From an uncultured Clostridia bacterium (GTDB lineage Bacteria; Bacillota; Clostridia; TANB77; CAG-508), in contig CAKPRA010000004.1 of the NCBI GenBank assembly GCA_934180065.1, forward strand, positions 4,786 to 68,785: 64,000 bases of DNA. Reading direction: 5' to 3'. How positions within the stretch are numbered: the first letter of the stretch is position 1; every line of letters begins with the position of its first letter. Under the pieces are notes generated by a model that saw nothing but the letters and a program-made list of their open reading frames with translations, was not told the origin of the DNA and made no database searches. The translations under genes were made by a program, and so were the position numbers. Shown here one piece after another: positions 1-64,000 of the stretch.

Positions 1-887
1 CAAGTATCAACTGGTACCCAGGCCACATGGCCAAAACCAAAAGACAAATAATAGAGGACTTAAAATTAGTAGACCTAGTAGTAGAAGTATTAGATGCAAG
101 AATACCAATTTCAAGTCAAAATCCAGATATCCAAGAATACATAAAAAACAAAAATAAAATAGAAGTACTAAACAAAGCAGATTTAGCAGATGATACACAA
201 ACAGCAAACTGGGTAAAATACTTTGAAAAGAATAATATTCCAGCTGTAATAACAGATTCAAACTCTGGCAAAGGAATACGAGAAGTAATTAAAAAAATCC
301 ATACTGTATCTGCCGAAACAAAGGAGAAATCTGCACAAAAGGGAAGAGCTGGAAGAAGTATAAGAGTATTAGTGCTTGGAATTCCAAATGTAGGAAAATC
401 ATCATTTATAAACAGAATTTCAAAGAAAACATCTGCAAAAGTTGGAAATAAACCAGGTGTTACTCGTCAAAAACAATGGATTCGTGTAGATGAGGGGATA
501 GAGCTAATGGACACTCCAGGTGTATTATGGCCAAAACTAGGAAGCGAAGAAGTTGCAACAAATTTAGCATTTACTGGAACAATAAAAGATGATATTTTAG
601 AAAAAACAGAAATAGCATTTTCACTATTAAAATATCTGGTAAAAAATTATAAACAAAATCTTTCTGAAAGATATAAATTAGATAATAAAATTGATGAAAT
701 AATGAATCAACCAGATGACATAGATGAAAATGACAAATATTTAGAAATATTTGAGCTAATTGGTACAAAAAGAGGTGCAATAATATCTGGTGGACGAGTT
801 GATTATGAAAAAGTTTCAGGAATATTATTGGACGAGTTTAGAAGCGGAAAATTAGGCAAAATAACACTTGAAACAGTTAAAATTTAA
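1..887 (+). CDS. rbgA: ribosome biogenesis GTPase A (YlqF/RbgA), 5' end lies upstream of the window
   Basis: In-frame translation from position 3 reads SINWYPGHMAKTKRQ, which matches the RbgA N-terminus. G-motifs are present (DARIP, GIPNVGKSS, DTPG). Confidence 0.85.
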   Translation, partial: SINWYPGHMAKTKRQIIEDLKLVDLVVEVLDARIPISSQNPDIQEYIKNKNKIEVLNKADLADDTQTANWVKYFEKNNIPAVITDSNSGKGIREVIKKIHTVSAETKEKSAQKGRAGRSIRVLVLGIPNVGKSSFINRISKKTSAKVGNKPGVTRQKQWIRVDEGIELMDTPGVLWPKLGSEEVATNLAFTGTIKDDILEKTEIAFSLLKYLVKNYKQNLSERYKLDNKIDEIMNQPDDIDENDKYLEIFELIGTKRGAIISGGRVDYEKVSGILLDEFRSGKLGKITLETVKI

Positions 888-1296
888 GGAGGAACTATTG
901 GAAGATTTAATAGAAAGAGCAAAATCTCCAGAAGAAATAAATATGTTATCACCATTAACATGGGCATATGTTGGAGATTGTATTTATGAATTATATATAA
1001 GAACAGATTTAGTAAATAAAACAAAATTAAAACCACATAAACTACATATTGAAACAATTAAATATGTAAAGGCAAAAGCACAAGCCGATATATTAAAAAG
1101 AATAGAAAAAAATCTAACAGAAAAAGAGCTAGAAATTGTGCGAAGAGGAAGAAATGCAGAAAATCATCATTTACCTAAGAATGCAGATCCAGCAGACTAT
1201 ATGTATTCAACAGCTTTTGAAGGTTTAATAGGTTATTTGTATTTAACAAAACAAGATGAAAGATTAAAGGAAATTTTTAAAATGTGTAAAGAATAG
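868..1296 (+). CDS. mrnC: mini-ribonuclease 3 (Mini-III)
   Basis: 142 aa. The LTWAYVGDCIYELY motif is the RNase III signature of Mini-III. Sitting next to rbgA fits the expected synteny. Confidence 0.8.
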   Translation: MKQLKFKEELLEDLIERAKSPEEINMLSPLTWAYVGDCIYELYIRTDLVNKTKLKPHKLHIETIKYVKAKAQADILKRIEKNLTEKELEIVRRGRNAENHHLPKNADPADYMYSTAFEGLIGYLYLTKQDERLKEIFKMCKE

Positions 1297-1404
1297 TATT
1301 TTTGTTTGAAATAGAAAATATCAAATAATTAAGAAGATAAATGATGTTTTAAACTAATCATTTATGAAAAACAATAATTAAACTTTGTATGAGAGGAAAA
1401 ATAA

Positions 1405-1995
1405 ATGAAAGAAATATTAATAATATGTGCAATGGAAAAAGAATCAAAAACAATAGCACAAGAGCTAAAATTAGAAAAAGTTACAGAAACTATATTTAGA
1501 AAAAATAATATATCACTACTTATATCAGGAATAGGAAAACAAAAAACAGCAATAAATTTAACAAAATATTTATGTGAAAATATCAGACCAGATTTAATAG
1601 TAAATATAGGATATGCAGGTTCAACAGACATAAAAATAGGAACTTGGGTAAATATAACTAAATCATATAATTACGAATGGAATATACCAGGAGAAGAAAA
1701 ATACAGTTTCTTAGACTATGGAAATCAAGAGCTAGAGCTAATAAAAAATACAGAAATACAAAAAGTAGAATGCTATTCAGCAGAAAGTTTTGTAACTAAA
1801 ACTGACTTAACAGGGCACTTAGCATTTGATATGGAACTTCATTCAGTAGCAGTAATAGGTGATATGTTCAAAATACCAGTAATGTCTTTAAAAAAGATAA
1901 GTGATAATTTAAGTTTAGAAGATTATTACGATAATACAGAGGATAATGAAAATGTATTTGAATTAAGTAGTTCATTAAAATTATTAGATTTGTAA
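1405..1995 (+). CDS. PNP/UDP-family nucleosidase (MTA/SAH nucleosidase-like)
   Basis: The N-terminal IICAMEKE motif resembles the MtnN IIGAMEEE motif. At 196 aa it is shorter than canonical MtnN. Confidence 0.5.
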   Translation: MKEILIICAMEKESKTIAQELKLEKVTETIFRKNNISLLISGIGKQKTAINLTKYLCENIRPDLIVNIGYAGSTDIKIGTWVNITKSYNYEWNIPGEEKYSFLDYGNQELELIKNTEIQKVECYSAESFVTKTDLTGHLAFDMELHSVAVIGDMFKIPVMSLKKISDNLSLEDYYDNTEDNENVFELSSSLKLLDL

Positions 1996-2007
1996 ATAAA
2001 AATTATG

Positions 2008-2040
2008 TGTCAAAGGGTTGACAACCTTCCCCATTGACAA
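2008..2040. repeat. degenerate REP-like element (gtgtcaaagggttgacaaccttccccattgacaa)
   Basis: Shares the CCCCATTGACAA end and the GTCAA...TTGAC arrangement with the dispersed repeat family. Confidence 0.4.
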
Positions 2041-2214
2041 AATTGGATTGTTTTATAGTTATTTAATAATACTAGAACAGATAGATAGAAAATGAATATG
2101 ATAAAATGAGTTTTATTAGTTGACAAGTGTTTTGTACTTTTGATATATTTTATTTATATAATTTTTATAAAAATTTAAAAACAAAAGCAAAAATTAAAAA
2201 GGAGGAATTTTATA

Positions 2215-2925
2215 ATGAAAAAAGCAGGAAAGATTATATTAATATTAGTGATTGTACTACTAATAGGAGGAATCATATGTGGAGTATATTTTTTATATAA
2301 AAATAATGAAGAATCAAACAAGAAAATTGCTGAACTAGAAAATAAAATTGCTACTATTAATAATGAAGATAAAAGCAATTCTTCAAACGAAGTAATAAAT
2401 GATAAAAAAAATAATAAAACGAATAATGAAATTAATAATAAAAAAATAACAGTAAAAGAATTTTCAGATAATGATGTAGTAGCAAGTAATGGATTAAAAC
2501 TTGGTATGTTTGGAGAAGACGTTATTAAGATTATAAAAGATGAACCATCAGATCATAAAACAATAAATGAAGATGCAACAGGAGATATTGTAAATCAAAG
2601 TAAATATGACAATTTAGGACTAGAATTAGAATACCGTAGTGAAGATGGAGAAGGAACACTAAGTAGTATAACATGGACAAAAAATAGCATAAAAACAGCA
2701 AGAGGTATAACAATAGGATCAACAGAATCTGAAGTATTATCTGCATATACAAAAGATTCAATACTTGCAATTGATAATGAGCAATCAGATGGTACTAAAA
2801 TAGTTACAATTGGATATAAAGGTGACGATCCAGTTTATAATGTAAATAACAAAAGTAAAATATTTATAACTATTTCGTCAGGAAAAGTTACTAAAATAGT
2901 TATAAGTTATGGACATTTAAATTAA
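2215..2925 (+). CDS. membrane-anchored hypothetical protein (N-terminal TM helix, Asn/Lys-rich linker, C-terminal GLKLG..FEDV domain)
   Basis: An RBS (aaggagg) lies upstream. The protein has a TM helix. Its C-terminal domain is paralogous to the lipoprotein at 3615..4280. Confidence 0.6.
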   Translation: MKKAGKIILILVIVLLIGGIICGVYFLYKNNEESNKKIAELENKIATINNEDKSNSSNEVINDKKNNKTNNEINNKKITVKEFSDNDVVASNGLKLGMFGEDVIKIIKDEPSDHKTINEDATGDIVNQSKYDNLGLELEYRSEDGEGTLSSITWTKNSIKTARGITIGSTESEVLSAYTKDSILAIDNEQSDGTKIVTIGYKGDDPVYNVNNKSKIFITISSGKVTKIVISYGHLN

Positions 2926-2951
2926 TACAATTTATAAGAGTAATTAATTAT

Positions 2952-2978
2952 AAAGAGAGAAGTTTAAATTCTCTCTTT
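2952..2978 (+). terminator. rho-independent terminator (aaagagagaagtttaaattctctcttt + T-run)
   Basis: Perfect hairpin followed by ttttgtttt. Confidence 0.6.
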
Positions 2979-3331
2979 TGTTTTATGTGTCAATATAGAT
3001 AAAGCCTTTGACAAATTTTAGCATGTTTCTTTTTTGGGATTTTGAGATTATCAAAAAGCTTCATTGATATTGACATTTTTTGAAAAATAAAAAAATGTTG
3101 ACTCATAAAAGTAATTAATATAGAATCAAGTAAAAGAGGAGGAAACAAAAAAGCAATGTTGAAAGTTAATGAAAATAAAATTAAGAAAGAATATAGTATA
3201 AAAGTAATTAGGCAAAAGAATAGAGCACTAAAAAAAGTGAAAAAATATATTTTTTGCGTTTTTTAAAGCCTACTGTTACAAAAGAAGAAAGTTGGTATGT
3301 AAAATAAAAAAATAAATAAAGGAGGATATTT

Positions 3332-3504
3332 ATGAAAAAGAAAAATTTTTTAATAGTTTTATCAATGATAATGTTATCGTTGATTTTATTTGGAAGTGTA
3401 GTAGATGCTGATAAAAAACAGCCAGCTAATTTATCGATTTCTGTTAATTCAACTGCAGTAAAAAAAGGTGACGAAGTAGAACTTAGTATTAGTGGAACAA
3501 ATAT
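3332..3504 (+). pseudogene. 5' fragment of a secreted Ig-like-domain protein, truncated by a REP pair
   Basis: A signal peptide is followed by NLSISVNSTAVKKGDEVELSISG. The ORF then reads into the REP (MGTELFDSF) and stops at 3556. Confidence 0.45.
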
Positions 3505-3587
3505 GTCAATGGGGACGGAGCTTTTTGACAGCTTTGGACATTTTAAAGCTGTTTAAAAGTTGTCAAAGAGAATCGTCCCCATTGACT
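3505..3587. repeat. inverted REP pair (BIME-like hairpin)
   Basis: gtcaatggggacggagctttttgacagc ... ttgtcaaagagaatcgtccccattgac. The two halves are reverse complements. Confidence 0.85.
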
Positions 3588-3614
3588 CGCATAATATTTT
3601 TAAGGAGGAGAAAA

Positions 3615-4280
3615 ATGAAAAAAACTATTTCAATTTTAGGTATAATTTTAATATTGACAGTCAGTTTTCTTGGTTTTTCAGGCTGTGGAAGCAAAGATGA
3701 AAACAAGGAAAAAAATGAAGATCAAAATGGTACTGCAATAGCAGGTAAAAAAGAAGAATCAAAAGATCCAATAAATGATAACGATTCATATTATTTTATA
3801 TATGATGGAAAGAAATTTAAAGCAGGAGATAAAGTTTCTAGTATAGAAGAAAAAACAGAATTGGTTTTAAGAGAAAAAGAAAAAACAGAAGATGTTCCAG
3901 CTAATAAATATATGATTGGTGCAGGATATATACAAACAGCAGAAAAGAAGACTTCTTTTTATGTAACACCATATAATACAGAAAATTCAGCAGTAAAAAT
4001 TCCAGATACATACATAGGCGGTTTTGATTTAAATTCAACTAATCTAAAAAATGATAGCAAATTAGCCGATGTTGAAGTTGTTGGAGGATTAAAATTAGGA
4101 TCTTCATTTGAAGATGTAAAAAAAGTATTCGGAGAAACTGAAGATATATATGAAGGAACAAATTATGATCAATATACATATAAATCAAAAGAAGTATATA
4201 GATCTTATGTATTCAAATTCAGTAAAGATGAGAAGAAAGTTATAGAAATTACTTGGAAAAACTTAGTTTTTAATAAATAA
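3615..4280 (+). CDS. lipoprotein (lipobox LGFSGC), paralogous C-terminal domain to 2215..2925
   Basis: An RBS (aggagg) lies upstream. Signal peptide plus Cys lipobox. The GGLKLGSSFEDVKKVF motif is shared with the upstream gene. Confidence 0.7.
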   Translation: MKKTISILGIILILTVSFLGFSGCGSKDENKEKNEDQNGTAIAGKKEESKDPINDNDSYYFIYDGKKFKAGDKVSSIEEKTELVLREKEKTEDVPANKYMIGAGYIQTAEKKTSFYVTPYNTENSAVKIPDTYIGGFDLNSTNLKNDSKLADVEVVGGLKLGSSFEDVKKVFGETEDIYEGTNYDQYTYKSKEVYRSYVFKFSKDEKKVIEITWKNLVFNK

Positions 4281-4308
4281 GTCAATGGGGACGGTTCTTT
4301 TTGACAAC
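4281..4308 (+). repeat. REP-like element
   Basis: gtcaatggggacggttctttttgacaac, starting immediately after the lipoprotein stop codon. Confidence 0.85.
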
Positions 4309-4335
4309 TTTAAAACTAACTTCTTCAGGCTCTTA

Positions 4336-4450
4336 GTCAAGAGTCTTGGTTAAGAAGTTAAAAATATGACTTTTGGTCAAGAGCTGGGATAAATGAGTTG
4401 AAAAATATGGCTCTTATTTAAGAGCTGGGGTGAATGAGTTGAAAAATACT
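4336..4450. repeat. three degenerate ~35-40 bp tandem repeats (aagagctggg.t.aatgagttgaaaaata)
   Basis: Direct visual alignment of three units in the convergent intergenic region. Confidence 0.6.
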
Positions 4451-4664
4451 TATTCGCTCTTTTTTTTTACCATTTTTAAAATTGTAAGCGAAATTAATGA
4501 TATTTTATTATAAGTATGCATTTTATAATACCTCCTTAGTGTTAGGTTTTGTTGCTTAAATTCTATAAGGTAATTTAAATAAGTGCATATTTGGGGCAAA
4601 AAACATGTTGGAGTTTTATCACCTAAACACTTATTATGTAAATCGTCTTAAAAATTCCTGAAGT

Positions 4665-4738
4665 TGTCAAAGAGAACCGTCCCCATTGACAAACTTGTCA
4701 AAGAGAACCGTCCCCATTGACTGCCCATTGACCGCCAT
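4665..4738 (-). repeat. two tandem REP-like elements in reverse orientation plus a CCATTGAC mini-array
   Basis: ttgtcaaagagaaccgtccccattgac occurs twice (4665-4690 and 4695-4721). It is followed by tgcccattgaccgccattg. Confidence 0.85.
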
Positions 4739-4741
4739 TGC

Positions 4742-6010
4742 CTAAATTCTGAGCAAACTAATCCATCTTTTAAATAAATAAGAACTCATATTTGCAAAAC
4801 TGTTTTTCTTTACAGTTTTATCTGAAACTATATCAACACTACATAACTGTTTTCCATCAAGAAAATAATTAATCTCTCCAATTTTTTCTCCTTTTGAGAT
4901 AGGAGCTGCTATAGTATCAGGAATATTTACTTCTTGCACTATTTTTGATTCCTGACCTTTTGGAATTAAAATGGATTTTGTATTTGAAAATGTAGCATTT
5001 ATTCTGCTCTCAACGCCCCTTTGTACAGATACAGTTTTTAATATATCATTGCTTGTTGATAATTGGCTAGATGTATAGTTTTTAAATCCATAATCTAGTA
5101 ATGTTTTTGCCTCTGAAAATCTAAGAGCTGTTGATGGAGCCTTCATTATAACAGCAATTAAATTCAAGTTATCTCTAGTAGCACTTGCAGATAAGTTATA
5201 TAATGCAAGACTTGTAGATCCTGTCTTTAAACCGGTGCAACCTTCATAATTTCTAACTAATTTATTTGTATTAACAAGTTGAGATTTTCCATCACGAATT
5301 GAATCCATCCAAATAGTGGTATAATTTTTTATTGAAGGGTGATTATTTAATAATTCTCTAGACATTATTGCAATATCATGAGCACTTGTAACATGACCAT
5401 CTTCATCAATACCATGGCAATTTTTAAAATGAGTATCATTCATTCCAAGCTCTTTAGCTCTAGCATTCATTTTTTCGACAAAATTTTCTGTACTTCCACA
5501 TAAATATTCAGCCATAGCAACAGTACAGTCATTTGCAGAAACAACACACATACATTTTAACATTTCATTAACAGAAAGATTTTCTGTTGTCGTAAGCCAA
5601 ATCTGTGAACCTCCCATAGAGCTTGCGTTTTCACTACATGGAACTTTATCATCAAGTTTGATTTTGCCAGAATCAAGCTCTTCCATAATTAGTAATATAG
5701 ACATTATTTTCGTCACACTTGCTGGGCGTAATTGCTCATGAATATTGTGCTCATATAAAATTTGACCAGAATCTTGGTCAATTAAAATAGCTGATCCAGA
5801 CTGTAAATTTAGAGGATTCTCTTTTGATGTATTATTTTCATTATTATCTGTATTTTGTGTATCTGTTTCACCTGTTGAAGTTTCTAATGTATCTTCATAA
5901 TTAGACCAAGCATATGAGTCTAAAGCCAAAGCAGTAGTATTTATGCTTGTTATAATTGATAAAATGAACAAAACAGATAATGTTTTTATAATTAAAGATT
6001 TATAGTTCAT
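4742..6010 (-). CDS. dacB: D-alanyl-D-alanine carboxypeptidase (serine-type, PBP5/6 family)
   Basis: Signal peptide. SxxK (ASVTK), SxN (SAN) and KTG motifs are present. The C-terminal domain is typical of PBP5. Confidence 0.8.
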   Translation of the reverse strand: MNYKSLIIKTLSVLFILSIITSINTTALALDSYAWSNYEDTLETSTGETDTQNTDNNENNTSKENPLNLQSGSAILIDQDSGQILYEHNIHEQLRPASVTKIMSILLIMEELDSGKIKLDDKVPCSENASSMGGSQIWLTTTENLSVNEMLKCMCVVSANDCTVAMAEYLCGSTENFVEKMNARAKELGMNDTHFKNCHGIDEDGHVTSAHDIAIMSRELLNNHPSIKNYTTIWMDSIRDGKSQLVNTNKLVRNYEGCTGLKTGSTSLALYNLSASATRDNLNLIAVIMKAPSTALRFSEAKTLLDYGFKNYTSSQLSTSNDILKTVSVQRGVESRINATFSNTKSILIPKGQESKIVQEVNIPDTIAAPISKGEKIGEINYFLDGKQLCSVDIVSDKTVKKNSFANMSSYLFKRWISLLRI

Positions 6011-6085
6011 AAAAGCCTCCGATTTTAATTAATTTATTAAAGTATATTAAAAATAAATAAAAAAATGAGTATTTACTGTTACTTT

Positions 6086-6814
6086 TTAGCCTAAGAAAAC
6101 TAATTTTATATATACTGTTTTTCCATCTGATGTAGCATAAATTTTTAGGTCTTTTGTGGAATTATTTTTAAATTTAAAATCCTTATTTCCGTGAGCAATT
6201 GCGGCATCTTTTCCTTCAGGAACATAATTTACTTTTTTACCATGAGGGTGACGCTCTGTAACTTCCAAATCAGGTACAGCAAGAACAGCATTATATAAAG
6301 TTGAACTAACTTGGCAATTTCCACCGCCAAGAGCCTGAATTACTTTCTCGCCAACAATAACATCAGCTTTTTTATATCCATCAGCTTCTGTAGATTTTCC
6401 GGTTGTTTCGCAAAAGGAGAATGTTTCACCTGCTTTTACAACAACATCATTTATTTTAGAGCATGTTAATTGAATATTATTCGCTCTATTACTTGATTTA
6501 GTTTTTATTTGTGTAGTAAATTCTGAAGCGACAGATTCTGTCTGAGCAGGTGGATTAGCAGGAGGTTGATTAACATCAGTATTATTATCTTGTGTAGGAT
6601 TATTGTTTTCATTTGTATTAGATGGATTTTCTAATGTATTTGGAGTTGAATTTTCAATAGGATTTTGATTATCTATAATGTTATTATTTGTAATTGAAGT
6701 ACTGGTTCGATTTACAGAAACATTTGAGTTTGTGTCAGGTGTTTTTTTATTTTCACACCCAGTAAAAGCCAGTAAAGTCAAAAAAACAGTAAATGTAATA
6801 CATATTTTTTTCAT
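6086..6814 (-). CDS. VanW-family lipoprotein
   Basis: Lipobox (AFTGC). The C-terminal GGGNCQVSSTLYNAV motif is the VanW domain signature. The linker is Asn/Thr-rich. Confidence 0.65.
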   Translation of the reverse strand: MKKICITFTVFLTLLAFTGCENKKTPDTNSNVSVNRTSTSITNNNIIDNQNPIENSTPNTLENPSNTNENNNPTQDNNTDVNQPPANPPAQTESVASEFTTQIKTKSSNRANNIQLTCSKINDVVVKAGETFSFCETTGKSTEADGYKKADVIVGEKVIQALGGGNCQVSSTLYNAVLAVPDLEVTERHPHGKKVNYVPEGKDAAIAHGNKDFKFKNNSTKDLKIYATSDGKTVYIKLVFLG

Positions 6815-6953
6815 AAAATTTTAATCCTTTCTTTTATAGGTATTTTTTTTATTATTTTCAATTGAGAGAAAAAATATTCAAAATTTAAAAAATGAAATTG
6901 TAATAAAAACTTAAAGATGATATTATATAAATGCAAAAGATAAGGAGGAAAAA

Positions 6954-9900
6954 ATGGCAGACGTTAAGTGGACAAATGAACAAAAAGATGCAATATTTGA
7001 CAAAGGTTCAAACATATTAGTAGCAGCAGCTGCTGGAAGTGGTAAAACTGCGGTATTAGTAGAGCGTATTATTAACAAGGTTATAAATGAAAATGTTGAT
7101 ATAGATAAAATTCTAGTAGTTACTTTTACAAATGCTGCAGCAAGTGAAATGAGAGAGCGTATACTAGAAGCTATTTATAAAAAAATGGAAGAGCTTCCTG
7201 ATAATAAAAACTTACAAAAACAAGTTATTTTAATTAATAAAGCAAGCATTTGTACAATAGATTCATTTTGCTTAGATGTTATAAGAAACAACTTTTTTGA
7301 AATAGATGTATCTGCAAATTTCAGAGTAGCAGATACAACCGAAATAGAGCTATTAAAACAAGAAGTGATTGATGATATTTTTGAGGAAAAATATATATCA
7401 AATGATAAAAAATTCTTAAAATTAATAAACACATATACAACATACAGAGATGATGAACCCCTAAAAGAGCTGTTATTGAATATTTTTCGATATATCCAAA
7501 GCAACCCATTTCCAAATCAATGGCTTCATGAAAAAATTGAAATGTTTAATTTAAATAAATCTGATGATTTTTCAAATACTTTATGGGGAAAGATTTTATT
7601 AGAAAATTTAAACCAAGAGCTTTCAGATTATGTTATAAATTTAAAGAAAATAGAGCGTGATTTAGCAAGATTTGAAGAGCTAGAAAAATACAGATTAGTA
7701 ATTAGTGAAGATATAATAAATTTAGAATATGTGCAAGAAAATCTTGGCTCATGGGACAATGCCTATGAAAAAGCTTCAAATATAAAATGGACAAATTGGC
7801 CAAAAGATTCAAAAATTACATTAGAGCTAAAAGAAACAGCAAAAAGCTTAAGAGATTCTATAAAAAATAAATACAAAAAAACTATTTCTAAAGTTTTATT
7901 ATATAATTCTAAAGAGGCTAATGAAAACATTTATAATATGTATGAAATATTAAAAGATGTAGAAACATTGGTATTAGAGTTCTCAGAGCAGTTTGCTTTA
8001 AGAAAAAAAGAAAAAAATATGGTAGATTTTAATGATATAGAGCATTTTGCGTTAAATATTTTAGTAAAAAGAAATGATGATGGAACAATTGAAGAAACCG
8101 ATATTGCTAAAAAATATAAGGAAAAATTTACCGAAATAGCAATAGATGAATATCAAGACAGTAACTATGTGCAGGAATATATATTAACAAGTGTATCTAA
8201 AGGAAATAATGTTTTCATGGTAGGGGACGTAAAACAAAGTATTTATAAATTTAGACAAGCATGTCCAGATTTGTTTTTAGAGAAATATAATAAATATAAT
8301 CTGAAAAATGAAAATATAGTTAATGGTCAAAAAATTCAATTGTTTAAGAATTTCAGAAGTAGGTCAAATATTTTAGATGTTACAAATATAATATTTGAAA
8401 ATATTATGAGCGAAAAACTTGGAGATATAAAATATGATAAAACCGAATTTTTAAATTTAGGTGCAGATTATAAAGAACCATCAGATTCTGAAATAAAAAA
8501 TTTTGCAGGGAAAACTGAGCTTCATGTAATTGATTTAAAAGAGCCGGAAATTAATGTTTTTAAAGACATTCAAGAAGATGAAGAGGAAGAAGATAATTCT
8601 AATCAAGAAAGAATAGAAGATGTTGTATTAGAAGCAAGGTTTGTTGCTAGAGAAATCAAAAAATTAATTGATAGTGACTATATGGTTTTTGATAAAAAAA
8701 CAAAAGAATATAGACACATTACATACAAAGATATAGCCCTTTTGTTAAGAGCAACATCAGTAACAGCTCCTATATATGAAAATGAAATAGCTAAATTGAA
8801 TATGCCAGTTTTTAGTGATGTATCTTCTGAATATCTTGAATCAATGGAAATTCAGACCATAATGGCAACATTAAAAATCATAGATAATCCAATGCAAGAC
8901 ATTCCACTTGTAACAGTTTTAAGGTCTGTAATTGGAGGGTTTACAGATAATGAATTAGTAAAGATTCGTTTAAAAAATAAAAAGCAATCATTTTATAAAT
9001 CACTAGAAGAATATGATGGTGATGATAATTTAAAATCAAAGATTGATGTTTTTTTACTTAGTATAAAAAAGTGGCAAGAGCAAGAAAAATACATGGCTCT
9101 TGATGAGCTTATTTGGCAAATATATATAGATACACAATTTTATAATTATGTAACATTAATGCCAAATGGAGCATTAAGACAAGCTAATTTGAAAATGCTT
9201 TTTGAAAGAGCAAAACAGTATGAAAGCGCTAGTTTTAAAGGGTTATTTAATTTTATAAGTTTTATAGATAAACTTCATACAAGCAGTGGTGACCTATCCT
9301 CTGCAAAATTAATTGGAGAAAATGAAAATGTAATTAGAATAATGAGTATTCATAAAAGTAAAGGTCTAGAATTTCCAGTTGTCTACTTATGTGGAACAGG
9401 AAAACAGTTTAATATGCAAGATTTAAATAAAAATATTTTATTACATCAAGATTTGGGAATAGGACCTAAATATATAAATAACGAGAGAAACATTGAGTAT
9501 AATACTTTGGCAAAAGAAGCCATAAAAATACAAACAAAATTAGAATCTTTATCTGAAGAAATGAGAGTATTATATGTGGCTCTAACAAGAGCAAAAGAAA
9601 AGCTTATAATAACAGGAATTTGTAAGGATGCAGATAAATCATTTAAGGAAAAGCAAGACTTAATTAGCACTTATAAAGCTGTATCAAATAACAATGAAAT
9701 AAGTGCATCAATTATAAAACAATATAAAACATATTTGGATTGGATTACATTAGTTTATTTTAATAATATAAATATTATAAAAGATTATATAGATTTAGAA
9801 ATACATAAAAAAACTGATTTAATAAAAGAATTTGAAAAAAGTAAAGAGCAAGTTCTAGAGCGTGATATTTTCAAAGAGCTTAAACAAAAATCTAAAAATG

Positions 9901-10703
9901 TAAAAAGTGAAGATATTGAACAATTGAAAGATAAAATATTGTGGTCATATAAATATGCAGACTCTGTTGAGATTCCAACTAAGACATCTGTTACAAAAAT
10001 AAAGGAGCTTTCAAATGAAGAAAATATTGTAAGTATAGAAGAGCTAGAGGAACAGAAAGAATTCAAAAAGGAAATGGCAAAACCTAAATTTTTAAATGAA
10101 GAAGAGAAACTTTCAGCAGCACAAAAAGGTACATTAATGCATTTATGTTTTCAAAGGCTTGATCATACTAGAGATTATACAAAAGCACAGATACAGGACT
10201 TTGTGCAAGATTTGGTAAATAGAAATATAATAACAAAATTAGAAGCAGATAGCATTAATATAAATAAGCTTTTTGATTATACTAATTCAAGCTTATGGAA
10301 AGAGCTTAAATTGGCTAAGAAAGTTTATAAAGAGCAACCATTTTATATTAATTTAAAATCAAAAGATATTTATAATAATAATTCAAATGAAAATATTCTA
10401 GTTCAAGGAATTATAGATTTATATTATATAAATAAAAATGATGAAATAATTTTAGTTGATTATAAAACTGATTGGATTGAAGAAGGAGAAGAGCTTAAGC
10501 TGGTTGAGAAATATGCCAAACAGCTAGAAATATATAAAAATGCATTAGAGCAAGCATTAGGTAAAAAAGTAAACAAAAAATATATTTATTCTGTGTCAAT
10601 GGGGACGGTTCTCCTTGACACGTCTTGTCAAAAAGTGTCAATAGGGACGGTTCTCCCTGACACGTCTTGTCAAAAAGAACCGTCCCCATTGACCGCCAAT
10701 TGA
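6954..10703 (+). CDS. addA: ATP-dependent helicase/nuclease subunit A (AddA/RexA-like: UvrD helicase plus C-terminal PD-(D/E)XK nuclease). The C-terminal 35 aa are encoded by REP repeats
   Basis: The Walker A motif is GSGKTAVLVERI and the UvrD motifs are present. The nuclease motif is IDLYY...VDYKTD. The tail VSMGTVLLDTSCQK... is a translated REP. Confidence 0.8.
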   Translation: MADVKWTNEQKDAIFDKGSNILVAAAAGSGKTAVLVERIINKVINENVDIDKILVVTFTNAAASEMRERILEAIYKKMEELPDNKNLQKQVILINKASICTIDSFCLDVIRNNFFEIDVSANFRVADTTEIELLKQEVIDDIFEEKYISNDKKFLKLINTYTTYRDDEPLKELLLNIFRYIQSNPFPNQWLHEKIEMFNLNKSDDFSNTLWGKILLENLNQELSDYVINLKKIERDLARFEELEKYRLVISEDIINLEYVQENLGSWDNAYEKASNIKWTNWPKDSKITLELKETAKSLRDSIKNKYKKTISKVLLYNSKEANENIYNMYEILKDVETLVLEFSEQFALRKKEKNMVDFNDIEHFALNILVKRNDDGTIEETDIAKKYKEKFTEIAIDEYQDSNYVQEYILTSVSKGNNVFMVGDVKQSIYKFRQACPDLFLEKYNKYNLKNENIVNGQKIQLFKNFRSRSNILDVTNIIFENIMSEKLGDIKYDKTEFLNLGADYKEPSDSEIKNFAGKTELHVIDLKEPEINVFKDIQEDEEEEDNSNQERIEDVVLEARFVAREIKKLIDSDYMVFDKKTKEYRHITYKDIALLLRATSVTAPIYENEIAKLNMPVFSDVSSEYLESMEIQTIMATLKIIDNPMQDIPLVTVLRSVIGGFTDNELVKIRLKNKKQSFYKSLEEYDGDDNLKSKIDVFLLSIKKWQEQEKYMALDELIWQIYIDTQFYNYVTLMPNGALRQANLKMLFERAKQYESASFKGLFNFISFIDKLHTSSGDLSSAKLIGENENVIRIMSIHKSKGLEFPVVYLCGTGKQFNMQDLNKNILLHQDLGIGPKYINNERNIEYNTLAKEAIKIQTKLESLSEEMRVLYVALTRAKEKLIITGICKDADKSFKEKQDLISTYKAVSNNNEISASIIKQYKTYLDWITLVYFNNINIIKDYIDLEIHKKTDLIKEFEKSKEQVLERDIFKELKQKSKNVKSEDIEQLKDKILWSYKYADSVEIPTKTSVTKIKELSNEENIVSIEELEEQKEFKKEMAKPKFLNEEEKLSAAQKGTLMHLCFQRLDHTRDYTKAQIQDFVQDLVNRNIITKLEADSININKLFDYTNSSLWKELKLAKKVYKEQPFYINLKSKDIYNNNSNENILVQGIIDLYYINKNDEIILVDYKTDWIEEGEELKLVEKYAKQLEIYKNALEQALGKKVNKKYIYSVSMGTVLLDTSCQKVSIGTVLPDTSCQKEPSPLTAN

Positions 10704-10730
10704 CCACCAATTGACCGGCCAGATTGACAC
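10595..10730. repeat. REP cluster: two direct copies, one inverted copy, then a CCAATTGAC array
   Basis: gtcaatggggacggttctccttgaca, then gtcaatagggacggttctccctgaca, then ttgtcaaaaagaaccgtccccattgac. These are followed by cgccaattgaccaccaattgaccggccagattgacac with a period of about 10-11 bp. Confidence 0.85.
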
Positions 10731-10746
10731 ATGAAAGGAGTTTTTT

Positions 10747-10983
10747 ATGAGGTTAGATAAATTTCTTAAAATATCAAGAGTTATAAAAAGAAGAACTGTA
10801 GCTAATGAGGCTGCAGATAATGGAAGAGTTTCTGTTAACGGAAAAGTTGTAAAACCAAGCTATGAAGTGAAGATTGGTGATATTGTAGAAATACAATTTG
10901 GAGATAAAATTAGTAAGTTTGAAATTATTGAAATTCCAAAAGTTCAAGGGAAAAATATGGGAGAGCTTATTAAAATCTTGTAA
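10747..10983 (+). CDS. S4-domain RNA-binding protein (YabO/Hsp15-like)
   Basis: 78 aa. S4 fold motif: MRLDKFLKISRVIKRRTVA...NGRVSVNGKVVKPS. Confidence 0.75.
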   Translation: MRLDKFLKISRVIKRRTVANEAADNGRVSVNGKVVKPSYEVKIGDIVEIQFGDKISKFEIIEIPKVQGKNMGELIKIL

Positions 10984-11039
10984 AATATGTTGACAAAGAA
11001 AAAATTTAATGCTAACATATAAAACAATTAAAATAACTA

Positions 11040-11250
11040 TGTTAAAAAGAAAATTAGTAGAAATCTATAATTCAAAATAAAGAGAGATAATGGTTGGTGT
11101 TAATTATCAGAATATAGATTCCGAATTACAATTCTTATAGTAGTTACGTTAAAGATTACGAAAATCTAAAATAAGGCAAAGTAAAATTTGTAAAAAAAGG
11201 TGGTACCACGAGCTAATTCGTCCTTTAGGATTAATTAGCTCTTTTTGTGT
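11040..11250 (+). promoter_or_regulatory. T-box riboswitch leader of tyrS
   Basis: The conserved T-box sequence aaaggtggtaccacgag (about 11195-11212) is followed by a terminator hairpin gctaattcgtcctttaggattaattagc and a T-run. Confidence 0.7.
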
Positions 11251-11382
11251 ATAATGGAATTTCTATTATAACATTATAAAAATTATAAAAAAAGCAATGC
11301 CACAAAAAGAGAAATAGTTTGAAAGAAATAAAAAGCTTTCATAGCTATATGTGCCTTTAGAAAGAAAGGAAGGGAATTTATT

Positions 11383-12546
11383 ATGAAAGAATTAGATTTA
11401 ATTAAAAGAAAAGCAGTTCAAATTATCTCCGAAGAGGATTTAGAGAAAAAGTTAAAATCAGGAAAAAAACTAGTCATTAAGCTAGGTGCTGATCCAAGTA
11501 GACCAGATTTACATTTAGGTCATACAGTTGTTTTAAAAGCACTAAAATCATTCCAAGATATGGGACATGAAGTTGTTTTTGTTATTGGAGATTATACAGC
11601 TATGATTGGAGATCCAACAGGTAAAAACAAAACAAGACCAGCATTAACATATGAACAAGCTCATTCCGCAGGTGAAAGCTATTTTAAACAAGTAACTAAA
11701 ATACTTGATCCTGAAAAAACAAGAATTGTCTTTAATTCTGATTGGTTAGCAAAACTAAATTTAAAAGATGTATTGAATTTAGCAAGTAAATATACTGTTG
11801 CAAGACTTCTAGAAAGAGATGACTTTAAAAATAGATATGAAAATAATTTACCATTAAGTATGCACGAAATGTTTTATCCATTAATGCAAGGTTATGATTC
11901 TGTAGCATTAAATGCAGATATAGAGATTGGTGGAACAGATCAAACATTTAATTTATTAGTTGGTAGAGAGCTACAAAAAAATTATGAGCAAGAGCCTCAA
12001 GTTGTTATTACTTTCCCATTATTAGTAGGGCTTGATGGAAAAGAAAAAATGAGTAAATCATTAGGAAACTATATTGGAATAGATGAAGCTCCAGAAGTAA
12101 TGTATGAAAAAGCTATGAAAATTCCTGATGATGTATTATTTGATTATTTTAAATTAACAACAGATGTTGATTTAGTAAAAGCACAAGAGCTAATATCTTC
12201 TGATATAATTTCAGCACACAAATTATATGCTGAACAAATAATTACAATGTACCATGGAGCTGAATTTGTAAAACAAGCAGAAGAGCGTTATACGCAAGTT
12301 GCCAAAGGTGGAATTCCTGAAGATATTAAAGAATTTAATTTAAGCTCTGAATGTACAGAAATTAAGCTTTGTGATGTTTTGGTAAAAGTAGGTTTCGCAA
12401 GCTCTAAAAGTGAAGCAAGAAGAATGATTCAAGGCAATGGTGTTAAAATTAATTCTGAAGTAGTAAATGATATAAATGCAGATATTAAACCATCTGAAGA
12501 GCCTGTTATTCAATTTGGAAAAAATAAATTTATAAAAATAAAATAA
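11383..12546 (+). CDS. tyrS: tyrosine--tRNA ligase
   Basis: HIGH-type motif (HLGH), KMSKS, and a C-terminal S4 domain. 387 aa. Confidence 0.9.
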
Positions 12547-12617
12547 AACATAACATAAATTTACAAGTAGATAATAAGATTTATAAAATAATAATCACGC
12601 AAAATTAGGAGGAAAAG

Positions 12618-13538
12618 ATGGATATAATTAAAGCAATTATTTTCGGTATTGTTGAAGGAATAACTGAATGGTTGCCTGTTAGTAGTACAGGACACTTAAT
12701 ATTGTTCAGAGCATTTTTAAAATTTGAGAATGTTTCTGATGGATTTTTTGAAATGTTTGAAGTTGTAATACAATTAGGAGCAATTTTGGCAGTTGTATTA
12801 ATATATTTCAAGGATATTTGGCCTTTTACAAATAAAAAGGACAGAGCTTTTAAAGCAATAAGATTGATTCCAAATCCAAATAAAAAAATTACAAAAGTTA
12901 TAGCAGGGATATTTAATCCAATATTAAAATTAGGATCACATTTAAATAAAAATATAACTAATTTATGGGGAAAAATACTAGTTGCATGTATACCAGCAGC
13001 TGTAATTGGTCTTATGTTTGATGAAAAATTTGAAGAGCTATTTTATAACCCAACATGTGTTGCAATAGCATTAATTACTTTTGGTGTGGCTTTTATTGTT
13101 ATAGAAAATTGGCATAAAGGCAGAAAGTCAAGAATCAATGACATATGCGGAATTACATATAAAGATGCTTTAATAATAGGATTATTTCAATTAATTGCAG
13201 CAATATTTCCAGGAGTATCACGCTCTGGTGCTACAATTATAGGAGCATTATTAATAGGAGTTTCTAGAACAGTATCAGCAGAATTTACATTTTATTTAGC
13301 AGTACCGGTAATGTTTGGTGCAAGTTTACTAAAACTTGTAAGATTTGGTTTGCATTTTACAGGGCTTGAAATTGCTGTTCTTTTAATAGGTATGATAGTA
13401 GCTTTTGCTGTGTCAATGTGGATTATCAAGTTCTTAATGAACTATATCAAAAAACATGATTTCAAGGTTTTTGGTGTATATAGAATTATACTTGGTATTA
13501 TTGTATTAATAATTGGTGCAACAGGAGTTCTAAAATAA
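12618..13538 (+). CDS. uppP: undecaprenyl-diphosphatase
   Basis: EWLPVSSTGHL signature. Polytopic membrane protein. A second conserved region reads PGVSRSGATI. Confidence 0.9.
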   Translation: MDIIKAIIFGIVEGITEWLPVSSTGHLILFRAFLKFENVSDGFFEMFEVVIQLGAILAVVLIYFKDIWPFTNKKDRAFKAIRLIPNPNKKITKVIAGIFNPILKLGSHLNKNITNLWGKILVACIPAAVIGLMFDEKFEELFYNPTCVAIALITFGVAFIVIENWHKGRKSRINDICGITYKDALIIGLFQLIAAIFPGVSRSGATIIGALLIGVSRTVSAEFTFYLAVPVMFGASLLKLVRFGLHFTGLEIAVLLIGMIVAFAVSMWIIKFLMNYIKKHDFKVFGVYRIILGIIVLIIGATGVLK

Positions 13539-13658
13539 AAATTTGTGAATATAATAATATTAGTTGTAATAAATATTATATTAATAATTCAGGCAATAGT
13601 AAAGCTTGAATAACTTCCAAAACTAATCTAAATACATTTTCAGGAGGTGAATTTTGAT

Positions 13659-13964
13659 ATGGCAATGAGTAAAGCATGGTTCAAGGCTAATACGGAGGAA
13701 ATTGTAAAAATAACAGTCAATTGCCGGAAATTAAACAAAGGCAAGGTTGTTGTTGTTCAGGGTGATAAGTCCAAAGAAATCAATTTACTTAGTCGTGAGA
13801 AGTCTGAACTCAAGATGGTTACTAGAAACTTAATTTGTTATGAAGATCTTAAAAATGCAGAAACTATTGAAGAGAGGATTTCTATCATATTAGACGCAGT
13901 CAGAGATTTTGATTTTCCTTTTTATTTCGATTACAGTGTTACTAAAATGATTTTCAACAAATAA
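13659..13964 (+). CDS. hypothetical protein
   Basis: ORF preceded by an RBS (aggagg). No recognisable family. Confidence 0.4.
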   Translation: MAMSKAWFKANTEEIVKITVNCRKLNKGKVVVVQGDKSKEINLLSREKSELKMVTRNLICYEDLKNAETIEERISIILDAVRDFDFPFYFDYSVTKMIFNK

Positions 13965-14240
13965 GAGAATTAGTATTAAAGCATTTGTCATAAGAAAAAA
14001 CATCTATTATCTATTGATATAGATGTTTTTTTGTTGAAACTTTAACTAAAGTATATATTTTGATGTGGATAGTAACAACCTAGTACAAAGGATATGGAAA
14101 ATAACTAAAAAGGCAGTTTACTTTTATTTTTTTAATGATATAATATGTTTGAAGAAAATTTTTAAAATTTATGAAAGGGTATGCTACTTATGAATTTATG
14201 ATTAAATAAATTTTATTAGAGCATAATGGTGATTTATATG

Positions 14241-14639
14241 AAAGATAGTTTAAAAGAAATTATATTATTAGGGCTTGGAGCTGTATCACTTACAGGAGAA
14301 AAAGCTTCTGAATTAAAAAAGGAGCTTTTGGAAAAAGGAGAAGCTCTTTACAAAGAAGGTGCTATAAAAAATGAAGAGCTTAAAAGAGATATAAAAGAAA
14401 AAATAAAAGAAGAGATAAAAGAAAATACAAATATTCAATATGCAAAGGTTACAAAAGATGATCTTGTAGATATTATAAATAGTCTAAGTGATGAGGAAAA
14501 AGAGGAAATTTCTAATTTACTAAAAAATAAATCTGATGATTGCAAATGTAATGAAAATTCTGATAATTGTAAATGTTCAGGAAATACAGAGAATTGCGAA
14601 TGCGAAGATAGCAGTAAAGAGGATAATAAAGAAGATTAA
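14241..14639 (+). CDS. phasin-like protein with a Cys-rich C-terminus
   Basis: The N-terminus LLGLGAVSLTGEKASEL is a phasin-type motif. The protein is charged and helical, with a C-terminal CKCNEN..CKCSG..CEC segment. Confidence 0.45.
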   Translation, partial: KDSLKEIILLGLGAVSLTGEKASELKKELLEKGEALYKEGAIKNEELKRDIKEKIKEEIKENTNIQYAKVTKDDLVDIINSLSDEEKEEISNLLKNKSDDCKCNENSDNCKCSGNTENCECEDSSKEDNKED

Positions 14640-14642
14640 TAG

Positions 14643-14765
14643 CATATTATTATAAATCAATTATGTTATTATAAGTTAATTGTATTATTATAAATTAATT
14701 ATATTATTATAAATTTAATAGTTATATTATTGTGAAAAATAATAATTATATTATTGTAAAAATGA
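14643..14765. repeat. AT-rich degenerate tandem repeat (ttattataaat.aatt, about 20 bp period, about 6 units)
   Basis: Visible directly in the sequence upstream of the UbiB-like gene. Confidence 0.5.
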
Positions 14766-14790
14766 TTTCAAAAGAAAAAGGATAGATAAT

Positions 14791-16335
14791 ATGAATGAAA
14801 AAACAAGATTTAAAGAAATTGTAACAATATTAAGAGAAAGTAATTTAATAACTGGAATTACTCCCGAAAAGGTATGTAATGCAATTTCAAAATTAGGTCC
14901 AACATTTATAAAAATAGGACAAATTATGTCTAGTAGATATGACCTATTACCTCAAGAATATTGCGAGGCTCTTGCAAAATTGAGATCAAATGTTGAACCT
15001 ATGAGTTTTGAAGATGTTTTGGATATTTTAAAAGAAGAGCTAGGAGATATAGATGAAATTTTTGAGAGCATATCCCCAGAAAGTATTGGCTCTGCATCAA
15101 TGGCTCAAGTTCATATTGCAAAATTAAAAAATGGTGAAAATGTAGCTGTAAAAGTTCAAAGAAAAAATATTTATGAAAAAATGACAATGGATGTAAAATT
15201 GCTAAAAAAGGCTATAAGTCTTCTACATCTAAATACAATTATTAAAATAATGGATTTAAATTTAGTATTAGATGAAATTTACAATGTTGCAAAAGAAGAA
15301 ATGGATTTTGAACTTGAAGCAAAACATTTAGAAGAATTTAAAGAAAATAATGTTGATGTTGCATATGTTACTGTTCCAAAGGTATATAAGAATTTCGTAA
15401 CAAAAAAAGCATTAGTTATGGAGTATATTCCAGGAGTAAGTTTAAATGAAAAGCAAAAATTAGAAGAGCTTGGATATGATGTAGAAGAAATAGGATTAAA
15501 ATTAGCAAATAACTATATAAAACAAGCTTTAGATGATGGATTTTTTCATGCAGACCCTCACCAAGACAATATTTTTATTTATGAAGGAAAAATTGTATTT
15601 TTAGATTTAGGCATGATGGGTAGGATAAGTGTAAGATCTAGAAAATTATTAAATGATGCAATGAAAGCGATTATTAATGATGATATAGTAGAGCTTGAAC
15701 ATATTTTGCTTAATTTTTCAACATCTACAAGTACAATAAATCACATGAAATTAAGAGCAGAAATTCAAAATGTATTAGATAAAAATGCTAATGAAGATAT
15801 ACAAAATATAGATATAATAGAATTTACTAATAGTGTAACATCTATTTTACGAAGTAATAACTTGAAACTTGACAATAATATTACACTTTTAATGAGAGGT
15901 ATTTGCGTTATTGAAGGCACATTAGAAAGTATTGCTCCAAACATCAATTTAACAATGGTTTTAAGTAATAAAGTAAAAGAGGATAGTTTTAAAGAGCTAT
16001 TCTCTAAAGAGATGTTAATAAATACGGGTAAAAATTTAGTAGGTGGAGTTAATAGTTTTAGTGAACTACCAACTGAATTGCTTAATTTTGTTAAGGATGT
16101 AAATCGTGGTGAAACAAAGTTTGATATAGAAATGGCAAATTCGGAAAAGCAGGTAGATAAATTAGAAAAAATGCTACACCAAATTGTTATTGGTTTATTA
16201 GATACAGCAGTTCTTTTAGGTGCAAGCATGGTAAATAACCATATACTTAGATGGATTTATTTGGTTTTTGCTTTTATTTTTACAGCATGGTTATTTATAC
16301 AAATGGCTAAAGATCACTTTCATAAAGGTTATTAA
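14791..16335 (+). CDS. ABC1/UbiB-family atypical protein kinase
   Basis: LGPTFIKIGQ motif and a kinase-like core. The C-terminal TM helix is typical of UbiB/AarF. Confidence 0.8.
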   Translation: MNEKTRFKEIVTILRESNLITGITPEKVCNAISKLGPTFIKIGQIMSSRYDLLPQEYCEALAKLRSNVEPMSFEDVLDILKEELGDIDEIFESISPESIGSASMAQVHIAKLKNGENVAVKVQRKNIYEKMTMDVKLLKKAISLLHLNTIIKIMDLNLVLDEIYNVAKEEMDFELEAKHLEEFKENNVDVAYVTVPKVYKNFVTKKALVMEYIPGVSLNEKQKLEELGYDVEEIGLKLANNYIKQALDDGFFHADPHQDNIFIYEGKIVFLDLGMMGRISVRSRKLLNDAMKAIINDDIVELEHILLNFSTSTSTINHMKLRAEIQNVLDKNANEDIQNIDIIEFTNSVTSILRSNNLKLDNNITLLMRGICVIEGTLESIAPNINLTMVLSNKVKEDSFKELFSKEMLINTGKNLVGGVNSFSELPTELLNFVKDVNRGETKFDIEMANSEKQVDKLEKMLHQIVIGLLDTAVLLGASMVNNHILRWIYLVFAFIFTAWLFIQMAKDHFHKGY

Positions 16336-16354
16336 TCAAATTGGAGGAAATTAA

Positions 16355-16879
16355 ATGATTGTTAATAAAGAATTTATAAATTTAGAAGATGCAGTGAATT
16401 ATATATATGAGAATGCGTCTAATTATGCAATAGAAGGTGTTAAGGAAAATATAGGAGGGCCTTTTGGAGCCGGAATAATAGAGAAAATAAATGTTGATAA
16501 TGATATAAAATATATTGTTTTAAATATTTCAAGAAATGAAGTTATAATCAATAAAAATCCTATAAAGCATGCAGAGGTTGTTGCTATTGAAGAAGCATGT
16601 AAAATCAAAGAAAGCTGTTTTTTAGAAAATTGTATCTTAGTGTCAACTGCTAAAAGTTGCCCAATGTGTTTATCTGCAAGTATTTGGGCAAAAATACCAG
16701 TAATATATTATTCTGAAGATTTTGCTCAAGCTTCAAAAAGCGGATTTAAAGATGATGATATATCAGAATATATTAAGGGGAATAATAAAACTTTGATAAA
16801 ACAGATAAATATGAGCAGTTCATTTTGCGCATTGCCTTTTGAAGCGTGGAATAATAAAGAAAAAAAGATACAATATTAG
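16355..16879 (+). CDS. CDA-fold nucleoside/nucleotide deaminase
   Basis: Zinc-binding motifs HAEVVAIEEA and SCPMC. Confidence 0.6.
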   Translation: MIVNKEFINLEDAVNYIYENASNYAIEGVKENIGGPFGAGIIEKINVDNDIKYIVLNISRNEVIINKNPIKHAEVVAIEEACKIKESCFLENCILVSTAKSCPMCLSASIWAKIPVIYYSEDFAQASKSGFKDDDISEYIKGNNKTLIKQINMSSSFCALPFEAWNNKEKKIQY

Positions 16880-16897
16880 GAAAAGAAAAAGGAAAAA

Positions 16898-17073
16898 GGA
16901 AAAGGGGACGGTTCTCTTTTCCCAGATTTGGGAAATAGGGACACAGTCCAAAGCAAATGAGATACGCTTTTTTTCTGTAAAGGGAGAAATAGGGACAGTC
17001 TAGATTAAATGAAATACGCTTTTTTTGGCAAAATGGAGAAAGAAAATGGAAAAGAGAGCCGTCCCCTTTTCCC
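16898..17073. repeat. 176-bp MITE-like element whose terminal inverted repeats carry the REP core
   Basis: The left end is ggaaaaggggacggttctcttttccc and the right end is ggaaaagagagccgtccccttttccc, which is its reverse complement. An internal direct repeat reads aaatga(g/a)atacgcttttttt. Confidence 0.8.
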
Positions 17074-17097
17074 TTTTTGGAGGTTTTGTTATTCAAT

Positions 17098-17499
17098 TTA
17101 TTCAATTATTGACTCAACTTCATGAAAAATAACGAATGACGAGGCAAATATTGGTCCTGAGAGAGCACTTAAAGCATAGGCATAAAATATTGCTCTAACA
17201 TCTGGAATTAATAGTATAATAGCAAATGGAGTAAATGCAACAAGTATCGAAAAAATTATTCTATCAACAATTACTTTGCATTCAAGATCAAGAGCATATT
17301 TTATTAATCCTGCTTTATAATAGCAAAAGATTATTACTGCGGATGATCCGCAACAGGTATTAAATACTACCTCTAAATTTGAATTATTATCGTCAATAAT
17401 TTCAAGGAATATGAGTGTTCCTCCAATAACACTTATTCCTAAGACGATGAAAGCTAATATCCGAAGAACGAATAGTAGCTTTGTGATGATTTTACTCAT
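17098..17499 (-). CDS. small integral membrane protein
   Basis: 133 aa with about 4 predicted TM helices. Confidence 0.5.
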   Translation of the reverse strand: MSKIITKLLFVLRILAFIVLGISVIGGTLIFLEIIDDNNSNLEVVFNTCCGSSAVIIFCYYKAGLIKYALDLECKVIVDRIIFSILVAFTPFAIILLIPDVRAIFYAYALSALSGPIFASSFVIFHEVESIIE

Positions 17500-17734
17500 C
17501 TACTTTCACTCCTTTAAAATATAGTAGGCATAGGAATATTATCCATATGTAACTTATAGTATATCACATTTTATGTAAATTCACAACGGAAATTATGTTA
17601 ACATTCGTAATATTTGTGACTTACAAGTCACAAAAAATTCTAAAAAAAATTTTTTAAGCTATTGCTAAAATGGAAAAAAGGTGGTAAAATGCAATCGATT
17701 TCATAAAATTAAAAAAGGAAAGGATGATTAATAT

Positions 17735-18322
17735 ATGAAAAAAATTACAAAAATTATGTTAGTATTAGTAATGTCAATAGTAGCTTTAACAATGTTTGTA
17801 ACAAAGTCAAATGCTATGACAGCAAGCGAGTTAAAAGCTTACATATGTAATGAAAAAGGAATAAACGGAACAAAATTGGTAATAAGAGATGGAGATAAAG
17901 TAAAGGTTGAAAAATTCTTTGCAAATAATGAAATGACAGATGACCAAGCAAATAAAATAAAAGCTATAATAGATAAAGGAGTAGCATTAATGAATGCAGA
18001 TGGTGCAACAGAGCCAAATCAATTAAGCTCTAAAGCCAAAAAACAAGAGCTATTATCATATGCTCAAGAAGCTGCAGCTGTTATGGGATTAACAGTATCT
18101 TATGATGCAACAGAAGAAAGATTAGACATATACAAAAATGGAGCATTATATGATTCATTAAATTGGGGAGTAACAAAATCAAGCAAAGGTTCAACAGAAT
18201 CAGCACTTGTTCAAACAGGAACAACAAATTATGTATATATATTAATGGCAGGAATAATGTTAATTGCCGGCATTATGCTAGTTGTATCAAGAAAGAAAAG
18301 ATTAAGTGCAGAAGCAAAATAA
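17735..18322 (+). CDS. secreted protein with a C-terminal sorting-signal-like tail (LVQTG, then a hydrophobic stretch, then RKKR)
   Basis: Signal peptide. The tripartite C-terminus resembles a sortase substrate. Sits next to the sortase gene. Confidence 0.55.
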   Translation: MKKITKIMLVLVMSIVALTMFVTKSNAMTASELKAYICNEKGINGTKLVIRDGDKVKVEKFFANNEMTDDQANKIKAIIDKGVALMNADGATEPNQLSSKAKKQELLSYAQEAAAVMGLTVSYDATEERLDIYKNGALYDSLNWGVTKSSKGSTESALVQTGTTNYVYILMAGIMLIAGIMLVVSRKKRLSAEAK

Positions 18323-18944
18323 TCAAATAGCTAAAAGATGGCAAACAATAGAAGCAACTATTATAGATGTAATAGTTGCTTTTATTATTGTTATAGCAAT
18401 AATTCTTACTACTAAAATATTATTTGGAAAACAAATAAAAAAGGCAATTGAGGTAGTAGATATGATATCCATAAAAACAGATAATAGCATAATACCAGAA
18501 ATAAAATTTGACCATGAAAAAAGCACAATAATAAATTATCCTGTATATGGAAGTAGATATGGAAATATAAAAATAGAATCACTAGATATAAGTTTACCAC
18601 TATACTATGGCGACAAATTATCTATATTAAGAAATGGAATAGGACAATCAAGCGGAAGCTATTTTCCTGGAGAAGGCGGATCTATAATATGTATGGGACA
18701 TAATACAAAAGCATTTTTGTATAAGCTTCCTCAAATCAAAAAAGGAGCTATAATCGAAGTAGAAACAACATATGGAACTTTTAGATATAAGGTTGATAAT
18801 ACTAAAGTAGTAAATATGTATAATGTTGATGAACTTCCAATACAAAAAGATGAAGAAATATTAATGTTATATACATGTTATCCTGTAAACGGATTAGGTC
18901 ACAAAACGGATAGATTTGTCGTTTATGCAAAAAAAGTCGAATAA
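18306..18944 (+). CDS. sortase family transpeptidase
   Basis: N-terminal TM anchor and catalytic TLxTC-like motif (LMLYTCYP). A His-containing loop (CMGHNTK) is present. Confidence 0.7.
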   Translation: MQKQNNQIAKRWQTIEATIIDVIVAFIIVIAIILTTKILFGKQIKKAIEVVDMISIKTDNSIIPEIKFDHEKSTIINYPVYGSRYGNIKIESLDISLPLYYGDKLSILRNGIGQSSGSYFPGEGGSIICMGHNTKAFLYKLPQIKKGAIIEVETTYGTFRYKVDNTKVVNMYNVDELPIQKDEEILMLYTCYPVNGLGHKTDRFVVYAKKVE

Positions 18945-19055
18945 ATATGTATATAATTCTAATTAGATATAAATATGGTTTATGGATGACCTTTTTAAAA
19001 TCCAAATATTGTATATAAGGAGAGCTCGTATAATAAAATTATACGATAAAATAAA

Positions 19056-19880
19056 ATGAAAATAGTACGAAAAATAATTTCTTATATTTTTTCAATATTA
19101 TTAGTCACACTAATGTTTGCAACAATAATATTATCAATGGTAAATGCAGTAATATTTAGCAAATCAAATATAAAAAATAAAATGCAAAAAGTGGACTATT
19201 ATTCAGAAATAAGTAATATAATAAAAGATTCAGCAAACAACTATATAATGCAATCTGGATTTGATGAGTCAATAATGGATAGTGTAATACCAAAAGAAAA
19301 AATAAATAATGACATAGATAAAGTTATAGATGCTATATATGATGGTAAAGAAATAGATATATCAACAGAAGAAATAAGAGCAGGCTTAGATGAAAATGTA
19401 CAAAAATACATACAACAGAATAATTATAAGGTAGATGCTCAAGCTCAAAAAGACATAGCAAAATTTGAAGAAAAAATAGAATCAATATATGCAAATAGTA
19501 TAACATATTCAAAAAATGCGATAAAAGAAGTCGTAAAATACTTTAAAATGGCTAAAAGAATTACAAGATTAATGCTAATTGTAATTTCAATTTTATTAAT
19601 AATATTAGCATTCATAACATATAAAATAAATAGAGCATCATTTGGAATCTCATTAGTAGCAACAGGGATAATATGCATATTTATAAAATGTTATTCAAGT
19701 TTAAATATAGCTGTAAATAATATTTTAATGGTAAATAAAACTTTTTCAAACTTAATGATAAGTTTAATAAACCAAGTAGTACAATATATATTTATATGTG
19801 GTATTATATTGACTATTTTGGGAATAGCATTAATTATACTTTTTGAAAGAAAATCAGCAAGCGAAAAATATGAAAATTGA
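19056..19880 (+). CDS. membrane protein, unknown function
   Basis: N-terminal and C-terminal TM segments. Confidence 0.45.
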   Translation: MKIVRKIISYIFSILLVTLMFATIILSMVNAVIFSKSNIKNKMQKVDYYSEISNIIKDSANNYIMQSGFDESIMDSVIPKEKINNDIDKVIDAIYDGKEIDISTEEIRAGLDENVQKYIQQNNYKVDAQAQKDIAKFEEKIESIYANSITYSKNAIKEVVKYFKMAKRITRLMLIVISILLIILAFITYKINRASFGISLVATGIICIFIKCYSSLNIAVNNILMVNKTFSNLMISLINQVVQYIFICGIILTILGIALIILFERKSASEKYEN

Positions 19881-19884
19881 GTAA

Positions 19885-19920
19885 AAGTAATAACTGCTTA
19901 ATAAAAAGCAGTTATTATTA
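19885..19920 (+). terminator. rho-independent terminator
   Basis: gtaataactgctt taataa aaagcagttattattatt. Confidence 0.6.
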
Positions 19921-20199
19921 TTGCAATTGAATTTTGACAAAAATGAATACTACATAACAAAATATAAGGCAGAAAAATGTCGAATAAAATGAAACAAACA
20001 AAAATGCCGGAATATATTGACAAATATACAAAAATATAGTTTAATAAATGTCGAAATTCAAATGAGAAAATTAACATAATTAGTGCATAATTAGAAAAGC
20101 AAGCCATTCTCTAATATGCGAAAAAAGTTCAAACATAAGAGAAAGATATTGTATAGGGCAATATTTAAAGGATGTAAAACAAAAAATGGGGGATGTTTT

Positions 20200-20962
20200 A
20201 TGGAAAAAGTAATGGCACAAATAAAGGAAGTAGAAAATAGACAGACTATATCTAAATCTGTAATAAAGAGCGAAATAAAATCAATGAAGAAAGTTTCTAA
20301 AGTGTTTAGAGCTTTGCAGATTTTGAGATATAATACTAAATTAGTTACATATAAATTTATAAAGAGAACTGTAGATATATGTGCAGGGTTAGTAGGAACT
20401 ATGCTATTATTGCCAATAATGGCTGTCGTAAAAATAGCATATTTAAAACAAGGAGACCATGCACCTATTTTGTTTAAGCAGAAGAGAATTGGAAAAGACG
20501 GGAAAGAGATTGAAATATATAAAATAAGAAGTATGGTATGTAATGCAGAAGAAGTATTAAAAAAATTGATGAAAGAAGATCCAAAGATTAGAGCGGAATA
20601 TAAGAAAAATAAGAAATTGGAACATGACCCCAGAGTTACAAAAATTGGAAAAATATTGCGTAAAACAAGTTTAGATGAATTTCGGACAATTTATCAATTT
20701 ATTAAAGGGCGATATGTCACTTATAGGTCCACGCCCATATTTGCCACGTGAAAAAGAAGATATGGGAGAATATTATGAAGATATTATAGCATGCAAACCA
20801 GCTCTAGGAGGAGTATGGCAAGCTAGAGGACGATCAAATGTTGGTTTTGAAAATAGATGTAGATTAGATAGATTTTATAATAAACATAAGGGATTATGGT
20901 TTGACTTTAAGATATTGATTTGGACTGTAGTATCAGTATTTCAAAGTAAAGGAGCAAGATAG
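20200..20962 (+). pseudogene. short-form polyprenyl-phosphate sugar phosphotransferase (bacterial sugar transferase), interrupted by a +1 frameshift near 20683
   Basis: Frame 1 reads KIRSM...DPRVTKIGKILRKTSLDEF and frame 2 continues as FGQFINLLKGDMSLIGPRPYLPRE. Together these form the conserved sugar-transferase core, but split across two frames. Confidence 0.7.
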
Positions 20963-20972
20963 GGGGAAAATA

Positions 20973-22616
20973 ATGGAATTTATAATATCAGCAGTGTTAG
21001 CATTGTTATTATGTAGTTTTGAATTATCAAAGTATATTATACTATTTATAATTTTCAGTATAACGTTTGCTATACTAAAAATGTTTTTTTCAAAAAGAAT
21101 AAAAAAAATGAGGAAAAGCGTAATATTACAAATAGGTCCATCTCTTGAGGATAAAGGTGGAATGGTAACTGTAATGGAGCAAATTGTTTCATCAAGATTA
21201 AAAAAAGAATATAACATAATTCATATACCAACATATATAGTAGGAGATAAATATAAATTATTTATAAAAGCTATATTCAAATTTGTTTTATATAAAATAC
21301 AATACAATGTAGAATTAGTACATATTCATACTGCATCAAATGGAAGTTTTTTTAGAAAGTCAATATTTGTAAGACTATGTAATTTGACAAAAACAAAGGT
21401 TATATTGCATGCACATGGGGCAGGCTTTAAAGAGTTTTATGAGAAAACAAATAAAAAAGAATATATAAAATCTACATTAAATAAAGTAGATAAACTAATA
21501 GTACTATCTGAAAGTTGGAAAGAATTTTATTCAACGCTAATGAACTCAGAAAAAATAGAGGTAATATATAATAGTATGGATATTCCAGAAAACATACAAA
21601 AAAGTAAAAATGAAGTAACACATGGGTTGTTTTTAGGAAGGCTAGGAAAAAGAAAAGGAACATATGATTTAATTGATGCTGTAGAAAAATTATCAAAAGA
21701 AAATGTAAAGTTAAAAATAACTCTAGCTGGTGATGGAGAAATAGAAAAAGTAAAAAATGTGATAAAAGAAAAAAAATTAGAGCAATATTTTGAAGTTGTT
21801 GGTTGGATTGGAAAAGAAAGAAAACAGGAATTATTAAAAAGTTCAGATTTTTTAGTACTACCATCATATAATGAAGGTTTGCCAATGGCAGTACTTGAAG
21901 CAATGAGCAGAAAACTATTAGTAATTTCTACATATGTTGGAGGGATTCCAGAAGTAATAAGAGACAAAGAAAATGGTTTGTTGATAGAACCTGGAAATAT
22001 AGAACAATTAACTAGTTCACTAAAAATAGCTATAAATGATAAATTGAAATGTGATGAGATGGCTGAAAAAGCATATCAGACAGTAAATTCTAAATTTAAT
22101 GAGAAAGATATGATAAATAACATAGAAATGATATATAAAGCATTAATATATAAAAATATTAAATTATGCTTAACTTCATCAGCAGGTGGACATTTTATGC
22201 AATTAAAACAGCTATTTAAAATGGCAAATAAATATGATTGGTTTATTGTAACAGAGAAAAACACAATATCAATGCAATTAAAAAATAAATATAAAATGAA
22301 ATTTCTAATACAACAGGAAAGAAAAAGTGTGGACTTCATATTTAAATTTGGATTAAATATTTTAAAATCAATATGGATAATATACTCACAAAATCCAGAT
22401 GTAATAATAAGTACAGGTGCAGGAGCAACATATGTTTTATGTAAGCTAGTGAAATTAACAGGTGGAAAAGTTATATTTTCAGAGAGTTTTGCAAAAATAA
22501 AATCTCCTACAGTAACAGGGCAGAAAGTATATAAATTTGCTGATGACTTTTATGTGCAGTGGCCGGAAATGTTAAAATTCTATCCAAATGCAAAATATAA
22601 AGGAGGCATATACTAA
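20973..22616 (+). CDS. fusion of a GT4 glycosyltransferase and an Alg14-like domain (CpsF/EpsE-type)
   Basis: The N-terminal half has GT4 features and an E-x7-E-like region (GLPMAVLEAMS). The C-terminal 150 aa reads LCLTSSAGGHFMQLKQL..., which matches Alg14/Cps14F. Confidence 0.7.
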   Translation: MEFIISAVLALLLCSFELSKYIILFIIFSITFAILKMFFSKRIKKMRKSVILQIGPSLEDKGGMVTVMEQIVSSRLKKEYNIIHIPTYIVGDKYKLFIKAIFKFVLYKIQYNVELVHIHTASNGSFFRKSIFVRLCNLTKTKVILHAHGAGFKEFYEKTNKKEYIKSTLNKVDKLIVLSESWKEFYSTLMNSEKIEVIYNSMDIPENIQKSKNEVTHGLFLGRLGKRKGTYDLIDAVEKLSKENVKLKITLAGDGEIEKVKNVIKEKKLEQYFEVVGWIGKERKQELLKSSDFLVLPSYNEGLPMAVLEAMSRKLLVISTYVGGIPEVIRDKENGLLIEPGNIEQLTSSLKIAINDKLKCDEMAEKAYQTVNSKFNEKDMINNIEMIYKALIYKNIKLCLTSSAGGHFMQLKQLFKMANKYDWFIVTEKNTISMQLKNKYKMKFLIQQERKSVDFIFKFGLNILKSIWIIYSQNPDVIISTGAGATYVLCKLVKLTGGKVIFSESFAKIKSPTVTGQKVYKFADDFYVQWPEMLKFYPNAKYKGGIY

Positions 22617-22617
22617 A

Positions 22618-23112
22618 ATGAGAATATTTGTAACATTAGGAACACAGAAATTCCAATTTGATAGACTATTAAAAAAATTAGATGAACTTGTAGATCAGAA
22701 TAAAATAAAATCTGAAGATTTAACTGTTCAATGCGTATATGCAGAGTATCAACCTAAAAATTTTACTATGTTTGCAATGAAACCGCAAAACGAAATAGAA
22801 GAAATAATGAAAAATGTAGACTTAGTTATAACACATTCTGGAACAGGAAGTATCATTACTTCATTAAAGTTAGAGAAAAAAATAATAATTGTTCCAAGAT
22901 TAAAAAAATATGGGGAACATGTTGATAATCATCAAGTTGAATTAGCAGAAGTATTTAAAGAGAAAGTAAATGTGATTGTAGTAGATGATATGAATGATTT
23001 AGAAAAAGCAATACAAGAAAGTATGACACATAAGTATGGAAAATGGAAATCCAATAATAAAGAGATGATTGAGAGCATTGATAGCGATGTTAAAGCTACT
23101 ATAAAATTTTAA
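22618..23112 (+). CDS. Alg13-like glycosyltransferase subunit (CpsG/EpsF-type, GT28 C-terminal domain)
   Basis: MRIFVTLGTQKF...ITHSGTGS. An RBS (ggagg) lies 12 nt upstream. It pairs with the upstream Alg14-like domain. Confidence 0.75.
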   Translation: MRIFVTLGTQKFQFDRLLKKLDELVDQNKIKSEDLTVQCVYAEYQPKNFTMFAMKPQNEIEEIMKNVDLVITHSGTGSIITSLKLEKKIIIVPRLKKYGEHVDNHQVELAEVFKEKVNVIVVDDMNDLEKAIQESMTHKYGKWKSNNKEMIESIDSDVKATIKF

Positions 23113-23135
23113 TTAGATAAAAGGAGTATAAAACA

Positions 23136-24008
23136 ATGTTAAGAGAAGTATACAGATGGATAATTGCCTTGGTATCTGGGATATCACCAAAATTAGCTAG
23201 TAAAATTTATTATAGAACAAAATTACATAAGAAATTAGATATTGTTCAGCCAAAGTTATTTAATGAGAAATTAATGTGGTTAAAACTAAATGAATATGAA
23301 AATAATAAGCTCATCACAAAATGTGTTGACAAATACAAAGTTAGAGAGTATGTAAAGCAATGCGGATGCAGTGAAATTCTAAATGAATTGATAGATGTTT
23401 ATGATAATGCAGATGAGATTAATTTTGAAAAATTACCTGACAAGTTTGTTCTTAAATGTAACCATGCGGCAGGATATAATATAATATGTAATGATAAAAG
23501 CAAATTAGACAAAGAAGAAACAAGAAAAAAATTGAAAAAATGGATGAAGATAGATTATTGGAAATTTGTTGCTGAGGTTCAATATAAAAATGTTGATAAG
23601 AAAATTGTATGTGAAAAATTTCTTGAATCAAAAGATGGTAATGCAATAGAAGACTATAAAATATATTGCTTTAATGGAGTACCTGAATTTTGTATGGTTT
23701 GTATTGGTAGAAATTTAGGAAAACCAACATACTACTTGTTTGATAAAAATTGGAAATTGATGAGAATAAATCCAGCAGGAATAAATGCACCAGAAGGTTT
23801 CACAATAGAAAAGCCAAAATGTATAGATCAAATGTATGAATATGCCAAAATTTTATCGAAACCATTTAAATTTGTAAGAGCTGATTTTTATGATTATAAT
23901 GGCAAACCAATATTTGGAGAATTAACTTTTACACCAGCTGGATGCATTGACAAAAATTATACAGATGAAGCGCAACTTAAGTTAGGAGAACTAATTAATC
24001 TAAAATAA
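23136..24008 (+). CDS. TupA-like ATP-grasp enzyme
   Basis: LKCNHAAGYNIIC and the CFNG....TFTPAGC layout match the TupA-like ATP-grasp family (teichuronic-acid/capsule context). Confidence 0.6.
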   Translation: MLREVYRWIIALVSGISPKLASKIYYRTKLHKKLDIVQPKLFNEKLMWLKLNEYENNKLITKCVDKYKVREYVKQCGCSEILNELIDVYDNADEINFEKLPDKFVLKCNHAAGYNIICNDKSKLDKEETRKKLKKWMKIDYWKFVAEVQYKNVDKKIVCEKFLESKDGNAIEDYKIYCFNGVPEFCMVCIGRNLGKPTYYLFDKNWKLMRINPAGINAPEGFTIEKPKCIDQMYEYAKILSKPFKFVRADFYDYNGKPIFGELTFTPAGCIDKNYTDEAQLKLGELINLK

Positions 24009-24023
24009 TAAGGATGGGAAAAT

Positions 24024-25013
24024 ATGAAGACAATAGGTTTCTTAAAAAGTGACAAAGAAAATGAAAAAAGAATATCATTATATCCGCGAGATATAAAAAA
24101 TATAAAAAATAAAGAATATATATATATAGAAGAAAATTATGGAGCAGATTGTAATATATTAGATGAGGAATATATGTTAGCAGGATGTAAAGTAGTACCA
24201 AGAAATGAAATATTAAAAAAAGATATAATCTGTGATGCCAAAATAGGTGATGCTGGCTATTTAAAAGATATAAAGAAAAAAACAATATTTGGTTGGATAC
24301 ATGCGGTACAAAACAAAGAAATTACAGATATTTTAATAAATAATAAATTAACTGCTTTTGCTTGGGAAGATATGTATGAGAAAAATAGACATGTGTTTTG
24401 GAGAAACAATGAAATAGCAGGAGAAACAGCAGTAATGCATGCGTTATTGTTACATGGAATTATGCCATATGATGCAAAAGTTGGAATATTGGGAAATGGA
24501 AATACAGCTAGAGGAGCATATAGAGTACTTACTCAATTAGGAGCAAGTGTAACAATGTATAATAGAAAAATGGAGGATTTATTCAAAGAGGAATTAAATC
24601 AATTTGATATAATTGTTAATGCAATTTTATGGAATGTAGATAGAAAAGACCACATAATAAATAAAGAAGATTTAAAAAAACTAAAAAGAGGTTCGTTAAT
24701 AATAGATGTAAGTTGTGATAAAAACGGAGCAATTGAAACTAGTATACCAACAACTATAGAGAATCCTATATATAATGTGAATGGAATAACTCATTATGTA
24801 GTAGATCATACACCTGCTTTAGTATATAAAACTGTATCAAATGAAATATCTAAGAATGTATCGAGATTTATAGATCAACTTATAGAAGAAAATGTATCTC
24901 AATGTTTAAAAAAAGCACAAATTACAAAAGATGGTATTATTTTGGATGAGAAGATTTTGAAATATCAAGGACGTGTTAATATAAATGAAAAAAGTTATAA
25001 AAAAGATTTATAA
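24024..25013 (+). CDS. AlaDH/PNT-fold dehydrogenase resembling N5-(1-carboxyethyl)-L-ornithine synthase (opine-type)
   Basis: Rossmann motif GILGNGNTARGA. The size (329 aa) and overall layout match the CEOS / alanine dehydrogenase N-terminal and C-terminal domains. Confidence 0.5.
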   Translation: MKTIGFLKSDKENEKRISLYPRDIKNIKNKEYIYIEENYGADCNILDEEYMLAGCKVVPRNEILKKDIICDAKIGDAGYLKDIKKKTIFGWIHAVQNKEITDILINNKLTAFAWEDMYEKNRHVFWRNNEIAGETAVMHALLLHGIMPYDAKVGILGNGNTARGAYRVLTQLGASVTMYNRKMEDLFKEELNQFDIIVNAILWNVDRKDHIINKEDLKKLKRGSLIIDVSCDKNGAIETSIPTTIENPIYNVNGITHYVVDHTPALVYKTVSNEISKNVSRFIDQLIEENVSQCLKKAQITKDGIILDEKILKYQGRVNINEKSYKKDL

Positions 25014-25851
25014 AAAGATGACTGGTGGATTATATAAAGTTTCGGCTGTAAAAAAAGCAAAAATAGATTATAGATTGGCTACTGGCAAGAAACTAAATTT
25101 GAAGAATCCGCAGAATCTAAATGAAAAATTACAATGGCTTAATTTATATACATATGATGAGAGAAAAGTGAAGTGTGCAGATAAATATTTTGCAAGAGAA
25201 TATATTATTAAACATGGATTAGAGGAATATTTGCCAAAATTAATAGGGGTATATGAAAATGTAGATGATATTGATTTTGAAAAATTACCTGAAAAGTTTG
25301 CACTAAAATGCACACATGGTGCAGGATTCAATATTATTTGTAAAAATAAATCCATTTTAGACATAGAAAAATCTAAAAAAGATTTAAATAAGTGGCTACA
25401 TACGGATTTTGGAATAAGTGCAGGAGAAATGCATTATTCTAAAATGAAACCAAGAATAATATGTGAGGAATTTTTAGATGGTCTTGACAATGATGTTCCT
25501 ATTGATTATAAATTTTTCTGTTTTAACGGCGTACCAAGATTTTTGGAAGTATGTACAGGAAGATTCAAAGCTTTGAAATTTTCATTCTATGACATGGATT
25601 GGAATTTTTTAGATTACCAGTCTAAAAAGTACAAGGGAAAATCAGAATTTATTGGTAAGCCAAAATCTTTTGACAAGATGAAAGAAATTGCGAAATCACT
25701 TTCAAACGGTTTCAATTTTGTGAGAGTTGATTTATTTGATATTAAAGGTAAACCTTATATTGGAGAAATGACATTTACACCTCATGCAGGTAGAATTACT
25801 TCAATGAGCGATGAGGCTTTAAAAAAGACAGGAGATATGTTAATGATATAA
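24985..25851 (+). CDS. TupA-like ATP-grasp enzyme (paralog of 23136..24008)
   Basis: LKCTHGAGFNIIC and CFNGVPRF...TFTPHAG. Clearly paralogous to the upstream ATP-grasp. Confidence 0.6.
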   Translation: MKKVIKKIYKKMTGGLYKVSAVKKAKIDYRLATGKKLNLKNPQNLNEKLQWLNLYTYDERKVKCADKYFAREYIIKHGLEEYLPKLIGVYENVDDIDFEKLPEKFALKCTHGAGFNIICKNKSILDIEKSKKDLNKWLHTDFGISAGEMHYSKMKPRIICEEFLDGLDNDVPIDYKFFCFNGVPRFLEVCTGRFKALKFSFYDMDWNFLDYQSKKYKGKSEFIGKPKSFDKMKEIAKSLSNGFNFVRVDLFDIKGKPYIGEMTFTPHAGRITSMSDEALKKTGDMLMI

Positions 25852-25995
25852 TAAAAACTGAAATATATAACTAAAAATAATGTTAAAGTAAAAAAGTGTA
25901 TGTATATACAAAGTATTATAAAATGTTTATATTATGTGTGTTAAAATTAACATAAATAAGGAAGTGAATAGTATAGTAGAAAGGAGGATATTATA

Positions 25996-27186
25996 ATGCT
26001 TAAATTAAAAAAAATTAATTTATATGATGTTCTTATAAAGATTATATTAATATATACTATGTCTACATTAGTATATAAGTTTTCAAATAAAATTCAATTA
26101 AATAATATATTAGGAATATTGTGTATTATTGATATTAGTGCAATTGCAATAAAAAAGTGTAAAATAAAAGATTTTTGTGTATTAGTATTTATAATATGTA
26201 CAAATCTTAGTGCTATTATTATGACACATGATTTTACAATAACATTAGATCATATATTACATTTTGATTCAACAATATTAACATTATATATAATATTAAA
26301 TAGAAGTTTTAGAGAAAATATACCTATTTTTTTAGAAAAAAATAATAGATTAATGAAATTTGTCATATATTTTTCAATGATAATTACAGCAGTTACTCTA
26401 TTTATACCACAATGTTATGCTAATAATACAGGTGAAATTGTATATGCTGGATTAAGTAATGGAAGTCATACTTTAGCAAGTTGCCTATGTTTAATAAACG
26501 TTGTTATTATGTGTTATTTAAAAAAACAAAAGTTTAAACCAAGTCAACTAATATTATTAGGAATATCAGTATTTGCGATATTTAAAAGTGGATCTAGAGT
26601 ATACTTATTAGCATTGTTGATATTGTTAATCTTATTTTACAAGGATAAAATTAAAAAGTGCTCTTTAAAGCCAATAATTCTTTTAGCGATGAGCTTTGTA
26701 ATTGTCAATCTATTCTTATCATCATCAATGTTTACAAGATTTGTATCAACTACAAATAATCAATACATATCTGAAAATCCAATAGAGGCAATGACAAGTG
26801 GACGAGTTATCTGGTGGAAATATGATATAGAGGCATTTAATGAGTTTAATGTAATTAACAAGCTTTTAGGAAATGGTTTTGATTGTGTATACAATATAAA
26901 TGAAAGCAGATATGGTATGAAAATCTGGGCTCATAACGATTTCATTCAATTACTATTAAGTATAGGGATATTTGGATTGTTAATATATATTTATATAATA
27001 ATAAAATGTACTATAACGATAAAAAAAGAAAGTAATGTAAAATATAATTCGATTTTATGGTTTATATATGTTATTGGTTCAGCATCATTTAATGGATTCT
27101 ATACTCAACAACATTATGTATTTAGTGCAATTTTATTAGCATATTTAATGATTAACAATAGAAAGGAAAATAGTGATGAAATGTGA
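25996..27186 (+). CDS. O-antigen/capsule polymerase (Wzy-like) polytopic membrane protein
   Basis: About 10 TM helices. Wzy_C-like loop (WAHNDFIQLL). Confidence 0.6.
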   Translation: MLKLKKINLYDVLIKIILIYTMSTLVYKFSNKIQLNNILGILCIIDISAIAIKKCKIKDFCVLVFIICTNLSAIIMTHDFTITLDHILHFDSTILTLYIILNRSFRENIPIFLEKNNRLMKFVIYFSMIITAVTLFIPQCYANNTGEIVYAGLSNGSHTLASCLCLINVVIMCYLKKQKFKPSQLILLGISVFAIFKSGSRVYLLALLILLILFYKDKIKKCSLKPIILLAMSFVIVNLFLSSSMFTRFVSTTNNQYISENPIEAMTSGRVIWWKYDIEAFNEFNVINKLLGNGFDCVYNINESRYGMKIWAHNDFIQLLLSIGIFGLLIYIYIIIKCTITIKKESNVKYNSILWFIYVIGSASFNGFYTQQHYVFSAILLAYLMINNRKENSDEM

Positions 27187-28264
27187 GGCAAAGGTTACAG
27201 TTATAATACCACTGTATAATAGTGAAAAGTATATAAAAAAATGTGTAGAATCTATAATTGAGCAAACATATAAAAATATTGAGATACTAGTAATAAATGA
27301 TGGTTCAACTGATAATTCTTTAGGCGTTTTAAATGAAATAAATGACTCTAGAATAAGGATTATAAATCAAAATAATCATGGGGTAAGTTATTCAAGGAAC
27401 ATGGGGATAAAGAGTAGTTTGGGAAAGTATATCTTTTTTATTGATGCAGATGATTGGATTCATTCTAAAACAATAGAAGATTTAGTAAACATTGCTGTAT
27501 GCAATAATGTAGATATTGTAAAATGCAATTTTTGTCGAGAGAATGAAAACAAAATGGTAAAAAATGATATTTCAAATTTAAATAATATATGTAAAAAAAA
27601 TATATTGAAATGTGATTATGAAAATCTAATATACGCAAAAATACCAATTACCAATTTTTTTAATGTTGTGTGGGGGCAATTAATTAAAAAAGATATAATA
27701 TCAGAACTATTTGATGAAAGGATTTGTTTTGGAGAAGATTTTTTATTTAATGTTAAATTATTAAAAAATAGCAAATCAATTTACATATATAATGAGGTAT
27801 TATACCATTATACAACAAGTAATAATGGAATAAATAGAAATAAAAGTATTGAAAAGACAAAAATAAAATGTGAAGACTTGATGAATGTATATGCTGAAAT
27901 TTTATCAATATTAAAAGATAATATAGATAAGGAAATTTTCAAAAAATTTCAGATAAAATTTTTAGAAGATATATTAAATAAAATTTTTGATGTGTTATCT
28001 ATTAATTTGAAAATTAAAGAAAAAGTGAAATTTATTGAAACGATATTTGAGGATAAAAAATATAATAATTGTATTGATGAACTAAAGCCAAATGAGTTAA
28101 AAATAAAAAAATCGAAAAATTCGTTATTATTAAGACAAATGGTTAAGAAAAGAAAATATACAATTTTTATTATATCATGTTTTGTGTATATTCCTATCAA
28201 GAGAATATTAAAATTCTTTTCTGAAAGGAGTAAATATTTTGAAAAAAGAAGATCTAATAGCTAG
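27173..28264 (+). CDS. family 2 glycosyltransferase
   Basis: VIIPLYNSEKYIKKCVESIIEQTY...NDGSTD, then DADD. Confidence 0.8.
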   Translation: MMKCEAKVTVIIPLYNSEKYIKKCVESIIEQTYKNIEILVINDGSTDNSLGVLNEINDSRIRIINQNNHGVSYSRNMGIKSSLGKYIFFIDADDWIHSKTIEDLVNIAVCNNVDIVKCNFCRENENKMVKNDISNLNNICKKNILKCDYENLIYAKIPITNFFNVVWGQLIKKDIISELFDERICFGEDFLFNVKLLKNSKSIYIYNEVLYHYTTSNNGINRNKSIEKTKIKCEDLMNVYAEILSILKDNIDKEIFKKFQIKFLEDILNKIFDVLSINLKIKEKVKFIETIFEDKKYNNCIDELKPNELKIKKSKNSLLLRQMVKKRKYTIFIISCFVYIPIKRILKFFSERSKYFEKRRSNS

Positions 28265-28778
28265 AATTAAAGAAGATAAAAAAAATTATAGAGATAATGA
28301 GCCCATTAGAGAAATTTATAAAAAAATAACAAATAATAAAGAAAAACAAATAGAAAAAAGTATAATTTGTGCGAGAAAATATAGATATTATAATGAGAAT
28401 AGAAGTAGTATGATTAATAAAATTAAATTTATATATTATGCAAAAAAAAATAATATATTATCAAATAGAAACCAAATAGAACTTTATGGTCGATTTGGAA
28501 AAAATCTAAAAATTTATCATTCAGGAATAATAGTTAATAAATCAGCTATTATTGGAGATAATGTTAAGATGCATGGATTAAACTGCATAGGTAATAATGG
28601 AGATAGCGGCTCACCAATAATTGGAAATAATGTAGATATAGGAGTTGGAGCAGTTATTATTGGAAACATTGAAATTGCTGATAATATAATAATTGGAGCT
28701 AATGCTGTTGTTAATAAATCCTTTAAGGAAGAAGGAATAACAATAGCAGGAGTACCAGCAAGAAAAATAAAAGGATAG
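28239..28778 (+). CDS. hexapeptide-repeat O-acetyltransferase (left-handed beta-helix)
   Basis: Repeating IGxxxxIGxxVxI hexapeptides in the C-terminal half. Confidence 0.7.
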   Translation: MKKEDLIARIKEDKKNYRDNEPIREIYKKITNNKEKQIEKSIICARKYRYYNENRSSMINKIKFIYYAKKNNILSNRNQIELYGRFGKNLKIYHSGIIVNKSAIIGDNVKMHGLNCIGNNGDSGSPIIGNNVDIGVGAVIIGNIEIADNIIIGANAVVNKSFKEEGITIAGVPARKIKG

Positions 28779-28783
28779 GTGCA

Positions 28784-29887
28784 ATGGAGAAAATGAAGGT
28801 ATATGTAAATGCATATTTAAAATATAATTTGGGAGATGATTTATTTGTAAAAATATTGTCAGATAGGTATAAGAATATTACTTTTTATTCTTATTCAGAT
28901 TATAATTATAAAAATGTGTTTAAATCTAGTAATTTAAAAATATATGGTGGAAATTTCTATAAAATGATAAATAGGATTATTAAGGGTGTAACATTAAAAA
29001 AATACAGATTAGCAGACTCTCTTGTAAAAAGGTATAAGTTTACAATTTTTATAGGTGGCAGTATGTTTATTCAAAATTCTAATAAAGTAGAAAAATCAAT
29101 ATTGGAAAAAGCAAAAGAGTATTATGTATTAGGAAGTAATTTTGGACCATATAATAATAAAGAATATTACAATTACTATAAAAATGTATTTGAAAAAGCA
29201 AATGATGTATGTTTTAGAGACAAAAATTCATATGAGAAATTTAAAGATTTAAAAAATGTTAGATGGGCACCAGATATTGTATTTACACTTGACACATCAA
29301 ACATTAGTATAAAAAACAATAAGAAAGTTGTTATATCTATTATTGATTGTTCAAGAAAGAATAATTGCGAATATAAAGACCGTTATGAGAAAAAAATTAT
29401 TGAAATTTCAGAATATTTTATTAGAAAAGGATATGAAGTTATAATGATGTCTTTTTGCAAATTTGAGGGAGATGAATTAGCAATTGAATCAATCTATAGT
29501 AAGTGCAATGATGATTTAAAACAAAAATTAAAGAAGTATTATTATAGAGGTAATATTGAAGAAGCATTGAATGTAATGGCTGATTGTCAGATTATTGTTG
29601 GCACTAGATTTCACGCTAACATTTTGGGGTTGTTATTAGGAAAAAAAATAATTCCAATTGCATATAGTGAAAAAACTATAAATGTACTAAAGGATATGAA
29701 TTTTGAGGGTAAAATAATCAAATTAAGAGAAATAGATAAGCTTAATGTTGATAATATACTCGATAATCAAGAATTTAAATATAAAAATAATGACATTTCA
29801 TTTCAAATAGAAAATGCAGAAAAACAATTTGTTATGGTGGATGAAATACTAAGGGAAGAGGTAAGAGATGGAAGAATCAAGAACTAA
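28784..29887 (+). CDS. polysaccharide pyruvyl transferase (CsaB/WcaK family)
   Basis: N-terminal YLKYNLGDDL, and a later GTRFHANI motif. Confidence 0.65.
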   Translation: MEKMKVYVNAYLKYNLGDDLFVKILSDRYKNITFYSYSDYNYKNVFKSSNLKIYGGNFYKMINRIIKGVTLKKYRLADSLVKRYKFTIFIGGSMFIQNSNKVEKSILEKAKEYYVLGSNFGPYNNKEYYNYYKNVFEKANDVCFRDKNSYEKFKDLKNVRWAPDIVFTLDTSNISIKNNKKVVISIIDCSRKNNCEYKDRYEKKIIEISEYFIRKGYEVIMMSFCKFEGDELAIESIYSKCNDDLKQKLKKYYYRGNIEEALNVMADCQIIVGTRFHANILGLLLGKKIIPIAYSEKTINVLKDMNFEGKIIKLREIDKLNVDNILDNQEFKYKNNDISFQIENAEKQFVMVDEILREEVRDGRIKN

Positions 29888-31448
29888 AAATGCAATTAGA
29901 AATATTCAAACTGGTGCAGTAGTTCAAATGGTAAATAAAATAATGGCATTTGTTGTAAGAACTGTATTTATAAGAGTTCTTAATTCTGAATATTTAGGTG
30001 TAAATGGTTTATTTACAAACGTATTAACAATATTATCATTTGCAGAGCTAGGAATTGGAACAGCAATTATCTTTAATATGTACAAACCTGTTGCTGAGAA
30101 CAATATTGAAAAAATTAAAAGTTTAATGCAATTATATAAAAAAGCTTATAATGCAATAGGAATTATAGTTTTTTTACTAGGTTTATGTATAATTCCATTC
30201 ATGAATTTTATAGTGAAGGATGCTCCTAATATAAAAGAAAATCTTATATTAATATATATATTATTTTTATTTAACACAGCATCGTCATACTTTTTTACAT
30301 ATAAAAAATCCATAATATCAGCGCATCAAAAACAAAGTGTAATAAACAATCTTGACAGTATTTTTTATTTATTAAAAAGTATAATAGAAATCATATTCTT
30401 ATTTTTGACAAAAAATTTTATAATTTATTTATTTATTGAAATACTAGCAACATTTTTTGAAAATATTATTTTATCAATAAAAGCTGACAGAATGTATCCA
30501 TATTTAAAGGAGAGAAAAATAAAAAAATTAAGTAATGATGAAAGCAAAGTAATTTTTGGAAACGTCAAATCTTTAATTATTTATAAATTTGGTGGAGTTA
30601 TAATGAATGGTACAGATAATATTTTAATATCTGCACTTGTTAATGTGAGTACAGTGGGATATTGTTCTAATTATGTTTTGATAATCAATTCAATAAAATC
30701 TATAATAACTTCGGCTTTAAATGGTATTACAGGAAGTGTAGGAAACCTTAATGCAGTAGGAGAACCTAAACAAAAAGAAAAAGTTTTTTATCAAATAACT
30801 TTTGCAAATTATATAGTATATTCTTTTTGCTCAATTGCCTTTATAACTTTGCTAAATCCATTTATCAGCTTATGGTTAGGACAGAATTATGTTTTGGAAA
30901 TTGCTGTTTCAATATCGTTAGCAATAAGTTTTTTTATAGAAGGTTTAAGAAATCCAGGATATACATATAGAACTACATTAGGTTTATTTCAGAAAGGTAG
31001 AACTACTCCATATATTGGAGCAATTACAAATATTATTTTGTCAATTTTATTATGTAAATTATTTGGAGTAGCTGGAATATTTATTGCAACAGGAATAGCT
31101 CAATTGGTATCATATTCATGGATTGACCCATATTTAATTCATAAATATGAATTTAAAACTCCAGTAAGTAAATATTTTAAAAAATATCTTTATTATGTAG
31201 TTATATTTATTATAAATTCTCTTATTACTTTTGAAATTTCAAATCTGATTTCTATTCCAGGAATTATAGGATTAGTATTTAAGGCAATAATTACTTGCGT
31301 TATATGCAACGCAATTAATTTAATTGCATTTTGTAAAACAGATGAATTTAAAGAGTTAAAGTTAAAATTATTTGATCCATTATTAAAGAAAATAGGTAAG
31401 AAATTATGTTATAAATCTAATAATGAAATTAAAAGGAAGTGTAAATAA
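29868..31448 (+). CDS. Wzx-type oligosaccharide flippase (MOP superfamily)
   Basis: 12 to 14 TM helices. The N-terminus [32 protein letters not shown] is typical of flippases. Confidence 0.75.
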
Positions 31449-31449
31449 A

Positions 31450-32616
31450 ATGAAAATTGCAGTAGCAGGAACAGGATATGTTGGTTTATCATTAGCAACA
31501 TTATTAAGCCCAAATAATGAGGTAATAGCATTAGATGTTATACCGGAAAAAGTAGAGAAAATAAATAACAGAATAAGTCCAATTAAAGACAAAGAAATTG
31601 AGGAATTTTTCAAAACAAAAGAATTAAATTTAAAGGCAACATTAGATTACAAAGAAGCATTTGAAGGTGCAAAATTCATAATAATAAGTACACCAACAAA
31701 TTATGACGATGAAAAAAATCATTTTGATACATCATCTGTAGAAGATATAATTCAAAAAGTAATCAGCATGAATATAAATACAACAATGGTGGTAAAATCA
31801 ACAATACCAGTTGGTTTTATAAAAGCAATGAAACAAAAATACAATATAGACAATATAATGTTCAGCCCAGAGTTCTTAAGAGAAGGAAAGGCCTTATATG
31901 ATAATCTATATCCATCAAGAATTATAGTGGGAGAAAAATCCGAAAGAGCACAAGAATTTGCTAACTTACTAAAAAATGCAAGTTTAAAAGATAATGTTGA
32001 AGTAAAATTCATGGATTCAACAGAAGCGGAAGCGGTTAAATTATTCGCAAATACATACTTAGCTCTAAGAGTAGCATATTTCAACGAATTAGATACATAT
32101 GCTGAAATTAAAGGCTTAAATACTAAAGACATAATTGAAGGAGTATGCCTAGATCCACGAATTGGAAGTCATTACAACAATCCTTCATTTGGTTATGGTG
32201 GATATTGTTTACCAAAAGACACTAAACAATTATTAGCAAATTATGACAATGTACCACAAAACTTAATAAGAGCTATAGTTAGATCAAACAGAACAAGAAA
32301 GAAACACATAACAGAAATGATAATGCGTAAAAATCCAGAAACAGTTGGAGTATACAGACTAACAATGAAAAGTGGTTCAGATAACTTCAGAGCAAGTGCA
32401 ATTCAAGAAATAATAGACAGATTAAAATTAGAAGGTGTTGATGTTATAATATACGAACCAACATTAAAAGCAGAGCAATTTAATAATTGCAAAGTTATAA
32501 ACAACTTTGAAGAATTTTCTAAAAAATCAGATGTAATTTTAGCAAACAGACTTGAAGAAGAGCTAAAGGTTGTGAAGGATAAAGTTTATACAAGGGATTT
32601 GTATAGTAGGGATTAG
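31450..32616 (+). CDS. ugd: UDP-glucose 6-dehydrogenase
   Basis: [14 protein letters not shown] Rossmann fold. Catalytic GGYCLPKD. Confidence 0.9.
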
Positions 32617-32645
32617 AAATTAATTTGAATATCAAAAATGAATAT

Positions 32646-32680
32646 AAAAACATGGGAATAAAAATCCATGTTTTTTATTT
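32646..32680 (+). terminator. rho-independent terminator ending the polysaccharide locus
   Basis: aaaaacatgggaataaaaatccatgttttttatttttttc. Confidence 0.65.
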
Positions 32681-32772
32681 TTTTCGATAAATTATGACAA
32701 ACTTTGCAAAAAATTAGTGCTATATATTAGTTGATAAGTTTTTACTAAATAAATATTTAAGGAGGAAAAAAT

Positions 32773-33045
32773 ATGAAAGCTACAAAGATTATGATGAAAT
32801 CAAGTAATTCATCAAATTCATTATTAGAAATTGATTCAATATATATAGATGAATTATGTAGACTTATAAAGAAAGAAAAATTATATGATAAAATTGAGTA
32901 TGAAAATTGGAAAGTAAATGTCGATATAGGACCATATTATCCTAAAGTGGAAGGTGTTATAAGTAATGGAGAAAAGTATGTTAAATCAGTACCAAATGAT
33001 AGTAATGTAGATAATTTATTGTGTTTGCCTAAAGTGAAAATATAA
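32773..33045 (+). CDS. hypothetical small protein
   Basis: ORF with an RBS (aaggagg). No recognisable family. Confidence 0.4.
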   Translation: MKATKIMMKSSNSSNSLLEIDSIYIDELCRLIKKEKLYDKIEYENWKVNVDIGPYYPKVEGVISNGEKYVKSVPNDSNVDNLLCLPKVKI

Positions 33046-33100
33046 TTATGTAAGAATAAAAAGTAAAAACTTATCAAATAATTTAAAAGGATGGCATTTT

Positions 33101-33523
33101 ATGGAAGAAATAAGAGAACAGCTATTAAGAAAAATACCAAACAATGTTGATGGTAGTATATATATATCATATGAGGAAAGTGAAAAAAGCCAAAGAGAAA
33201 TTGAAAAATTAAAAAATGAAAAGTGGGTTGATTATATAGAAAGTTCGGGAAAAGGTAAGATTAAGGTATTTGTGTTAAATCAATATTTAAATAATGAAAA
33301 ATTCGAACAGGATAAAACAGAAGTGATAAAGAAAATTACAAAAAAAATTGAAAATGGATATAAAGGAGATAAAATTTTTAATTTAGATATTGGAGTTATG
33401 GGAAATTATAGAATTGAGATATGCAATTATTTGGTAAATGCAGATTATATTGCGTCATATGAATTAGTAGGAAATAGTAAAATTTCATGTAAAATTAATA
33501 GAAAAAGAGTTGAAACGAAGTAA
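33101..33523 (+). CDS. hypothetical protein
   Basis: ORF with an RBS. No recognisable family. Confidence 0.4.
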   Translation: MEEIREQLLRKIPNNVDGSIYISYEESEKSQREIEKLKNEKWVDYIESSGKGKIKVFVLNQYLNNEKFEQDKTEVIKKITKKIENGYKGDKIFNLDIGVMGNYRIEICNYLVNADYIASYELVGNSKISCKINRKRVETK

Positions 33524-33949
33524 TAAACATATGACTGAAATCTTAATCTAAATAAAAATGTAGAAAAATGAAAAAATAGGTAGTATTATCTTGAAAAAAC
33601 ACAGAAAAAATGATAAAATACTTTCAATAAGTTTTTATAATTTTCTGTGTTTAATATATAAAATAATTCACACCTAATTTATAACATTAAACATTTTTTC
33701 AATCAATAGTTTTTAATAATTGTAATACAAATGAAATACAAATGTAACATCCATGTAACAATCAAAATAACATAAAAGCTTATTAATCAAAAGATGAGAG
33801 GAGTGATAAGTTTTATATTTATTTTGAATTGTATTGAAAATGATATGTTTTCAATTGGATGTTGAATATGAATTTGATAAAAGAATTTACTGCATATTAC
33901 ATGCGGTTTATTCTTTTTTTATTTTATCATTTTGTAGGAGGAAATTTGT

Positions 33950-35371
33950 ATGAATATATATGGAAGAAAAATTATTATTGATAGAAAAATGGGGAAAATA
34001 TTATGTGAAAGTGAAATTGTAAAAAATAAAGAATACAATTGGTTATTAAATCAATTATTATATACGGGAAATACCAAGAAAAATGAAAAATATGAATTAA
34101 ATATTCAAGATATTCAAAATTTAGATTACTCACAAAAATCATTTTTAGACTCGTCTGCATATGACGAATTATATAAAACAGCTTGTAACGAATGGTTTAT
34201 TTATGATATAGTAGATAATGAACAAGAGTCAGAATGCGCTTTGTGTGGAGAAAAGAAAAATAAAAAAAAGTACTACATTAAAAATATAAAAAACGGAAAA
34301 ATATTAAATATTGGTAGTACATGTATTGAAAATTTTAGAGATATAAGAGACAAAAATGGAAAAACAATAAAGCAACTTGATAAAGAGTTTTTGACAAGAG
34401 CAAGAGAGAAAAAATTAAATAATTTGTATCCTGGAATTATTAAAAGAATAGATTGCTTTTATAAAAGAGTAGATGACCTACCAACAATTGTAAATGAAAA
34501 TTTGGAAAAGAAATATAACGAAAAATATTCTAAAATCAAAACTATTTACGAGAAATATAAAAAGAATAAGAAACTTGATACAAGATTAGCATATGAGATA
34601 AATGATTTATTAAATAAAGGCGATGAAATATTTGAATTAATACATAAGGATATTGATGAGAAAAGAAAAGATGAATGGTATATATCTAAAGAAATAAAAG
34701 ATTGGTGCTATAGAAATTATGATGATAATGTTGATACAATAAATTTTCTAAAAAGAGATGGTGTAATAAAGTTAAGGTCTGCTTGGAGAATAACAGAAAG
34801 CAATTTAGTAAATAAAGTAGTCGAGAAATTTAATAGAATTTTTATACAATATAATACAAAAATTGTTCAGTATAATAATCAAAATAAAAAAGTTATACTT
34901 AATATAGAAACTAGAAATAAATATACTAAACAGATAAATTTAGAGCACTCATATAAAGACTTGTTGATAAATTATGGAGAAGAAATATTTGAGAAAAAAT
35001 CTGTAATAAATGAAACATCTATCGAGCAAATAATAAAAGATTCAAACATAAATGATGTTATATCTTTAAATAGAGCATTAGAGTGTATAAAAAATCTAAC
35101 AAATAATGTAGAGATAAAAAAATGTGACTTTGATTATAATGAGTTAATTATTAAGCTTTACCAAGATAACAAACATTATTATAAAATTAATGCCAAAAGG
35201 TGTATTAATAACTTTAAAGAAAATATATATAATAATAAATTTATTGAAAATGATAAGATTACGACATATTTAAATAAAAATGCTGAAATTATAAGTATTA
35301 TAGATTATGATAAGAAAGGAATTTCTAATGAAAGTATTGAACATTTAATTAGAAAAGGTTATGTACAATAA
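33950..35371 (+). CDS. large hypothetical protein with a CxxC...C cluster, immediately upstream of the RM system
   Basis: 473 aa. RBS (aggagg). Contains CALCGEKK...GSTCIENF. Unknown family. Confidence 0.45.
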   Translation: MNIYGRKIIIDRKMGKILCESEIVKNKEYNWLLNQLLYTGNTKKNEKYELNIQDIQNLDYSQKSFLDSSAYDELYKTACNEWFIYDIVDNEQESECALCGEKKNKKKYYIKNIKNGKILNIGSTCIENFRDIRDKNGKTIKQLDKEFLTRAREKKLNNLYPGIIKRIDCFYKRVDDLPTIVNENLEKKYNEKYSKIKTIYEKYKKNKKLDTRLAYEINDLLNKGDEIFELIHKDIDEKRKDEWYISKEIKDWCYRNYDDNVDTINFLKRDGVIKLRSAWRITESNLVNKVVEKFNRIFIQYNTKIVQYNNQNKKVILNIETRNKYTKQINLEHSYKDLLINYGEEIFEKKSVINETSIEQIIKDSNINDVISLNRALECIKNLTNNVEIKKCDFDYNELIIKLYQDNKHYYKINAKRCINNFKENIYNNKFIENDKITTYLNKNAEIISIIDYDKKGISNESIEHLIRKGYVQ

Positions 35372-35803
35372 CACGAAATATATATTGTTAATCGAAATAA
35401 TGAGGTATATAGAAAAATTTGTGTAAAGTTTAAAAATACACCTTCTTATGATAATATATAAATGTCATAAGGAGGTTTTTTATATGGCAAAAAGAGAAAA
35501 AATAGTTGTTGAAAAAGGACAAAAAGATATACTTGGATTTTACATAGGAGATTCAGAAAGTGCAAAATTATTGGATGAGTGTACTGAATGAATTTATAAA
35601 ATATTTTTTGTATACCAAATTTTGCTAATTGACTTGATTTATTAACTTTAAAGAGCGATAAATACAATTAAAAAATAAAGATGGCACAATATAACGAAAC
35701 ATATAATAAATATCAATAAATATAATAAAACCACTTGATGATTATTTGATTTAAATATATAATAGATATGTAAATTATAAGAAAGCATAGAGGTGGAATT
35801 TTT

Positions 35804-35998
35804 ATGATAAATAGATTAGATGACAATTATATAGGTATAGAAGAAGCTGCTGAATATTTAGGAATAAAGGTAGTAACTTTGAGGACTTGGATAAAAATAA
35901 AACCTGAATTGCCAGCACATAAAATAGGAAAGCAGTGGAAGTTCAAAAAAACAGAGCTTGATGAATGGGTAAAAAGTGGAGAAAGCGCAATTGGGTAG
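35804..35998 (+). CDS. excisionase-family HTH DNA-binding protein
   Basis: 64 aa. IEEAAEYLGIKVVTLRTWIK is an Xis/MerR-like HTH. Confidence 0.6.
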   Translation: MINRLDDNYIGIEEAAEYLGIKVVTLRTWIKIKPELPAHKIGKQWKFKKTELDEWVKSGESAIG

Positions 35999-36038
35999 TT
36001 TTATGCAAAAATGTGCATAGTACAGAAAGGAGATAAAC

Positions 36039-39000
36039 ATGATTGATACTAAGGTTGCAAAATTATGGTCTTCCTTAAACAAAAAAAGCAAAGACATCGA
36101 AAATAAAATTGATACTTTGGTAAGAAAAAGAACAGGAAGTTATTATACGGATATAGAACTTACTGATGTTATGATGAATGAGTTAATAGAACAATTAAGA
36201 AATTCAAATTCATCAAAGAAACTTTGTGATTATAAATTTTTAGAACCTTGCATAGGTACTGGAAATTTCGTGTTTTCATATATTAAGACTATAGCTAAAA
36301 CAGGGCTTAGTAAAGAAGATGCTAAATGTATGTTGAATAATATTTATGTTGCAGATATAAATAAAGAGGCACTTAAAGGGTATAAAGAATCATTAAGTGA
36401 AATTGCATGGTTGTTTTGGAAGATAAAATTAACAAATGAATATTTTGAAAAACATATAGGAACAGGATTATTAATTGATGTAACAAAAGGTGAATTAAAT
36501 TATATTTCAATTAATGATGTATTTCAAGAAGATGTTATAAATGGAGGATTTGATATTGTTGCAACAAATCCACCATATAAAAATTTGAAAGCTGAACAAG
36601 GACAGTATAAAAGTGATGATGAATATGATAAAGATAAAGATAAATATTCAGTAATCTCAAAAATAGTAAAAAGAAATTTTAAATATTCAACTGATGGGGT
36701 ATTAAATTTATATAAATTGTTTGTTGAAGAAATAATTGATAAATATGCAAACAAAAACGCTTTTATTAGTTTATTGATTCCTGCATCAATAATGTCTGAT
36801 AAAACCTGTATGAAATTAAGAACACATATATTAGAGGATAATAAACTGATATCTGTAAAGGTAATTGAAGAAAACAACAAATATATAGATGCTCAACAAG
36901 CGTTATGTTCCGTTCTTATAAAAAAGGGAGAAAAAACTGATAATGTAAATATAACAAAAGATTACTGTAATGCACCAGGAGATATAGCAAAAGTAAAAAT
37001 TAAAGATATTTTAAATGTCAATACAGGAAATGCTATTATAGCGATTTCATCAAAAGAATATAATGTTTTGAATAAATTAAGAAAGTTCCCTGTAGTTAAA
37101 GATTTACCTTTTATTATAAATTTAAGGGGAGAGCTAGACTTAACTGCTAATAAGAAATATATAACAGAGAAGGATACTGGTTATTCATTGATTAGAGGAA
37201 GAAATATTGGTTATTATAATTTGATGAGTACTCCAAATGTTGAATTTGTTTCTAGTGATTTTATGAATATAACAAAGAAAAAATGTTACATTGAAAAAGA
37301 AAGAATCATATGTCAACAAATAGCAAATATGAACAAAGAACGACGAGTTGCATTTGCTTTAATTTCAAAAAATTACATATTAGGAAATTCATGTAATTTC
37401 ATTTCAGTAGAAGAAAATTCATATGGAATAGATATATATGCTATTTTGGGATTATTCAATACTAAAATTATAAATTGGTTATTCAAATTAACAAGTAGTA
37501 ATAATCATGTAAATAATTATGAAATAGACTGTTTTCCTGTTCCAGTGAAAGCTAAAGAATTAAAAGAAATATCAATTCTAACTCAGAAATATTTAAAAGA
37601 ACAAGATGAAAAAATTATTGAAGAAATAGAAAAATTAGCTAATATAGCATATGGTATAGAGAAAAACACTGAAGAGTATGCTGTAAATAAAAATGATGAT
37701 TATCTTAATGAATTTTTAACTGCAATTAGATATATTATACCTAAAATAACAAAAGAGAAAGCACAGAGCATTCTTGACGGTAAAGAAAAAATAGATTATT
37801 GTTTAGAGGGATTAAATAAATTTGAAAGAAACGTAGCAAAAGGAATAGCAGAAAAATATACGTTATTATTTCAAGGTAAATTACTAAATCACACTACATT
37901 TAAATTAAGTGACCTAGATCTCGAGATGATAAAAAATGTACCACAAGGGGGAAATTGGAAAGATATTCCGATGGAAACTGTCGAAAAATCTCAAAGATTA
38001 AAGCGTATAACTCAAACAGGAGGAAGAACTACATTATACGGAAGGATTGATTATGAAAAGCCAAGCTATACAATAACAACCTATTTTAACAGACCAGGTA
38101 ATGGGACATATGTTCATCCTGTTCATGAAAGGGTTTTATCTGTTAGAGAAGCAGCGAGATTTCAAGGATTTAAAGATGATTATTACTTTTATGGTAATAA
38201 AACACAATATTTAAAACAAATTGGAAATGCTGTGCCAACATTACTTGCTTATCAAATAGGCAGAGAAATAAAAGAAAAAACGGGTTGCTATAAATCAATT
38301 GATTTATTTTGTGGAGCTGGTGGAATGACTGCTGGTTTTAAAGCTGCGGGAATAAAATCTTTATTAAGTAATGATATTGAAGAAAGTGCTTGTACTACAT
38401 TAAAAATTAATAATCCAGAAATAAATGTTTTATGTGGAGATATTACAGGAAAAGAAACAAAGGATATTATTGAAAAAGCGGCACTTGCAGGAGAAGCAGA
38501 TATTATATGTGGTGGTCCACCATGTCAAGGTTTTTCTATGGCAGGTTTTAGATTAGAGAATGACCCTAGAAATCAGTTGTTTCGAGAGTTTGTTGATATA
38601 GTTAAAAGAGTAAGTCCAAAAGTTATTGTGTTTGAAAATGTAGAAGGATTATTAAGCTACCAAGGTGGAAAAACATATCGTGAAGTTCATACATTGTTTG
38701 GAGAACTTGGATATAATACAGAAGGTAGAACTTTAATTGCAAGTGAATATGCTGTACCACAAAAGCGAAAAAGGGTAATTATTATTTGCACTAGAAAAGA
38801 TATGCCTTTTTTTCCGGCTGATTTATTTCCAAAGGCTATAACTACTGAGGAAAAAAATCAAGTTACAGCGCGAGAAACAATATCAGATTTAGAAAATGTT
38901 TTATGCGATGAAAATGCAAGATATGTAGATGTTAATGAATCAGAGATTCTTGAATTTTTTAAGGGAGAAATTACATATGAAGAGTATATTAATTCAAAAT

Positions 39001-39071
39001 CTCATGAAGAGCAAAATCTAAAGATAGCAGCAGGACAATATGAACAAATTAGTTGCATGAATTTACTATAA
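36039..39071 (+). CDS. bifunctional DNA methyltransferase: an N-terminal N6-adenine MTase (NPPY) fused to a C-terminal, circularly permuted C5-cytosine MTase
   Basis: The N-terminal domain carries DIVATNPPY. The C-terminal half has RVLSVREAARFQGF...GNAVP (motifs IX/X) placed before IDLFCGAGG (I), GGPPCQGFS (IV), ENV (VI) and QKRKRVIII (VIII). Confidence 0.85.
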   Translation: MIDTKVAKLWSSLNKKSKDIENKIDTLVRKRTGSYYTDIELTDVMMNELIEQLRNSNSSKKLCDYKFLEPCIGTGNFVFSYIKTIAKTGLSKEDAKCMLNNIYVADINKEALKGYKESLSEIAWLFWKIKLTNEYFEKHIGTGLLIDVTKGELNYISINDVFQEDVINGGFDIVATNPPYKNLKAEQGQYKSDDEYDKDKDKYSVISKIVKRNFKYSTDGVLNLYKLFVEEIIDKYANKNAFISLLIPASIMSDKTCMKLRTHILEDNKLISVKVIEENNKYIDAQQALCSVLIKKGEKTDNVNITKDYCNAPGDIAKVKIKDILNVNTGNAIIAISSKEYNVLNKLRKFPVVKDLPFIINLRGELDLTANKKYITEKDTGYSLIRGRNIGYYNLMSTPNVEFVSSDFMNITKKKCYIEKERIICQQIANMNKERRVAFALISKNYILGNSCNFISVEENSYGIDIYAILGLFNTKIINWLFKLTSSNNHVNNYEIDCFPVPVKAKELKEISILTQKYLKEQDEKIIEEIEKLANIAYGIEKNTEEYAVNKNDDYLNEFLTAIRYIIPKITKEKAQSILDGKEKIDYCLEGLNKFERNVAKGIAEKYTLLFQGKLLNHTTFKLSDLDLEMIKNVPQGGNWKDIPMETVEKSQRLKRITQTGGRTTLYGRIDYEKPSYTITTYFNRPGNGTYVHPVHERVLSVREAARFQGFKDDYYFYGNKTQYLKQIGNAVPTLLAYQIGREIKEKTGCYKSIDLFCGAGGMTAGFKAAGIKSLLSNDIEESACTTLKINNPEINVLCGDITGKETKDIIEKAALAGEADIICGGPPCQGFSMAGFRLENDPRNQLFREFVDIVKRVSPKVIVFENVEGLLSYQGGKTYREVHTLFGELGYNTEGRTLIASEYAVPQKRKRVIIICTRKDMPFFPADLFPKAITTEEKNQVTARETISDLENVLCDENARYVDVNESEILEFFKGEITYEEYINSKSHEEQNLKIAAGQYEQISCMNLL

Positions 39072-39075
39072 TTTA

Positions 39076-39112
39076 AAAGAATGATTATCGATTTTTATGA
39101 TAATCATTCTTT
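39076..39112. terminator. bidirectional terminator between the convergent M and R genes
   Basis: aaaagaatgattatcgatttttatgataatcattctttt is a perfect hairpin. Confidence 0.7.
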
Positions 39113-39116
39113 TAAA

Positions 39117-40526
39117 TTATAGTATGTTTATTATTCTTTTTTCTATTTTTTCTATTAAACTAATTAATTTCTTTTTACAATAATCGGTTGATTTTCCTTG
39201 TTCAATATCAGTACATAGAGAATTAAGAATTTTTAATTCCTCAGGGTTTAAATAGTGTTTTCTGTTACGATTATCTTTTTCATTGTAATCATATACAGCT
39301 TCTATAGCAATTCGTTTATATCTTTCTGTTTCATTTTGATTTCTGCCGGTATAATGTCTATTAGTTTTACTAATAATATTACCTTTTTTATCAAAAGTAT
39401 AAGAATATTTAAAATATTCATAATTTGGTTCTAAAAATGCAGAAACAAGAAAATTTTCACCATTATTTGGGCAGGTTTCTAATATTGTTAGTAAAACATA
39501 CATAAAATTTGCCATATTTTGTTTTAATGCATCACGATATAGTGATGGTACTTTGTCTGGATTTGAAGAATAATTCTTTTTTATAAATTCCCAGATAAGT
39601 CTTGATTGCCAAGACATTGGATATATTCCTGTTCTTTTTTCTGTTTTTAATATATTTTCAATATCTATGATTTGTAAACGATCACGTTTCGAAGAATTAT
39701 CACTACTAGACATGGGCTGTAAATAATGTGAATCATGAACAAATCCAAGAGAAATAGGACCAATGTGGTCAGCAGATATACCGTCAAAAAAACTACTACC
39801 CATAAATTGATTAGCAGCATGAATATTTCCGTCACTCCAATATTCATATGCTCTTCTGTCTTTTGTATATGATTTTAGATTTATTTTTGAACGTCCTTTA
39901 TCTTGAGTAGCTCTGCAACAACGATTATATGTATGAAATCCATCAAAACGGTCTGGAAAATTTGACATTGCTCCTGGACCTAAACATTTTTTATTTCCTT
40001 TGCGACAAGCATATTCTAAATTTTCGATTATTTCATCCTTATTGGAAGTAGACGCATTTAATTTTAACTGTCCTTTGTTAATAAGAAATTCCGCAATTTC
40101 TATTTTTTTAATTCCTTGGTTTATTAATTCATCCCATATATCATTTATATTATCACAGCTAGAAAATTCATAATTGAATTTTTTGTTTAGTGATTTTAAA
40201 AAATTAGCATTTGGATAATGATAATATAAAGACATCTCTTTTCCGCAAATTTGACATACTTTCCATTTGGTTGGGTGTATTTCTAGCATAACATCAGCAT
40301 ACATTCCTGGATAATCTTTATCATCAGATATAAAATTTAATTCTTTAGCTTTAGAAATACACCAATTTTTGCGTTGTTTACCAATTTCTGACTGAGCTGT
40401 TGCAATCCAATTATAAGTTCCATCTGCCTTTTGTGTGATTGGTAATCCTTTGTAATTAGGATGATTTATAATCATTTCCATATATTTTTGAAATCTATGA
40501 TGCCATATTTTTTCTTCTATTGCCAT
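39117..40526 (-). CDS. putative restriction endonuclease (probably type IIS, HNH/Cys-rich)
   Basis: Convergent with the fused MTase, and immediately downstream of the C-protein gene, with translational coupling. Cys pairs CQIC and RCC are present. The likely start is MAIEEK, which has an RBS. Confidence 0.55.
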   Translation of the reverse strand: MAIEEKIWHHRFQKYMEMIINHPNYKGLPITQKADGTYNWIATAQSEIGKQRKNWCISKAKELNFISDDKDYPGMYADVMLEIHPTKWKVCQICGKEMSLYYHYPNANFLKSLNKKFNYEFSSCDNINDIWDELINQGIKKIEIAEFLINKGQLKLNASTSNKDEIIENLEYACRKGNKKCLGPGAMSNFPDRFDGFHTYNRCCRATQDKGRSKINLKSYTKDRRAYEYWSDGNIHAANQFMGSSFFDGISADHIGPISLGFVHDSHYLQPMSSSDNSSKRDRLQIIDIENILKTEKRTGIYPMSWQSRLIWEFIKKNYSSNPDKVPSLYRDALKQNMANFMYVLLTILETCPNNGENFLVSAFLEPNYEYFKYSYTFDKKGNIISKTNRHYTGRNQNETERYKRIAIEAVYDYNEKDNRNRKHYLNPEELKILNSLCTDIEQGKSTDYCKKKLISLIEKIEKRIINIL

Positions 40527-40527
40527 A

Positions 40528-40722
40528 TTATTCATCTCCTTCATTTTTTACAGTTTCTATTATATCTTTAAGAATACAATTTAGTGCTTCACATATTTTT
40601 AGAAGAACATCAGTTGTTACATTTGCACCTTTTCCAAGCTTTGCTATGGATGCAGGACTGATGTTTGCAATTTTTCCTAAATCTTGTTTATTTATTCCTT
40701 TATCAATTAATAATTTTTTCAT
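40528..40722 (-). CDS. controller (C) protein, HTH XRE family
   Basis: 64 aa. KQDLGKIANISPASIAKLGKG is an HTH. It sits just upstream of the REase gene on the same strand. Confidence 0.7.
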   Translation of the reverse strand: MKKLLIDKGINKQDLGKIANISPASIAKLGKGANVTTDVLLKICEALNCILKDIIETVKNEGDE

Positions 40723-41022
40723 AAGTTGAAAGATATAGTTGTTAAATTGATAGAAAAATTATATCAGAAATTTATAAAAAATCTATATTATGGCAAAAAA
40801 AATATGCAATCGTGAAAAAAATGCAAGTATTATTATATAAAATATTCTGAATTTAGACCAGGAAGATATGGAAAATATCATTGGAAAAACAATTACTATA
40901 GAGCAATATGATAATGGTGTTGATAAAGAAGATAGAATAGCAAAGATAATGCAAAAACTTGACATGAAATAATGCTTAGAATATAATTTCATCAAGATAT
41001 AAATAGTAAAGGAGTGGTTTTT

Positions 41023-41895
41023 GTGTTAGATTTGCATATGCATACTAGATATTCTGATGGATCTGACGAAGTTAGTATGGTTTTAGAAAAGGCAGAAAAG
41101 TTAAAATTAAAGTGTATTTCAATTACCGATCACAATACTTGTTTAGAGTATAATGAGCTTAAAAATGCAGAAACAAGAGCTTTATTTTCTGGGAAAATTA
41201 TACCAGGAGTAGAGCTAAATACCAAAGTTTTAGGTATTCCAATCGAAATACTCGGATATAATGTTGACACAGATGTGTTACAAAAATATATTGATAAAAC
41301 ATATATTAGTAATGAAGAAAGATGTAAACTAGAAGTTGAAAGATTATATAAAAAATGTTTAATTGAAGGTATATTATTACCGAATGATTTTGTTGAAAAA
41401 TATGATAGCTCTATATATGCATCTAAATATCTTCATTCATTAATAACAAAAGATGAAAAAAATAAAGAATTGATAGATGAAGAATCATGGAATAATAGTA
41501 ATATATTTTATAGAAGATATATGTCAAATCCTAGCAGCAAGTTTTTTGTCAATATGGATGATATATTACCAAGTTTTGAAGAAGCTTCTGAAATAGTAAA
41601 AAAATCAGGAGGTCTTGTTTTTATACCACATATATTCGAATATGGCGAGAATTCAATTAAAATACTAAATTACATTCTAGAAAATTATAAATTTGATGGA
41701 ATTGAATGTTATTATAGAAACTTTACACAAGAAAAAACAGATTTTCTTTTAGATATATGCCAAAAACATAACTTATATAAATCAGGAGGAAGCGATTATC
41801 ACGGAAAAAATAAACCAGGTGTTGAAATAGGCGTAGGTGAAGGAAATTTGAATGTGCCAGATGATATTATAGTTTGGGCAAAAAATTTTGTATAA
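41023..41895 (+). CDS. PHP-domain metal-dependent phosphoesterase
   Basis: LDLHMHTRYSDGS...SITDHN is the PHP motif. The likely start is a GTG, 9 nt after aaaggag. Confidence 0.7.
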   Translation: MLDLHMHTRYSDGSDEVSMVLEKAEKLKLKCISITDHNTCLEYNELKNAETRALFSGKIIPGVELNTKVLGIPIEILGYNVDTDVLQKYIDKTYISNEERCKLEVERLYKKCLIEGILLPNDFVEKYDSSIYASKYLHSLITKDEKNKELIDEESWNNSNIFYRRYMSNPSSKFFVNMDDILPSFEEASEIVKKSGGLVFIPHIFEYGENSIKILNYILENYKFDGIECYYRNFTQEKTDFLLDICQKHNLYKSGGSDYHGKNKPGVEIGVGEGNLNVPDDIIVWAKNFV

Positions 41896-41991
41896 TATTT
41901 AAAAAATATATTGACAAAACAATAATAAGAAAATAAAATAAAAGCATCATAGGTAGAAGAAAACCATACCCTTAATTAAGGAGGAATGTTT

Positions 41992-42696
41992 ATGAAAGTA
42001 TTTTTACCGGATATTGTTGAGAAAAATGGCTCATTAAATTTGAGCTCATTGCCAATCGGACGTAACACAAGGTTTATTAGTGTTACAGGACAAGACGGCA
42101 GTGGAAAGACTAATCTTCGTGATGGTCTGGCAAAATATTTTTCAGAGCGGGAAAATGTTGTTATAACAGCTAAATCTCCATGTGATGCATATTTGGTAAA
42201 GTTGCTTAATAATGCAATTAGCCAAAACGGTTATGAAGATTGGTACACAGAGCAAATGTTGTTCAGCTTTGCAGATGGTTTGTTATCTAATTACATGAGA
42301 CAGTTAAACGGACATTGTGACTATTTCATTTGTCAGAGAGGTCCAATTGACCAGTATGCACATGGTGTAACTAGAAGCAGAAAGTCATATCAGACAATTT
42401 ACCAGTTTCAGAAGCCCGAAAGACTTGCAAAGTTTGATGTTTACATTCACATGAATTGTGAAGCAAAAGTTGCATGGGAAAGAGTTGCAAAAGATGAAGG
42501 TAAAGACAGGTATGAATACCCAGAGTACTTTGAACGTCAGGTAAAGAACACGGAGAAATTGTATCAAGATATTATGTCAGGGAAACATAAAGAGCTTGAC
42601 TTTTTAAGCGCAGCAAAACATATATATATTGATACAACAAATTTAACAATCGAGCAGACATTTGAAAAAGCCTTGACAGAATTGAAAATGACTTAA
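41992..42696 (+). CDS. P-loop nucleotide/nucleoside kinase-like protein (thymidylate-kinase fold); GC clearly higher than neighbours
   Basis: Walker A motif SVTGQDGSGKT. GC is visibly higher, at about 38% against about 25% in the flanks. Confidence 0.5.
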   Translation: MKVFLPDIVEKNGSLNLSSLPIGRNTRFISVTGQDGSGKTNLRDGLAKYFSERENVVITAKSPCDAYLVKLLNNAISQNGYEDWYTEQMLFSFADGLLSNYMRQLNGHCDYFICQRGPIDQYAHGVTRSRKSYQTIYQFQKPERLAKFDVYIHMNCEAKVAWERVAKDEGKDRYEYPEYFERQVKNTEKLYQDIMSGKHKELDFLSAAKHIYIDTTNLTIEQTFEKALTELKMT

Positions 42697-43056
42697 AAAA
42701 AATTGAGCTTCCATAAAATCAAAATTATGGTAGCTCTTTTTATATGTTAAATAAAGTAATAAGATTATAACACATAAAGAGAATAAATAATGTTCAGGAT
42801 AGTTTGATTGAATTTAGTGAAAACATATATTAAATGTTTAACTTTAACATGAGATGTATTTAAATCCGCTATATTCTACTTTTCCATTTTTAACTTGTAA
42901 AACTTATGTTTAAAATAAAAACAATGGTCAAAGCCATGCCGGTTGCTGAGATAAAAAGGTTGAAATAAATTCTGTTTTATAAATCATATCATTGATTTTG
43001 TAATCTTTTTAAGATATAATATCCGAATAAAATATAAGATACAGAAAGGGAATGAG

Positions 43057-44214
43057 ATGAATTATAAAGATATAATATTACCAAACTATGACTATTGTAT
43101 ACATAATACAATAACATCAATTTTAAAAAATTATGATGTAAAAACAAATAATAAATCATTAGAAACATTAGATGAAGTATTTAAGGCAAAAGATTACAAA
43201 AATGTTATTTTCTTAATTTTGGATGGTTTAGGAGAGCATATTTTAGAAAAAGTTTCTCCAGATGGATTCTTTTCTAAAAATAAGATAGATTGTGTTACCT
43301 CTGTATGCCCATCAACAACCACTGCAGCTCTTCCAGTATATTATTCAGGTAAGGTACCATATGAAACTGGATGGATAGGGTGGTCTCAATATTTTAAAGA
43401 ATATGGAAGATCATTAGATATGTTTACACATAAAGAATCTTACCTTGGAAACTATTTAAAAAATCCCATCAAAAATATGTTTGAAGAGGAGCTTAACTAT
43501 GAATCAATTTTTTATCAAATTGAAAAAGCTTCTCCAAATGTAAGAGCAATTGAGGTTCAGCCACAATATGCTGAGCAAATGGCGAAAAGAAGTGTGAGAG
43601 CAAATAATTTAGATGAGATTGAAACTGCAATTTATGATATATGCTCTATGCCGGGAAAGAATTTTATAGTCGCATATTCAGATAATCCAGATGGATTATT
43701 GCATAAATACGGAACAGATTCGCAAGAAGCCAAAGAATTCATAAAAGATGCCGAAAAAAGAATACAGAAAATTAGAGCAAATTTAGATGAAGAAACATTA
43801 ATAATTATTTCAGCAGATCATGGACATAAAAATATAGAAAAAGCATATTCAATAATTAATTATCCAGAAATAATGGAATGCCTTATAATTCCACCAACTC
43901 TAGAATCTAGAGCATTGAGTTTTTGGGTAAAAGATGAAATGAAAGATGAATTTGTAAAAAGATTTAATAAAGAATTTGAAAAAGAGTTTTGGTTAATGAG
44001 TAAAGATGAGTTCCTAAATAAATATAAAATGCTTGGAACTGGAGAAAAGCATAAAAAGATAGATGATTTCATTGGGAATTTTGTGGCTTTATCTGTTGGA
44101 AGTAGTATTATTAGAATTGAAACATTTTTAGCAGAAGGAAAACCTGTAAAAAAATCTACACATTGTGGTCTAACAAAAGACGAAATGGAAGTTCCGGTAA
44201 TAGTTTTAAAATAA
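43057..44214 (+). CDS. alkaline-phosphatase-superfamily metalloenzyme (phosphodiesterase / phosphomutase-like)
   Basis: FLILDGLG, the CPSTTT nucleophile region, and SADHGH metal-binding motifs. Confidence 0.55.
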   Translation: MNYKDIILPNYDYCIHNTITSILKNYDVKTNNKSLETLDEVFKAKDYKNVIFLILDGLGEHILEKVSPDGFFSKNKIDCVTSVCPSTTTAALPVYYSGKVPYETGWIGWSQYFKEYGRSLDMFTHKESYLGNYLKNPIKNMFEEELNYESIFYQIEKASPNVRAIEVQPQYAEQMAKRSVRANNLDEIETAIYDICSMPGKNFIVAYSDNPDGLLHKYGTDSQEAKEFIKDAEKRIQKIRANLDEETLIIISADHGHKNIEKAYSIINYPEIMECLIIPPTLESRALSFWVKDEMKDEFVKRFNKEFEKEFWLMSKDEFLNKYKMLGTGEKHKKIDDFIGNFVALSVGSSIIRIETFLAEGKPVKKSTHCGLTKDEMEVPVIVLK

Positions 44215-44576
44215 AAAATTTATTTAGTAATTACCTGAAAGGAGAGTATTAACTTCTATATGTAATAAACTAAATATAAATTTATATGATGCATTAAAGA
44301 AAAAAGAAGAAAAAAATATTAAGAGAAAATGGACAATAAATAAAAAAGATGATAGTGAAATATCATAAAGTGTATTTAATCATTGTGACATTTAAAATAA
44401 TTTAAATATATATGTCGAAAAGTGTCGAAAAAAGCAATACGATTATGATTGCGGATTTCGACATTTTTTGATATTGTTTAGGGAAAAGATATAAATCATA
44501 AGTTTATTTTATAAAAATTTATTTTAAAAAGATTTGTATATTTTAAATGTTAGTGCATAAATAAAGGGGGATACAT

Positions 44577-45539
44577 ATGAAAAATAAAATAAAAAGATTA
44601 TCTAAAATAATTGCTCTATTAGGTATACTATTAGCTTTTCCAACAACAATATTGGCTCATTCTGGAAAAACTGATAGCTCTGGTGGTCATAAAGACAAAA
44701 ATAATGTGAGTGGACTTGGAAGTTATCATTATCACTGTGGTGGGTATCCAGCTCATTTACACGATGGAGGAGTTTGTCCTTATAGTGGCAGTGCAAAATC
44801 TTCAACTACAACAAAATCAACAACTACAAACAATAGTAAAAAGTCAACAACAAATAATAGCAAAAGTTCAACAACTAAAGCTGAATCATCAACTGAAACT
44901 AAAAACGTTGAAGTTGAAAAAGTAACATTAAAAGCTTCAAAAAGTAAAATTGAAATTAATGAAGAGCTAACTATTGTTGCTACAGTTACTCCAATATCTG
45001 CAAATAATAAATCTTTAACTTGGAAAAGCTCTGATAATTCAATTGCTACAGTTTCAAGCTCCGGTGTAGTAAAAGCAATAAAAGATGGAACAGTTTCAAT
45101 AACTGCTACTTCTTCAAATGGAAAAAGCGATACTTTAAATATTACAGTGAATAAGCCTAAAATTGATGTAACAGAGCTTAATTTAGATGAAAGCGATATT
45201 ACATTAGAAACAGGCAATGAGAATAGAATAATGGCGAATGTTCTTCCATACAATGCTACTGATAAAACAATAAAATGGACATCTTCTAATAATGAAGTAG
45301 CAATAGTTGAAAATGGAAAAGTAAAAGCTTTAAATGCTGGAGAAGTAACTATTACAGCAGAAACATCTAGTGGAATAATAAAAACATGTCATGTAAAAGT
45401 GGCGGAGCCAGCTAAGTCATCAAAGGTAGAAAACACTTCAAATGGTGGGACTTCAGCAGCTTTTGGAGGAGCAATAGTAGGTGCTGGTATAGTTGGTGCA
45501 GGTGTTTTTGGTATGAAAAAACTTAAATGTAAAAAATGA
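44577..45539 (+). CDS. surface protein with a YHYH domain and two Big_2 (Ig-like) domains, plus a C-terminal membrane anchor
   Basis: Signal peptide. GSYHYHCGGYPAHLHDGGVCPY. Two repeats of about 80 aa match the Big_2 pattern. C-terminal hydrophobic segment followed by KKLKCKK. Confidence 0.65.
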   Translation: MKNKIKRLSKIIALLGILLAFPTTILAHSGKTDSSGGHKDKNNVSGLGSYHYHCGGYPAHLHDGGVCPYSGSAKSSTTTKSTTTNNSKKSTTNNSKSSTTKAESSTETKNVEVEKVTLKASKSKIEINEELTIVATVTPISANNKSLTWKSSDNSIATVSSSGVVKAIKDGTVSITATSSNGKSDTLNITVNKPKIDVTELNLDESDITLETGNENRIMANVLPYNATDKTIKWTSSNNEVAIVENGKVKALNAGEVTITAETSSGIIKTCHVKVAEPAKSSKVENTSNGGTSAAFGGAIVGAGIVGAGVFGMKKLKCKK

Positions 45540-45649
45540 TTGATAACGGTTTAATATTGTCAATTATCATAAATAAAATAAATTACTTAAATTTTTATCT
45601 CGTTCCCATTGACATATATCGAAAAAGTGATAGAATATTACCATAAAAT

Positions 45650-45896
45650 GCGATGAAAAAGAATGAATATAACTTCAATTTAAAGAGAGCTAATGGTTGG
45701 TGGAAATTGGTAATATGGATTATATGTGGAACTTTTGAGCATTGTAAAAAAGAGAGGATAGAATATTTCAACAAGAACTAAATATTAACAAATGAAAAAT
45801 TTAATATTTAAGCTAGTTGGAATTAGTACATCAATTAGGGTGGAACCGCGGAAAAATATTTCGTCCCTAGCTTTATAGGCTAGTGGGCGTTTTTTG
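45650..45896 (+). promoter_or_regulatory. T-box riboswitch leader of glyQS
   Basis: The T-box sequence aattagggtggaaccgcgg is followed by the terminator ccctagctttataggctagtgggcgtttttt. Confidence 0.7.
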
Positions 45897-45968
45897 TATT
45901 TAAAATAAAACAAAATCTACTAAAATACAACAATAACCACAGCCGAAAAAATAAAGGAGGTTTTTTAT

Positions 45969-47351
45969 ATGGTAGATTCAATGGAAAAAATTGTAAGTTT
46001 ATGCAAAAACAGAGGATTTATATATCCTGGTTCAGAAATTTATGGAGGTCTAGCTAATACTTGGGATTACGGTCCTTTAGGTTCAGAGCTTAAAAACAAC
46101 GTAAAAAAAGCATGGCAAAAGAAATTTATACAAGAATGTAAATACAATGTAGGATTAGATGCTGCAATATTTATGAATCCTGAAACTTGGGTTGCAACAG
46201 GACATGTTGGAGGTTTTAGTGATCCATTAATAGATTGTAAAGAATGTAAAACAAGACATAGAGCAGATAAATTAATAGAAGAATGGGCAACACAAAATGG
46301 TCAAGATTTAGTTGCTGATGGTTGGTCTGATGAAGAAATGATTAAATTTATGGATGATCACAATATAAATTGTCCGAACTGTGGAAAACACAATTTTACA
46401 GGAATTCGTAAATTCAATTTAATGTTCAAAACATTCCAAGGTGTAACAGAAGATTCAACATCACAAATATATTTAAGACCAGAAACAGCACAAGGTATAT
46501 TTGTAAATTTCAAAAATGTAATGAGAACTACAAGAAGAAAATTACCAACAGGTATAGCTCAAATTGGTAAGGCTTTCAGAAATGAAATAACACCAGGTAA
46601 CTTTACATTTAGAACTCGTGAGTTTGAACAAATGGAATTAGAATTTTTCTGTAAACCAGGTTCAGATGAAGAATGGTTCAAATATTGGGAAGAATTCTGC
46701 AAAAACTGGTTATTATCACTTGGAATGGACGAGAACAACATTCGTCTAAGACAACATAGTAAAGAGGAGCTTGTTTTCTATAGCAAAGGAACAACAGACA
46801 TAGAATTCAAATTCCCATTTGGTTGGGGAGAGCTATGGGGAATAGCTGATAGAACAAATTATGATTTATTAAGACATATGGAACATTCAAAACAAGATTT
46901 ATCATACTTAGATCCAGAAACAAATGAAAAATATATACCATATGTAATAGAGCCATCACTAGGATGCGATAGAGCTACACTTGCATTTTTATGTAACAGC
47001 TATGAAGAAGAAGAAATTGCAGAAGGTGACACAAGAACAGTATTACATTTACATCCAGCATTAGCACCATACAAAGTTGCTGTACTTCCACTATCTAAAA
47101 AATTAAGTGAAAAAGCTATAGAAGTATATGAAAAATTATCAAAAGACTTCATGTGTGACTATGACGAAGCGGGAAGTATCGGAAAAAGATATAGAAGAGA
47201 AGACGAAATAGGAACACCATATTGTGTAACAATAGACTTTGATACATTAGAAGACAACCAAGTTACTGTAAGAGATAGAGATACAATGGAACAAGTTAGA
47301 ATTTCTATTGATGAATTAAATAATTGGATAAAAAATAAAATAGAATTTTAA
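45969..47351 (+). CDS. glyQS: glycine--tRNA ligase (homodimeric class II type)
   Basis: [21 protein letters not shown], and [10 protein letters not shown] (motif 2). 460 aa. Confidence 0.9.
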
Positions 47352-47444
47352 TTTCAGTGAATATATATTTACTACGATATTAATATAGCCCAAAAGATAA
47401 AAAAGTACATTATATTCAGACTAATTTTAGGAGGAAATGTAGAA

Positions 47445-48308
47445 ATGAAGAGAAAATTTATACTAATAATAAGTGTAATAATAATTCTAATTATATCTGT
47501 ATGTGTTTTATTATTAAATAAAAGCAAAGAAGTTGCAAAAAATAGTGATGAAATATATATAAACGTTGAAAATGAGTTTATGGCTGAAAATACTAATAAT
47601 GTTACAAATAATATAATATCAGAAAAAAATGAAGAAAAAACGATTAGTACTGCAAGTAATGAGCAAAAAGTAGATAAAAATGTTAATCAAAATAACGTTG
47701 ATGTAAATAAAAAAGTAGAAAAAACAGAAAATAAAAATCAAACAAGCTCAAACAGCAATATTAGTAAAGAAAATAATGCACCAACTGGTAAAACTACATA
47801 TTATATCAAGGTAAATTATGGAGCTAATGCAGTTACTATATACAAAAAAGATGAAAACGGTTATTACACAGTTCCAGTAAAGGCAATGATTTGTTCATGT
47901 GGAACTGCAACACCGAAAAGTGGTGTTTATAAAACATCTAAGGGATATGAATGGGGAACTTTAGAAGGAGGAACATATGGTAGGTATTCTACTAGAATAA
48001 AGGGTGGCATTTTATTTCACTCTGTTCCATATGTGTCAGAAAGTGAGGATTCATTAGAATATTGGGAATATGATAAATTAGGAACGACAGCATCTTTAGG
48101 TTGTGTTAGACTTGCAGTGGCTGATTCAAAATGGATATTTGATAATTGTGAAGTTGGAACTCAAGTCGAGTTTTATTCAGATACAAATCCAGGACCACTA
48201 GGAAAACCAACTGCCCAAAAAATATCTGATAATGAGAAATGTAGAAATTGGGATCCAACAGATACTTCTCCAAATAGCCCATGGGTCAATGGGGACGGTT
48301 CTCTTTGA
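47445..48308 (+). CDS. L,D-transpeptidase (YkuD domain). The last 8 codons are encoded by a REP
   Basis: HSVPY....SLGCVRL catalytic motif. The tail WVNGDGSL comes from gggtcaatggggacggttctctttga. Confidence 0.75.
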   Translation: MKRKFILIISVIIILIISVCVLLLNKSKEVAKNSDEIYINVENEFMAENTNNVTNNIISEKNEEKTISTASNEQKVDKNVNQNNVDVNKKVEKTENKNQTSSNSNISKENNAPTGKTTYYIKVNYGANAVTIYKKDENGYYTVPVKAMICSCGTATPKSGVYKTSKGYEWGTLEGGTYGRYSTRIKGGILFHSVPYVSESEDSLEYWEYDKLGTTASLGCVRLAVADSKWIFDNCEVGTQVEFYSDTNPGPLGKPTAQKISDNEKCRNWDPTDTSPNSPWVNGDGSL

Positions 48309-48311
48309 CAA
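48285..48311 (+). repeat. REP-like element
   Basis: gtcaatggggacggttctctttgacaa. Confidence 0.85.
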
Positions 48312-48574
48312 CCACAAAAAAATACAGAATTTTTCTGTATTTTTTTTGCATGAAACGGAACATAAACAGTTGACACACTGAAAGTTATTTTGGAATTATG
48401 GAAAGTAAGTAAAAGGAAAAAAATAAGGAAGAAACGGGAAAGTGTTGAAGCAATTGACAATATTGAATTGGGAAAAATTACATAATTGTACTTGACATAA
48501 TTATTGATAATATGCTATACTTTATTCAGATGTTTCGAAAGAAACATACTTTGTACTAAGGAGGTCGAAAGACC

Positions 48575-48769
48575 ATGGGAATTAACATTGACACAACCGC
48601 AGCTCGCAAAGCTGCACAGGATGCTCACGCAAAAGCTGAAAAAGCAAATCAGACTGCACAGTCTGCTATCGAAGAAGCTAATGCTATTGCAGAGCGCATT
48701 AAAGCAATTCCTCATACTAATAGTATGGAAGAGCTTGACGTAGCCCTTGCAAAGGCTATCCGTGGTTAA
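48575..48769 (+). CDS. small helical protein (64 aa) with a strong RBS and unusually high GC
   Basis: aaggaggtcgaaagaccATG. The ORF is about 45% GC in a genome of about 27%. The repeated leader motif lies upstream. Confidence 0.55.
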   Translation: MGINIDTTAARKAAQDAHAKAEKANQTAQSAIEEANAIAERIKAIPHTNSMEELDVALAKAIRG

Positions 48770-48785
48770 AATTCCCCAAAGAAAA

Positions 48786-48822
48786 AGCCGATGAAGATTT
48801 TATTTCTTTCATCGGCTTTTGT
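48786..48822 (+). terminator. rho-independent terminator
   Basis: aaagccgatgaagattttatttctttcatcggctttt. Confidence 0.7.
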
Positions 48823-48853
48823 CGTTAACTTAAATGGTAAACCAGGATTATGG

Positions 48854-48880
48854 GTCAATGGGGACGGTTCTCTTTGACAA
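48854..48880 (+). repeat. REP-like element
   Basis: gtcaatggggacggttctctttgacaa. Identical to the copy at 48285. Confidence 0.85.
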
Positions 48881-49199
48881 CAATAAAAAAACTACAGAAT
48901 TTTCCTGTATTTTTTTGTTGCATGGAACAAAACATAAACAGTTGACGCACTGAAGATTATTTCCTTATTATGGAAAGTAAATAAAAAGAAAAGATGAAGG
49001 AAGAAACAGATACGGTTCTTGCAAGTGTTTGCAAGGAACCTTAAATCACTTAATAAATAAAAGAGTTGAAGCAATTGACTTTGAGCGATTAGAAGGAAAG
49101 TGCATAAAATTACTTGACATATACACAGTAAATGGTGATAGAATTATGATATATCAAACTGAAATGGTGCAATAAAATTTTATGAGGAGAATATAAATC

Positions 49200-50279
49200 A
49201 TGGAAAGTTTAAAGGAATATAGACCTAGTATAATTAATAAACTAAAATTATTTCTAAGCAGAATTGAACAAAGAAAAACAATTGAAAAAAATTTAGATAA
49301 ATTAGATATCAGTTTATTTTCTTCCAATAATATTGATTATATAATACAAAATAAAGAAAAATTTAAAAGTACAAGTGGTATGCCAGATCCACAAAAAGAA
49401 ATTATGACTATTGAAGATAAACTTGGAATAGTAATGGACTTTTTCAATGATTTAAATTCTAGTTTAGGGAAAAAAGTTAAAGATACATATTTAAAATATA
49501 AAACGCAAATTTATTTTGATGAGTGCAGTGATAAAAATAAAGAAATTGGTGATGGTTTCACTAGCGGACATAATAGAAGTACATCCATTATGTGTGGCGA
49601 TGGTATTGAAAGACCAAATCTTATAGCAAGAATTTGTACCAATAAAAATAATGCACTAGATATATATAATATAGCTCACGAATTCACACATATATTGCTA
49701 AACGAAAATACTAAAGAAAAAAACATTAGTGCTGAAAACCAAGAAATTGCAACTAGATTTACAGAAATCTTGTTGGGCGAATATATGGAAAAAAGAAAAA
49801 TTATCACAACAGAAGACAAAGAAAATCACAACATATGTATATCAGGCGAAATAGATAAAGCATATCAGCTCAATGAATATAGAATTTTAAGAAACCTAAT
49901 TAAAAACAATGGAAATAAATTTGATAAGAAATTAGAAAAAACATGTATTTCTAAATATTGCAAAGGAAATAAAAACTGGTATTACCAAATATTATCAAAC
50001 ATAGCATATAGATTAGAAAGAACCGGCAAAGTAGACGGTTTTCAAAATTACTTAAGATTTGTTAATTCAGCAGCAGAATGTGATAAATTAAAACAAGCAT
50101 ATATTGAAAATCCCGATTTAATAAAAAAAGCTTTTTCTCAATGTTTAATGAGTCAGCATAGTATTACGTACAATGATGTAGTGAAAAAGAGGTCAATGGG
50201 GACGGTTCTTTTTGACACAAAAAACATTGACGTTTTACAGCAAGTAAAGAAAAAAGATACATACGAAATTACTCATTAA
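49200..50279 (+). CDS. hypothetical protein with an HExxH motif (putative zinc metallopeptidase). An in-frame REP insertion lies near the C-terminus
   Basis: HEFTH motif. A REP at 50192-50219 is translated as RSMGTVLFDT. Confidence 0.45.
   Translation: MESLKEYRPSIINKLKLFLSRIEQRKTIEKNLDKLDISLFSSNNIDYIIQNKEKFKSTSGMPDPQKEIMTIEDKLGIVMDFFNDLNSSLGKKVKDTYLKYKTQIYFDECSDKNKEIGDGFTSGHNRSTSIMCGDGIERPNLIARICTNKNNALDIYNIAHEFTHILLNENTKEKNISAENQEIATRFTEILLGEYMEKRKIITTEDKENHNICISGEIDKAYQLNEYRILRNLIKNNGNKFDKKLEKTCISKYCKGNKNWYYQILSNIAYRLERTGKVDGFQNYLRFVNSAAECDKLKQAYIENPDLIKKAFSQCLMSQHSITYNDVVKKRSMGTVLFDTKNIDVLQQVKKKDTYEITH
50192..50219 (+). repeat. REP-like element inside a coding sequence
   Basis: gtcaatggggacggttctttttgacaca. 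Confidence 0.85.
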
Positions 50280-50503
50280 ATTGAATTAATTTTATAAAAG
50301 ATAAAAAATAATATTCTAAGTTATGTTAACTGCAAAGATACAAGAGTTAAGGGAAAATTACTGGAATTTTTATTACAGAATTGCATTGTTTTATATAATA
50401 TAATAAGTTCAGTAGATTTTTTTCTAATTTGAAAATCTTTCTACATCATTCGATATCCACCCACTTTGATAAATCCTCTTAGTAGAGGTAGAAAGGAAAA
50501 CAG

Positions 50504-50962
50504 ATGCTTAAAGACATTCAGGAAGCAATCGAAAGTTTGGAAGCGCGCATTGAAGCAGAAGAAAAACAGATTCGGCTCATGAAAAATGATTTGAGAGCTT
50601 TAAAAGAAAGACTTCCGCAGGGAACTGAAATTACAGGCGCAAAATCATTACCAGAATCTTTGGACGAATTGTTCAGACAATTTTTTATTCAGAATGATAC
50701 TCGTGGTTTAATTAAACGAGTAGATACTGTGTTAGCTAGAAATAATATATCTATTGATGATTTATACAATATCTCATTTATGAAGCTATCCTCATTATCG
50801 TGTGCCTCTGGACATGTAGTTTTTATTATTATCGCAGTTCTTGAACACTACGGCATAGAGATTGAGATTCCAGAATATAAAAGTTCAAATAAATCAAAAA
50901 TGATTGCAAAACAGGTAAAGGAACTTTTGCCTGGTTACAGAGAAAGAATTATCTTTAAGTAA
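50504..50962 (+). CDS. hypothetical protein
   Basis: 152-aa ORF with an RBS (aggaaaacag). A terminator hairpin follows at 50968-50997. Confidence 0.4.
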   Translation: MLKDIQEAIESLEARIEAEEKQIRLMKNDLRALKERLPQGTEITGAKSLPESLDELFRQFFIQNDTRGLIKRVDTVLARNNISIDDLYNISFMKLSSLSCASGHVVFIIIAVLEHYGIEIEIPEYKSSNKSKMIAKQVKELLPGYRERIIFK

Positions 50963-50994
50963 GCAAAAAGAACCTCCCATCACTGGGGGTTTTT

Positions 50995-51033
50995 GTCAAT
51001 AGGTGTCAATAGGGGACGGTTCTTTTTGACACA
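50995..51033 (+). repeat. REP-like element (partial copy plus full copy)
   Basis: gtcaataggtgtcaataggggacggttctttttgacaca. Confidence 0.8.
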
Positions 51034-51061
51034 AAAACATTGCCATTTTTACATCAAAAAT

Positions 51062-51322
51062 AAAGAAAAAGCTAAATACATACGTAAAAATTCAACCTAA
51101 AAGCTATTGTATATCCTTCTGATTGTTTCTCTTCCTATATTTAATTCTTTTGAAATTCATGGATGAAGCACCAATTTTTTTATACCTCGCTTTCAGTTTT
51201 TTTACATAGCGCTCTGAAAAATTCAACCTGTTTGCTGCAACTTTGATAGTCATAGTTCCAGTAATACAACTTTGTATTACTGCTTTTTTTAATTCTTCTT
51301 TTTTATTCATAACAGTTCTCAT
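51062..51322 (-). pseudogene. remnant of a REP-associated tyrosine transposase copy (3' end duplicated from 52131-52230 but frameshifted), with an HTH N-terminal part
   Basis: DNA 51066-51160 is about 95% identical to 52136-52230, which is the 3' end of the RAYT gene plus downstream sequence. The reading frame differs. An HTH-like segment VAANRLNFSERYVKKLKARY is present. Confidence 0.5.
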
Positions 51323-51526
51323 ACCTCCATTATATCATAGGGTGAACTTTTCATAAGTTAATTTTATAGGGTGATCATATCATAAATTAGGTTAAATTTA
51401 AGAAATAATTGCAATTTACATAAAATTATGTTATAATATTAGTATGATTGGGAATTCACCCATGAAACACACTTTTAGTGTGGTAACATTGACAACCTTA
51501 TATACAGGTATACAGGAGGAAAAAAT

Positions 51527-52003
51527 ATGGAGTATGGAAGAATCATGCATACTTTAGAATGTGACACTTTAACACCAGAGAAACTTCTTGAAGCCATCTT
51601 AAAAATGGTAAGAGAAAGTTACTTTCTTGTAAAAAAAGCCATCGAGGCAATTCCCGATAAGGAAATAGAAAACTTCTTGAATGAAGCTTTTCTTATTTCA
51701 AGAATTAGAGTTAATTTCTTTGAAAGAAATGTGTACTTTGAGGATTGTTTTACAAAAGAGCACATTTTTTCTTTTACACCAACAGAAAAAGATTTTTTCG
51801 AAGGAAATGCGTTCATTAAGATTGAGGTACTTCCTCTTAGAAAGGCAATTGAAATATGCTACGAAGACCTTGAATTCTCAGATTCATACATCCGAGAGAT
51901 GTTCGAAAATTTGGATTTCAAAGCGTATTTCGGTAAGTATTTTATCGGAGAAAATCTGGCAACAAGCGATATAATCGTCTCTGAGGAGTTCTTTGCTAAT
52001 TAA
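51527..52003 (+). CDS. hypothetical protein
   Basis: 158-aa ORF with an RBS (caggagg). A terminator lies at about 52038-52072. Confidence 0.4.
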   Translation: MEYGRIMHTLECDTLTPEKLLEAILKMVRESYFLVKKAIEAIPDKEIENFLNEAFLISRIRVNFFERNVYFEDCFTKEHIFSFTPTEKDFFEGNAFIKIEVLPLRKAIEICYEDLEFSDSYIREMFENLDFKAYFGKYFIGENLATSDIIVSEEFFAN

Positions 52004-52077
52004 TTAAAACCTACTGTCATCTACAGAAAAAGGTTGCAAAAAAAGTCCCTCTCATTTGGGGACTTTTTTGTTGCTCT

Positions 52078-52105
52078 GTCAATGGGGACGGTTCTTTTTG
52101 ACACA
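52078..52105 (+). repeat. REP-like element flanking the 3' side of the RAYT gene
   Basis: gtcaatggggacggttctttttgacaca. Confidence 0.85.
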
Positions 52106-52168
52106 AAAACATTGCCATTCTTACATCAAGAATAAATAAAAAGCTAAATACATACGTAAAAATTCAAC

Positions 52169-52873
52169 CTAAGAGCTATTGTATAGCCTTCTAATTGTTT
52201 CTCTTCCTATATTTAATTCTTTTGAAATATTTCTTAAAGAAATATGTTTTTTATCTTTCAATAATCTTATAAGATCCGATAAAATAATTTTATTATTTTT
52301 TAATTCTGAAGTATCTATATGATATTCCTCTAAAAATTTTCTAATAAAATCTTTGCACTCAGTATTATTATTTTTATCATCATCCACATCGATAAAGACA
52401 TATTCATCATCCAAATCTTTATTATTTAAATCCTTATTGAATTTTTTATAATTTGAATAAGGATAATCTTCGGCTTTTTGGCAAATACCAGCTTTTACAG
52501 GATTATTAAAGATATAATTTATGCAATTATATAAGTGTTTCTTACTGTAGATTCCTTCAGCCTTATATCTATCTCGAAAAACATAGCCTACTCTATTGTA
52601 TTTTTTATTATAGTACATACTATATCGTATGTTAAGACGTTGCATGTATTTGCTAAGATCTTTTAAACTATTGGATTCAATTAAAATATGTGTATGATTA
52701 TTCATAATACAATAAGCAATTATATTAATTTTATGTTCAGTAAGTAAATCATACATTATTTTTATATAATACTTAATATCTTGTGTTTCATCAAAAATAT
52801 AGCTTTTATTAATTCCTTGGGTAATAATATGAAAAAAAGATGTTTGAATAAAACTTCTTGGTTGTCTTGGCAT
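52169..52873 (-). mobile_element. REP-associated tyrosine transposase (RAYT, IS200/IS605 TnpA-like Y1 HUH enzyme) with a C-terminal HTH
   Basis: HuH motif HTHILIE. Catalytic Tyr region YIFNNPVKAG. The C-terminal part LRNISKELNIGRETIRRL is an HTH. The gene is bracketed by inverted REP copies at 52078-52105 and 52985-53013. Confidence 0.75.
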
Positions 52874-52984
52874 AAAATCTCCTAAATATTGTGAAATAAA
52901 ATTATATATATAATATCATAAGAATAATAAAAAAAATGTCGAAATGTGCTTTACTACATAATTTTTTGGAATTAATAGACAAAG

Positions 52985-53013
52985 TTGTCAAAAAGTTCCG
53001 TCCCCATTGACAT
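52985..53013 (-). repeat. REP-like element (reverse orientation) flanking the 5' side of the RAYT gene. It carries the TTGACA used as the ppdK -35
   Basis: ttgtcaaaaagttccgtccccattgacat. Confidence 0.85.
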
Positions 53014-53040
53014 ATTTTTTTGATTTTATGTTATAATAAT
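53006..53040 (+). promoter_or_regulatory. sigma-A-type promoter of ppdK (TTGACA-N18-TTATAAT), with the -35 contributed by the REP end
   Basis: ttgacatatttttttgattttatgttataat, followed by an RBS (aaggagg) and the ATG at 53083. Confidence 0.55.
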
Positions 53041-53082
53041 TACAAATTTACAAAAGAATATATTTAAGGAGGAAATAAACTT

Positions 53083-55707
53083 ATGAATAAAAAATATGTA
53101 TATCTTTTTAAAGAAGGTAATGCAAGTATGAAAGAGCTACTTGGCGGAAAAGGTGCCAATTTAGCTGAAATGACATCTTTAGGGATGCCAATACCTCAAG
53201 GTTTTACAATTACAACAGAGGCTTGTAACAAATATTATGATGATGATGAACAAATTTCTAAAGAAATTTTAGAGCAAATAGATTCTGCTCTTATATATTT
53301 GGAGGATCATACAGGTAAAAAGCTTGGAAGTAAAGAAAAACCTTTATTAGTATCTGTAAGATCAGGGGCTAGAGCTTCTATGCCGGGTATGATGGATACT
53401 GTTTTAAATTTAGGTATGAATGATGAAGTTGTTCAGACTTTTGCCGAGAAAAATAGAAGATTTGCTTTTGATAGTTATAGAAGATTTATACAAATGTATA
53501 GTGATGTTGTTAAGGAAATACCTAAAAAATTATTTGAAGATGCTATTGATACTAAAAAACAACAAAGAAATTTGAAATTAGATACTGATATGGATGCTAA
53601 TGACTTGGAAGATTTGGTAAAAGTATTTAAAGGGATTTATAGAGATTATCTACATGAAGAATTTCCACAAGATACTAAATTACAATTAATTGAATCTATT
53701 AAGGCTGTATTTAGATCTTGGAATAATCCAAGAGCAATCACATATAGAAAATTGAATGATATACCATCTGATTGGGGAACTGCTGTTAATATACAAGCGA
53801 TGGTATTTGGTAATATGGGAGAAGATTGTGGTACAGGTGTTGCTTTTTCTAGAAATCCAATTAATGGTAAAAAAGAGGTTTTTGGAGAATTTTTAATGAA
53901 TGCACAAGGTGAAGACGTTGTTGCTGGTATACGTACTCCTCAGTCTATTGATACTTTAAAATATATTAATAAACAAGCATATGATGAATTTGTTAAATTT
54001 GCTGATAGATTGGAAAAACATTATAAAGATATGCAAGATATGGAATTTACTATTGAGCATGGTAAATTATATATGTTACAAACAAGAAATGCTAAACGTA
54101 CAGCAGTTGCAGCTTTAAAAGTTGCTGTAGACTTAGTTTTAGAGGGAATGATTGATGAAAAAGAAGCTGTGCTAAGAGTTGAGCCAAACCAATTAGAGCA
54201 ATTGCTACACCCTAACTTTAATCAAGAAGCTCTTAAAAAGGCTAAACCTATAGCTAAAGGATTACCTGCATCTCCAGGTGCTGCTACAGGTAAAGTTGTT
54301 TTTACTGCAGATAAAGCTAAAGAGCTTAAAGAAGCGGGAGAAAAAGAGCTTGTATTGGTTAGACTTGAAACATCACCAGAAGATATTGAAGGTATGGTTG
54401 TTTGTAGTGGTGTTCTTACAGTTAGAGGTGGAATGACTTCTCATGCAGCAGTTGTTGCTCGTGGTATGGGAACTTGTTGTGTTGCTGGCTGTGGAGAGCT
54501 TATTGTTAATGAGGATGAAAAGGTATTTTATACTAAAGATGGTAAAGCATTCCACGAAGGTGATTATATTTCTTTAGATGGATCTAATGGTAATGTTTAT
54601 GGAGAAAGAATTGATACTGTAGATGCATCTATTTCAGGTGATTTTGCAACTCTAATGGGTTGGGCTGATAGTATAAGAAAATTGAAAGTTAGAGCTAATG
54701 CTGATAATGTTAGAGATGCTCAAAAAGCCTATAATTTTGGAGCTGAAGGTATAGGATTATGCAGAACAGAACACATGTTCTTTGAGCCAGATAGAATTGC
54801 AGCTATTAGAGAAATGATAGTATCTAAAACACATGAACAAAGAGCTTGTGCACTTTCAAAAATACTTCCTATGCAAAGAGCTGACTTTGAAGGTTTATAT
54901 AGATCTATGAGAGGATATCCAGTTGTAATAAGATTATTGGATCCACCTCTTCATGAGTTTTTACCACATGATGATGAGGAAATTAAAGCTTTATCACAAG
55001 ATATGGGATTAAGTTTTGATGAACTTAAAGATATTGTAACTGACTTACATGAGTTTAATCCTATGATGGGTCATAGAGGTTGTAGACTTGATGTAACATT
55101 CCCTGAAATCGCTGAAATGCAAACAAGAGCTATTATAGAAGCAGCTATTAATGTATATAAAGAAGGAGTAAAAATTGTTCCAGAAATAATGATTCCTTTA
55201 ATAGGTGATGAAAAAGAGCTTAAATTTGTTAAAAATATTATAGTAAAAACCGCTGACGAAATCATTGAGAAATCTAATATTGATTTGAAGTATCAAGTAG
55301 GAACAATGATTGAAATACCTAGAGCTTGTTTAATAGCAGATGAAATTGCAAAAGAAGCGGAATTCTTCTCTTTTGGTACAAATGATTTAACACAGTTAAC
55401 TTATGGATTTAGCCGTGATGATGCTGGAAAATTCTTAAAAACTTATTATGAGAAAAAGATTTTTGAAAGTGATCCATTCCAAAAAGTTGATCAAATTGGG
55501 GTTGGTAAACTTATGAAAATGGCAATAGAAGATGCTAAAAAAGTTAGACCTAATATAGAGCTTGGAATATGTGGAGAGCATGGAGGAAATCCACCAACTG
55601 TAGAATTTTGTCATAATATAGGATTAACATATGTATCATGTTCACCTTTCCGTGTGCCAATAGCACGTTTGGCAGCAGCACAAGCAGCAGTTAAATTTGA
55701 AAAATAA
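53083..55707 (+). CDS. ppdK: pyruvate, phosphate dikinase
   Basis: 874 aa. The phosphohistidine region GGMTSHAAVVARG and the PEP-utilising domains are present. Confidence 0.95.
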   Translation: MNKKYVYLFKEGNASMKELLGGKGANLAEMTSLGMPIPQGFTITTEACNKYYDDDEQISKEILEQIDSALIYLEDHTGKKLGSKEKPLLVSVRSGARASMPGMMDTVLNLGMNDEVVQTFAEKNRRFAFDSYRRFIQMYSDVVKEIPKKLFEDAIDTKKQQRNLKLDTDMDANDLEDLVKVFKGIYRDYLHEEFPQDTKLQLIESIKAVFRSWNNPRAITYRKLNDIPSDWGTAVNIQAMVFGNMGEDCGTGVAFSRNPINGKKEVFGEFLMNAQGEDVVAGIRTPQSIDTLKYINKQAYDEFVKFADRLEKHYKDMQDMEFTIEHGKLYMLQTRNAKRTAVAALKVAVDLVLEGMIDEKEAVLRVEPNQLEQLLHPNFNQEALKKAKPIAKGLPASPGAATGKVVFTADKAKELKEAGEKELVLVRLETSPEDIEGMVVCSGVLTVRGGMTSHAAVVARGMGTCCVAGCGELIVNEDEKVFYTKDGKAFHEGDYISLDGSNGNVYGERIDTVDASISGDFATLMGWADSIRKLKVRANADNVRDAQKAYNFGAEGIGLCRTEHMFFEPDRIAAIREMIVSKTHEQRACALSKILPMQRADFEGLYRSMRGYPVVIRLLDPPLHEFLPHDDEEIKALSQDMGLSFDELKDIVTDLHEFNPMMGHRGCRLDVTFPEIAEMQTRAIIEAAINVYKEGVKIVPEIMIPLIGDEKELKFVKNIIVKTADEIIEKSNIDLKYQVGTMIEIPRACLIADEIAKEAEFFSFGTNDLTQLTYGFSRDDAGKFLKTYYEKKIFESDPFQKVDQIGVGKLMKMAIEDAKKVRPNIELGICGEHGGNPPTVEFCHNIGLTYVSCSPFRVPIARLAAAQAAVKFEK

Positions 55708-55710
55708 GGG

Positions 55711-55920
55711 GAGAAAGAAGAGCAAAGAAGAAAAAAGAAAAGAAAGGAAAAGACGGAAAAAGGAAGAGAAAGAGGAGGGAAAGAGGAGGGAAAAGGGGAC
55801 GGTTCTCATTGACAACCTTAAAAAAAGGTTGTCAATGAGAACCGTCCCCTTTTCCCTCCTCTTTCCTCCTCTTTCTCCTTCTTCCGCTTTTCTCTTCCGC
55901 TCTTTCTTTCTTCTTTCTGG
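55711..55920. repeat. roughly 210-bp imperfect palindrome: polypurine arm, REP core, ttaaaaaaa, REP core (reverse complement), polypyrimidine arm
   Basis: ggaaaaggggacggttctcattgacaacc ttaaaaaaa ggttgtcaatgagaaccgtccccttttcc. The flanks are aag/agg repeats on the left and their reverse complement on the right. Confidence 0.9.
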
Positions 55921-56017
55921 CACCCTCCAATTTTCCCAAAAAGTTTCATCACCATTGACATATTTTTTTGAATTAAATATAGAATTAAATATAGAAAGGT
56001 TTGGTGATGATTTTATA

Positions 56018-57040
56018 ATGAATAAATATAGAGTTGCTTTAGTTGGAACTACAGGTGTAGTTGGCAGAATTACAAGAAAAGTTTTAGAAGAGCATAATTT
56101 ACCTATAAGTGAATATAAATTGTTTTCTTCAAGTAAATCAGCTGGCTCAAAAATTGTTTTTGATGGTAGAGAATATGTAGTGGAAGAATTAAACGAACAT
56201 TCTTTCGATAATAATAAATTTGATTATGCTATTTTTACAGCAGGAGGCAAAGTGTCCGAAAAATATGCACCTTTGGCAGCACAAAACAAATGTACGGTGA
56301 TTGATAATAGTAGTTTTTTTAGAATGAATAAAGATGTTCCATTAATAGTTCCTGAAGTAAATATTGATGATATAGATAATAATAATGGGATTATAGCAAA
56401 TCCAAATTGCTCTACAATACAAGCTGTTGTTGCTTTAAGTCCGTTAGATAAAAAATATAAAATAAAAAGAATTGTTTATTCTACATATCAGGCTGTTTCT
56501 GGAGCTGGTTTGGGTGGAATACAAGATTTAGAATCTGGAATTGAAAATTATGTAGGTAACACCAAACATGAATTAAAGAAATTTCCGTATGAGATATTTA
56601 ATAATTGTATACCTCAAATAGATGATTTTGTTGATGATAGATATACTAAAGAAGAGCATAAGATGATTAATGAAACAAGAAAAATACTAAAAAAATCAAA
56701 TTTACCTATTACAGCTACTACTGTTAGAGTTCCTGTTTTTAATTCACATGCAGAATCTATTAACATTGAGTTTGAGAAGGATTTTGAAATAAATGATTTA
56801 ATTGATACATTAAAATGTGCTCCTGGAATTGTTGTTAAAGATGATATAACTAATAACATATATCCTATGCAAATTGATACTAACAATCAAGATAAAGTTT
56901 TTGTAGGAAGAATAAGAAGAGATTATAGTGTGAAGTCTGGAATTAATTTATGGGTTGTTGCTGATAATACAAGAAAAGGTGCTGGAAGTAATGCTGTTCA
57001 GATATTAGAATATCTAGTTAATAGAAATAGTAAAAAGTAA
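56018..57040 (+). CDS. asd: aspartate-semialdehyde dehydrogenase
   Basis: MNKYRVALVGTTGVVG. The catalytic Cys lies in NPNCSTIQ. Confidence 0.9.
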   Translation: MNKYRVALVGTTGVVGRITRKVLEEHNLPISEYKLFSSSKSAGSKIVFDGREYVVEELNEHSFDNNKFDYAIFTAGGKVSEKYAPLAAQNKCTVIDNSSFFRMNKDVPLIVPEVNIDDIDNNNGIIANPNCSTIQAVVALSPLDKKYKIKRIVYSTYQAVSGAGLGGIQDLESGIENYVGNTKHELKKFPYEIFNNCIPQIDDFVDDRYTKEEHKMINETRKILKKSNLPITATTVRVPVFNSHAESINIEFEKDFEINDLIDTLKCAPGIVVKDDITNNIYPMQIDTNNQDKVFVGRIRRDYSVKSGINLWVVADNTRKGAGSNAVQILEYLVNRNSKK

Positions 57041-57208
57041 AATAATAAATGATAAAATAAAAAACGAACAAAAATTCGTTATATATAAATACTATGAAAA
57101 AAGATTGATTTATTACTTGAGTTAATATATAGTGTTACTAATCTATTATTAGATTTGATTTCTGGGAAATTAATAGTTGTAATTATTATTTAGAAAGGAT
57201 GGTTTTAT

Positions 57209-58084
57209 ATGAAGAAGATTATTTTTAAAGGATGTGGAACAGCTATTGCGACACCGTTTAATGAAAACGGAGTTAACTTTGAGGTTTTTAAACAGCTTAT
57301 TGATAATCAGATAAAAGAGGGAGTAGATAGTATTATTGTTTGTGGTACTACTGGAGAATCTGCTACAATGTCAGAAGCGGAAAGAAAAGATACTATTAAG
57401 TTTGTTGTTGATACTGTTAATAAAAGAGTTCCTGTTATAGCTGGTACGGGATCTAATAATACTAAATCAGCAATTGAAATGACTAAATATGCAGAGTCTA
57501 TCGGAGTAGATGGAGTATTAGTTGTAACTCCATATTACAATAAAGCTACTCAAAAAGGATTGATAGAGCATTTTACTAAAATTGCGAAAGAAACAACTTT
57601 ACCTATAATAATGTATAATGTTCCTGGTAGAACGGGAGTAAATATATTACCTGAAACATGTTATGAGTTATCAAAAATAGATAACATAGTTGCTATAAAA
57701 GAGGCTAGTGGTAATATATCTCAAGTTGCTAAGATTGCATCTTTATGTGGTGATGATTTAGCTATATATTCAGGTAATGATGACCAAATAATACCAGTAC
57801 TATCATTAGGTGGAATTGGAGTAATATCTGTGTTATCTAATATAAAACCTAAATTTACACATGATATGGTATATGATTTCTTTAATGGAGATGTAAAAGA
57901 AGCTTGTAAGAAACAATTGGATTCTATTGAGTTAATTGATTGCTTATTTTCTGAAGTAAATCCTATTCCTGTTAAATCTGCTTTAAATATATTAGGTTAT
58001 GATTATGGTATTCCAAGATTACCTTTGACTGAATTGAGTGAATCTAATAAAGATAAATTAAAAAAGACTATTTTTAAAATTTAA
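57209..58084 (+). CDS. dapA: 4-hydroxy-tetrahydrodipicolinate synthase
   Basis: GTTGES, YNVPGRTG, and a Schiff-base Lys region. Confidence 0.9.
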   Translation: MKKIIFKGCGTAIATPFNENGVNFEVFKQLIDNQIKEGVDSIIVCGTTGESATMSEAERKDTIKFVVDTVNKRVPVIAGTGSNNTKSAIEMTKYAESIGVDGVLVVTPYYNKATQKGLIEHFTKIAKETTLPIIMYNVPGRTGVNILPETCYELSKIDNIVAIKEASGNISQVAKIASLCGDDLAIYSGNDDQIIPVLSLGGIGVISVLSNIKPKFTHDMVYDFFNGDVKEACKKQLDSIELIDCLFSEVNPIPVKSALNILGYDYGIPRLPLTELSESNKDKLKKTIFKI

Positions 58085-58172
58085 AATAAATTAGTAATAT
58101 ATTAGGAAACTTTATAAAGTGGTTAATTGTAATTAATAAAGTTTCCTGATATATATTATGTAGGAGGTATAT

Positions 58173-58925
58173 ATGGTTAAAGTTCTTATAAATGGTTGTA
58201 ATGGTAAAATGGGACAAGAGCTTGCTAATCTTGTTAAAATTGATAATGATTGTGTTTTAGTTGGTGGATTGGATAAAGAGCAGACAGGAGAATTTACATT
58301 TCCTGTGTATACTGATTATAACAAGATTATAGAAGAAGCGGATGTTATTATTGATTTTTCTGTTCCAGTTGCTACAATGAATGTGCTAGAATATGCTAAA
58401 CAAAAACATATTCCAATAGTAATAGCAACAACTGGTTTTTCAAGTGAGCAAGAAGCGGAAATATTAAAATATAGTAAAGAAATACCTATTTTTAAATCTG
58501 CAAATATGTCTTTGGATATTAATTTAATGTGTAGAATAGTGGCAAATTTAGCACAAATTTTAAAAGGAAATGATATTGAGATAATTGAAACACATCACAA
58601 TCGAAAAATAGATAGCCCAAGTGGCACAGCTATGTTACTTGCTGATTCTATAAATAAAGCTTTGAATAATTCAATGTCATATGAATTTAATAGACATGAT
58701 AAACATGAAAAAAGATCTAAAAATGAAATTGGAATTAGCTCTGTTAGAGGTGGTAATATTGTAGGAGAGCATTCAGTAATATTCTTTAGCGAAAATGAAA
58801 GTTTTGAAATAAAACATACAGCATATTCAAGAAGCCTGTTCGCTGATGGAGCACTTAAAGCAGCTAAATTTATGGTCAATGGAAAGTTTTCTAATGGATT
58901 ATATGATATGAACGATATTTCTTGA
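58173..58925 (+). CDS. dapB: 4-hydroxy-tetrahydrodipicolinate reductase
   Basis: MVKVLINGCNGKMG Rossmann fold and the HHNRKIDSPSGTA signature. Confidence 0.9.
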   Translation: MVKVLINGCNGKMGQELANLVKIDNDCVLVGGLDKEQTGEFTFPVYTDYNKIIEEADVIIDFSVPVATMNVLEYAKQKHIPIVIATTGFSSEQEAEILKYSKEIPIFKSANMSLDINLMCRIVANLAQILKGNDIEIIETHHNRKIDSPSGTAMLLADSINKALNNSMSYEFNRHDKHEKRSKNEIGISSVRGGNIVGEHSVIFFSENESFEIKHTAYSRSLFADGALKAAKFMVNGKFSNGLYDMNDIS

Positions 58926-59003
58926 CTTTTGTACAATTTTTGTGTTATAAAAAATAGAATGATAAAATTAATATTATCAAATTTATTTGTGGAGGTATAA
59001 ATT

Positions 59004-59543
59004 ATGGAATTAAAAGGATCTAAAACAGAGCAAAATTTAATGACAGCTTTTGCAGGGGAATCTCAAGCTAGAAATAAATATACATATTTTGCAAGTAAGG
59101 CAAAAAAAGAAGGATATGAGCAAATTGCAGCTATTTTTGAAGAAACAGCTAATAATGAAAAAGAGCATGCTAAAATGTGGTTTAAGCTTTTAAATAATGG
59201 ACAAATTCCATCTACAGCTGAGAATTTAAAAGCTGCTGCTGAAGGTGAAAATTTTGAATGGACAGATATGTATGCAGAATTTGCAAAGACAGCTAAAGAA
59301 GAAGGTTTTGATAGAATTGCATATTTATTTGAAGAAGTTGGAAAAATTGAAAAAGAGCATGAGGAAAGATATTTAAAATTATTGGATAATGTAAATGGAG
59401 AATTAGTATTTAGCAAAGATGGAGAAAAAATATGGAAATGTAGAAATTGTGGTCATATATGTGTAGGAAAAGAAGCTCCCGATGTATGCCCAGTTTGCAA
59501 TCATCCTCAAGCATTTTTTGAAATAAAAGCTGAAAATTATTAA
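59004..59543 (+). CDS. rbr: rubrerythrin
   Basis: Ferritin-like di-iron E..H motifs, plus a C-terminal rubredoxin-type CxxC...CxxC. Confidence 0.9.
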
Positions 59544-59731
59544 AATGTAAAGCTAAGGTTTGTATAATGCAGATCTTAGCTTTTTTTGAATAAAAATCAT
59601 TTTACTGTTAATAATATTGACAACGAAATACATAATGCAAACAAAAAGTATATGAAGGTCAAGAAAACATTGACAAAGGTATACATATGATGTATAATAT
59701 GTATAAGGATGTCAAAAAAGAGGGTGATTTT

Positions 59732-60319
59732 ATGAATAATTATGAAAAAATAAAAGCCTTGTTAAAAGAAAATAATGGAATTTTATATGTAAAAGATTTG
59801 GAAAAACAAAATATACATAGACAATATCTTAAAAATCTAGAAGAAAGAGGAGAAGTTATTAGACTTATAAAAGGTTTGTATGTAAGCTCTGATAAAGATG
59901 TAAATGAATTCTTTGTCATGGGAGAGCGATATAAAACAGGAATCTTTTCACATAATACAGCATTGTATTTTTACAAATTAACAGATAGAACACCTTTTAA
60001 TTTAGATATGACTTTTCCAAGTAATGTGAGAGTGAATTTTGATTGTTTGGATGCACATTATATAAAACCAGAGCTTCATGATTTAGGGGCAACAGTAATG
60101 AATTTGGAAGATGGTACATCAATTAGAATCTATGATTTAGAGCGAACTATATGTGATATAATTCGTGATAGAAATAAGATTGATCCTCAAATTTTTAATA
60201 ATGCTATGAAAGAATATTTTAAATTATCAAATAAAAACTTGAATTTATTGTATAAATATGCTAAAAAATTATGTATAGACAAAATTTTAAAACATTATAT
60301 GGAAGTATTAGATAATTAG
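59732..60319 (+). CDS. AbiEi-family antitoxin / transcriptional regulator (type IV TA)
   Basis: GILYVKDLEKQNIHRQYLKNLEERGEVIRLIKGLY is an AbiEi wHTH. It pairs with the downstream AbiEii-like nucleotidyltransferase. Confidence 0.7.
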   Translation: MNNYEKIKALLKENNGILYVKDLEKQNIHRQYLKNLEERGEVIRLIKGLYVSSDKDVNEFFVMGERYKTGIFSHNTALYFYKLTDRTPFNLDMTFPSNVRVNFDCLDAHYIKPELHDLGATVMNLEDGTSIRIYDLERTICDIIRDRNKIDPQIFNNAMKEYFKLSNKNLNLLYKYAKKLCIDKILKHYMEVLDN

Positions 60320-60350
60320 TAAACTAAAGACGTAATTGGAGGAACAGAAT

Positions 60351-61247
60351 ATGAAGAAAAATACAATGAGTTTAAAAGCTACAATAAATAATATAGCTAA
60401 AGAAAATAAGGTGTCAGCTCAATCAGTATTACAAACATACATGTTAGAGCGATTATTAGAAAGAATATCAGTATCCCAATATAAAGATAACTTTATATTA
60501 AAAGGAGGGATGCTGATTTCTGCTATGTTGGGAATAGATAGTAGAACAACAATGGATATTGATACTACAATAAAGGGTTTTGAGTTAACAGAAGAGAATG
60601 TAAAAAAGATTATGGAAGATGTCTGTAAAATAGATTTACATGATGATATAACTTTGAAGATAAATAGGGTAGAGGAGATAAGAGAAAATGATGATTATAA
60701 TGGGTATAGATTGACTTTTGAAGCAAAATATATGAATAATATGCCTGTTATTATGAAAATTGATGTTACAACAGGTGATAAAATAACATATAGAGAGATT
60801 GAATATAGTTTTGAATTAATGTTAGAGAACAGGAAAATCAATATTTGGTCATATAATGTAGAAACAGTTTTGGCAGAAAAATTCGAGGCTATAATAAAAA
60901 GGGGAGTTTTAGGAACAAGAATAAGAGATTTTTATGATGTTCATATGTTATTGAAAACCCAAATAAAAAATGTTGATAAAAAAACATTAAGAGTTGCAAT
61001 AATGTATACAGCAGAGCATAGGGGGTCTTTAGACATTATGAAACAATGGAAAGAGATTGTTGAGGAATTAAAAGATGATGAAACAATGATAAGTCAATGG
61101 AAGAGATATAAGAAAAATAATTTTTACGCTGAAGGGATAGATTATAAAGATTTAATAGACAGTATAATTGTGATTGGCGAAATATGGGATGGAAACTTTG
61201 AAGGTGGAGAAGTAGAGCTAGATAATAGTAAACTTTGTTTAGTATAA
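60351..61247 (+). CDS. AbiEii/AbiGii-family nucleotidyltransferase toxin (DUF1814)
   Basis: The size, the position after abiEi, and a nucleotidyltransferase-type G[GS]...D.D pattern (KGGMLISAMLGIDSRTTMDIDTT). Confidence 0.65.
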   Translation: MKKNTMSLKATINNIAKENKVSAQSVLQTYMLERLLERISVSQYKDNFILKGGMLISAMLGIDSRTTMDIDTTIKGFELTEENVKKIMEDVCKIDLHDDITLKINRVEEIRENDDYNGYRLTFEAKYMNNMPVIMKIDVTTGDKITYREIEYSFELMLENRKINIWSYNVETVLAEKFEAIIKRGVLGTRIRDFYDVHMLLKTQIKNVDKKTLRVAIMYTAEHRGSLDIMKQWKEIVEELKDDETMISQWKRYKKNNFYAEGIDYKDLIDSIIVIGEIWDGNFEGGEVELDNSKLCLV

Positions 61248-61564
61248 AATAGCCAAGATAAATAATTGATTTATATGGTAGATGAATATATATAGGAAAA
61301 TAAAAAAAGGCAGTAAATACTGTCTTTTTTTGCATACAAATTTTGTTTTATAATTTGGCACATGAACTATATTTTAAACAAAATAAATGTTATTAATGTT
61401 TGTTTTGGCTCTAAAAAGAGCTAGCTTTTATACTAGTCAAAGAAACATAACAAGTTGACGCCTCGGAGATTATTTTGAAGTTATGTAAATAATTTGAGAA
61501 AATGTCAAAATCCTATAAGCAAAATTAACATAAAATCATAGTATATAATGAAGGGGGAATAGAT

Positions 61565-62143
61565 ATGGATTTGAGAAATAAAAAAATTGGTATTGTTATG
61601 ACTGGATCATTTTGCACATTTTCAAAAGTTATTGAACAAATAAAAGTGCTTGTTAAAATGGGGGCTGATGTTATACCAATTATGTCTTTTAATAGCTATA
61701 ATTTGGATACAAAATTTGGTAAAGCAGAGGAGATTATAAACGAAATAGAATACATAACAAATAAGAAAATATTAAATACAATTCAAGGAGTAGAGCCGAT
61801 AGGTCCTAAAAAGATGACTGATATAATGCTTGTTGCACCATGCTCTGGTAATACTTTAGCAAAATTGGCAAATGGCATTACTGATACTCCAGCTGTAATG
61901 GCGGTTAAATCTCATTTAAGAAATGGAAATCCTGTTGTTATAGCAGTATCTACTAATGATGGACTTTCTGGATCTGCGGAGAATATAGGTAAATTATTAA
62001 ATAGGGCAAATTACTTCTTTGTACCGATTAGGCAAGATAATCCAATTACCAAACCGAGATCTTTGGTTTTTGATGATAAGTATATAGTGAAAACTTTGGA
62101 AAGTGCTTTAGATAGGGAACAAATTCAACCAATATTACTTTAA
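61565..62143 (+). CDS. dpaB: dipicolinate synthase subunit B (SpoVFB-like flavoprotein)
   Basis: MTGSFCTF, VAPCSGNTLAKLANGITDTPAVMAVKS, STND, and QIQPIL. These match B. subtilis SpoVFB along its whole length. Confidence 0.8.
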   Translation: MDLRNKKIGIVMTGSFCTFSKVIEQIKVLVKMGADVIPIMSFNSYNLDTKFGKAEEIINEIEYITNKKILNTIQGVEPIGPKKMTDIMLVAPCSGNTLAKLANGITDTPAVMAVKSHLRNGNPVVIAVSTNDGLSGSAENIGKLLNRANYFFVPIRQDNPITKPRSLVFDDKYIVKTLESALDREQIQPILL

Positions 62144-62270
62144 AGATAAACATAACAAGTTGATGCCTTGGAGATTATTTTTAAAATATGTAAACTAATT
62201 TCTGCCAACATTCATGTTCTTATTTTTGTTACTATTTATTGTTATTTGTCTTTAGATAAATCGGATAAGA

Positions 62271-62625
62271 CTCCTAAGCTACACGTTAGTTTTTGTTCAA
62301 TTTTTTTTGGTCCGGAGATGTAGATATATATATTAAAATTCGTGACTTGCTGGTCGCCCATACAAAGTGGTGTGAGAATGGTAGTGCCCTCATTTAAATT
62401 GGGTGACATCATAAAAGCAACTAAATGCTCCCAAGCTGCACGTTAGTTTTTGTTCAATTTTTTTGGTCCGGAGATGTAGATATATATATTAAAATTTGTG
62501 ACTTGCTGGTCGCCCATACAAAGTAGTGTGAGAATGATAGTGCCCTCATTTAAATTGGGTGACATCATAAAAGCAACTAAATGCTCCCAAGCTGCGCGTC
62601 ACTTCTTTTTAATATATATATCTAC
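62271..62625. repeat. two direct copies of a roughly 158-bp unit, followed by a short inverted segment; GC is higher than the surroundings
   Basis: Unit 62281-62438 is about 97% identical to unit 62439-62594. It is followed by the reverse complement of ggagatgtagatatatatattaaaa at 62600-62625. Confidence 0.8.
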
Positions 62626-62871
62626 ATCTCCTACTCTACTAATTTTAATTGATTTATAATAGTAAATAGTAACATTTTTTACTTTATGTTAGTTAATAAG
62701 TGACATATTTTTTAGTATTTTTGGTTTTTAGTGTTGATTCTTAATAGTTTATTTGTTAAAATAAACTAGACATTTTGTCGAATTAAATAAACAGGAGGAA
62801 TTAATCAATCTAGATTATCTTGTAATTATAGATGTTTTTAGTGTTAAAAAGATTGGTTATATAAGTGTAGT

Positions 62872-63471
62872 ATGAATAAAACAAAAAGGAAAATTTTTGA
62901 AGCTTCTATGAAATTGTTTGCTGAAAAAGGTTATGATGCAACAAGTGTTGAGGAAATTACTTCTGTAGTTGGTGTGGCAAAGGGAACATTATATTATCAT
63001 TTTTCTAGTAAGGAAGAGATTTTCTACTTTTTGGTAGAAGAAGGTATGAAATTGTTACAAAACAGTATTATTATTAAAACATCTCAAAAAAGCAATTCTA
63101 TAGAAAAATTAAAATCTGTCGTTTTAATTCAATTAAAGATATTATATAAATATCAAGATTTTGTTACGATACTTTTAAGTCAAATGTGGGGGAATGAACC
63201 TAGAAATAAGAAATGTAGAGAATACATTAAACAATATTTGAATATTATTGAAGGTATTGTAAATGATGGAATAAAAAATAATGAACTTATAAATGCAAAT
63301 TCAGAAACAATTGCTATTCAAATATTTAGTACAACCTGTGTAAGTTTGCTATATAAATCAGATAAAGAATATGAAATAAATATAAATGATACTTATAAAG
63401 AATTGGAAAATATATTATTTAGAGGATTATTGAAAGATGAAAGGAAATTTTATAATGGAAAAAAAAGGTAA
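62872..63471 (+). CDS. TetR/AcrR-family transcriptional regulator
   Basis: N-terminal HTH: KRKIFEASMKLFAEKGYDATSVEEITSVVGVAKGTLYYHF. Confidence 0.85.
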   Translation: MNKTKRKIFEASMKLFAEKGYDATSVEEITSVVGVAKGTLYYHFSSKEEIFYFLVEEGMKLLQNSIIIKTSQKSNSIEKLKSVVLIQLKILYKYQDFVTILLSQMWGNEPRNKKCREYIKQYLNIIEGIVNDGIKNNELINANSETIAIQIFSTTCVSLLYKSDKEYEININDTYKELENILFRGLLKDERKFYNGKKR

Positions 63472-64000
63472 TGGTAAAAGATATATTCAAAATCAAATAT
63501 TAAATGATGATGTTAAATCTAAAAAGCATAAAAAGAAAAATGGAATTATTTCAAAAATGTTTAATGGGGTTTCAAACTTAATTATATTAGGAGCTGTTGT
63601 AGGATTATTTCTTTTATATGGTCCATTTACTGGATTTAGAGATTGGTACATAACAACAGCTATGACTACTATGACTCATCAATATTTGGCTACTTGGTTC
63701 TATAGTAGCGAAACAATAGAAGAAGTTTTAAATAGAAATAGAATAATAGAAATTAATTCTGTAACAGACCCATCACTTGTTTCAACTACAGTTGCAGCAT
63801 CAGCTCCTGTTGTTCAATCTTATACAGAATATGATAAAGAATTATTAGAATTAGATTCAAATCATCCGGAATATAAGATTATTAAAATAAATGAGAAAAA
63901 ATTTTCTGGGTATTTGGCAGCTGTATATGATCCTTCTGATTTACATGTATTAGTTACTGAAAAACTTGGAAAGTCTGGTCAATATATTACCACTATGGCA
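63455..64000 (+). CDS. membrane-anchored protein, 3' end lies beyond the window
   Basis: The ORF starts at ATG 63455 and overlaps the TetR stop codon. An N-terminal TM segment is present. It continues to the end of the window. Confidence 0.4.
   Translation, partial: MEKKGNGKRYIQNQILNDDVKSKKHKKKNGIISKMFNGVSNLIILGAVVGLFLLYGPFTGFRDWYITTAMTTMTHQYLATWFYSSETIEEVLNRNRIIEINSVTDPSLVSTTVAASAPVVQSYTEYDKELLELDSNHPEYKIIKINEKKFSGYLAAVYDPSDLHVLVTEKLGKSGQYITTMA

Follow-up and report, generated by a model that had tools for sequence, protein, structure and literature searches.

Several described systems are close to the repeats reported here. TIRYT genes carry flanking repeats with a common GGGGWSAS sequence and encode a C-terminal HTH (PMC3733652, PMC6006769). 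The TIRtrons/TIRYT described by Di Nocera et al. (2013, PMC3733652) are equivalent to Group 1 in the RAYT classification of Bertels et al. (2017, PMC5581495) and, in that of Quentin et al. (2018, PMC6006769), to TnpAREP subclass 2.1. Group 1 RAYTs are reported to occur in Clostridia. Quentin et al. found no REP-like structures adjoining subclass 2.1 genes (PMC6006769), whereas the RAYT gene described here has them.

This gene lies in the window, i.e. the whole 64,000-nucleotide stretch of Clostridia DNA that was analysed. Like TIRYT, the enzyme is a Y1 HUH transposase that combines the class 2 Y...NP motif with a C-terminal HTH, and as in TIRtrons, inverted repeats are located about 100 nt upstream and close downstream of the gene. 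The flanking repeat has a GGGG box, GGGGACGG, which is one base off the published GGGGWSAS (position 7 is G, not A), and in some hosts TIRtron repeats are likewise moderately abundant as dispersed singles, dimers and clusters. The window repeat differs in being a true hairpin with the box in the loop and a covarying stem, and its family is dense (1 copy per 3.4 kb) and extends over many families of Clostridia. It must be noted that subclass 2.1 was assigned from motifs only (NHTH, FR/FQ, YIFNNP), and the tyrosine motif is also like that of subclass 2.4 (YIxNNP).

The family shares with E. coli REPs and BIMEs the form of 30-40-nt imperfect palindromes, mostly extragenic near gene 3' ends and occurring as singles, inverted pairs and clusters, and with E. 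coli TnpAREP (RAYT Group 2, subclass 2.2) the single-copy Y1 transposase gene between inverted copies. However, the window's units lack the classical REP tag GTAG at the hairpin foot, and the conserved box is in a 15-17-nt loop, not at the foot as in the solved TnpAREP-REP complex. The enzyme, from a low-GC Gram-positive host, has an additional HTH tail, and the core is common to different families, whereas proteobacterial REPs are largely species-specific. Inverted doublets forming long hairpins recall the Pseudomonas REPINs (Bertels and Rainey 2011), but here the spacing is variable, only part of the copies are so arranged (see below) and the RAYT is of a different group. As with Rickettsia palindromic elements (RPEs) and other in-gene REPs, units at gene ends are translated; RPEs are in-frame internal insertions with a CGTC tag and no dedicated transposase, whereas the window copies replace or extend C-termini. 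Judged from sequence, the family belongs to the REP-like families of small mobile repeats.

Results

A family of hairpin repeats

A dispersed REP-like family had been proposed for this DNA in a first-pass annotation. The family in the window is real: 19 solid copies and two fragments stand against a chance expectation of ~0.04 (Table 1), and every coordinate given in that annotation matches one of them. The unit is a ~30-nt imperfect palindrome, (T)GTCAAT-GGGGACGGTTCTYT-TTGACA. There are 8 exact matches to GGGGACGGTTCTC in the window (0.00 in dinucleotide-preserving shuffles) and 17 with <=2 mismatches (0.04 in the shuffles); nhmmer, with a profile made from the copies, found the 19 copies in the 64-kb window at E <= 3e-5. 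The profile search detected zero copies in the low-GC block of polysaccharide and restriction-modification genes at 18-45 kb. Three copies had been called degenerate: the one at 2008 is real, if diverged, and that at 55945 is a decayed copy, but at 45601 there is only a 16-nt left-arm fragment.

All arrangements claimed earlier were found, namely tandem direct pairs (4662/4692 and 10593/10635), inverted pairs with long hairpins (3502-3587, 10635-10694 and 55787-55857, folding energies as DNA between -24.5 and -67 kcal/mol, z between -7 and -16), a composite, and copies in coding sequence, where they supply codons at the 3' ends of three ORFs. Close inverted pairs or the composite account for 8 of the 19 copies and solo copies for 5; the rest are in tandem direct pairs or flank the RAYT gene.

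The stem of the unit is 7-9 bp long and varies in sequence by subfamily with complementarity kept; the loop of 15-17 nt holds the constant box GGGGACGG, which in the window reads GGGGACGGTTCT. Across genomes the stem covaries while the core is fixed. In 148 distinct copies, 74.8% of the stem cells were paired, compared with 59.6% after shuffling and 34-46% after sliding, and the covariation score (0.391 vs 0.162) was matched by none of 500 shuffles. In sister species 51% of the core occurrences are between perfect stems of >=6 bp, compared with 2.8% of random sites. The box is constant even next to RAYTs that have only about 30% identity.

Table 1. Repeat copies, fragments and the transposase gene in the window
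Feature	Position	Strand	Support	Neighbourhood
Diverged copy, GGGGAAGGTTGTC + 4-nt insertion	2007-2040	-	nhmmer E 2.8e-5	
Inverted pair	3502-3534 / 3557-3587	+ / -	nhmmer; DNA fold -24.5 kcal/mol, z -7.3	28 nt upstream of lipoprotein-like ORF starting 3615
Copy	4278-4310	+	nhmmer	Begins right behind stop codon of ORF 3615-4280
Two tandem copies	4662-4692, 4692-4722	-	nhmmer	Adjoined by partial left-arm repeats 4723-4742; array 4662-4742(-) downstream of PBP5-type carboxypeptidase gene 4742-6010(-)
Two direct copies of addA-end cluster	10593-10624, 10635-10666	+	nhmmer	addA ORF 6954-10703 runs through cluster 10593-10736
Inverted copy of addA-end cluster	10665-10694	-	nhmmer	Cluster ends with three partial left-arm repeats, 10695-10736
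Ends of MITE-like composite	16897-16927, 17045-17074	+, -	nhmmer	
Left-arm fragment, 16 nt, TATGTCAATGGGAACG	45601-45616	-	profile search E 1.3	Upstream of glycyl-tRNA synthetase (GlyRS) gene; TTGACA 16 nt from TAGAAT
Solo copy at end of YkuD-domain ORF 47445-48308	48282-48312	+	nhmmer, Pfam	Gives the ORF its last 8 codons (VNGDGSL) + stop; terminator hairpin follows
Solo copy	48851-48883	+	nhmmer	In diverged duplicate of copy 48282 + terminator + downstream segment (48308-48435 vs 48880-49007, 76% identity)
Solo copy within 3' end of ORF 49200-50279	50190-50219	+	nhmmer	~60 nt behind it look like RAYT-side end
Copy of putative truncated REPtron-end remnant	51004-51034	+	nhmmer	
RAYT 3'-side flanking copy	52076-52106	+	nhmmer	
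RAYT/TIRYT-type Y1 HUH transposase gene, 234 aa	52169-52873	-		
RAYT 5'-side flanking copy, variant GGGGACGGAACTT	52982-53014	-	nhmmer	Outer end gives ATTGACA 69 nt upstream of pyruvate phosphate dikinase (PPDK) gene
Inverted pair, REPIN-like doublet	55787-55818 / 55826-55857	+ / -	nhmmer; palindrome DNA fold -67.2 kcal/mol, z -16	Centre of ~120-nt near-perfect palindrome (about 55762-55885) between PPDK and asd; loop flipped in strain contig L126
Decayed copy	55928-55962	-	78% identity over 58 nt to 52980-53037	Just upstream of asd; intact copy at equivalent site in Clostridium sp. CAG:492

A RAYT gene between inverted copies

The protein encoded at 52169-52873(-) has the HUH motif N59-H60-T-H62 and the tyrosine motif Y120-IFN-N124-P125, whose residues are invariant in homologue alignments down to 30% identity. 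It scored 45.6 bits with Pfam Y1_Tnp (cutoff 23) and 78.4 bits with NCBIfam NF047646 ('REP-associated tyrosine transposase'), 1.6 below the cutoff of 80, in a match covering profile positions 4-146 of 146. The best solved fold for its structure model, which is of moderate confidence (pLDDT 68), was 4ER8_A, E. coli TnpAREP with a REP hairpin (E 3e-6, TMt 0.60). The helical C-terminal tail is HTH-like (HTH_11, 20.4 bits; 25.7 bits in the homologue P0117), and this HTH is conserved in the homologues, with invariant arginines. The ORF is absent from the first-pass annotation.

Inward-facing inverted copies bracket the gene at 63 nt (from the stop codon) and 109 nt, the REPtron/TIRtron extending over 52076-53014. 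Since a REP-associated transposase gene is bracketed by inverted copies, the central reading of the earlier annotation, that of short palindromic elements forming a dispersed REP/BIME-like family, is supported. The segment 51004-51156(+) consists of a repeat copy, a spacer and the last 18 codons of a RAYT gene (96% identity to 52084-52228; tblastn 94% over RAYT residues 216-233), and by this resemblance represents what is left of a second REPtron end after truncation.

Other Clostridia have RAYT homologues with 80%, 60% and about 30% identity, and the layout of gene and flanking copies is repeated there. Homologues picked by protein, blind to the motif, were flanked in L119/L120 (80% identity), L121/L122 (61%) and L123/L124 (60%). 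Conversely, the loci selected by motif included five RAYT homologues of about 30% identity, where about 0.3 were expected by chance; the core was 21-330 nt from the gene in all five, and on both sides wherever the locus included both gene ends.

Distribution and turnover

A scan of one genome per species found the family at >=118 loci, and it is widespread across gut and rumen Clostridia. Confinement of the copies to the window, which the first-pass annotation had named as pointing to a local duplication, is thus refuted by their presence in many Clostridia. Among the loci listed, the commonest form in other genomes was a doublet 25-50 nt apart. The claim that the density is unusual holds against sister species but not against the relative L119, where 15.6 kb contain 7 copies. 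In the TyrRS-centred span of the window there are 11 copies, while the corresponding 21-kb span of protein-selected sister loci has 0-1 canonical copies, a several-fold difference.

The 178-nt composite 16897-17074, which sits between convergent genes, has inverted ends of the GGAAAAGGGGACGGTTCTCTTTTCCC subfamily around two 52-nt direct repeats (16930-17033). Its long terminal repeat recurs in a ~125-nt composite that in L139, L140 and L142 is inserted behind the T-box terminator, ahead of the tyrS start, and that is absent from L169, L136 and L143. Sister lineages thus show a filled and an empty site, although the junctions of this MITE-like insertion are inexact because the flanks have diverged; strains of the window's own species were identical at each site compared, so that no recent transposition was seen there. 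The addA tail shows tandem copy-number variation.

Effects on genes

The suggestion that the copies shape protein C-termini was borne out for AddA. Its relatives end in ...YIYSVYLGKxIxxK, whereas the window AddA has a 36-residue repeat-encoded tail; this comparison of encoded proteins shows replacement of the native C-terminus by a repeat copy. A similar change is plausible in the YkuD-domain ORF 47445-48308 and the 359-aa ORF 49200-50279. Copies may also shape transcription units, as the first-pass annotation proposed: they have TTGACA at both ends and adjoin terminators, but promoter-like sites were no commoner than in shuffles.

Discussion

We consider it probable (about 0.75) that the repeats are non-autonomous REP-like DNA hairpin elements with the single RAYT/TIRYT-type Y1 HUH transposase as partner. 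By analogy with known systems, this RAYT is probably a domesticated transposase and the spreader of the family. Evidence to the contrary includes the lack of a GTAG tag, the loop position of the box, the NCBIfam score slightly under its cutoff, the moderate confidence of the structure model, the identity of strains of this species and the inexact junctions of the MITE-like insertion.

It is unlikely that the gene with its two flanking repeats is a still autonomous IS-like transposon, a relative of the IS200 family, and the short repeats its MITE debris, in place of a domesticated single-copy RAYT that maintains a REP population. The truncated second end with 18 RAYT codons 1 kb away would fit this, as would neighbours that vary by species (PPDK in the window, GlyRS and a sigma factor in L119, TraX and a radical-SAM gene in L121, DUF2508 and an HTH gene in L123), and Bertels et al. 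(2017, PMC5581495) reported for Group 1 RAYTs that their duplication rate is the highest and that plasmids carry them. The window's repeats share with IS200/IS605 elements and their palindrome-associated miniature derivatives the enzyme superfamily, hairpins of DNA that serve for recognition and the lack of an obvious target duplication. However, the motifs are class 2 (NH.H, Y...NP), not IS200 (DH[VI]H, Y...Q; PMC6006769, Table 1), a tnpB gene is absent, and a single hairpin, in inverted copies, forms both ends, unlike the distinct left and right subterminal hairpins of IS200/IS605. Nor is the gene multicopy: a single intact RAYT is present in the 64 kb, likewise in a 74.9-kb strain contig, and its homologues are 60-80% rather than nearly identical. 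Just 1 match was found among 2.9 million viral contigs. GlyRS is <5 kb from the RAYT gene both in the window and in L119, which suggests partial synteny.

We regard it as very improbable that the main role of the units is at the RNA level, as transcribed hairpins that stabilise 3' UTRs, aid terminators or are bound by an RNA-binding protein, and that they are kept for it. Although 13 of the 16 window copies just 3' of a gene are in sense orientation, solo copies among the 118 loci listed from other genomes showed no bias (41 sense, 35 antisense, p 0.57). As RNA, the GGGG strand forms the more stable fold (-10.5 vs -5.2 kcal/mol for its complement), owing to G-U pairs, and intrinsic terminators often adjoin the copies, but copies are also found 5' of genes, within ORFs and in either orientation, and the family is strongly linked to a DNA transposase. 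No Rfam family matched; a relaxed threshold gave only generic long-hairpin matches at the 55.8-kb palindrome.

Least credible is a role as sites for a DNA-binding protein, possibly the RAYT HTH tail, in e.g. chromosome organisation or regulation, with copy number maintained by selection and not transposition: the constancy of the box despite RAYT divergence, the conserved HTH with its arginines and the copy upstream of asd common to the window and CAG:492 (orthologous place, ~80% nucleotide identity) speak for it, but copy number differs several-fold among sister species, copies decay (55928-55962, 45601), tandem and partial copies and ORF disruptions resemble transposition by-products, and no regulon-like placement was seen.

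The gene between two inward-facing units constitutes a REPtron/TIRtron. By analogy with E. coli TnpAREP, IS608 and ISDra2 TnpA, the enzyme would bind the unit hairpin on single-stranded DNA, e.g. at replication forks, then cut and rejoin at or near the conserved box, and single units, inverted doublets, tandem arrays and short MITE-like composites would spread to intergenic DNA and gene ends. We know of no case of this RAYT subclass cutting or moving these units. The consequences seen are ORF C-termini replaced or extended and long palindromes between genes; the copies may also create new outward-facing -35-like hexamers.

The repeat unit and its copies

The 13-mer GGGGACGGTTCTC is present in the window in eight exact copies and in 17 copies with up to two mismatches, as against expectations of 0.00 and 0.04, respectively, in dinucleotide-preserving shuffles. 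As the G+C content of the window is about 27%, such a G-rich sequence is very unlikely to recur by chance. When a profile of the copies was searched over the window, 19 units (E <= 3e-5) and two additional short fragments (45601-45616 and 55952-55962) were found, and a repeat search grouped the same sites independently. The unit is ~30 nt long, and 16 of the 19 copies are intergenic or located at stop codons. All positions at which the first-pass annotation had placed the repeat correspond to a unit or a fragment of the profile search, and the tandem copies, inverted pairs, composite and copies in ORF ends described there are all present (see the table).

The consensus of the unit in the window is (T)GTCAAT-GGGGACGGTTCTYT-TTGACA(A/C). 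Pairing between the complementary arms TGTCAA and TTGACA makes the unit a hairpin, its stem being 7-9 bp and its loop 15-17 nt long. A second subfamily (16897, 17045) has GGAAAAG/CTTTTCC arms around an identical core, and the arms of the pair at 55.8 kb are hybrids between the two types. Neither a GTAG nor a CGTC tag was found in any copy, the 5' foot being (T)GTCAAT or another arm. The inner mini-stem GGGGA/TTCTC was left out of the conserved structure, since it is lost in the GGGGACGGAGA(A/T)TT variants. The folds of the three inverted pairs had z values from -7 to -16. The arms of the 55.8-kb palindrome reach ~50-60 nt past the units (55720-55790 and 55855-55925); these outer arms are purine-rich, (GAAAGAGGAGGG)n, on one side with the complement on the other, and they generate the spurious ORFs 55697-57040(+) and 55642-55923(-).

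Positions of the repeat arrangements, the transposase gene and other features in the window
Feature	Position	Strand	Remarks
Direct tandem copies	4662/4692 and 10593/10635		
Inverted pair, long hairpin	3502-3587		DNA fold -24.5 kcal/mol
Inverted pair, long hairpin	10635-10694		DNA fold -30.5 kcal/mol
Inverted pair, long hairpin	55787-55857		DNA fold -67.2 kcal/mol
Composite	16897-17074		178 nt
Partial left-arm runs	4723-4742 and 10695-10736		
RAYT gene	52169-52873	-	
Unit flanking RAYT gene	52076-52106	+	63 nt past stop
Unit flanking RAYT gene	52982-53014	-	109 nt before start
Second REPtron end, truncated	51004-51156		unit + spacer + 18 RAYT codons
TTGACA with plausible -10	45609		16-nt spacer; upstream of glyS
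TTGACA with plausible -10	53003		19-nt spacer; upstream of PPDK gene
TTGACA with plausible -10	55950		19-nt spacer; upstream of asd
Fused Eco57I-type plus C5 methylase	36039-39071		in low-GC block
Alw26I-type endonuclease	39117-40544	-	in low-GC block
T-box leader	11033-11228	+	before tyrosyl-tRNA synthetase gene
Overlapping AT-rich repeats	14645-14715		three, period 19 nt; between two genes
CRISPR-DR3-like repeat	42836-42865	-	single, orphan
47-nt motif	48358-48404, 48930-48976, 61443-61489, 62148-62194		upstream of different genes
AbiEi/AbiEii pair	59687-61247		downstream of dap genes and rubrerythrin
Tandem 156-nt units	62291-62602		two, 93% identical; intergenic

A transposase gene between two units

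All ORFs from 118 loci fetched by the motif alone were clustered, and one ORF of the window fell in a recurrent family. It encodes a protein of 234 aa (N-terminus MPRQPR...FFHIITQGINK), which matches Pfam Y1_Tnp with 45.6 bits (cutoff 23) and covers the whole NCBIfam profile 'REP-associated tyrosine transposase' (RAYT) with 78.4 bits against a cutoff of 80; the NCBIfam profile transpos_IS200 gave 17.9 bits, below its cutoff of 55. In homologues down to 30% identity the HUH motif N59-H60-x-H62, an F-(R/Q)-D-R-Y block and the tyrosine motif Y120-I-x-x-N-P are invariant. For the structure model of the protein, which is of moderate confidence (pLDDT 68, alignment A4), the best solved match was E. 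coli TnpAREP with its REP hairpin (4ER8, E 3e-6, TMt 0.60), followed by the IS608 and ISDra2 transposases. The last ~60 residues (171-233) are modelled as a helical bundle of five predicted helices with pLDDT about 80-88; HTH_11, HTH_23 and HTH_28 were all sub-threshold in this tail, and HTH_11 scored above cutoff in the homologue P0117.

An inward-facing unit stands on either side of the gene. The 64 kb contain one intact copy and one 18-codon remnant, and a 74.9-kb contig from another strain contains one copy; neither a second intact copy nor an adjacent tnpB was found in the window or in that contig.

The same layout, a RAYT gene between inverted units, recurs in other genomes (L119-L124, L030, L072, L074 and L086), of which the loci L119-L124 had been picked by protein similarity, blind to the motif. 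The 80%-identical RAYT (L119/L120) lies between GTCAATGGGGACGGTTCTTTTTGAC units at distances equivalent to those in the window. The 60-61%-identical RAYTs (L121-L124) lie between GTCAATGGGGACGGAGA(A/T)TTTTGAC units, which recur elsewhere on the same contigs. Among motif-selected loci, homologues of only ~30% identity from Lachnospiraceae, Oscillospiraceae, Clostridiaceae, Gudongella and a Eubacteriales MAG have inward-facing GGGGACGGTTCT units on their flanks; five such genes were found among 118 8-kb loci, compared with ~0.3 expected for a single-copy gene. The analysis as a whole shows a DNA hairpin family under constraint and, between two of its units, the gene of a cognate HUH tyrosine transposase. 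The dispersed REP-like family proposed in the first-pass annotation was essentially the right interpretation, with the enzyme gene present in the same window.

Constant and variable parts of the unit

In 148 distinct copies from other genomes 74.8% of the cells of the nine stem pairs were paired, as compared with 59.6% when the 3' partners were shuffled and 34-46% when the partner was slid by 1-3 columns. The covariation score of the stem was 0.391 versus 0.162 and was equalled in none of 500 shuffles; there were clean pair switches, for example one position with A-U 57 times and U-A 54 times. In 824 kb of sister-species DNA, chosen by tyrosyl-tRNA synthetase (TyrRS) alone, the box GGGGACGG or one of three one-base variants occurred 53 times (8.5 in shuffled sequence), and 51% of these sites, as against 2.8% of random sites, were enclosed by perfect stems of 6 bp or more. 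The stems around them differ widely in sequence (GGGATTT/AAATCCC, GAACTTTA/TAAAGTTC and others). The covariation and the sister-species stems together identify the 8-nt box as the constant element, the next 4-5 nt and the stem being subfamily-specific.

Other subfamilies with the same box and different stems or right halves were seen in sister species (5536-5568 in L139, several sites in L155, L157 and L210; for example GGGGACGGTCCT and GGGACGGAGCT), some of them as inverted pairs. This suggests a clade with several co-existing repeat lineages, and possibly with several RAYTs.

Distribution and turnover

A scan for an 18-mer of the repeat in one genome per species (596 Gb) gave at least 118 loci. 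Among the matches listed, most were in rumen and gut Clostridia, the hosts including Butyrivibrio, other Lachnospiraceae, Oscillospiraceae, Eubacterium, Clostridium sp. CAG:492, Syntrophomonas and Gudongella; the few single matches in unrelated phyla among those listed could be due to chance, given a query of 18 nt and 596 Gb of sequence. Confinement of the copies to the window, the case that the first-pass annotation had set against a dispersed family, does not apply: the same units are found in other Clostridia genomes. Of 2.9 million viral contigs a single one contained the 18-mer, and a phage element was rejected. The species of the window lives in the human gut and is present in many samples.

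In ten strain contigs with identical PPDK or TyrRS the repeat sites were the same, except for a hairpin loop and an adjacent 28-nt deletion. Both exceptions concern the 55.8-kb palindrome: in one strain (L126) its 8-nt loop is inverted (TAAAAAAA vs TTTTTTTA), and in another (L129) the loop is altered and 28 nt are deleted in the right flank. Changes of this kind are expected from recombination within a cruciform. A further exception among strains of the species is a variant of the addA tail with one 42-nt unit fewer.

In the 21 kb around tyrS the window has 11 canonical copies, sister species with 84-87% identical TyrRS have 0-1, and relatives at 73-75% TyrRS identity have none; synteny of these TyrRS-selected loci with the window is only partial. 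Between the T-box terminator and the start codon of tyrS three sister loci (L139, L140 and L142) carry a ~125-nt composite, which shares a long terminal repeat with the 178-nt element of the window and is absent from three others (L169, L136 and L143). The comparison with empty sites proposed in the first-pass annotation yielded one filled/empty pair, in sister lineages, and no empty site among the ten strain contigs. The copy number of the repeat is lineage-specific, and at least one site is filled in some lineages and empty in others. The T-box leader of the window itself scored 61.8 bits (E 5.8e-13), below the Rfam gathering score of 93, and for that reason did not show up at default settings.

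Clostridium sp. CAG:492 is ~80% identical in nucleotide sequence to the window over asd and the downstream genes. Upstream of asd it has one intact inverted pair, and the window one intact pair plus one decayed copy; after the AbiEii gene it has two copies and the window none. The AbiEi/AbiEii toxin-antitoxin (abortive-infection) pair is present in both genomes.

The stretch from 17.1 to 45.6 kb of the window is free of copies. This block (about 18000-45500) has lower GC, 22-26% in parts, and contains glycosyltransferase and Wzy genes and an Alw26I-type restriction-modification system. As it is without repeat copies, it is probably later-acquired DNA; the absence of copies is what one would expect if the DNA arrived after the expansion of the repeat.

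Several features of the window lie outside the repeat family. The CRISPR-DR3-like repeat (44.7 bits, gathering score 41, E 0.022) has neither an array nor cas genes nearby and adjoins thymidylate-kinase-like and phosphodiesterase genes. The 47-nt motif AAACATAAnnAGTTGACGCC..GATTATTTT..ATGTAAA is kept in Clostridium sp. CAG:492 (L069, near 6850) and might serve as a common promoter or operator; the two copies scanned had no Rfam match. Short tandem repeats of two kinds are listed in the table.

Consequences for neighbouring genes

The three reading frames of the unit are VNGDGSL*, SMGTVL(L/F)DT and QWGRFSLT. The addA ORF (6954-10703) runs across two and a half units. In nine relatives the protein ends in ...YIYSVYLGKxIxxK, a terminus missing in the window protein, which goes on as ...YIYSVSMGTVLLDTSCQKVSIGTVLPDTSCQKEPSPLTAN, so the insertion took away about ten native codons at the end. 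In a YkuD-domain ORF the terminal VNGDGSL* comes from the unit at 48282, and ORF 49200-50279 passes through the unit at 50190. The long ORF 55697-57040 is false, an artefact of the palindrome before asd.

With arms TGTCAA/TTGACA each unit shows an outward -35-like TTGACA on both sides, in some cases with a plausible -10 (examples in the table). Promoters supplied by the repeat are a possibility only, judged from sequence, and scans for promoter-like sites and terminators gave overall counts no higher than in shuffles. Since the repeat breaks metagenome assemblies, yields spurious ORF extensions (AddA, the YkuD-domain protein, the false ORF before asd) and puts TTGACA hexamers and strong palindromes beside housekeeping genes, annotators and those who study gene expression in these organisms should know of it.

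Possible mechanism and alternative explanations

By analogy with TnpAREP and the TnpA proteins of IS608 and ISDra2, the only enzymes of this comparison with established biochemistry, the substrate of the RAYT would be the folded single strand, with replication forks as the probable place of action, and the enzyme would cut and rejoin it, thereby spreading the units. In 41 of 285 copies (14%), from many genomes and with differing arms, a partial copy of the left arm is found 9-13 nt upstream, ending inside the G-run (GTCAATGG, ...GGG or ...GGGGAC). Such partial copies are what one would expect from repeated breakage and joining in the 5' part of the loop; slippage is an alternative explanation for them.

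It is possible, with a probability of roughly 0.3 in our estimate, that this branch of RAYTs recognises, and perhaps nicks within, the 8-nt loop box GGGGACGG presented on a hairpin of variable stem. Three observations are compatible with it: the box is constant while the flanking RAYTs diverge to ~30% across several families of Clostridia, the stems covary freely among subfamilies, and the partial left arms are broken inside the G-run, as cutting and rejoining there predicts. A recognition site in a hairpin loop is also what rolling-circle Rep proteins use at their origins; E. coli TnpAREP, unlike the mode proposed here, recognises its substrate at the foot of the stem.

The units might instead act as RNA elements, a reading that agrees with the apparent 13:3 sense bias in the window. 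This explanation was weakened by the broad sample, in which the bias is absent (41 sense to 35 antisense copies). Against Rfam 15 no copy matched any family at the gathering score, and at E <= 1 the 55.8-kb long palindrome gave only generic microRNA-precursor-like matches. A Dockerin-like coding motif (GTC AAT GGG GAC GGT = V-N-G-D-G) was rejected because copies occur in all three frames and on both strands, mostly outside genes and also as inverted pairs. The irregular spacing (31 nt to 31 kb), both orientations and the dispersal of the copies exclude a CRISPR array.

Relation to known systems

To our knowledge, nearly all work on REP/RAYT systems has dealt with Proteobacteria. REP palindromes are imperfect and 20-40 nt long, and a RAYT, in contrast to an IS, is expected in one or a few diverged copies per genome. 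The window family resembles them in its short, mainly extragenic palindromes and in the Y1 HUH gene between inverted copies; it differs from classical REPs, which require a GTAG tag. IS200/IS605 elements have DH(V/I)H and Y...Q motifs and are multicopy, near-identical and often accompanied by tnpB, whereas the window RAYT has NHTH and Y...NP.

The closest description is that of the TIRtrons, RAYT-like (TIRYT) genes flanked by inverted repeats sharing GGGGWSAS, some of which are self-complementary and moderately repeated (Di Nocera et al. 2013, PMC3733652). TIRYTs were later equated with TnpAREP subclass 2.1, with a C-terminal HTH, a median length of 238 aa and 'no REP-like structures' beside the genes (Quentin et al. 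2018, PMC6006769); the subclass corresponds to RAYT Group 1 of Bertels, which is reported in Clostridia and has low counts of flanking 16-mers there (PMC6006769, PMC5581495). The class 2 motif set comprises NH(V/Y/F)H, W(E/Q) or FQ, and a Y...NP motif of the Y(I/V)xLNP type, YIxNNP being that of subclass 2.4 (PMC6006769, Table 1). The window RAYT has NHTH, FR (FQ in the ~30% homologues) and YIFNNP; by its motifs it is clearly of class 2, but they do not single out a subclass, as YIFNNP also resembles subclass 2.4. The C-terminal extension of TIRYTs is an HTH of the HTH_23, HTH_28 or Bac_DnaA_C-like kind; the helical, HTH-like C-terminal tail of the window RAYT and its length (234 vs ~238 aa) are TIRYT-like. 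The box GGGGACGG, however, fits GGGGWSAS at 7 of 8 positions in all flanking copies examined (position 7 is G, not A), and the family further differs in that the unit is clearly a hairpin, whose loop contains the box, the copy density is high, and conservation extends over several clostridial families. In the library searched, no paper contained the repeat sequence: queries for either strand, written as DNA or as RNA, gave unrelated primer matches only, and searches for RAYT/REP in Clostridia or Lachnospiraceae gave only general surveys (PMC3733652, PMC6006769, PMC5581495). The family is best classed with the repeat families associated with RAYT/TIRYT genes, as a new member from Clostridia.

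According to previous surveys, the RAYT group found in Clostridia either has no REP-like hairpins or is flanked by repeats in low copy only. The window is a clear case, from a human-gut clostridium, in which the enzyme gene, two flanking units and dense derived units occur together, and in other genomes the same 8-12-nt box accompanies very divergent enzymes. Recognition of the loop box by an ancient, class-wide enzyme-repeat partnership is plausible but unproven. If true, it would mean that the partnership has persisted vertically across the class Clostridia, and it would provide a tractable Gram-positive model for REP biology.

Follow-up and report, generated by a model that had tools for sequence, protein, structure and literature searches.

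REP/REPIN-RAYT systems consist of short palindromes that occur in high copy number, as singles and as inverted dimers, mainly downstream of unidirectional or convergent ORFs, together with a cognate tyrosine transposase gene that is itself flanked by REPs (PMC3733652). A minority of copies lies inside ORFs or at their ends and encodes 20-30 amino acids (single or dimer) or more; such intragenic or ORF-terminal REPs are frequent in repair genes (recB, uvrA/B/D-type helicases, dnaE), and RPE-1, -4 and -6 are also mentioned (PMC3733652). The survey by Di Nocera, De Gregorio and Rocco (2013; PMC3733652) does not mention Clostridia or Firmicutes; Group 1 RAYTs have been noted as 'also found in the Clostridia' (PMC5581495). 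Protein segments encoded by REPs have been described before, frequently in genes for DNA repair, and the locus reported here reveals no new mechanism.

Rickettsia palindromic elements (RPE), reportedly described by Ogata et al. in 2000, are mobile palindromes that are translated within otherwise conserved proteins and tolerated there. They lie in frame inside the ORF, native sequence resumes behind them, and their frame and compatibility pattern has been argued to be selected. E. coli REPs located within about 15 nt of stop codons are said to lower translation by ribosome stalling and trans-translation, as Liang, Rudd and Deutscher reportedly found in 2015.

The window, a 64-kb stretch of DNA from an uncultured Clostridia species of the human gut, a relative of Clostridium sp. 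CAG:492, contains about 19 copies of a 26-30-nt hairpin repeat, GTGTCAA-T-GGGGA-CGGT-TCTCY-TTGACAC. A search with the 19-mer GGGACGGTTCTCYTGACA, allowing up to three mismatches, gave 14 matches compared to 0 expected from 100 shuffles, and a scan with a 13-nt core yielded 19 convincing copies. The following copies lie outside the genes discussed below:

2013..2038, minus strand: degenerate REP downstream of a PNP_UDP_1 gene
4281..4306, plus strand: REP starting right after the TAA stop of a lipoprotein gene (3612-4280)
4665..4721, minus strand: two tandem REPs and partial repeats, abutting the stop of a D-Ala-D-Ala carboxypeptidase gene (4742-6010, minus strand)
16898..17072: stem-variant REP pair (GGAAAA...TTTTCC) between convergent genes
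48854..48879, plus strand: REP between island cassettes
51006..51031, plus strand: REP with a duplicated RAYT flank
55789..55855: perfect REP doublet with 42-nt arms (GGAAAA stem variant) between ppdK and asd

The hairpin GUGUCAAUGGGGACGGUUCUCCUUGACAC forms a 12-bp stem with a tetraloop (-15.8 kcal/mol, z -4.4), and none of 200 shuffles was equally stable. Its outer stem covaries among 227 distinct copies (e.g. positions 2/28 are TA in 75 and AT in 65), while the inner part, GGGGACGGTTCT, is invariant. The 12-bp hairpin is imperfect. Most copies carry GT at positions 9/22, 10/21 and 11/20, which are inner-stem G-U pairs. The consensus G(T/A)GTCAATGGGGACGGTTCTNTTTGAC(A/T)C has neither GTAG nor CGTC at its ends, its sole CGTC being central and on the reverse strand (AACCGTCCCC). 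In contrast to the families of PMC3733652, the repeat therefore falls outside the GTAG- and CGTC-tagged superfamilies, which are defined by the terminal tetranucleotide (Di Nocera 2013). REPs are typically lineage-specific, whereas the 12-nt core of this repeat is invariant across families and across genomes of 25-67% G + C. Copies inside ORFs share this near-invariant core with extragenic ones. Inverted doublets (REPIN) were found at 3505-3586, 10595-10693 and 55789-55855, and doublets about 25-30 nt apart are common to many other genomes. No Rfam family at gathering scores overlapped any REP, the sole match in the window being a CRISPR repeat (42836-42865), and a full-text literature search with the core sequence on both strands returned irrelevant primer matches only.

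The candidate transposase gene and its flanking repeats are arranged as follows:

52078..52103, plus strand: REP at the 3' side of the RAYT gene
52169..52873, minus strand: RAYT gene (234 aa) with an HUH-like H60-T-H62 motif and RDRY103, the candidate catalytic tyrosine
52986..53011, minus strand: REP at the 5' side, inverted relative to the copy at 52078

The protein passes the cut-off of PF01797 (Y1_Tnp; E 9e-12, 45.6 bits, cut-off 23). It also aligns with NF047646 (REP_Tyr_transpos) over model positions 4-146 of 146 (E 4.8e-22, 78.4 bits), missing the equivalog cut-off of 80 bits by 1.6 bits, and is thus a close relative but not a certified equivalog according to the NCBI rule. With IS200/IS605 TnpA it shares the Y1_Tnp signature, the HUH-like motif, the candidate catalytic tyrosine and the association with DNA hairpins. 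It differs in being flanked by REPs instead of IS ends, in matching the IS200 equivalog poorly (17.9 bits, cut-off 55) and in carrying an additional HTH-like stretch at its C-terminus (PF08279, weak). Only one copy of the gene occurs in the window. It lies between REPs that face inwards, an arrangement also present in five other species (L061, L103, L105, L117 and L052, the last with one flank visible). RAYT proteins are only about 30% identical, while the 12-nt REP core is invariant; such broad conservation could make the family a good model for RAYT-REP recognition.

The repeat thus combines a short hairpin palindrome, many dispersed copies near gene 3' ends, inverted doublets and a REP-flanked RAYT gene. 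By its sequence it is a genuine REP/REPIN family, in agreement with the original prediction, and the single-copy RAYT that presumably serves it is homologous to Y1 HUH transposases. REP copy number and position are polymorphic between strains and species, an indirect sign of putative RAYT mobilisation.

Four ORFs had been predicted to run into REP copies, which was confirmed for all of them, with a repeat far above chance:

3332..3556, plus strand: ORF of 74 aa, which corresponds to the truncated N-terminal part of a cohesin-like secreted protein; a REP doublet encodes the residues from about 58 onward
3505..3586: this doublet, with a degenerate forward copy (3505-3530) and a reverse copy (3561-3586)
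6954..10703, plus strand: AddA ORF (1249 aa), native up to V1214 (nt 10595); residues 1215-1249 are encoded by a REP cluster
10595..10620, plus strand: REP copy 1 of the AddA tail (hairpin -15.8 kcal/mol, z -4.4), read in frame f1 as SMGTVLLD
10637..10662, plus strand: REP copy 2, within a 42-bp tandem duplication (10593-10634 / 10635-10676)
10668..10693, minus strand: inverted partner of a REPIN-like doublet, read as CQKEPSPLT
10694..10735, plus strand: short ATTGACC(N)CCA repeats from a REP end, which hold the AddA stop and vary by indels between strains
47445..48308, plus strand: YkuD L,D-transpeptidase ORF (PF03734), whose last seven codons and TGA come from a REP
48285..48310, plus strand: REP over the YkuD end, read in frame f3; a terminator-like hairpin follows
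49200..50279, plus strand: HExxH ORF (359 aa); from residue 331 a REP (10 aa) and a translated spacer (19 aa)
50192..50217, plus strand: REP inside the HExxH ORF, read in frame f1

The AddA protein scored 1151.5 bits against TIGR02785 (addA_Gpos; cut-off 707.65) over residues 5-1219, contains PDDEXK_1 and UvrD_C domains and matches B. subtilis AddA (3U44_A), which identifies it as AddA, the functional counterpart of RecB; the hosts in PMC3733652 are likewise often replication or repair genes. Behind YIYSV the ORF reads SMGTVLLDTSCQKVSIGTVLPDTSCQKEPSPLTAN (nt 10596-10700, stop at 10701-10703), the peptide across the junction being YIYSVSMGTVLLDTSCQK. All homologues stop 8-10 aa past YIYSV, and the REP-free end is YIYSVRLNKMIEC. 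At the nucleotide level, TCTGT is followed by TAGATTAAATAAGATGATTGAGTGTTAA in a sister species (L157) and by GTCAATGGGG in the window. About eight native residues were lost and 35 gained. The junction is present in 10/10 loci and 15/15 cluster sequences, i.e. in all conspecific strains sampled, which is compatible with neutrality and also with a benefit. Its surroundings vary: two or three REPs are present depending on the strain, the 42-bp duplication with copy 2 occurs only in the window, L003 and L005, and the tail exists in six variants, which are 21, 23 or 35 aa long and polymorphic for L/P. Over 2848 nt of the AddA body we counted 55 synonymous and 21 non-synonymous SNP sites and no indels, compared to at least three indel events in the 152-nt tail region, indicating that the body is under purifying selection while the tail changes by indels.

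In an AlphaFold model of the AddA end, TVLL (model residues 218-221) is predicted as a strand with a block mean pLDDT of about 92 and residues 225-244 fall below 50, so that the tail is predicted to be mostly disordered. The alignments with the addA_Gpos model and B. subtilis AddA reach into SMGT(V), and the REP-encoded SMGTVL may replace the lost terminal beta-strand. AddA of another sister species (L158) also reads into a REP in frame f1 and ends with LGTEQKI. A search with the 35-aa tail among 1.8 billion representative proteins gave four matches and no family, with low power for so short a query; the two matches inspected were unrelated repeat-derived or repetitive proteins.

The YkuD ORF ends with VNGDGSL behind SPW, confirming the predicted WVNGDGSL terminus, compared to SPWNK in REP-free orthologues; two native residues were lost and seven gained. 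CCATGG is followed by AATAAGTAA in these orthologues and by GTCAATGGGG in the window. The HExxH ORF contains the predicted RSMGTVLFDT in frame, starting at 50190 (50190-50219) instead of 50192, a slip of 2 nt, followed by 19 further codons; the junction peptide is SMGTVLFDTK, and the residues behind the REP are translated from DNA homologous to the non-coding 3' flank of RAYT. Here 33 native residues were lost and 29 gained. REP-free alleles in the conspecific loci L013, L019 and L020 read VVKKMDIIKYEDRAKL and end with DIIR; in L013 a REP lies 3 nt from the stop. The three HExxH haplotypes have only the REP in common. As to fixation within the species, the AddA junction occurs in every conspecific strain sampled, whereas the HExxH gene has REP-free alleles.

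The cohesin-like ORF reads SMGTELFDSFGHFKAV behind SGTNM. Its end had been given as SMGTELFDSF, which is REP-encoded as claimed, but the ORF continues six residues past DSF. The longer, intact allele of a conspecific strain (L156) matches the window with 98% identity as far as nt 3504, and homology ends at the start of the REP. The REP-free allele continues with SGKNIQSNDIYAISG, so that more than 100 native codons are absent. This case is a gene truncation and not a rewritten functional protein.

REP-free orthologues or alleles lacked the tail residues in all four cases, AddA, YkuD, the HExxH protein and the cohesin-like ORF, which supports an insertion-type observation over conservation at the protein level. 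Homology to the REP-free comparators stops exactly at the REP boundary in every case. The missing native 3' codons (2, about 8, 33 and more than 100) were not pushed downstream of the REP in any of them, and simple insertion is therefore rejected. The prediction that REP insertions rewrote C-termini thus holds as to the junctions; the events are replacements, one of them a truncation. This sets them apart from the in-frame internal inserts of PMC3733652. RPE are likewise mobile palindromes tolerated in proteins, but the present genes have lost their native C-terminus, and their ORFs terminate within the repeat or behind it. In 4/4 cases the REP is followed not by native residues but by a REP partner, REP-end repeats or RAYT-flank spacer.

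We consider it likely, with a probability of roughly 80%, that REP dynamics trim gene 3' ends and that the resulting tails are tolerated, with no designed module involved. As in other REP systems, copies would come to lie immediately after the stop of a gene that runs in the same direction, and a minority of junctions would fall short of it by a few codons. Such a gene may then lose its own stop and final codons, either by insertion with an adjacent deletion or by REP-to-REP recombination. Translation would enter the REP and the ORF would gain 7-35 arbitrary residues. Purifying selection would filter the outcomes, such that conserved genes lose little (AddA about 8 aa, YkuD 2 aa) and only genes that vary between strains or decay, namely those of the HExxH protein and the cohesin-like fragment, suffer large losses; if so, the MGTVLFD tails arise as by-products of REP dynamics and no functional module is donated. 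What we infer here is the molecular route, be it deletion or recombination, as well as the translation of the tails and their neutrality. In line with such a process, stop codons of co-directional ORFs are concentrated in the 0-40 nt upstream of REPs, and their distribution continues without a break into overlap. Counting against it, ORF ends overlap 4-5 of 16 window REPs compared to about 4% in a sample of 208 copies from the same low-G + C clade. The suggestion of a tolerated, neutral insertion fits as far as tolerance and neutrality are concerned, but not as a plain insertion.

Alternatively, the overlap might be selected at the RNA level, the hairpin at the stop acting as a 3' mRNA stabiliser, a gene barrier or a termination attenuator (by ribosome stalling and rescue), in which case the position would be functional and the tail incidental. 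We regard this as unlikely, albeit worth considering. The structures are very stable (-53.5 kcal/mol at the AddA end, -47.8 kcal/mol with z -8.8 for nt 3498-3592 and -85.3 kcal/mol after ppdK; z -6.9 to -15 overall), REPs hug the stops of co-directional genes, and all sampled strains carry the AddA junction. The inner-stem G-U pairs favour RNA over DNA pairing, for which PMC3733652 argues likewise. As with the stop-proximal REPs of E. coli, a stable hairpin lies near the stop (0 nt at 4281, 3 nt in the HExxH gene of L013, and in AddA just upstream of the stop, which closely follows the doublet), but the E. coli REP sits after the stop, whereas here the ORF reads through it. Strains differ in how many hairpins they carry at the AddA end, which argues against fine tuning, and the separate terminator-like hairpin behind the YkuD REP indicates that the REP is not needed for termination. 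Moreover, most REPs of the clade lie 10-160 nt from a stop and not on it.

A bolder extension of the by-product reading is doubtful, namely that REP/RAYT has been transferred widely and, driven by the RAYT, serves in Clostridia as an engine for exchanging or trimming gene 3' ends and cassettes, the beta-strand-like f1 peptide making trimming tolerable in essential proteins like AddA. It is suggested by REPs at rearrangement junctions together with the invariant core despite the divergence of the RAYTs.

The original prediction also raised the idea of a recurrent peptide-tag module, with the MGTVLFD tail serving localisation, degradation or interaction. In forward orientation, frames f1 (SMGTVLFD) and f2 (QWGRFSLT) of the REP are open and f3 (VNGDGSL) stops at TGA; in reverse, r1 (CQREPSPLT) and r3 (SKRTVPID) are open and r2 (VKENRPH) stops at TGA. 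Two of three frames per orientation are open because the REP is G + C-rich in a genome of 27% G + C. As predicted, three of the four ORFs use f1 (S-M-G-T-V/E-L-F/L-D), and YkuD uses the frame with the in-REP TGA. However, at least three of four ORFs share some frame with a chance probability of 27/81 = 0.33, and the shared frame was thus discarded as significant, the wider censuses also being free of bias. Among 292 further REP copies the frames were f1 13, f2 16, f3 17, r1 3, r2 14 and r3 8, and among 246 copies of an independent metagenome census f1 1, f2 2, f3 6, r2 1 and r3 2. The ORF census is based on stop-to-stop ORFs instead of a gene caller and is noisy in high-GC loci. The family hence differs from RPE, whose frame pattern was argued to be selected. 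Including the sister species L158, f1 is used in four of five read-throughs (p about 0.05 with f1 prespecified, about 0.14 for any frame), so a weak clade-specific preference for f1 is conceivable.

A donated functional peptide is very improbable on this evidence, even with f1 in three window cases and in AddA of the sister species and with an ordered strand predicted for the first REP-encoded residues of AddA. The host proteins are unrelated in location and function (AddA is a cytoplasmic repair helicase, YkuD a secreted transpeptidase, the HExxH product an island protein and the fourth a truncated fragment), no consistent frame is used, and what follows the REP differs in every case, in the HExxH protein deriving from non-coding RAYT-flank DNA. 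Strains differ in tail length and sequence, neither of which is conserved under protein-level constraint. The equal conservation of REPs inside ORFs and outside genes is consistent with constraint at the DNA level. The mostly disordered prediction for the AddA tail and the search that returned no family, of low power as noted, also speak against a tag. Assembly or annotation artefacts (repeat-induced misassembly or frameshift errors) can practically be dismissed, since the junctions are identical to the base in 9-26 independent metagenome assemblies, which come from different studies and assemblers, even though repeats break assemblies and an N-filled gap in locus L015 creates a false 306-aa YkuD.

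Taking the tails as by-products of REP dynamics, the link of REPs to repair-gene ORFs extends from Proteobacteria to Clostridia, and allele-level comparators show a REP family reshaping protein ends. In every sampled strain the C-terminus of AddA, a core enzyme of DNA repair, is encoded by REPs, and its length varies between strains. Gene predictions in these genomes include REP-derived tails and N-terminal extensions, which should not be taken as conserved motifs.

For the lipoprotein at 3612-4277 an exact protein look-up gave no record, probably because another start was called. The same look-up with the 460-aa GlyRS matched the window's own strain only, and a short neighbouring protein gave further loci. 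The TTGACA of the REP upstream of ppdK was considered as a -35 box and rejected: the spacer to TATAAT is 19 nt, the consensus scan missed it, and a TGnTATAAT extended -10 is present anyway. REPs were found on both sides of every rearrangement junction examined (the HExxH haplotypes, the cohesin truncation and a triplicated unit of REP and RAYT flank), marking breakpoints of strain-level variation in gene content.

The window has a G + C content of 27% and carries a G + C-rich repeat with the consensus G(T/A)GTCAATGGGGACGGTTCT(C/T)TTTGAC(A/T)C. A 19-mer version (up to three mismatches) has 14 matches in the window, compared to none in 100 dinucleotide-preserving shuffles, and a scan with the 13-nt core yielded 19 convincing copies on both strands. 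A repeat search grouped the copies as singles and inverted doublets. One copy on its own forms a hairpin with a 12-bp stem and a tetraloop (GUGUCAA.GGGGA-CGGU-UCUCC.UUGACAC, -15.8 kcal/mol, z -4.4), and the doublets give long, highly stable hairpins. Each orientation offers two open reading frames and one stopping frame (forward f1–f3, reverse r1–r3).

Features of the repeat (REP) and of the REP-associated tyrosine transposase (RAYT) gene
52169–52873, minus strand: RAYT ORF, 234 aa (Pfam Y1_Tnp, E 9e-12)
52078–52103, plus strand: REP facing inward to the RAYT gene
52986–53011, minus strand: REP facing inward to the RAYT gene
AddA end: REP doublet hairpin, -53.5 kcal/mol
3498–3592: REP doublet hairpin, -47.8 kcal/mol
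55775–55870, 3' of ppdK: REP doublet hairpin, -85.3 kcal/mol
Forward frames: f1 SMGTVLFD; f2 QWGRFSLT; f3 VNGDGSL(stop)
Reverse frames: r1 CQREPSPLT; r2 VKENRPH(stop); r3 SKRTVPID

A further match of the RAYT ORF spans the whole of the NCBIfam model NF047646 ('REP-associated tyrosine transposase'), with an E of 4.8e-22 and 78.4 bits, just under the curated cut-off of 80, and the ORF product contains the motifs H60-T-H62 and RDRY103. Among species-representative genomes, over 118 stretches contain the exact REP 18-mer, with sources including Lachnospiraceae (with Butyrivibrio), Oscillospiraceae, Clostridium sp. CAG:492, Eubacterium, Syntrophomonas and Gudongella, at loci with a G + C content of 25 to 67%. 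A homologue of the RAYT (~30% identity) is encoded in 5 of 118 such loci, with REPs on both sides in four; the fifth, at a locus edge, shows one. Among 227 distinct copies, the 12-nt core GGGGACGGTTCT is almost without variation, whereas the outer stem shows covariation, with T-A at positions 2/28 in 75 copies and A-T in 65, and whole-stem variants occur (e.g. GTGTTTTT...GAAAAACAC and GGAAACAA...TGTTTCC). Based on the hairpin fold, the REP-flanked RAYT gene, the RAYT linkage in other genomes and the stem covariation, the name REP used in the original prediction is correct, and the repeat is part of a REP/REPIN-RAYT system (REPIN, inverted REP doublet). The host is an uncultured human-gut bacterium, identical proteins of which were found on dozens of gut-metagenome contigs, Hadza samples among them. 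The nearest named genome fetched was that of Clostridium sp. CAG:492, which is syntenic over 55977–62144 with ~80–83% nucleotide identity.

Four ORFs run into REPs as originally described, apart from small slips in coordinates. AddA (6954–10703; TIGR02785, 1151 bits, cut-off 708, alignment reaching residue 1219) ends in ...KKYIYSV-SMGTVLLDTSCQKVSIGTVLPDTSCQKEPSPLTAN. When C-termini were aligned, all of the best 60 homologues, which share at most 65–70% identity, ended 8–10 residues past the conserved YIYS(V) (e.g. ...YIYSVRLNKMIEC and ...YIYSVYLEKLIEI), and AddA of B. subtilis (PDB 3U44) ends eight residues past the equivalent position (...LYFFDGGHILTL). Similarity of the window protein to its homologues ends at V1214, and the REP starts within the codon of this residue. 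At the junction, TATTCTGT is followed by GTCAATGGGG in the window and by TAGATTAAATAAGATGATTGAGTGTTAA in the sister species L157, which has no REP at the 3' end of addA. The lost native codons were not found 3' of the REP cluster; what follows the cluster is limited to REP-end repeats (ATTGACCNCCA) and the next gene's ribosome-binding site.

The REP doublet was observed at the same junction in 10 of 10 conspecific loci and in all 15 sequences inspected from the 90%-identity cluster. The tail occurs in six versions of 21, 23 or 35 residues. These differ in whether the forward REP is duplicated in tandem (42 bp; window and comparison loci L003 and L005), in indels within the ATTGACC repeats and in an L/P polymorphism. 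Across 11 strains, 76 sites vary (55 synonymous, 21 non-synonymous) without any indel over the final 2848 nt of the AddA body, compared to SNPs at six sites and three or more indel events in the tail and REP segment (152 nt). Judging from this pattern, AddA is under purifying selection, with a structurally unconstrained tail. AlphaFold2 modelling of the C-terminal domain (mean pLDDT 79), which leans on the alignment of native tails, puts the REP-encoded residues T218–L221 in a short strand that pairs with the native strand before it; their block averages a pLDDT of ~92, and residues 225–244 are below 50. Both the HMM and the B. subtilis alignment extend into the REP-encoded SMGT(V). This suggests that the first REP residues can replace the lost x-L-x-K-x-I-E-x strand, and such a substitution would account in part for the tolerance of this junction. 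In the sister species L158 (AddA 65% identity; region 2275–2491), a REP-like element lies over the AddA stop at another junction (...YLNKTLI followed by LGTEQKI and a stop), and degenerate copies follow in an array (GTCAATGGGGTCGG, GTCAATGGGGCTGGGGCATTTGGGGAC...). The addA-S4 spacer is therefore a recurrent REP landing site. The window addA lacks an adjacent addB; its immediate upstream neighbours (4742–6954) are genes for a VanW-like protein and a D-Ala-D-Ala carboxypeptidase on the opposite strand, and addB must be located elsewhere or be absent.

The L,D-transpeptidase YkuD (47445–48308) ends in ...NSPW-VNGDGSL, whereas more than 100 orthologues with 83–97% identity end in ...SPWNK, or in NN, NEQ, NGQ and similar. 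Following CCATGG, the orthologues continue with AATAAGTAA and the window with GTCAATGGGGACGGTTCTCTTTGA, so that two native codons and the stop are replaced with seven REP codons and a REP-borne TGA. All eight of the remaining complete conspecific loci have the identical junction, and L015, the ninth, is interrupted by an N-filled assembly gap. In sister lineages, the surroundings of orthologues with 90–97% identical proteins (L150, L151, L153–L155) differ widely (ABC transporters and ftsZ, or mnmA and DUF6512), and ykuD itself may be mobile or island-borne.

In the HExxH protein (49200–50279), RSMGTVLFDT is present at 50190–50219, starting at 50190 and not at 50192 as first given, and is followed by 19 more codons. 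Two alleles exist among conspecific contigs. In L013, L019 and L020 the protein ends ...YNDVVKK-MDIIKYEDRAKLNIARTNSSKGRDKIEEQDIIR, and a REP begins three nucleotides past the stop; in the window, L014, L017, L018 and L021 it reads ...YNDVVKK-R-SMGTVLFDT-KNIDVLQQVKKKDTYEITH. A paralogous cassette protein in L016 has the same ...I(S/T)Y(K/N)D...(I/L)I(Q/K)KYE(E/D) ending as the REP-free allele, which shows that this ending is native coding sequence. The DNA for the 19 post-REP residues is homologous to the non-coding spacer from the REP to the 3' end of the RAYT gene. A unit of REP and ~70 nt of RAYT flank occurs in three copies (starting at 50192, 51006 and 52078), and the REP is the sole element common to the three haplotypes at the breakpoint.

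The 74-aa ORF (3332–3556) ends in ...SGTNM-SMGTELFDSFGHFKAV, six residues past the 'DSF' at which the REP-encoded end was thought to stop. The window and the conspecific contig L156 are 98% identical over 606 nt, and this identity ends at nt 3504, the base adjoining the REP doublet; in L156 the ORF goes on as a cohesin-like domain (...SGKNIQSNDIYAISGILEYDKNVLEII...; PF00963, weak). The 74-aa ORF is a truncation rather than a rewritten functional protein. The predicted rewriting of C-termini holds for AddA, YkuD and HExxH, whose REP-free versions end otherwise. In none of the four cases did REP-free orthologues carry the same residues. The AddA and YkuD junctions are present in all complete loci sampled; the HExxH and cohesin-like cases are polymorphic within the species. 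The junctions would have arisen either when a REP inserted and neighbouring DNA was deleted, or when REP copies recombined with one another, and the tails are presumably translated and neutral.

Stops of co-directional ORFs cluster 0–40 nt upstream of REPs, and the distribution tails continuously into overlap. Because of this, ORF-REP overlap is the far end of the range in which REPs normally sit behind genes, a placement described for other REP families (PMC3733652). In the low-G + C sample, ORF ends overlap ~4% of REP copies and another 7% have a stop no more than 10 nt away, compared to overlaps at 4–5 of 16 copies in the window; the only account we can offer for this higher share is the selection of cases in the original prediction. 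It is possible that hairpins at stop codons act at the RNA level by mRNA stabilisation or termination attenuation, as is reported for E. coli REPs; this would be compatible with REP-encoded tails as a tolerated by-product.

The chance that three of four ORFs share some frame is 27/81 (0.33). Two wider censuses were based on stop-to-stop ORFs rather than gene calls and are noisy at high-G + C loci. Among 292 copies (window and 118 genome loci; only ORFs open for 120 or more codons before the REP), the counts were f1 13, f2 16, f3 17, r1 3, r2 14 and r3 8. An independent set of 246 copies from metagenomes, largely this clade's 25–30% G + C genomes, gave f1 1, f2 2, f3 6, r2 1 and r3 2. Neither census showed a preference for f1; f1 is used in four of five read-through cases when L158 is counted, and a weak clade-specific preference is conceivable. 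The suggested peptide tag finds no support in these frame counts. Taken together, the evidence favours tails that are a tolerated by-product filtered by purifying selection, in line with the other suggested option, a tolerated neutral insertion. Conserved genes have lost little native sequence, and large losses are confined to variable or decaying genes.

In-frame palindromic repeats in proteins are classically exemplified by the Rickettsia RPEs, and REP families are usually lineage-specific. The near-constant core GGGGACGGTTCT spans Lachnospiraceae, Oscillospiraceae, Clostridiaceae, Syntrophomonas, Gudongella and others (L032–L149, L159–L278), an unusually wide family range compared to known REPs. 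RAYTs are known in Clostridia (PMC5581495). REP-encoded protein segments have been catalogued, with dimers encoding 20–30 aa and slightly more than 10% of intragenic repeats at ORF ends (Di Nocera et al., PMC3733652). Besides its broad core conservation, the present case departs from the known ones in the clade of its host, in lacking a GTAG or CGTC tag at either terminus, and in being a terminal replacement instead of an internal insert.

Between convergent genes (16898–17072), a REP pair with another stem (GGAAAA...TTTTCC) flanks two tandem 52-nt repeats (16930–17033) with a second G + C-rich motif, TAGGGACA(C)AGTC. Tandem repeats of ~11 nt of the REP end (ATTGACC-N-CCA) follow reverse-oriented REPs at 10694–10735 and 4716–4741; their number changes between strains, and repeated rounds of REP insertion or excision may have left them behind. 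Mechanical ORF listings carry the lipoprotein gene (true start ~3612) and asd (true start ~56020, MNKYRVALVG) upstream through REPs (3492–3611; 55697–56020), yielding spurious N-terminal segments ('QWGRSFLT...' and 'GKRREKGTVLIDN...'), and gene callers may make the same error.

The region 3' of glyS-ykuD (48283–52900) is a cassette island with strain-dependent gene content (L012–L021): L016 encodes an RNA_pol_A_CTD-like 262-aa protein, L013 and L019 contain UPF0236 transposase fragments and a frameshifted HExxH gene, and L020 lacks the RAYT and leads directly into ppdK. REP and adjacent non-coding RAYT 3' flank are present in triplicate (50192–50290, 51006–51156, 52078–52228). The copies at 51012 and 52084 are 96% identical over 145 nt, including the last ~50–60 nt of an ORF, and hence a 72-aa HTH ORF (51104–51322, minus strand) shares its 3' end with the RAYT gene. 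A ~150-nt unit repeated between cassettes (48283–48435, 48852–49007; partial copies 61443–61489, 62148–62194) comprises a REP, a terminator-like hairpin and a conserved stretch ('AACATAAACAGTTGACAC...TTATGGAAAGTAAGTAAAAGG'). This stretch, also found near 61.4 and 62.1 kb without a REP, may be a promoter or leader. The sole Rfam family in the window is CRISPR-DR3 (42836–42865, minus strand; 44.7 bits, gathering score 41), probably marking a CRISPR array. At 62291–62602, a 156-nt unit occurs twice in tandem with 93% identity.

Follow-up and report, generated by a model that had tools for sequence, protein, structure and literature searches.

Gene content of the polysaccharide locus

The window analysed here comprises 64,000 nucleotides from an uncultured Clostridia bacterium, a low-GC Clostridium-like host, and carries a cell-surface polysaccharide locus of the Wzx/Wzy type of about 12.5 kb, in which Pfam and NCBIfam place three adjoining ORFs together with ugd and the genes of a pyruvyltransferase and an acetyltransferase (Table 1). 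The three ORFs encode two TupA-like ATP-grasp proteins, TupA1 and TupA2, on either side of a dehydrogenase resembling N5-(carboxyethyl)ornithine synthase (CEOS). According to a mechanical ORF list they lie exactly where an earlier note on this DNA had placed them, and Pfam confirms all domain calls of that note, i.e. ATPgrasp_TupA on both flanks and AlaDH_PNT in the middle; the Ugd, pyruvyl- and acetyltransferase neighbours that it had listed are real as well.

Table 1 Features of the polysaccharide locus. Positions refer to the window; functions are predictions based on the evidence in the last column.
Feature	Position	Strand	Evidence
Priming phosphoglycosyl transferase (PGT; Bac_transf/WbaP-type), frameshifted	20116..20963	+	Pfam Bac_transf
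GT4 glycosyltransferase fused to Alg14-like domain	20973..22616	+	Pfam Glycos_transf_1 5e-35, Alg14 2.9e-14
Alg13-like (Glyco_tran_28_C), catalytic partner of Alg14	22588..23112	+	Pfam 1.4e-18
TupA1 + dehydrogenase cassette boundaries	23070..24971		alignment to cassette-free loci
TupA1, predicted TupA-like ATP-grasp amidoligase	23136..24008	+	290 aa; PF14305 6e-45
CEOS-like NAD(P)H-dependent dehydrogenase, AlaDH/PNT fold; predicted opine (N-carboxyalkyl amino acid) synthase	24024..25013	+	329 aa; Pfam
TupA2, second, divergent TupA-like ATP-grasp amidoligase (predicted)	24985..25851	+	288 aa; PF14305 3e-49
Wzy-type repeat-unit polymerase	25996..27186	+	Pfam Wzy_C 2.8e-09
GT2 glycosyltransferase	27173..28264	+	Pfam Glycos_transf_2 1.4e-34
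Hexapeptide-repeat O-acetyltransferase	28239..28778	+	Pfam Hexapep; NCBIfam EpsC/WcaB-like
Polysaccharide pyruvyl transferase	28784..29887	+	Pfam PS_pyruv_trans 3.7e-35
Probable Wzx-like flippase, weak evidence	29868..31448	+	NCBIfam WZX_like 3.4e-07, far under cut-off; no Pfam hit
Ugd, UDP-glucose 6-dehydrogenase, UDP-GlcA source	31423..32616	+	three Pfam UDPG_MGDP_dh domains, all present; NCBIfam NF011631
Terminator-like hairpin closing the operon	32646..32675	+	11-bp stem then T-run; consensus match only

More than 20 independent metagenome contigs carry the same protein set, from which we conclude that the arrangement did not arise during assembly. With regard to the components of a Wzx/Wzy operon, the glycosyltransferases and Wzy are clear, the Wzx match is weak, with BLAST matches of the respective product to Wzx ORFs of other loci, and the priming PGT is there but carries a frameshift; the scanned window ORFs yielded neither a chain-length regulator nor an LCP ligase. 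Ugd scores 591 bits against NF011631, which is under the equivalog cut-off of 757 bits, and 339 bits against the NDP-sugar dehydrogenase subfamily TIGR03026, which is over the respective cut-off of 190 bits. Since ugd is present and a 4-epimerase is absent from the locus, glucuronic acid (GlcA) is the predicted uronic acid. Gene callers place the start of alg13 on identical contigs at the position equivalent to 22618 (gene calls in L083) and the start of ugd at the position equivalent to 31450; the terminator-like hairpin follows 30 nt downstream of the ugd stop codon. The GT4-Alg14 fusion gene also stands before TupA genes in five other loci (L005, L007, L008, L090 and L097), and in L099 a cut-off gene preceding alg13 shows 80% DNA identity to the window (21420-23070).

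The ORF of the priming PGT ends at 20751, Pfam Bac_transf covers only positions 1-100 of the 179 profile positions, and the rest of the catalytic half is found in another frame up to 20963; in tblastn searches with intact homologs, the gene splits into two frames at the SLDEF/GQFIN motif. L100 has an intact gene (253 aa), relative to which the window shows a 1-nt insertion inside the catalytic SLDEF-GQF motif, and the same 60-mer occurs in five independent contigs. No second PGT was found among the scanned window ORFs. Because of the frameshift, the polymer may not come from this locus alone, and it is possible, but in our view not probable, that the locus is decaying or silent in this lineage, in which case no polymer would be started from the operon and the decoration genes would be relics. 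The identical lesion in five contigs, the intact genes in L100 and L101 and the lack of a further PGT in the window would fit such a decay. However, all eleven downstream genes retain full-length ORFs, the invariant residues of the TupA proteins and the dehydrogenase are intact, the lesion persists across many samples without further decay, and synthesis could be primed by a PGT from another part of the genome.

Family assignment of the dehydrogenase and the two ligases

The dehydrogenase matches PF01262 (AlaDh_PNT_C, 2.1e-25) and PF05222 (AlaDh_PNT_N, 5.5e-15). Its full-length alignment with the CEOS of L. lactis (EC 1.5.1.24) scores 164 bits (32% identity, E = 8e-53), compared to 96.7 bits for Bacillus alanine dehydrogenase (AlaDH; 25% identity, 4e-27), matches to PntA in the PDB reach 1e-10 or weaker, and homologs from Myroides and Cobetia, which are 59-62% identical, carry the CEOS name at NCBI. 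In the NCBIfam scan, in which no CEOS HMM matched, the dehydrogenase scored 95.7 bits against the AlaDH equivalog TIGR00518 (cut-off 391.85), and both PntA models were likewise rejected (NF006942, 63.5 vs 383 bits; TIGR00561, 46.8 vs 444.4 bits); the Pfam-annotated locus contains no pntB-like neighbour. Since these scores lie far under the cut-offs of both families, we conclude that the middle enzyme is, as judged from its sequence, neither a true alanine dehydrogenase nor PntA. A grouping with these enzymes of central metabolism, which the earlier note had named as the outcome speaking against its proposal, was therefore not found.

Together with L. lactis CEOS, the enzyme shows the two-domain AlaDH/PNT architecture, the Arg/Lys/His/Asp set described below, two deletions relative to AlaDH, in which segments of 12 and about 33 residues are absent, and an MY-x-RK motif after beta-strand 2 (VTMYNRK in the window and IRMYYRK in CEOS, compared to VTILEVN in AlaDH). 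This MY(N/Y)RK motif is of the NADPH type and replaces the acidic NAD-specificity residue of AlaDH. R16, K73, H93 and D232 align with Arg15, Lys74, His95 and Asp269 of AlaDH, whose roles in catalysis and pyruvate binding we take from AlaDH structures; all four are invariant in a 14-sequence alignment of the family, and across an alignment of CEOS and AlaDH, R16, H93 and D232 are invariant and K73 is nearly so. In contrast to CEOS, the window enzyme has no 12-residue insertion behind the GWTH motif, and its C-terminal helical tail is longer. Moreover, CEOS is encoded by a solitary gene on a plasmid or transposon, which is accompanied by stress genes but not by glycan genes, whereas the clade of the window enzyme is mostly located in polysaccharide loci beside amide ligases. 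The likeness to CEOS proposed earlier thus holds in so far as CEOS is closer than AlaDH, but an identity of only 32% does not fix the amine and keto-acid substrates.

It appears quite improbable that the middle enzyme supplies a simple amino acid, e.g. L-alanine from pyruvate and ammonia, which the TupA proteins would attach to GlcA with no opine being involved. Such a role would agree with the fold, since Foldseek returned alanine dehydrogenases as the best PDB matches of the structural model (pLDDT 85.6; TM 0.76 to M. tuberculosis AlaDH, 0.72-0.78 across AlaDH and the PntA dI domain), and with alanine amides of uronic acids known from H. influenzae type d and E. coli O167. As all AlaDH catalytic residues are shared, ammonia could, from the sequence alone, also be the amine. 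However, the enzyme scores 4-6 times under the NCBIfam cut-offs of AlaDH and PntA, is nearer to CEOS on the same footing, is about 40 residues shorter, carries the CEOS-specific deletions and the NADPH-type motif, and stands in a glycan context; given the abundance of alanine, it would be difficult to see why hundreds of glycan loci should have a synthase of their own for it.

Both ligases match PF14305 over almost the whole profile (TupA1, 154.1 bits, positions 1-240 of 241; TupA2, 168.2 bits, positions 1-239 of 241; gathering cut-off 25). They are paralogues with 44% identity and do not represent a recent duplication. In a 25-sequence alignment of the family, each of the 28 invariant columns is conserved in both proteins (K108, E161, R247, D249, E261, T263, F264, P266 etc.), including the catalytic and Mg-binding residues of ATP-grasp enzymes (the Lys of LKxT, the Glu of ICEE, R-x-D and GE-x-TF-x-P). 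The top 50 PDB matches of the TupA2 model (pLDDT 92.1, pTM 0.90) are almost all ATP-grasp carboxylate-amine ligases (Ddl, LysX/ArgX, RimK, DcsG, PsnB, PurD), the exception being synapsin, likewise an ATP-grasp protein; TM values of only 0.37-0.47 indicate that there is no close solved relative. A further member of the PF14305 family, CfmP of Klebsiella, acts independently of surface polysaccharides (PMC13419641).

Gene linkage and mosaic structure

The linkage set comprised 80 loci with dehydrogenase homologs from species-representative genomes. A TupA-like gene occupies 32 of the 151 slots adjacent to the CEOS-like gene compared to 7 of 946 other slots (Fisher p = 9e-23), and for any ATP-grasp or adenylating ligase the corresponding numbers are 56 of 151 and 34 of 946 (p = 5e-30). 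At least one adjacent ATP-dependent amide ligase is present in 48 of the 80 loci, the conserved partner of the TupA1 type, where it occurs, is nearly always located immediately upstream of the CEOS-like gene, and most of the loci contain glycosyltransferases, Wzx/Wzy or Ugd. About 19 of the 80, from Carnobacteriaceae and of the C. tetani type, have neither a ligase nor glycan genes nearby; the Carnobacteriaceae homologs, which show 54-59% identity to the dehydrogenase, stand alone.

TupA1 clusters with the TupA proteins encoded upstream of CEOS-like genes in Clostridia loci, and its top homologs are found on the same contigs as those of the dehydrogenase. Ligases with about 60% identity to TupA1 also occur without a CEOS gene (L093, L095 of H. 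halodurans and L096 of Neobacillus) or beside a frameshifted one (L094), which indicates that the ligase is not strictly dependent on the dehydrogenase. PF14305 takes its name from TupA of the teichuronopeptide locus of Halalkalibacterium (Bacillus) halodurans. A PF14305 protein of this species, which may be TupA itself, shares 55% identity with TupA1 and is likewise encoded in a polysaccharide locus, but FemAB-like and GNAT genes are found there instead of a CEOS-like gene.

Alignment to related loci revealed that TupA1 and the dehydrogenase form a 1.9-kb two-gene cassette, which is inserted between alg13 and TupA2. L099 aligns over 21420-23070 and then skips to 24964-25820, and the same difference of 1,894 bp separates L099 from L100; L097, in turn, aligns over 21035-24971 and then ends. 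The latter locus contains the closest relatives of TupA1 (83%) and the dehydrogenase (78%) and has no TupA2, i.e. no second ligase. Conversely, orthologs of TupA2 (57-79% identity, found in L099, L089 and L090; the closest relatives reach 79%, 60% and 57%) directly follow alg13 in loci without any CEOS gene. TupA2 is therefore an independent module outside the cassette and belongs to the backbone of the locus, so that the three genes do not form a single unit: DNA collinearity breaks at 23070 and at 24964-24971. A 94%-identical block is shared between genomes with housekeeping genes that are only 80-83% identical, and the insertion of the cassette neatly illustrates how diversity of the serotype kind comes about.

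This structure also bears on whether both ligases serve one side chain, one joining the opine to GlcA and the other extending or cross-linking it via one of the free carboxylates of the opine, which would give a branched opine-peptide or an inter-chain bridge. In 8 of the 80 loci, the CEOS-like gene is flanked on both sides by ligases, which belong to mixed ATP-grasp families (ST/ST in L051, L071 and L080, TupA/TupA in L045, ST/RimK-like in L015, TupA/ST in L067), and L080 even contains four ST ATP-grasps around the CEOS-like gene. Since the cassette boundaries exclude TupA2, its relatives occur without a CEOS gene and L097 lacks a second ligase, we consider this reading very unlikely. Equally unlikely is its general form, in which the combination of a CEOS-like and an ATP-grasp gene would be the so far unassigned genetic basis of opine-type (N-carboxyalkyl-lysine or -ornithine) uronamides and, in loci with a second ligase next to the cassette as in the window, this ligase would extend or cross-link the side chain via a free carboxylate of the opine. 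If true, branched opine-peptide glycans would exist in Gram-positive gut anaerobes, a type of surface polymer not yet described.

A predicted route to opine-type uronamides

The reading that we favour, by a small degree of confidence, is that the three genes encode decoration enzymes of a Wzx/Wzy-dependent heteropolysaccharide, which would carry an opine amide of GlcA and a second amide. Ugd would provide UDP-GlcA, and a glycosyltransferase, the best candidate being the conserved Alg14/Alg13 pair encoded directly upstream, would put GlcA into the lipid-linked repeat unit. In a reductive condensation with NADPH, the CEOS-like enzyme would join a 2-oxo acid to a diamino acid via the side-chain amine of the latter, resulting in an N-(carboxyalkyl) amino acid; pyruvate and either lysine or ornithine are the most likely substrates. 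TupA1 would then activate the C6 carboxylate of the glycosidically bound GlcA with ATP and couple it to the alpha-amino group of this opine amino acid. The predicted product, a GlcA-6-N-[N-omega-(1-carboxyethyl)-Lys/Orn] amide, is the kind of residue found in Providencia O14. TupA2 may attach another amine that metabolism provides; the acceptor would be either the same GlcA, as a non-stoichiometric alternative to the opine, or a different carboxylate in the repeat unit.

The chemistry of carboxyethyl-lysine amides has been known for decades, and such uronamide decorations have also been reported for Proteus and Shewanella. The O-antigen of Providencia rustigianii O14 contains N-epsilon-[(S)-1-carboxyethyl]-N-alpha-(D-galacturonoyl)-L-lysine (PMC10609480), which is exactly the chemistry expected from a CEOS-like enzyme and a uronic-acid amidoligase; the link is one of chemistry only, and the residue is part of a Gram-negative O-antigen and is built on GalA, whereas the window locus predicts GlcA. 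In the searchable literature, to which the gene clusters of Proteus O13 and Providencia O14 were external, no gene assignment for the carboxyethyl-lysine decoration was found. The enzymatic precedent is Cj1438C, the TupA-like C-terminal domain of Cj1438 from the C. jejuni HS:2 capsule and the one family member for which this activity has been shown. It uses ATP to couple the C6 carboxylate of GlcA in glycosidic linkage to a free amine, serinol-P or ethanolamine-P, before the following sugar is attached, and the amine is pre-made by enzymes of the same cluster (PMC11800379). Its authors describe a TupA-like ATP-grasp fold (PF14305 family), and the capsule locus likewise encodes a UDP-glucose dehydrogenase and amine-making enzymes. 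However, Cj1438C is part of a fusion with a GT2 domain and its amines are phosphorylated amino alcohols, whereas the window TupA proteins stand alone with about 290 aa and the predicted amine is an amino acid or opine. The GlcA polymer with amino-acid or opine amides that the earlier note had predicted is thus partly supported by these precedents and by the linkage to amide ligases in polysaccharide loci.

The two steps could also take place in reverse order, which we regard as rather unlikely: TupA1 would attach plain Lys or Orn via the alpha-amine to GlcA and the CEOS-like enzyme would subsequently carboxyalkylate the free side-chain amine, the dehydrogenase being an optional add-on that turns a Lys/Orn amide into an opine amide. 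The syntenic loci L093 and L094, in which a TupA1-like ligase occurs without a dehydrogenase gene or with a frameshifted one, are in line with this order, and both lysine amides (Proteus mirabilis O27) and the carboxyethyl-lysine amide of Providencia O14 are known O-antigen decorations of uronic acids (PMC10609480), as an optional tailoring step would give. However, C. jejuni makes the amine first and ligates it afterwards, and the Carnobacteriaceae homologs are solitary with no glycan context. In addition, the CEOS of L. lactis, the only characterised relative, reportedly acts on free amino acids.

Uronic acids that carry amino-acid amides shape the charge and antigenicity of bacterial surface glycans and probably their recognition by phages and the immune system. 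The gene combination described here is found repeatedly in gut anaerobes, where it probably links unusual "opine" amino acids to GlcA. A two-gene signature consisting of a CEOS-like dehydrogenase and an adjoining ATP-grasp ligase would let such decorations be predicted from sequence and would widen their range, so far a few serotypes of Proteus and Providencia, to hundreds of species among Clostridia, Bacteroidales and further bacteria of the gut or the environment; it would also provide two readily assayable enzymes for the chemoenzymatic modification of glycans. With 371 genome hits, the cassette is, in terms of genes, common in MAGs of Clostridia and Bacteroidales, whereas the earlier note had called the chemistry unusual for a clostridial glycan.

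Ligase-dehydrogenase-ligase trio within a polysaccharide operon

The earlier note had placed two TupA-like ATP-grasp ligases (TupA1 and TupA2) on either side of a dehydrogenase resembling N5-(carboxyethyl)ornithine synthase (CEOS), and had predicted from this trio a GlcA polymer carrying amino acids or N-(carboxyalkyl) amino acids. All three reading frames were found at exactly the expected positions in the ORF list. In Pfam, ATPgrasp_TupA (PF14305) matched the first and third proteins over nearly the whole profile (6e-45 and 3e-49, respectively), and the middle protein contained AlaDh_PNT_N and AlaDh_PNT_C. Given these results and the identical order of proteins on more than 20 metagenome contigs, we consider the observation confirmed. 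The trio lies within a co-directional block of polysaccharide genes, with a terminator-like hairpin 3' of ugd, in a window with a G+C content of about 27%; a promoter scan was uninformative (137 sites vs 129 expected). For the Klebsiella protein CfmP, which is also TupA-like, a function independent of surface polysaccharides has been reported (PMC13419641), but a corresponding non-glycan target is unlikely for the two ligases, since their operon context speaks against it.

Features of the window; the genes from the PGT to ugd are listed in operon order.
Feature	Position	Strand	Length
LPXTG-anchored protein and sortase	17735-18944		
ORF	19056-19880		274 aa
Co-directional polysaccharide block	20116-32616		
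Bac_transf priming phosphoglycosyl transferase (PGT)	20116-20963		
GT4-Alg14 fusion			
Alg13			
TupA1	23136-24008	+	290 aa
CEOS-like dehydrogenase	24024-25013	+	329 aa
TupA2	24985-25851	+	288 aa
Wzy			
GT2			
Hexapeptide acetyltransferase			
Pyruvyl transferase			
Wzx-like protein (weak assignment)			
Ugd			
ORF	33101-33523		140 aa
ORF	33950-35371		473 aa
Restriction-modification (R-M) system	36039-40544		
asd, dapA, dapB	55697-58925		

Near position 20691, within the catalytic SLDEF-GQF motif, the PGT gene is split by a single inserted nucleotide (a C following GATGAATTT). Five independent metagenome contigs share this exact insertion, whereas L100 and L101, two comparison loci with the same trio, retain an intact gene of 253 aa. 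No second PGT was found among the scanned ORFs of the window, and the ten ORFs scanned downstream of the R-M system were all housekeeping genes, with no further polysaccharide genes among them.

The three ORFs flanking the operon, which are without Pfam matches or meaningful NCBIfam matches, are conserved in contigs identical to the window (L083). The small LPXTG-anchored protein and the sortase, encoded in overlapping frames about 1.2 kb upstream of the operon, are missing at the equivalent position in L100. The R-M system is located some 3.4 kb 3' of the ugd stop codon. It consists of a type IIS endonuclease of the Alw26I/Eco31I/Esp3I family and a 1010-aa protein in which an Eco57I-like N6-adenine methylase is fused to a TaqI_C specificity domain and a C5-cytosine methylase, the two genes being convergent.

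The CEOS-like enzyme and its linkage to ligases

Grouping of the middle enzyme with alanine dehydrogenases (AlaDH) or transhydrogenases, which the earlier note had named as the case against its reading, was found neither by NCBIfam scores nor by pairwise comparison. An AlaDH of central metabolism was rejected with 95.7 bits against an equivalog cut-off of 391.85, and also by pairwise scores and the indel pattern; the NAD(P) transhydrogenase alpha subunit (PntA) was likewise rejected, its two models giving 63.5 bits (cut-off 383) and 46.8 bits (cut-off 444). Over its full length, the dehydrogenase is 32% identical to an L. lactis plasmid gene annotated as CEOS (164 bits, E = 8e-53), compared to 25% identity to a Bacillus AlaDH (97 bits, E = 4e-27). 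A joint alignment revealed two deletions relative to AlaDH that are common to the dehydrogenase and CEOS, and in both proteins M-Y-(N/Y)-R-K replaces the NAD-selecting acidic residue of AlaDH, which fits the NADPH dependence that Thompson is said to have described for CEOS in 1989. R16, K73, H93 and D232 align with Arg15, Lys74, His95 and Asp269 of AlaDH, the roles of which we take to be those seen in the AlaDH structures of P. lapideum and M. tuberculosis, and are invariant in the family. Since these four catalytic residues are kept, the predicted 2-oxo-acid-binding and hydride-transfer machinery of the enzyme is intact. The AlphaFold model (pLDDT 85.6) showed TM scores of 0.72-0.78 to AlaDH and PntA dI; neither a CEOS nor a TupA-like structure was present in the PDB fold search. 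As saccharopine dehydrogenase, another opine-forming enzyme acting on the epsilon-amine of lysine, has the same fold, the oxo acid is not necessarily pyruvate. With 3174 clusters at E <= 1e-5, the clade of the dehydrogenase is large, and its conservation is strong. It includes homologs with 59-62% identity in Myroides and Cobetia, many of which bear the NCBI name CEOS.

Across 185,579 species, each represented by a single genome, 371 relatives of the dehydrogenase were detected, and for the best 80 of these 371 loci the immediate neighbours were sorted by Pfam and by HMMs built from neighbour clusters. Among these 80 loci, a TupA-like gene occupied 32 of the 151 slots adjoining the dehydrogenase homolog, compared to 7 of 946 other slots (Fisher p = 9e-23), and was located directly upstream in 28 cases, often with a 4-nt overlap. 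Other loci harbor alternative ligases at the same position, namely ATPgrasp_ST (PF14397), a RimK-like ATP-grasp or a weak AMP-binding-like protein. If these are included, at least one ligase adjoins the homolog in 48 of the best 80 loci (56/151 slots vs 34/946, p = 5e-30), and eight of the 80 have a ligase on each flank. Most of the ligase-adjoined loci also contain glycosyltransferases (GTs), Wzx/Wzy or Ugd. The matches of the scan span Clostridia, Erysipelotrichaceae, Bacteroidales, Fibrobacteria and Opitutales, and with 371 relatives the cassette is, in gene terms, common for Clostridia, where the earlier note had called the chemistry unusual. The best relatives are MAGs of uncultured Clostridia.

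In the rest of the 80 loci, the homolog is solitary, with variable neighbours and without glycan genes, as is CEOS in L. lactis; these include 15 loci of Carnobacteriaceae (among them L012, L014, L022, L046 and L050) and four loci of the C. tetani/C. mobile type (L036, L038, L053 and L056). The solitary homologs are 54-59% identical to the dehydrogenase of the window and neighbour genes for TetR, PTS, solute-binding proteins and CWB2/NAGPA wall proteins but none for ligases; by analogy with L. lactis, their products may be carboxyalkyl amino acids in free form.

Three loci (L051, L071 and L080, each around position 10000) carry ATPgrasp_ST genes on each side of the CEOS-like gene, four of them in L080. 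The ligase-dehydrogenase-ligase layout is that of the window, with another ATP-grasp family in place of TupA; these arrangements hint at a multi-step amide chemistry in some loci. A more distant CEOS-annotated gene (30% identical to the dehydrogenase) was found on the E. coli plasmid NZ_AP027746.1 (L082, 7022-9098), in a capsule locus with Wza/Wzb/Wzc, a flippase, GTs, an epimerase and a sugar dehydrogenase. A 322-aa hypothetical protein, encoded upstream of and overlapping this gene, has no Pfam match and no BLAST similarity to TupA1, and may represent an unrecognised ligase family.

Mosaic structure of the locus

The idea that the trio is one conserved three-gene unit was rejected, as the closest relatives have TupA2 by itself or else TupA1 together with the dehydrogenase, and the borders of the cassette are also where DNA collinearity is lost. 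At the DNA level, L097, which has TupA1 and the dehydrogenase without TupA2, is collinear with window positions 21035-24971 (80% identity). In L099, where TupA2 is the sole ligase of the two and no dehydrogenase is present, collinearity with the window covers 21420-23070 and resumes only at 24964-25820, from which we conclude that, relative to L099, the window harbors a 1,894-bp insertion consisting of TupA1 and the dehydrogenase. The right junction of this insertion lies within the final codons of the dehydrogenase gene, which explains both the 11-residue extension of the C-terminus (329 aa compared to 317-318 aa) and the 29 nt that this gene shares with TupA2.

A second background with the same trio is represented by L100 and L101. 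The block that runs from the PGT to TupA2 (window positions 19977-25857, L100 positions 6850-12722) shows 94% DNA identity, whereas tyrS and bacA reach only 80-83%, and the homology stops 6 nt past the TupA2 stop codon. These findings indicate that the block moved between related species and that the downstream half of the locus was swapped, and suggest a recent exchange of the 5' half with replacement of the 3' half. Overall, the earlier reading is supported in part: its core prediction stands, but its claims on architecture and rarity had to be corrected.

Non-equivalent ligases and predicted amide chemistry

None of the family's invariant residues is missing from TupA1 or TupA2. A recent tandem duplication was rejected on the 44% identity of the two paralogues and on their separate deep branches: in a neighbour-joining tree, TupA1 falls within a clade of Clostridia ligases encoded upstream of CEOS, and TupA2 forms a lone deep branch. 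In 18 cases, the best TupA1 homologs (64-83% identity) agree with the top homologs of the dehydrogenase in the length of the longest contig, which is indirect evidence that they are located together; for L001 and L097, this was confirmed directly. TupA2 orthologs with 79%, 60% and 57% identity (L099, L089 and L090) lie directly 3' of alg13, in loci where no CEOS-like sequence at all was found. The two ligases are not equivalent.

In C. jejuni HS:2, enzymes of the capsule cluster pre-make a free amine, which the TupA-like domain Cj1438C, encoded in the same cluster, joins with the help of ATP to the GlcA C6 carboxylate at the growing end; the glycosyltransferase acting next needs this amide (PMC11800379). 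By analogy, Ugd would provide UDP-GlcA, and a GT, for which our best guess is the conserved Alg14/Alg13 pair always preceding these ligases, would install GlcA. The CEOS-like enzyme would make an N-(carboxyalkyl) diamino acid for coupling to GlcA by TupA1, and TupA2 would add a different amine. A direct chemical precedent for the predicted residue is N-epsilon-[(S)-1-carboxyethyl]-N-alpha-(D-galacturonoyl)-L-lysine in the O14 O-antigen of Providencia rustigianii (PMC10609480). We regard the mechanism as a whole as somewhat favoured; caveats are the identity to CEOS of only 32%, the insertion in the PGT gene, the weak Wzx assignment and the polysaccharide-independent function of CfmP. A serious rival is the reverse order, in which lysine or ornithine would be ligated first and carboxyalkylated on the polymer afterwards; the evidence is compatible with either order. 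The reverse order would account for relatives of TupA1 without a CEOS gene, which were found at 54-60% identity in Neobacillus (L096), H. halodurans (L095) and L093.

Taken separately, the two enzyme families and the predicted chemistry are all known. In literature searches with incomplete coverage, we found no published gene assignment for carboxyethyl-lysine decorations, the Proteus O-antigen cluster paper included, and no paper tying a CEOS-like gene to glycan decoration. What is new is that the cassette is conserved, is widespread among gut anaerobes and forms a mosaic with a second ligase; this does not amount to a new category.

In L094 (6880-7825), the CEOS-like gene beside a TupA1-like ligase, again in the range of 54-60% identity, is frameshifted (residues 1-222 and 218-315 in two frames), and it is wholly absent from the syntenic L093, which may be evidence that the cassette is still losing its dehydrogenase. 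Lysine is a candidate substrate, and genes of the lysine/diaminopimelate pathway (asd, dapA and dapB) are located about 23 kb downstream; these are probably unrelated housekeeping genes.
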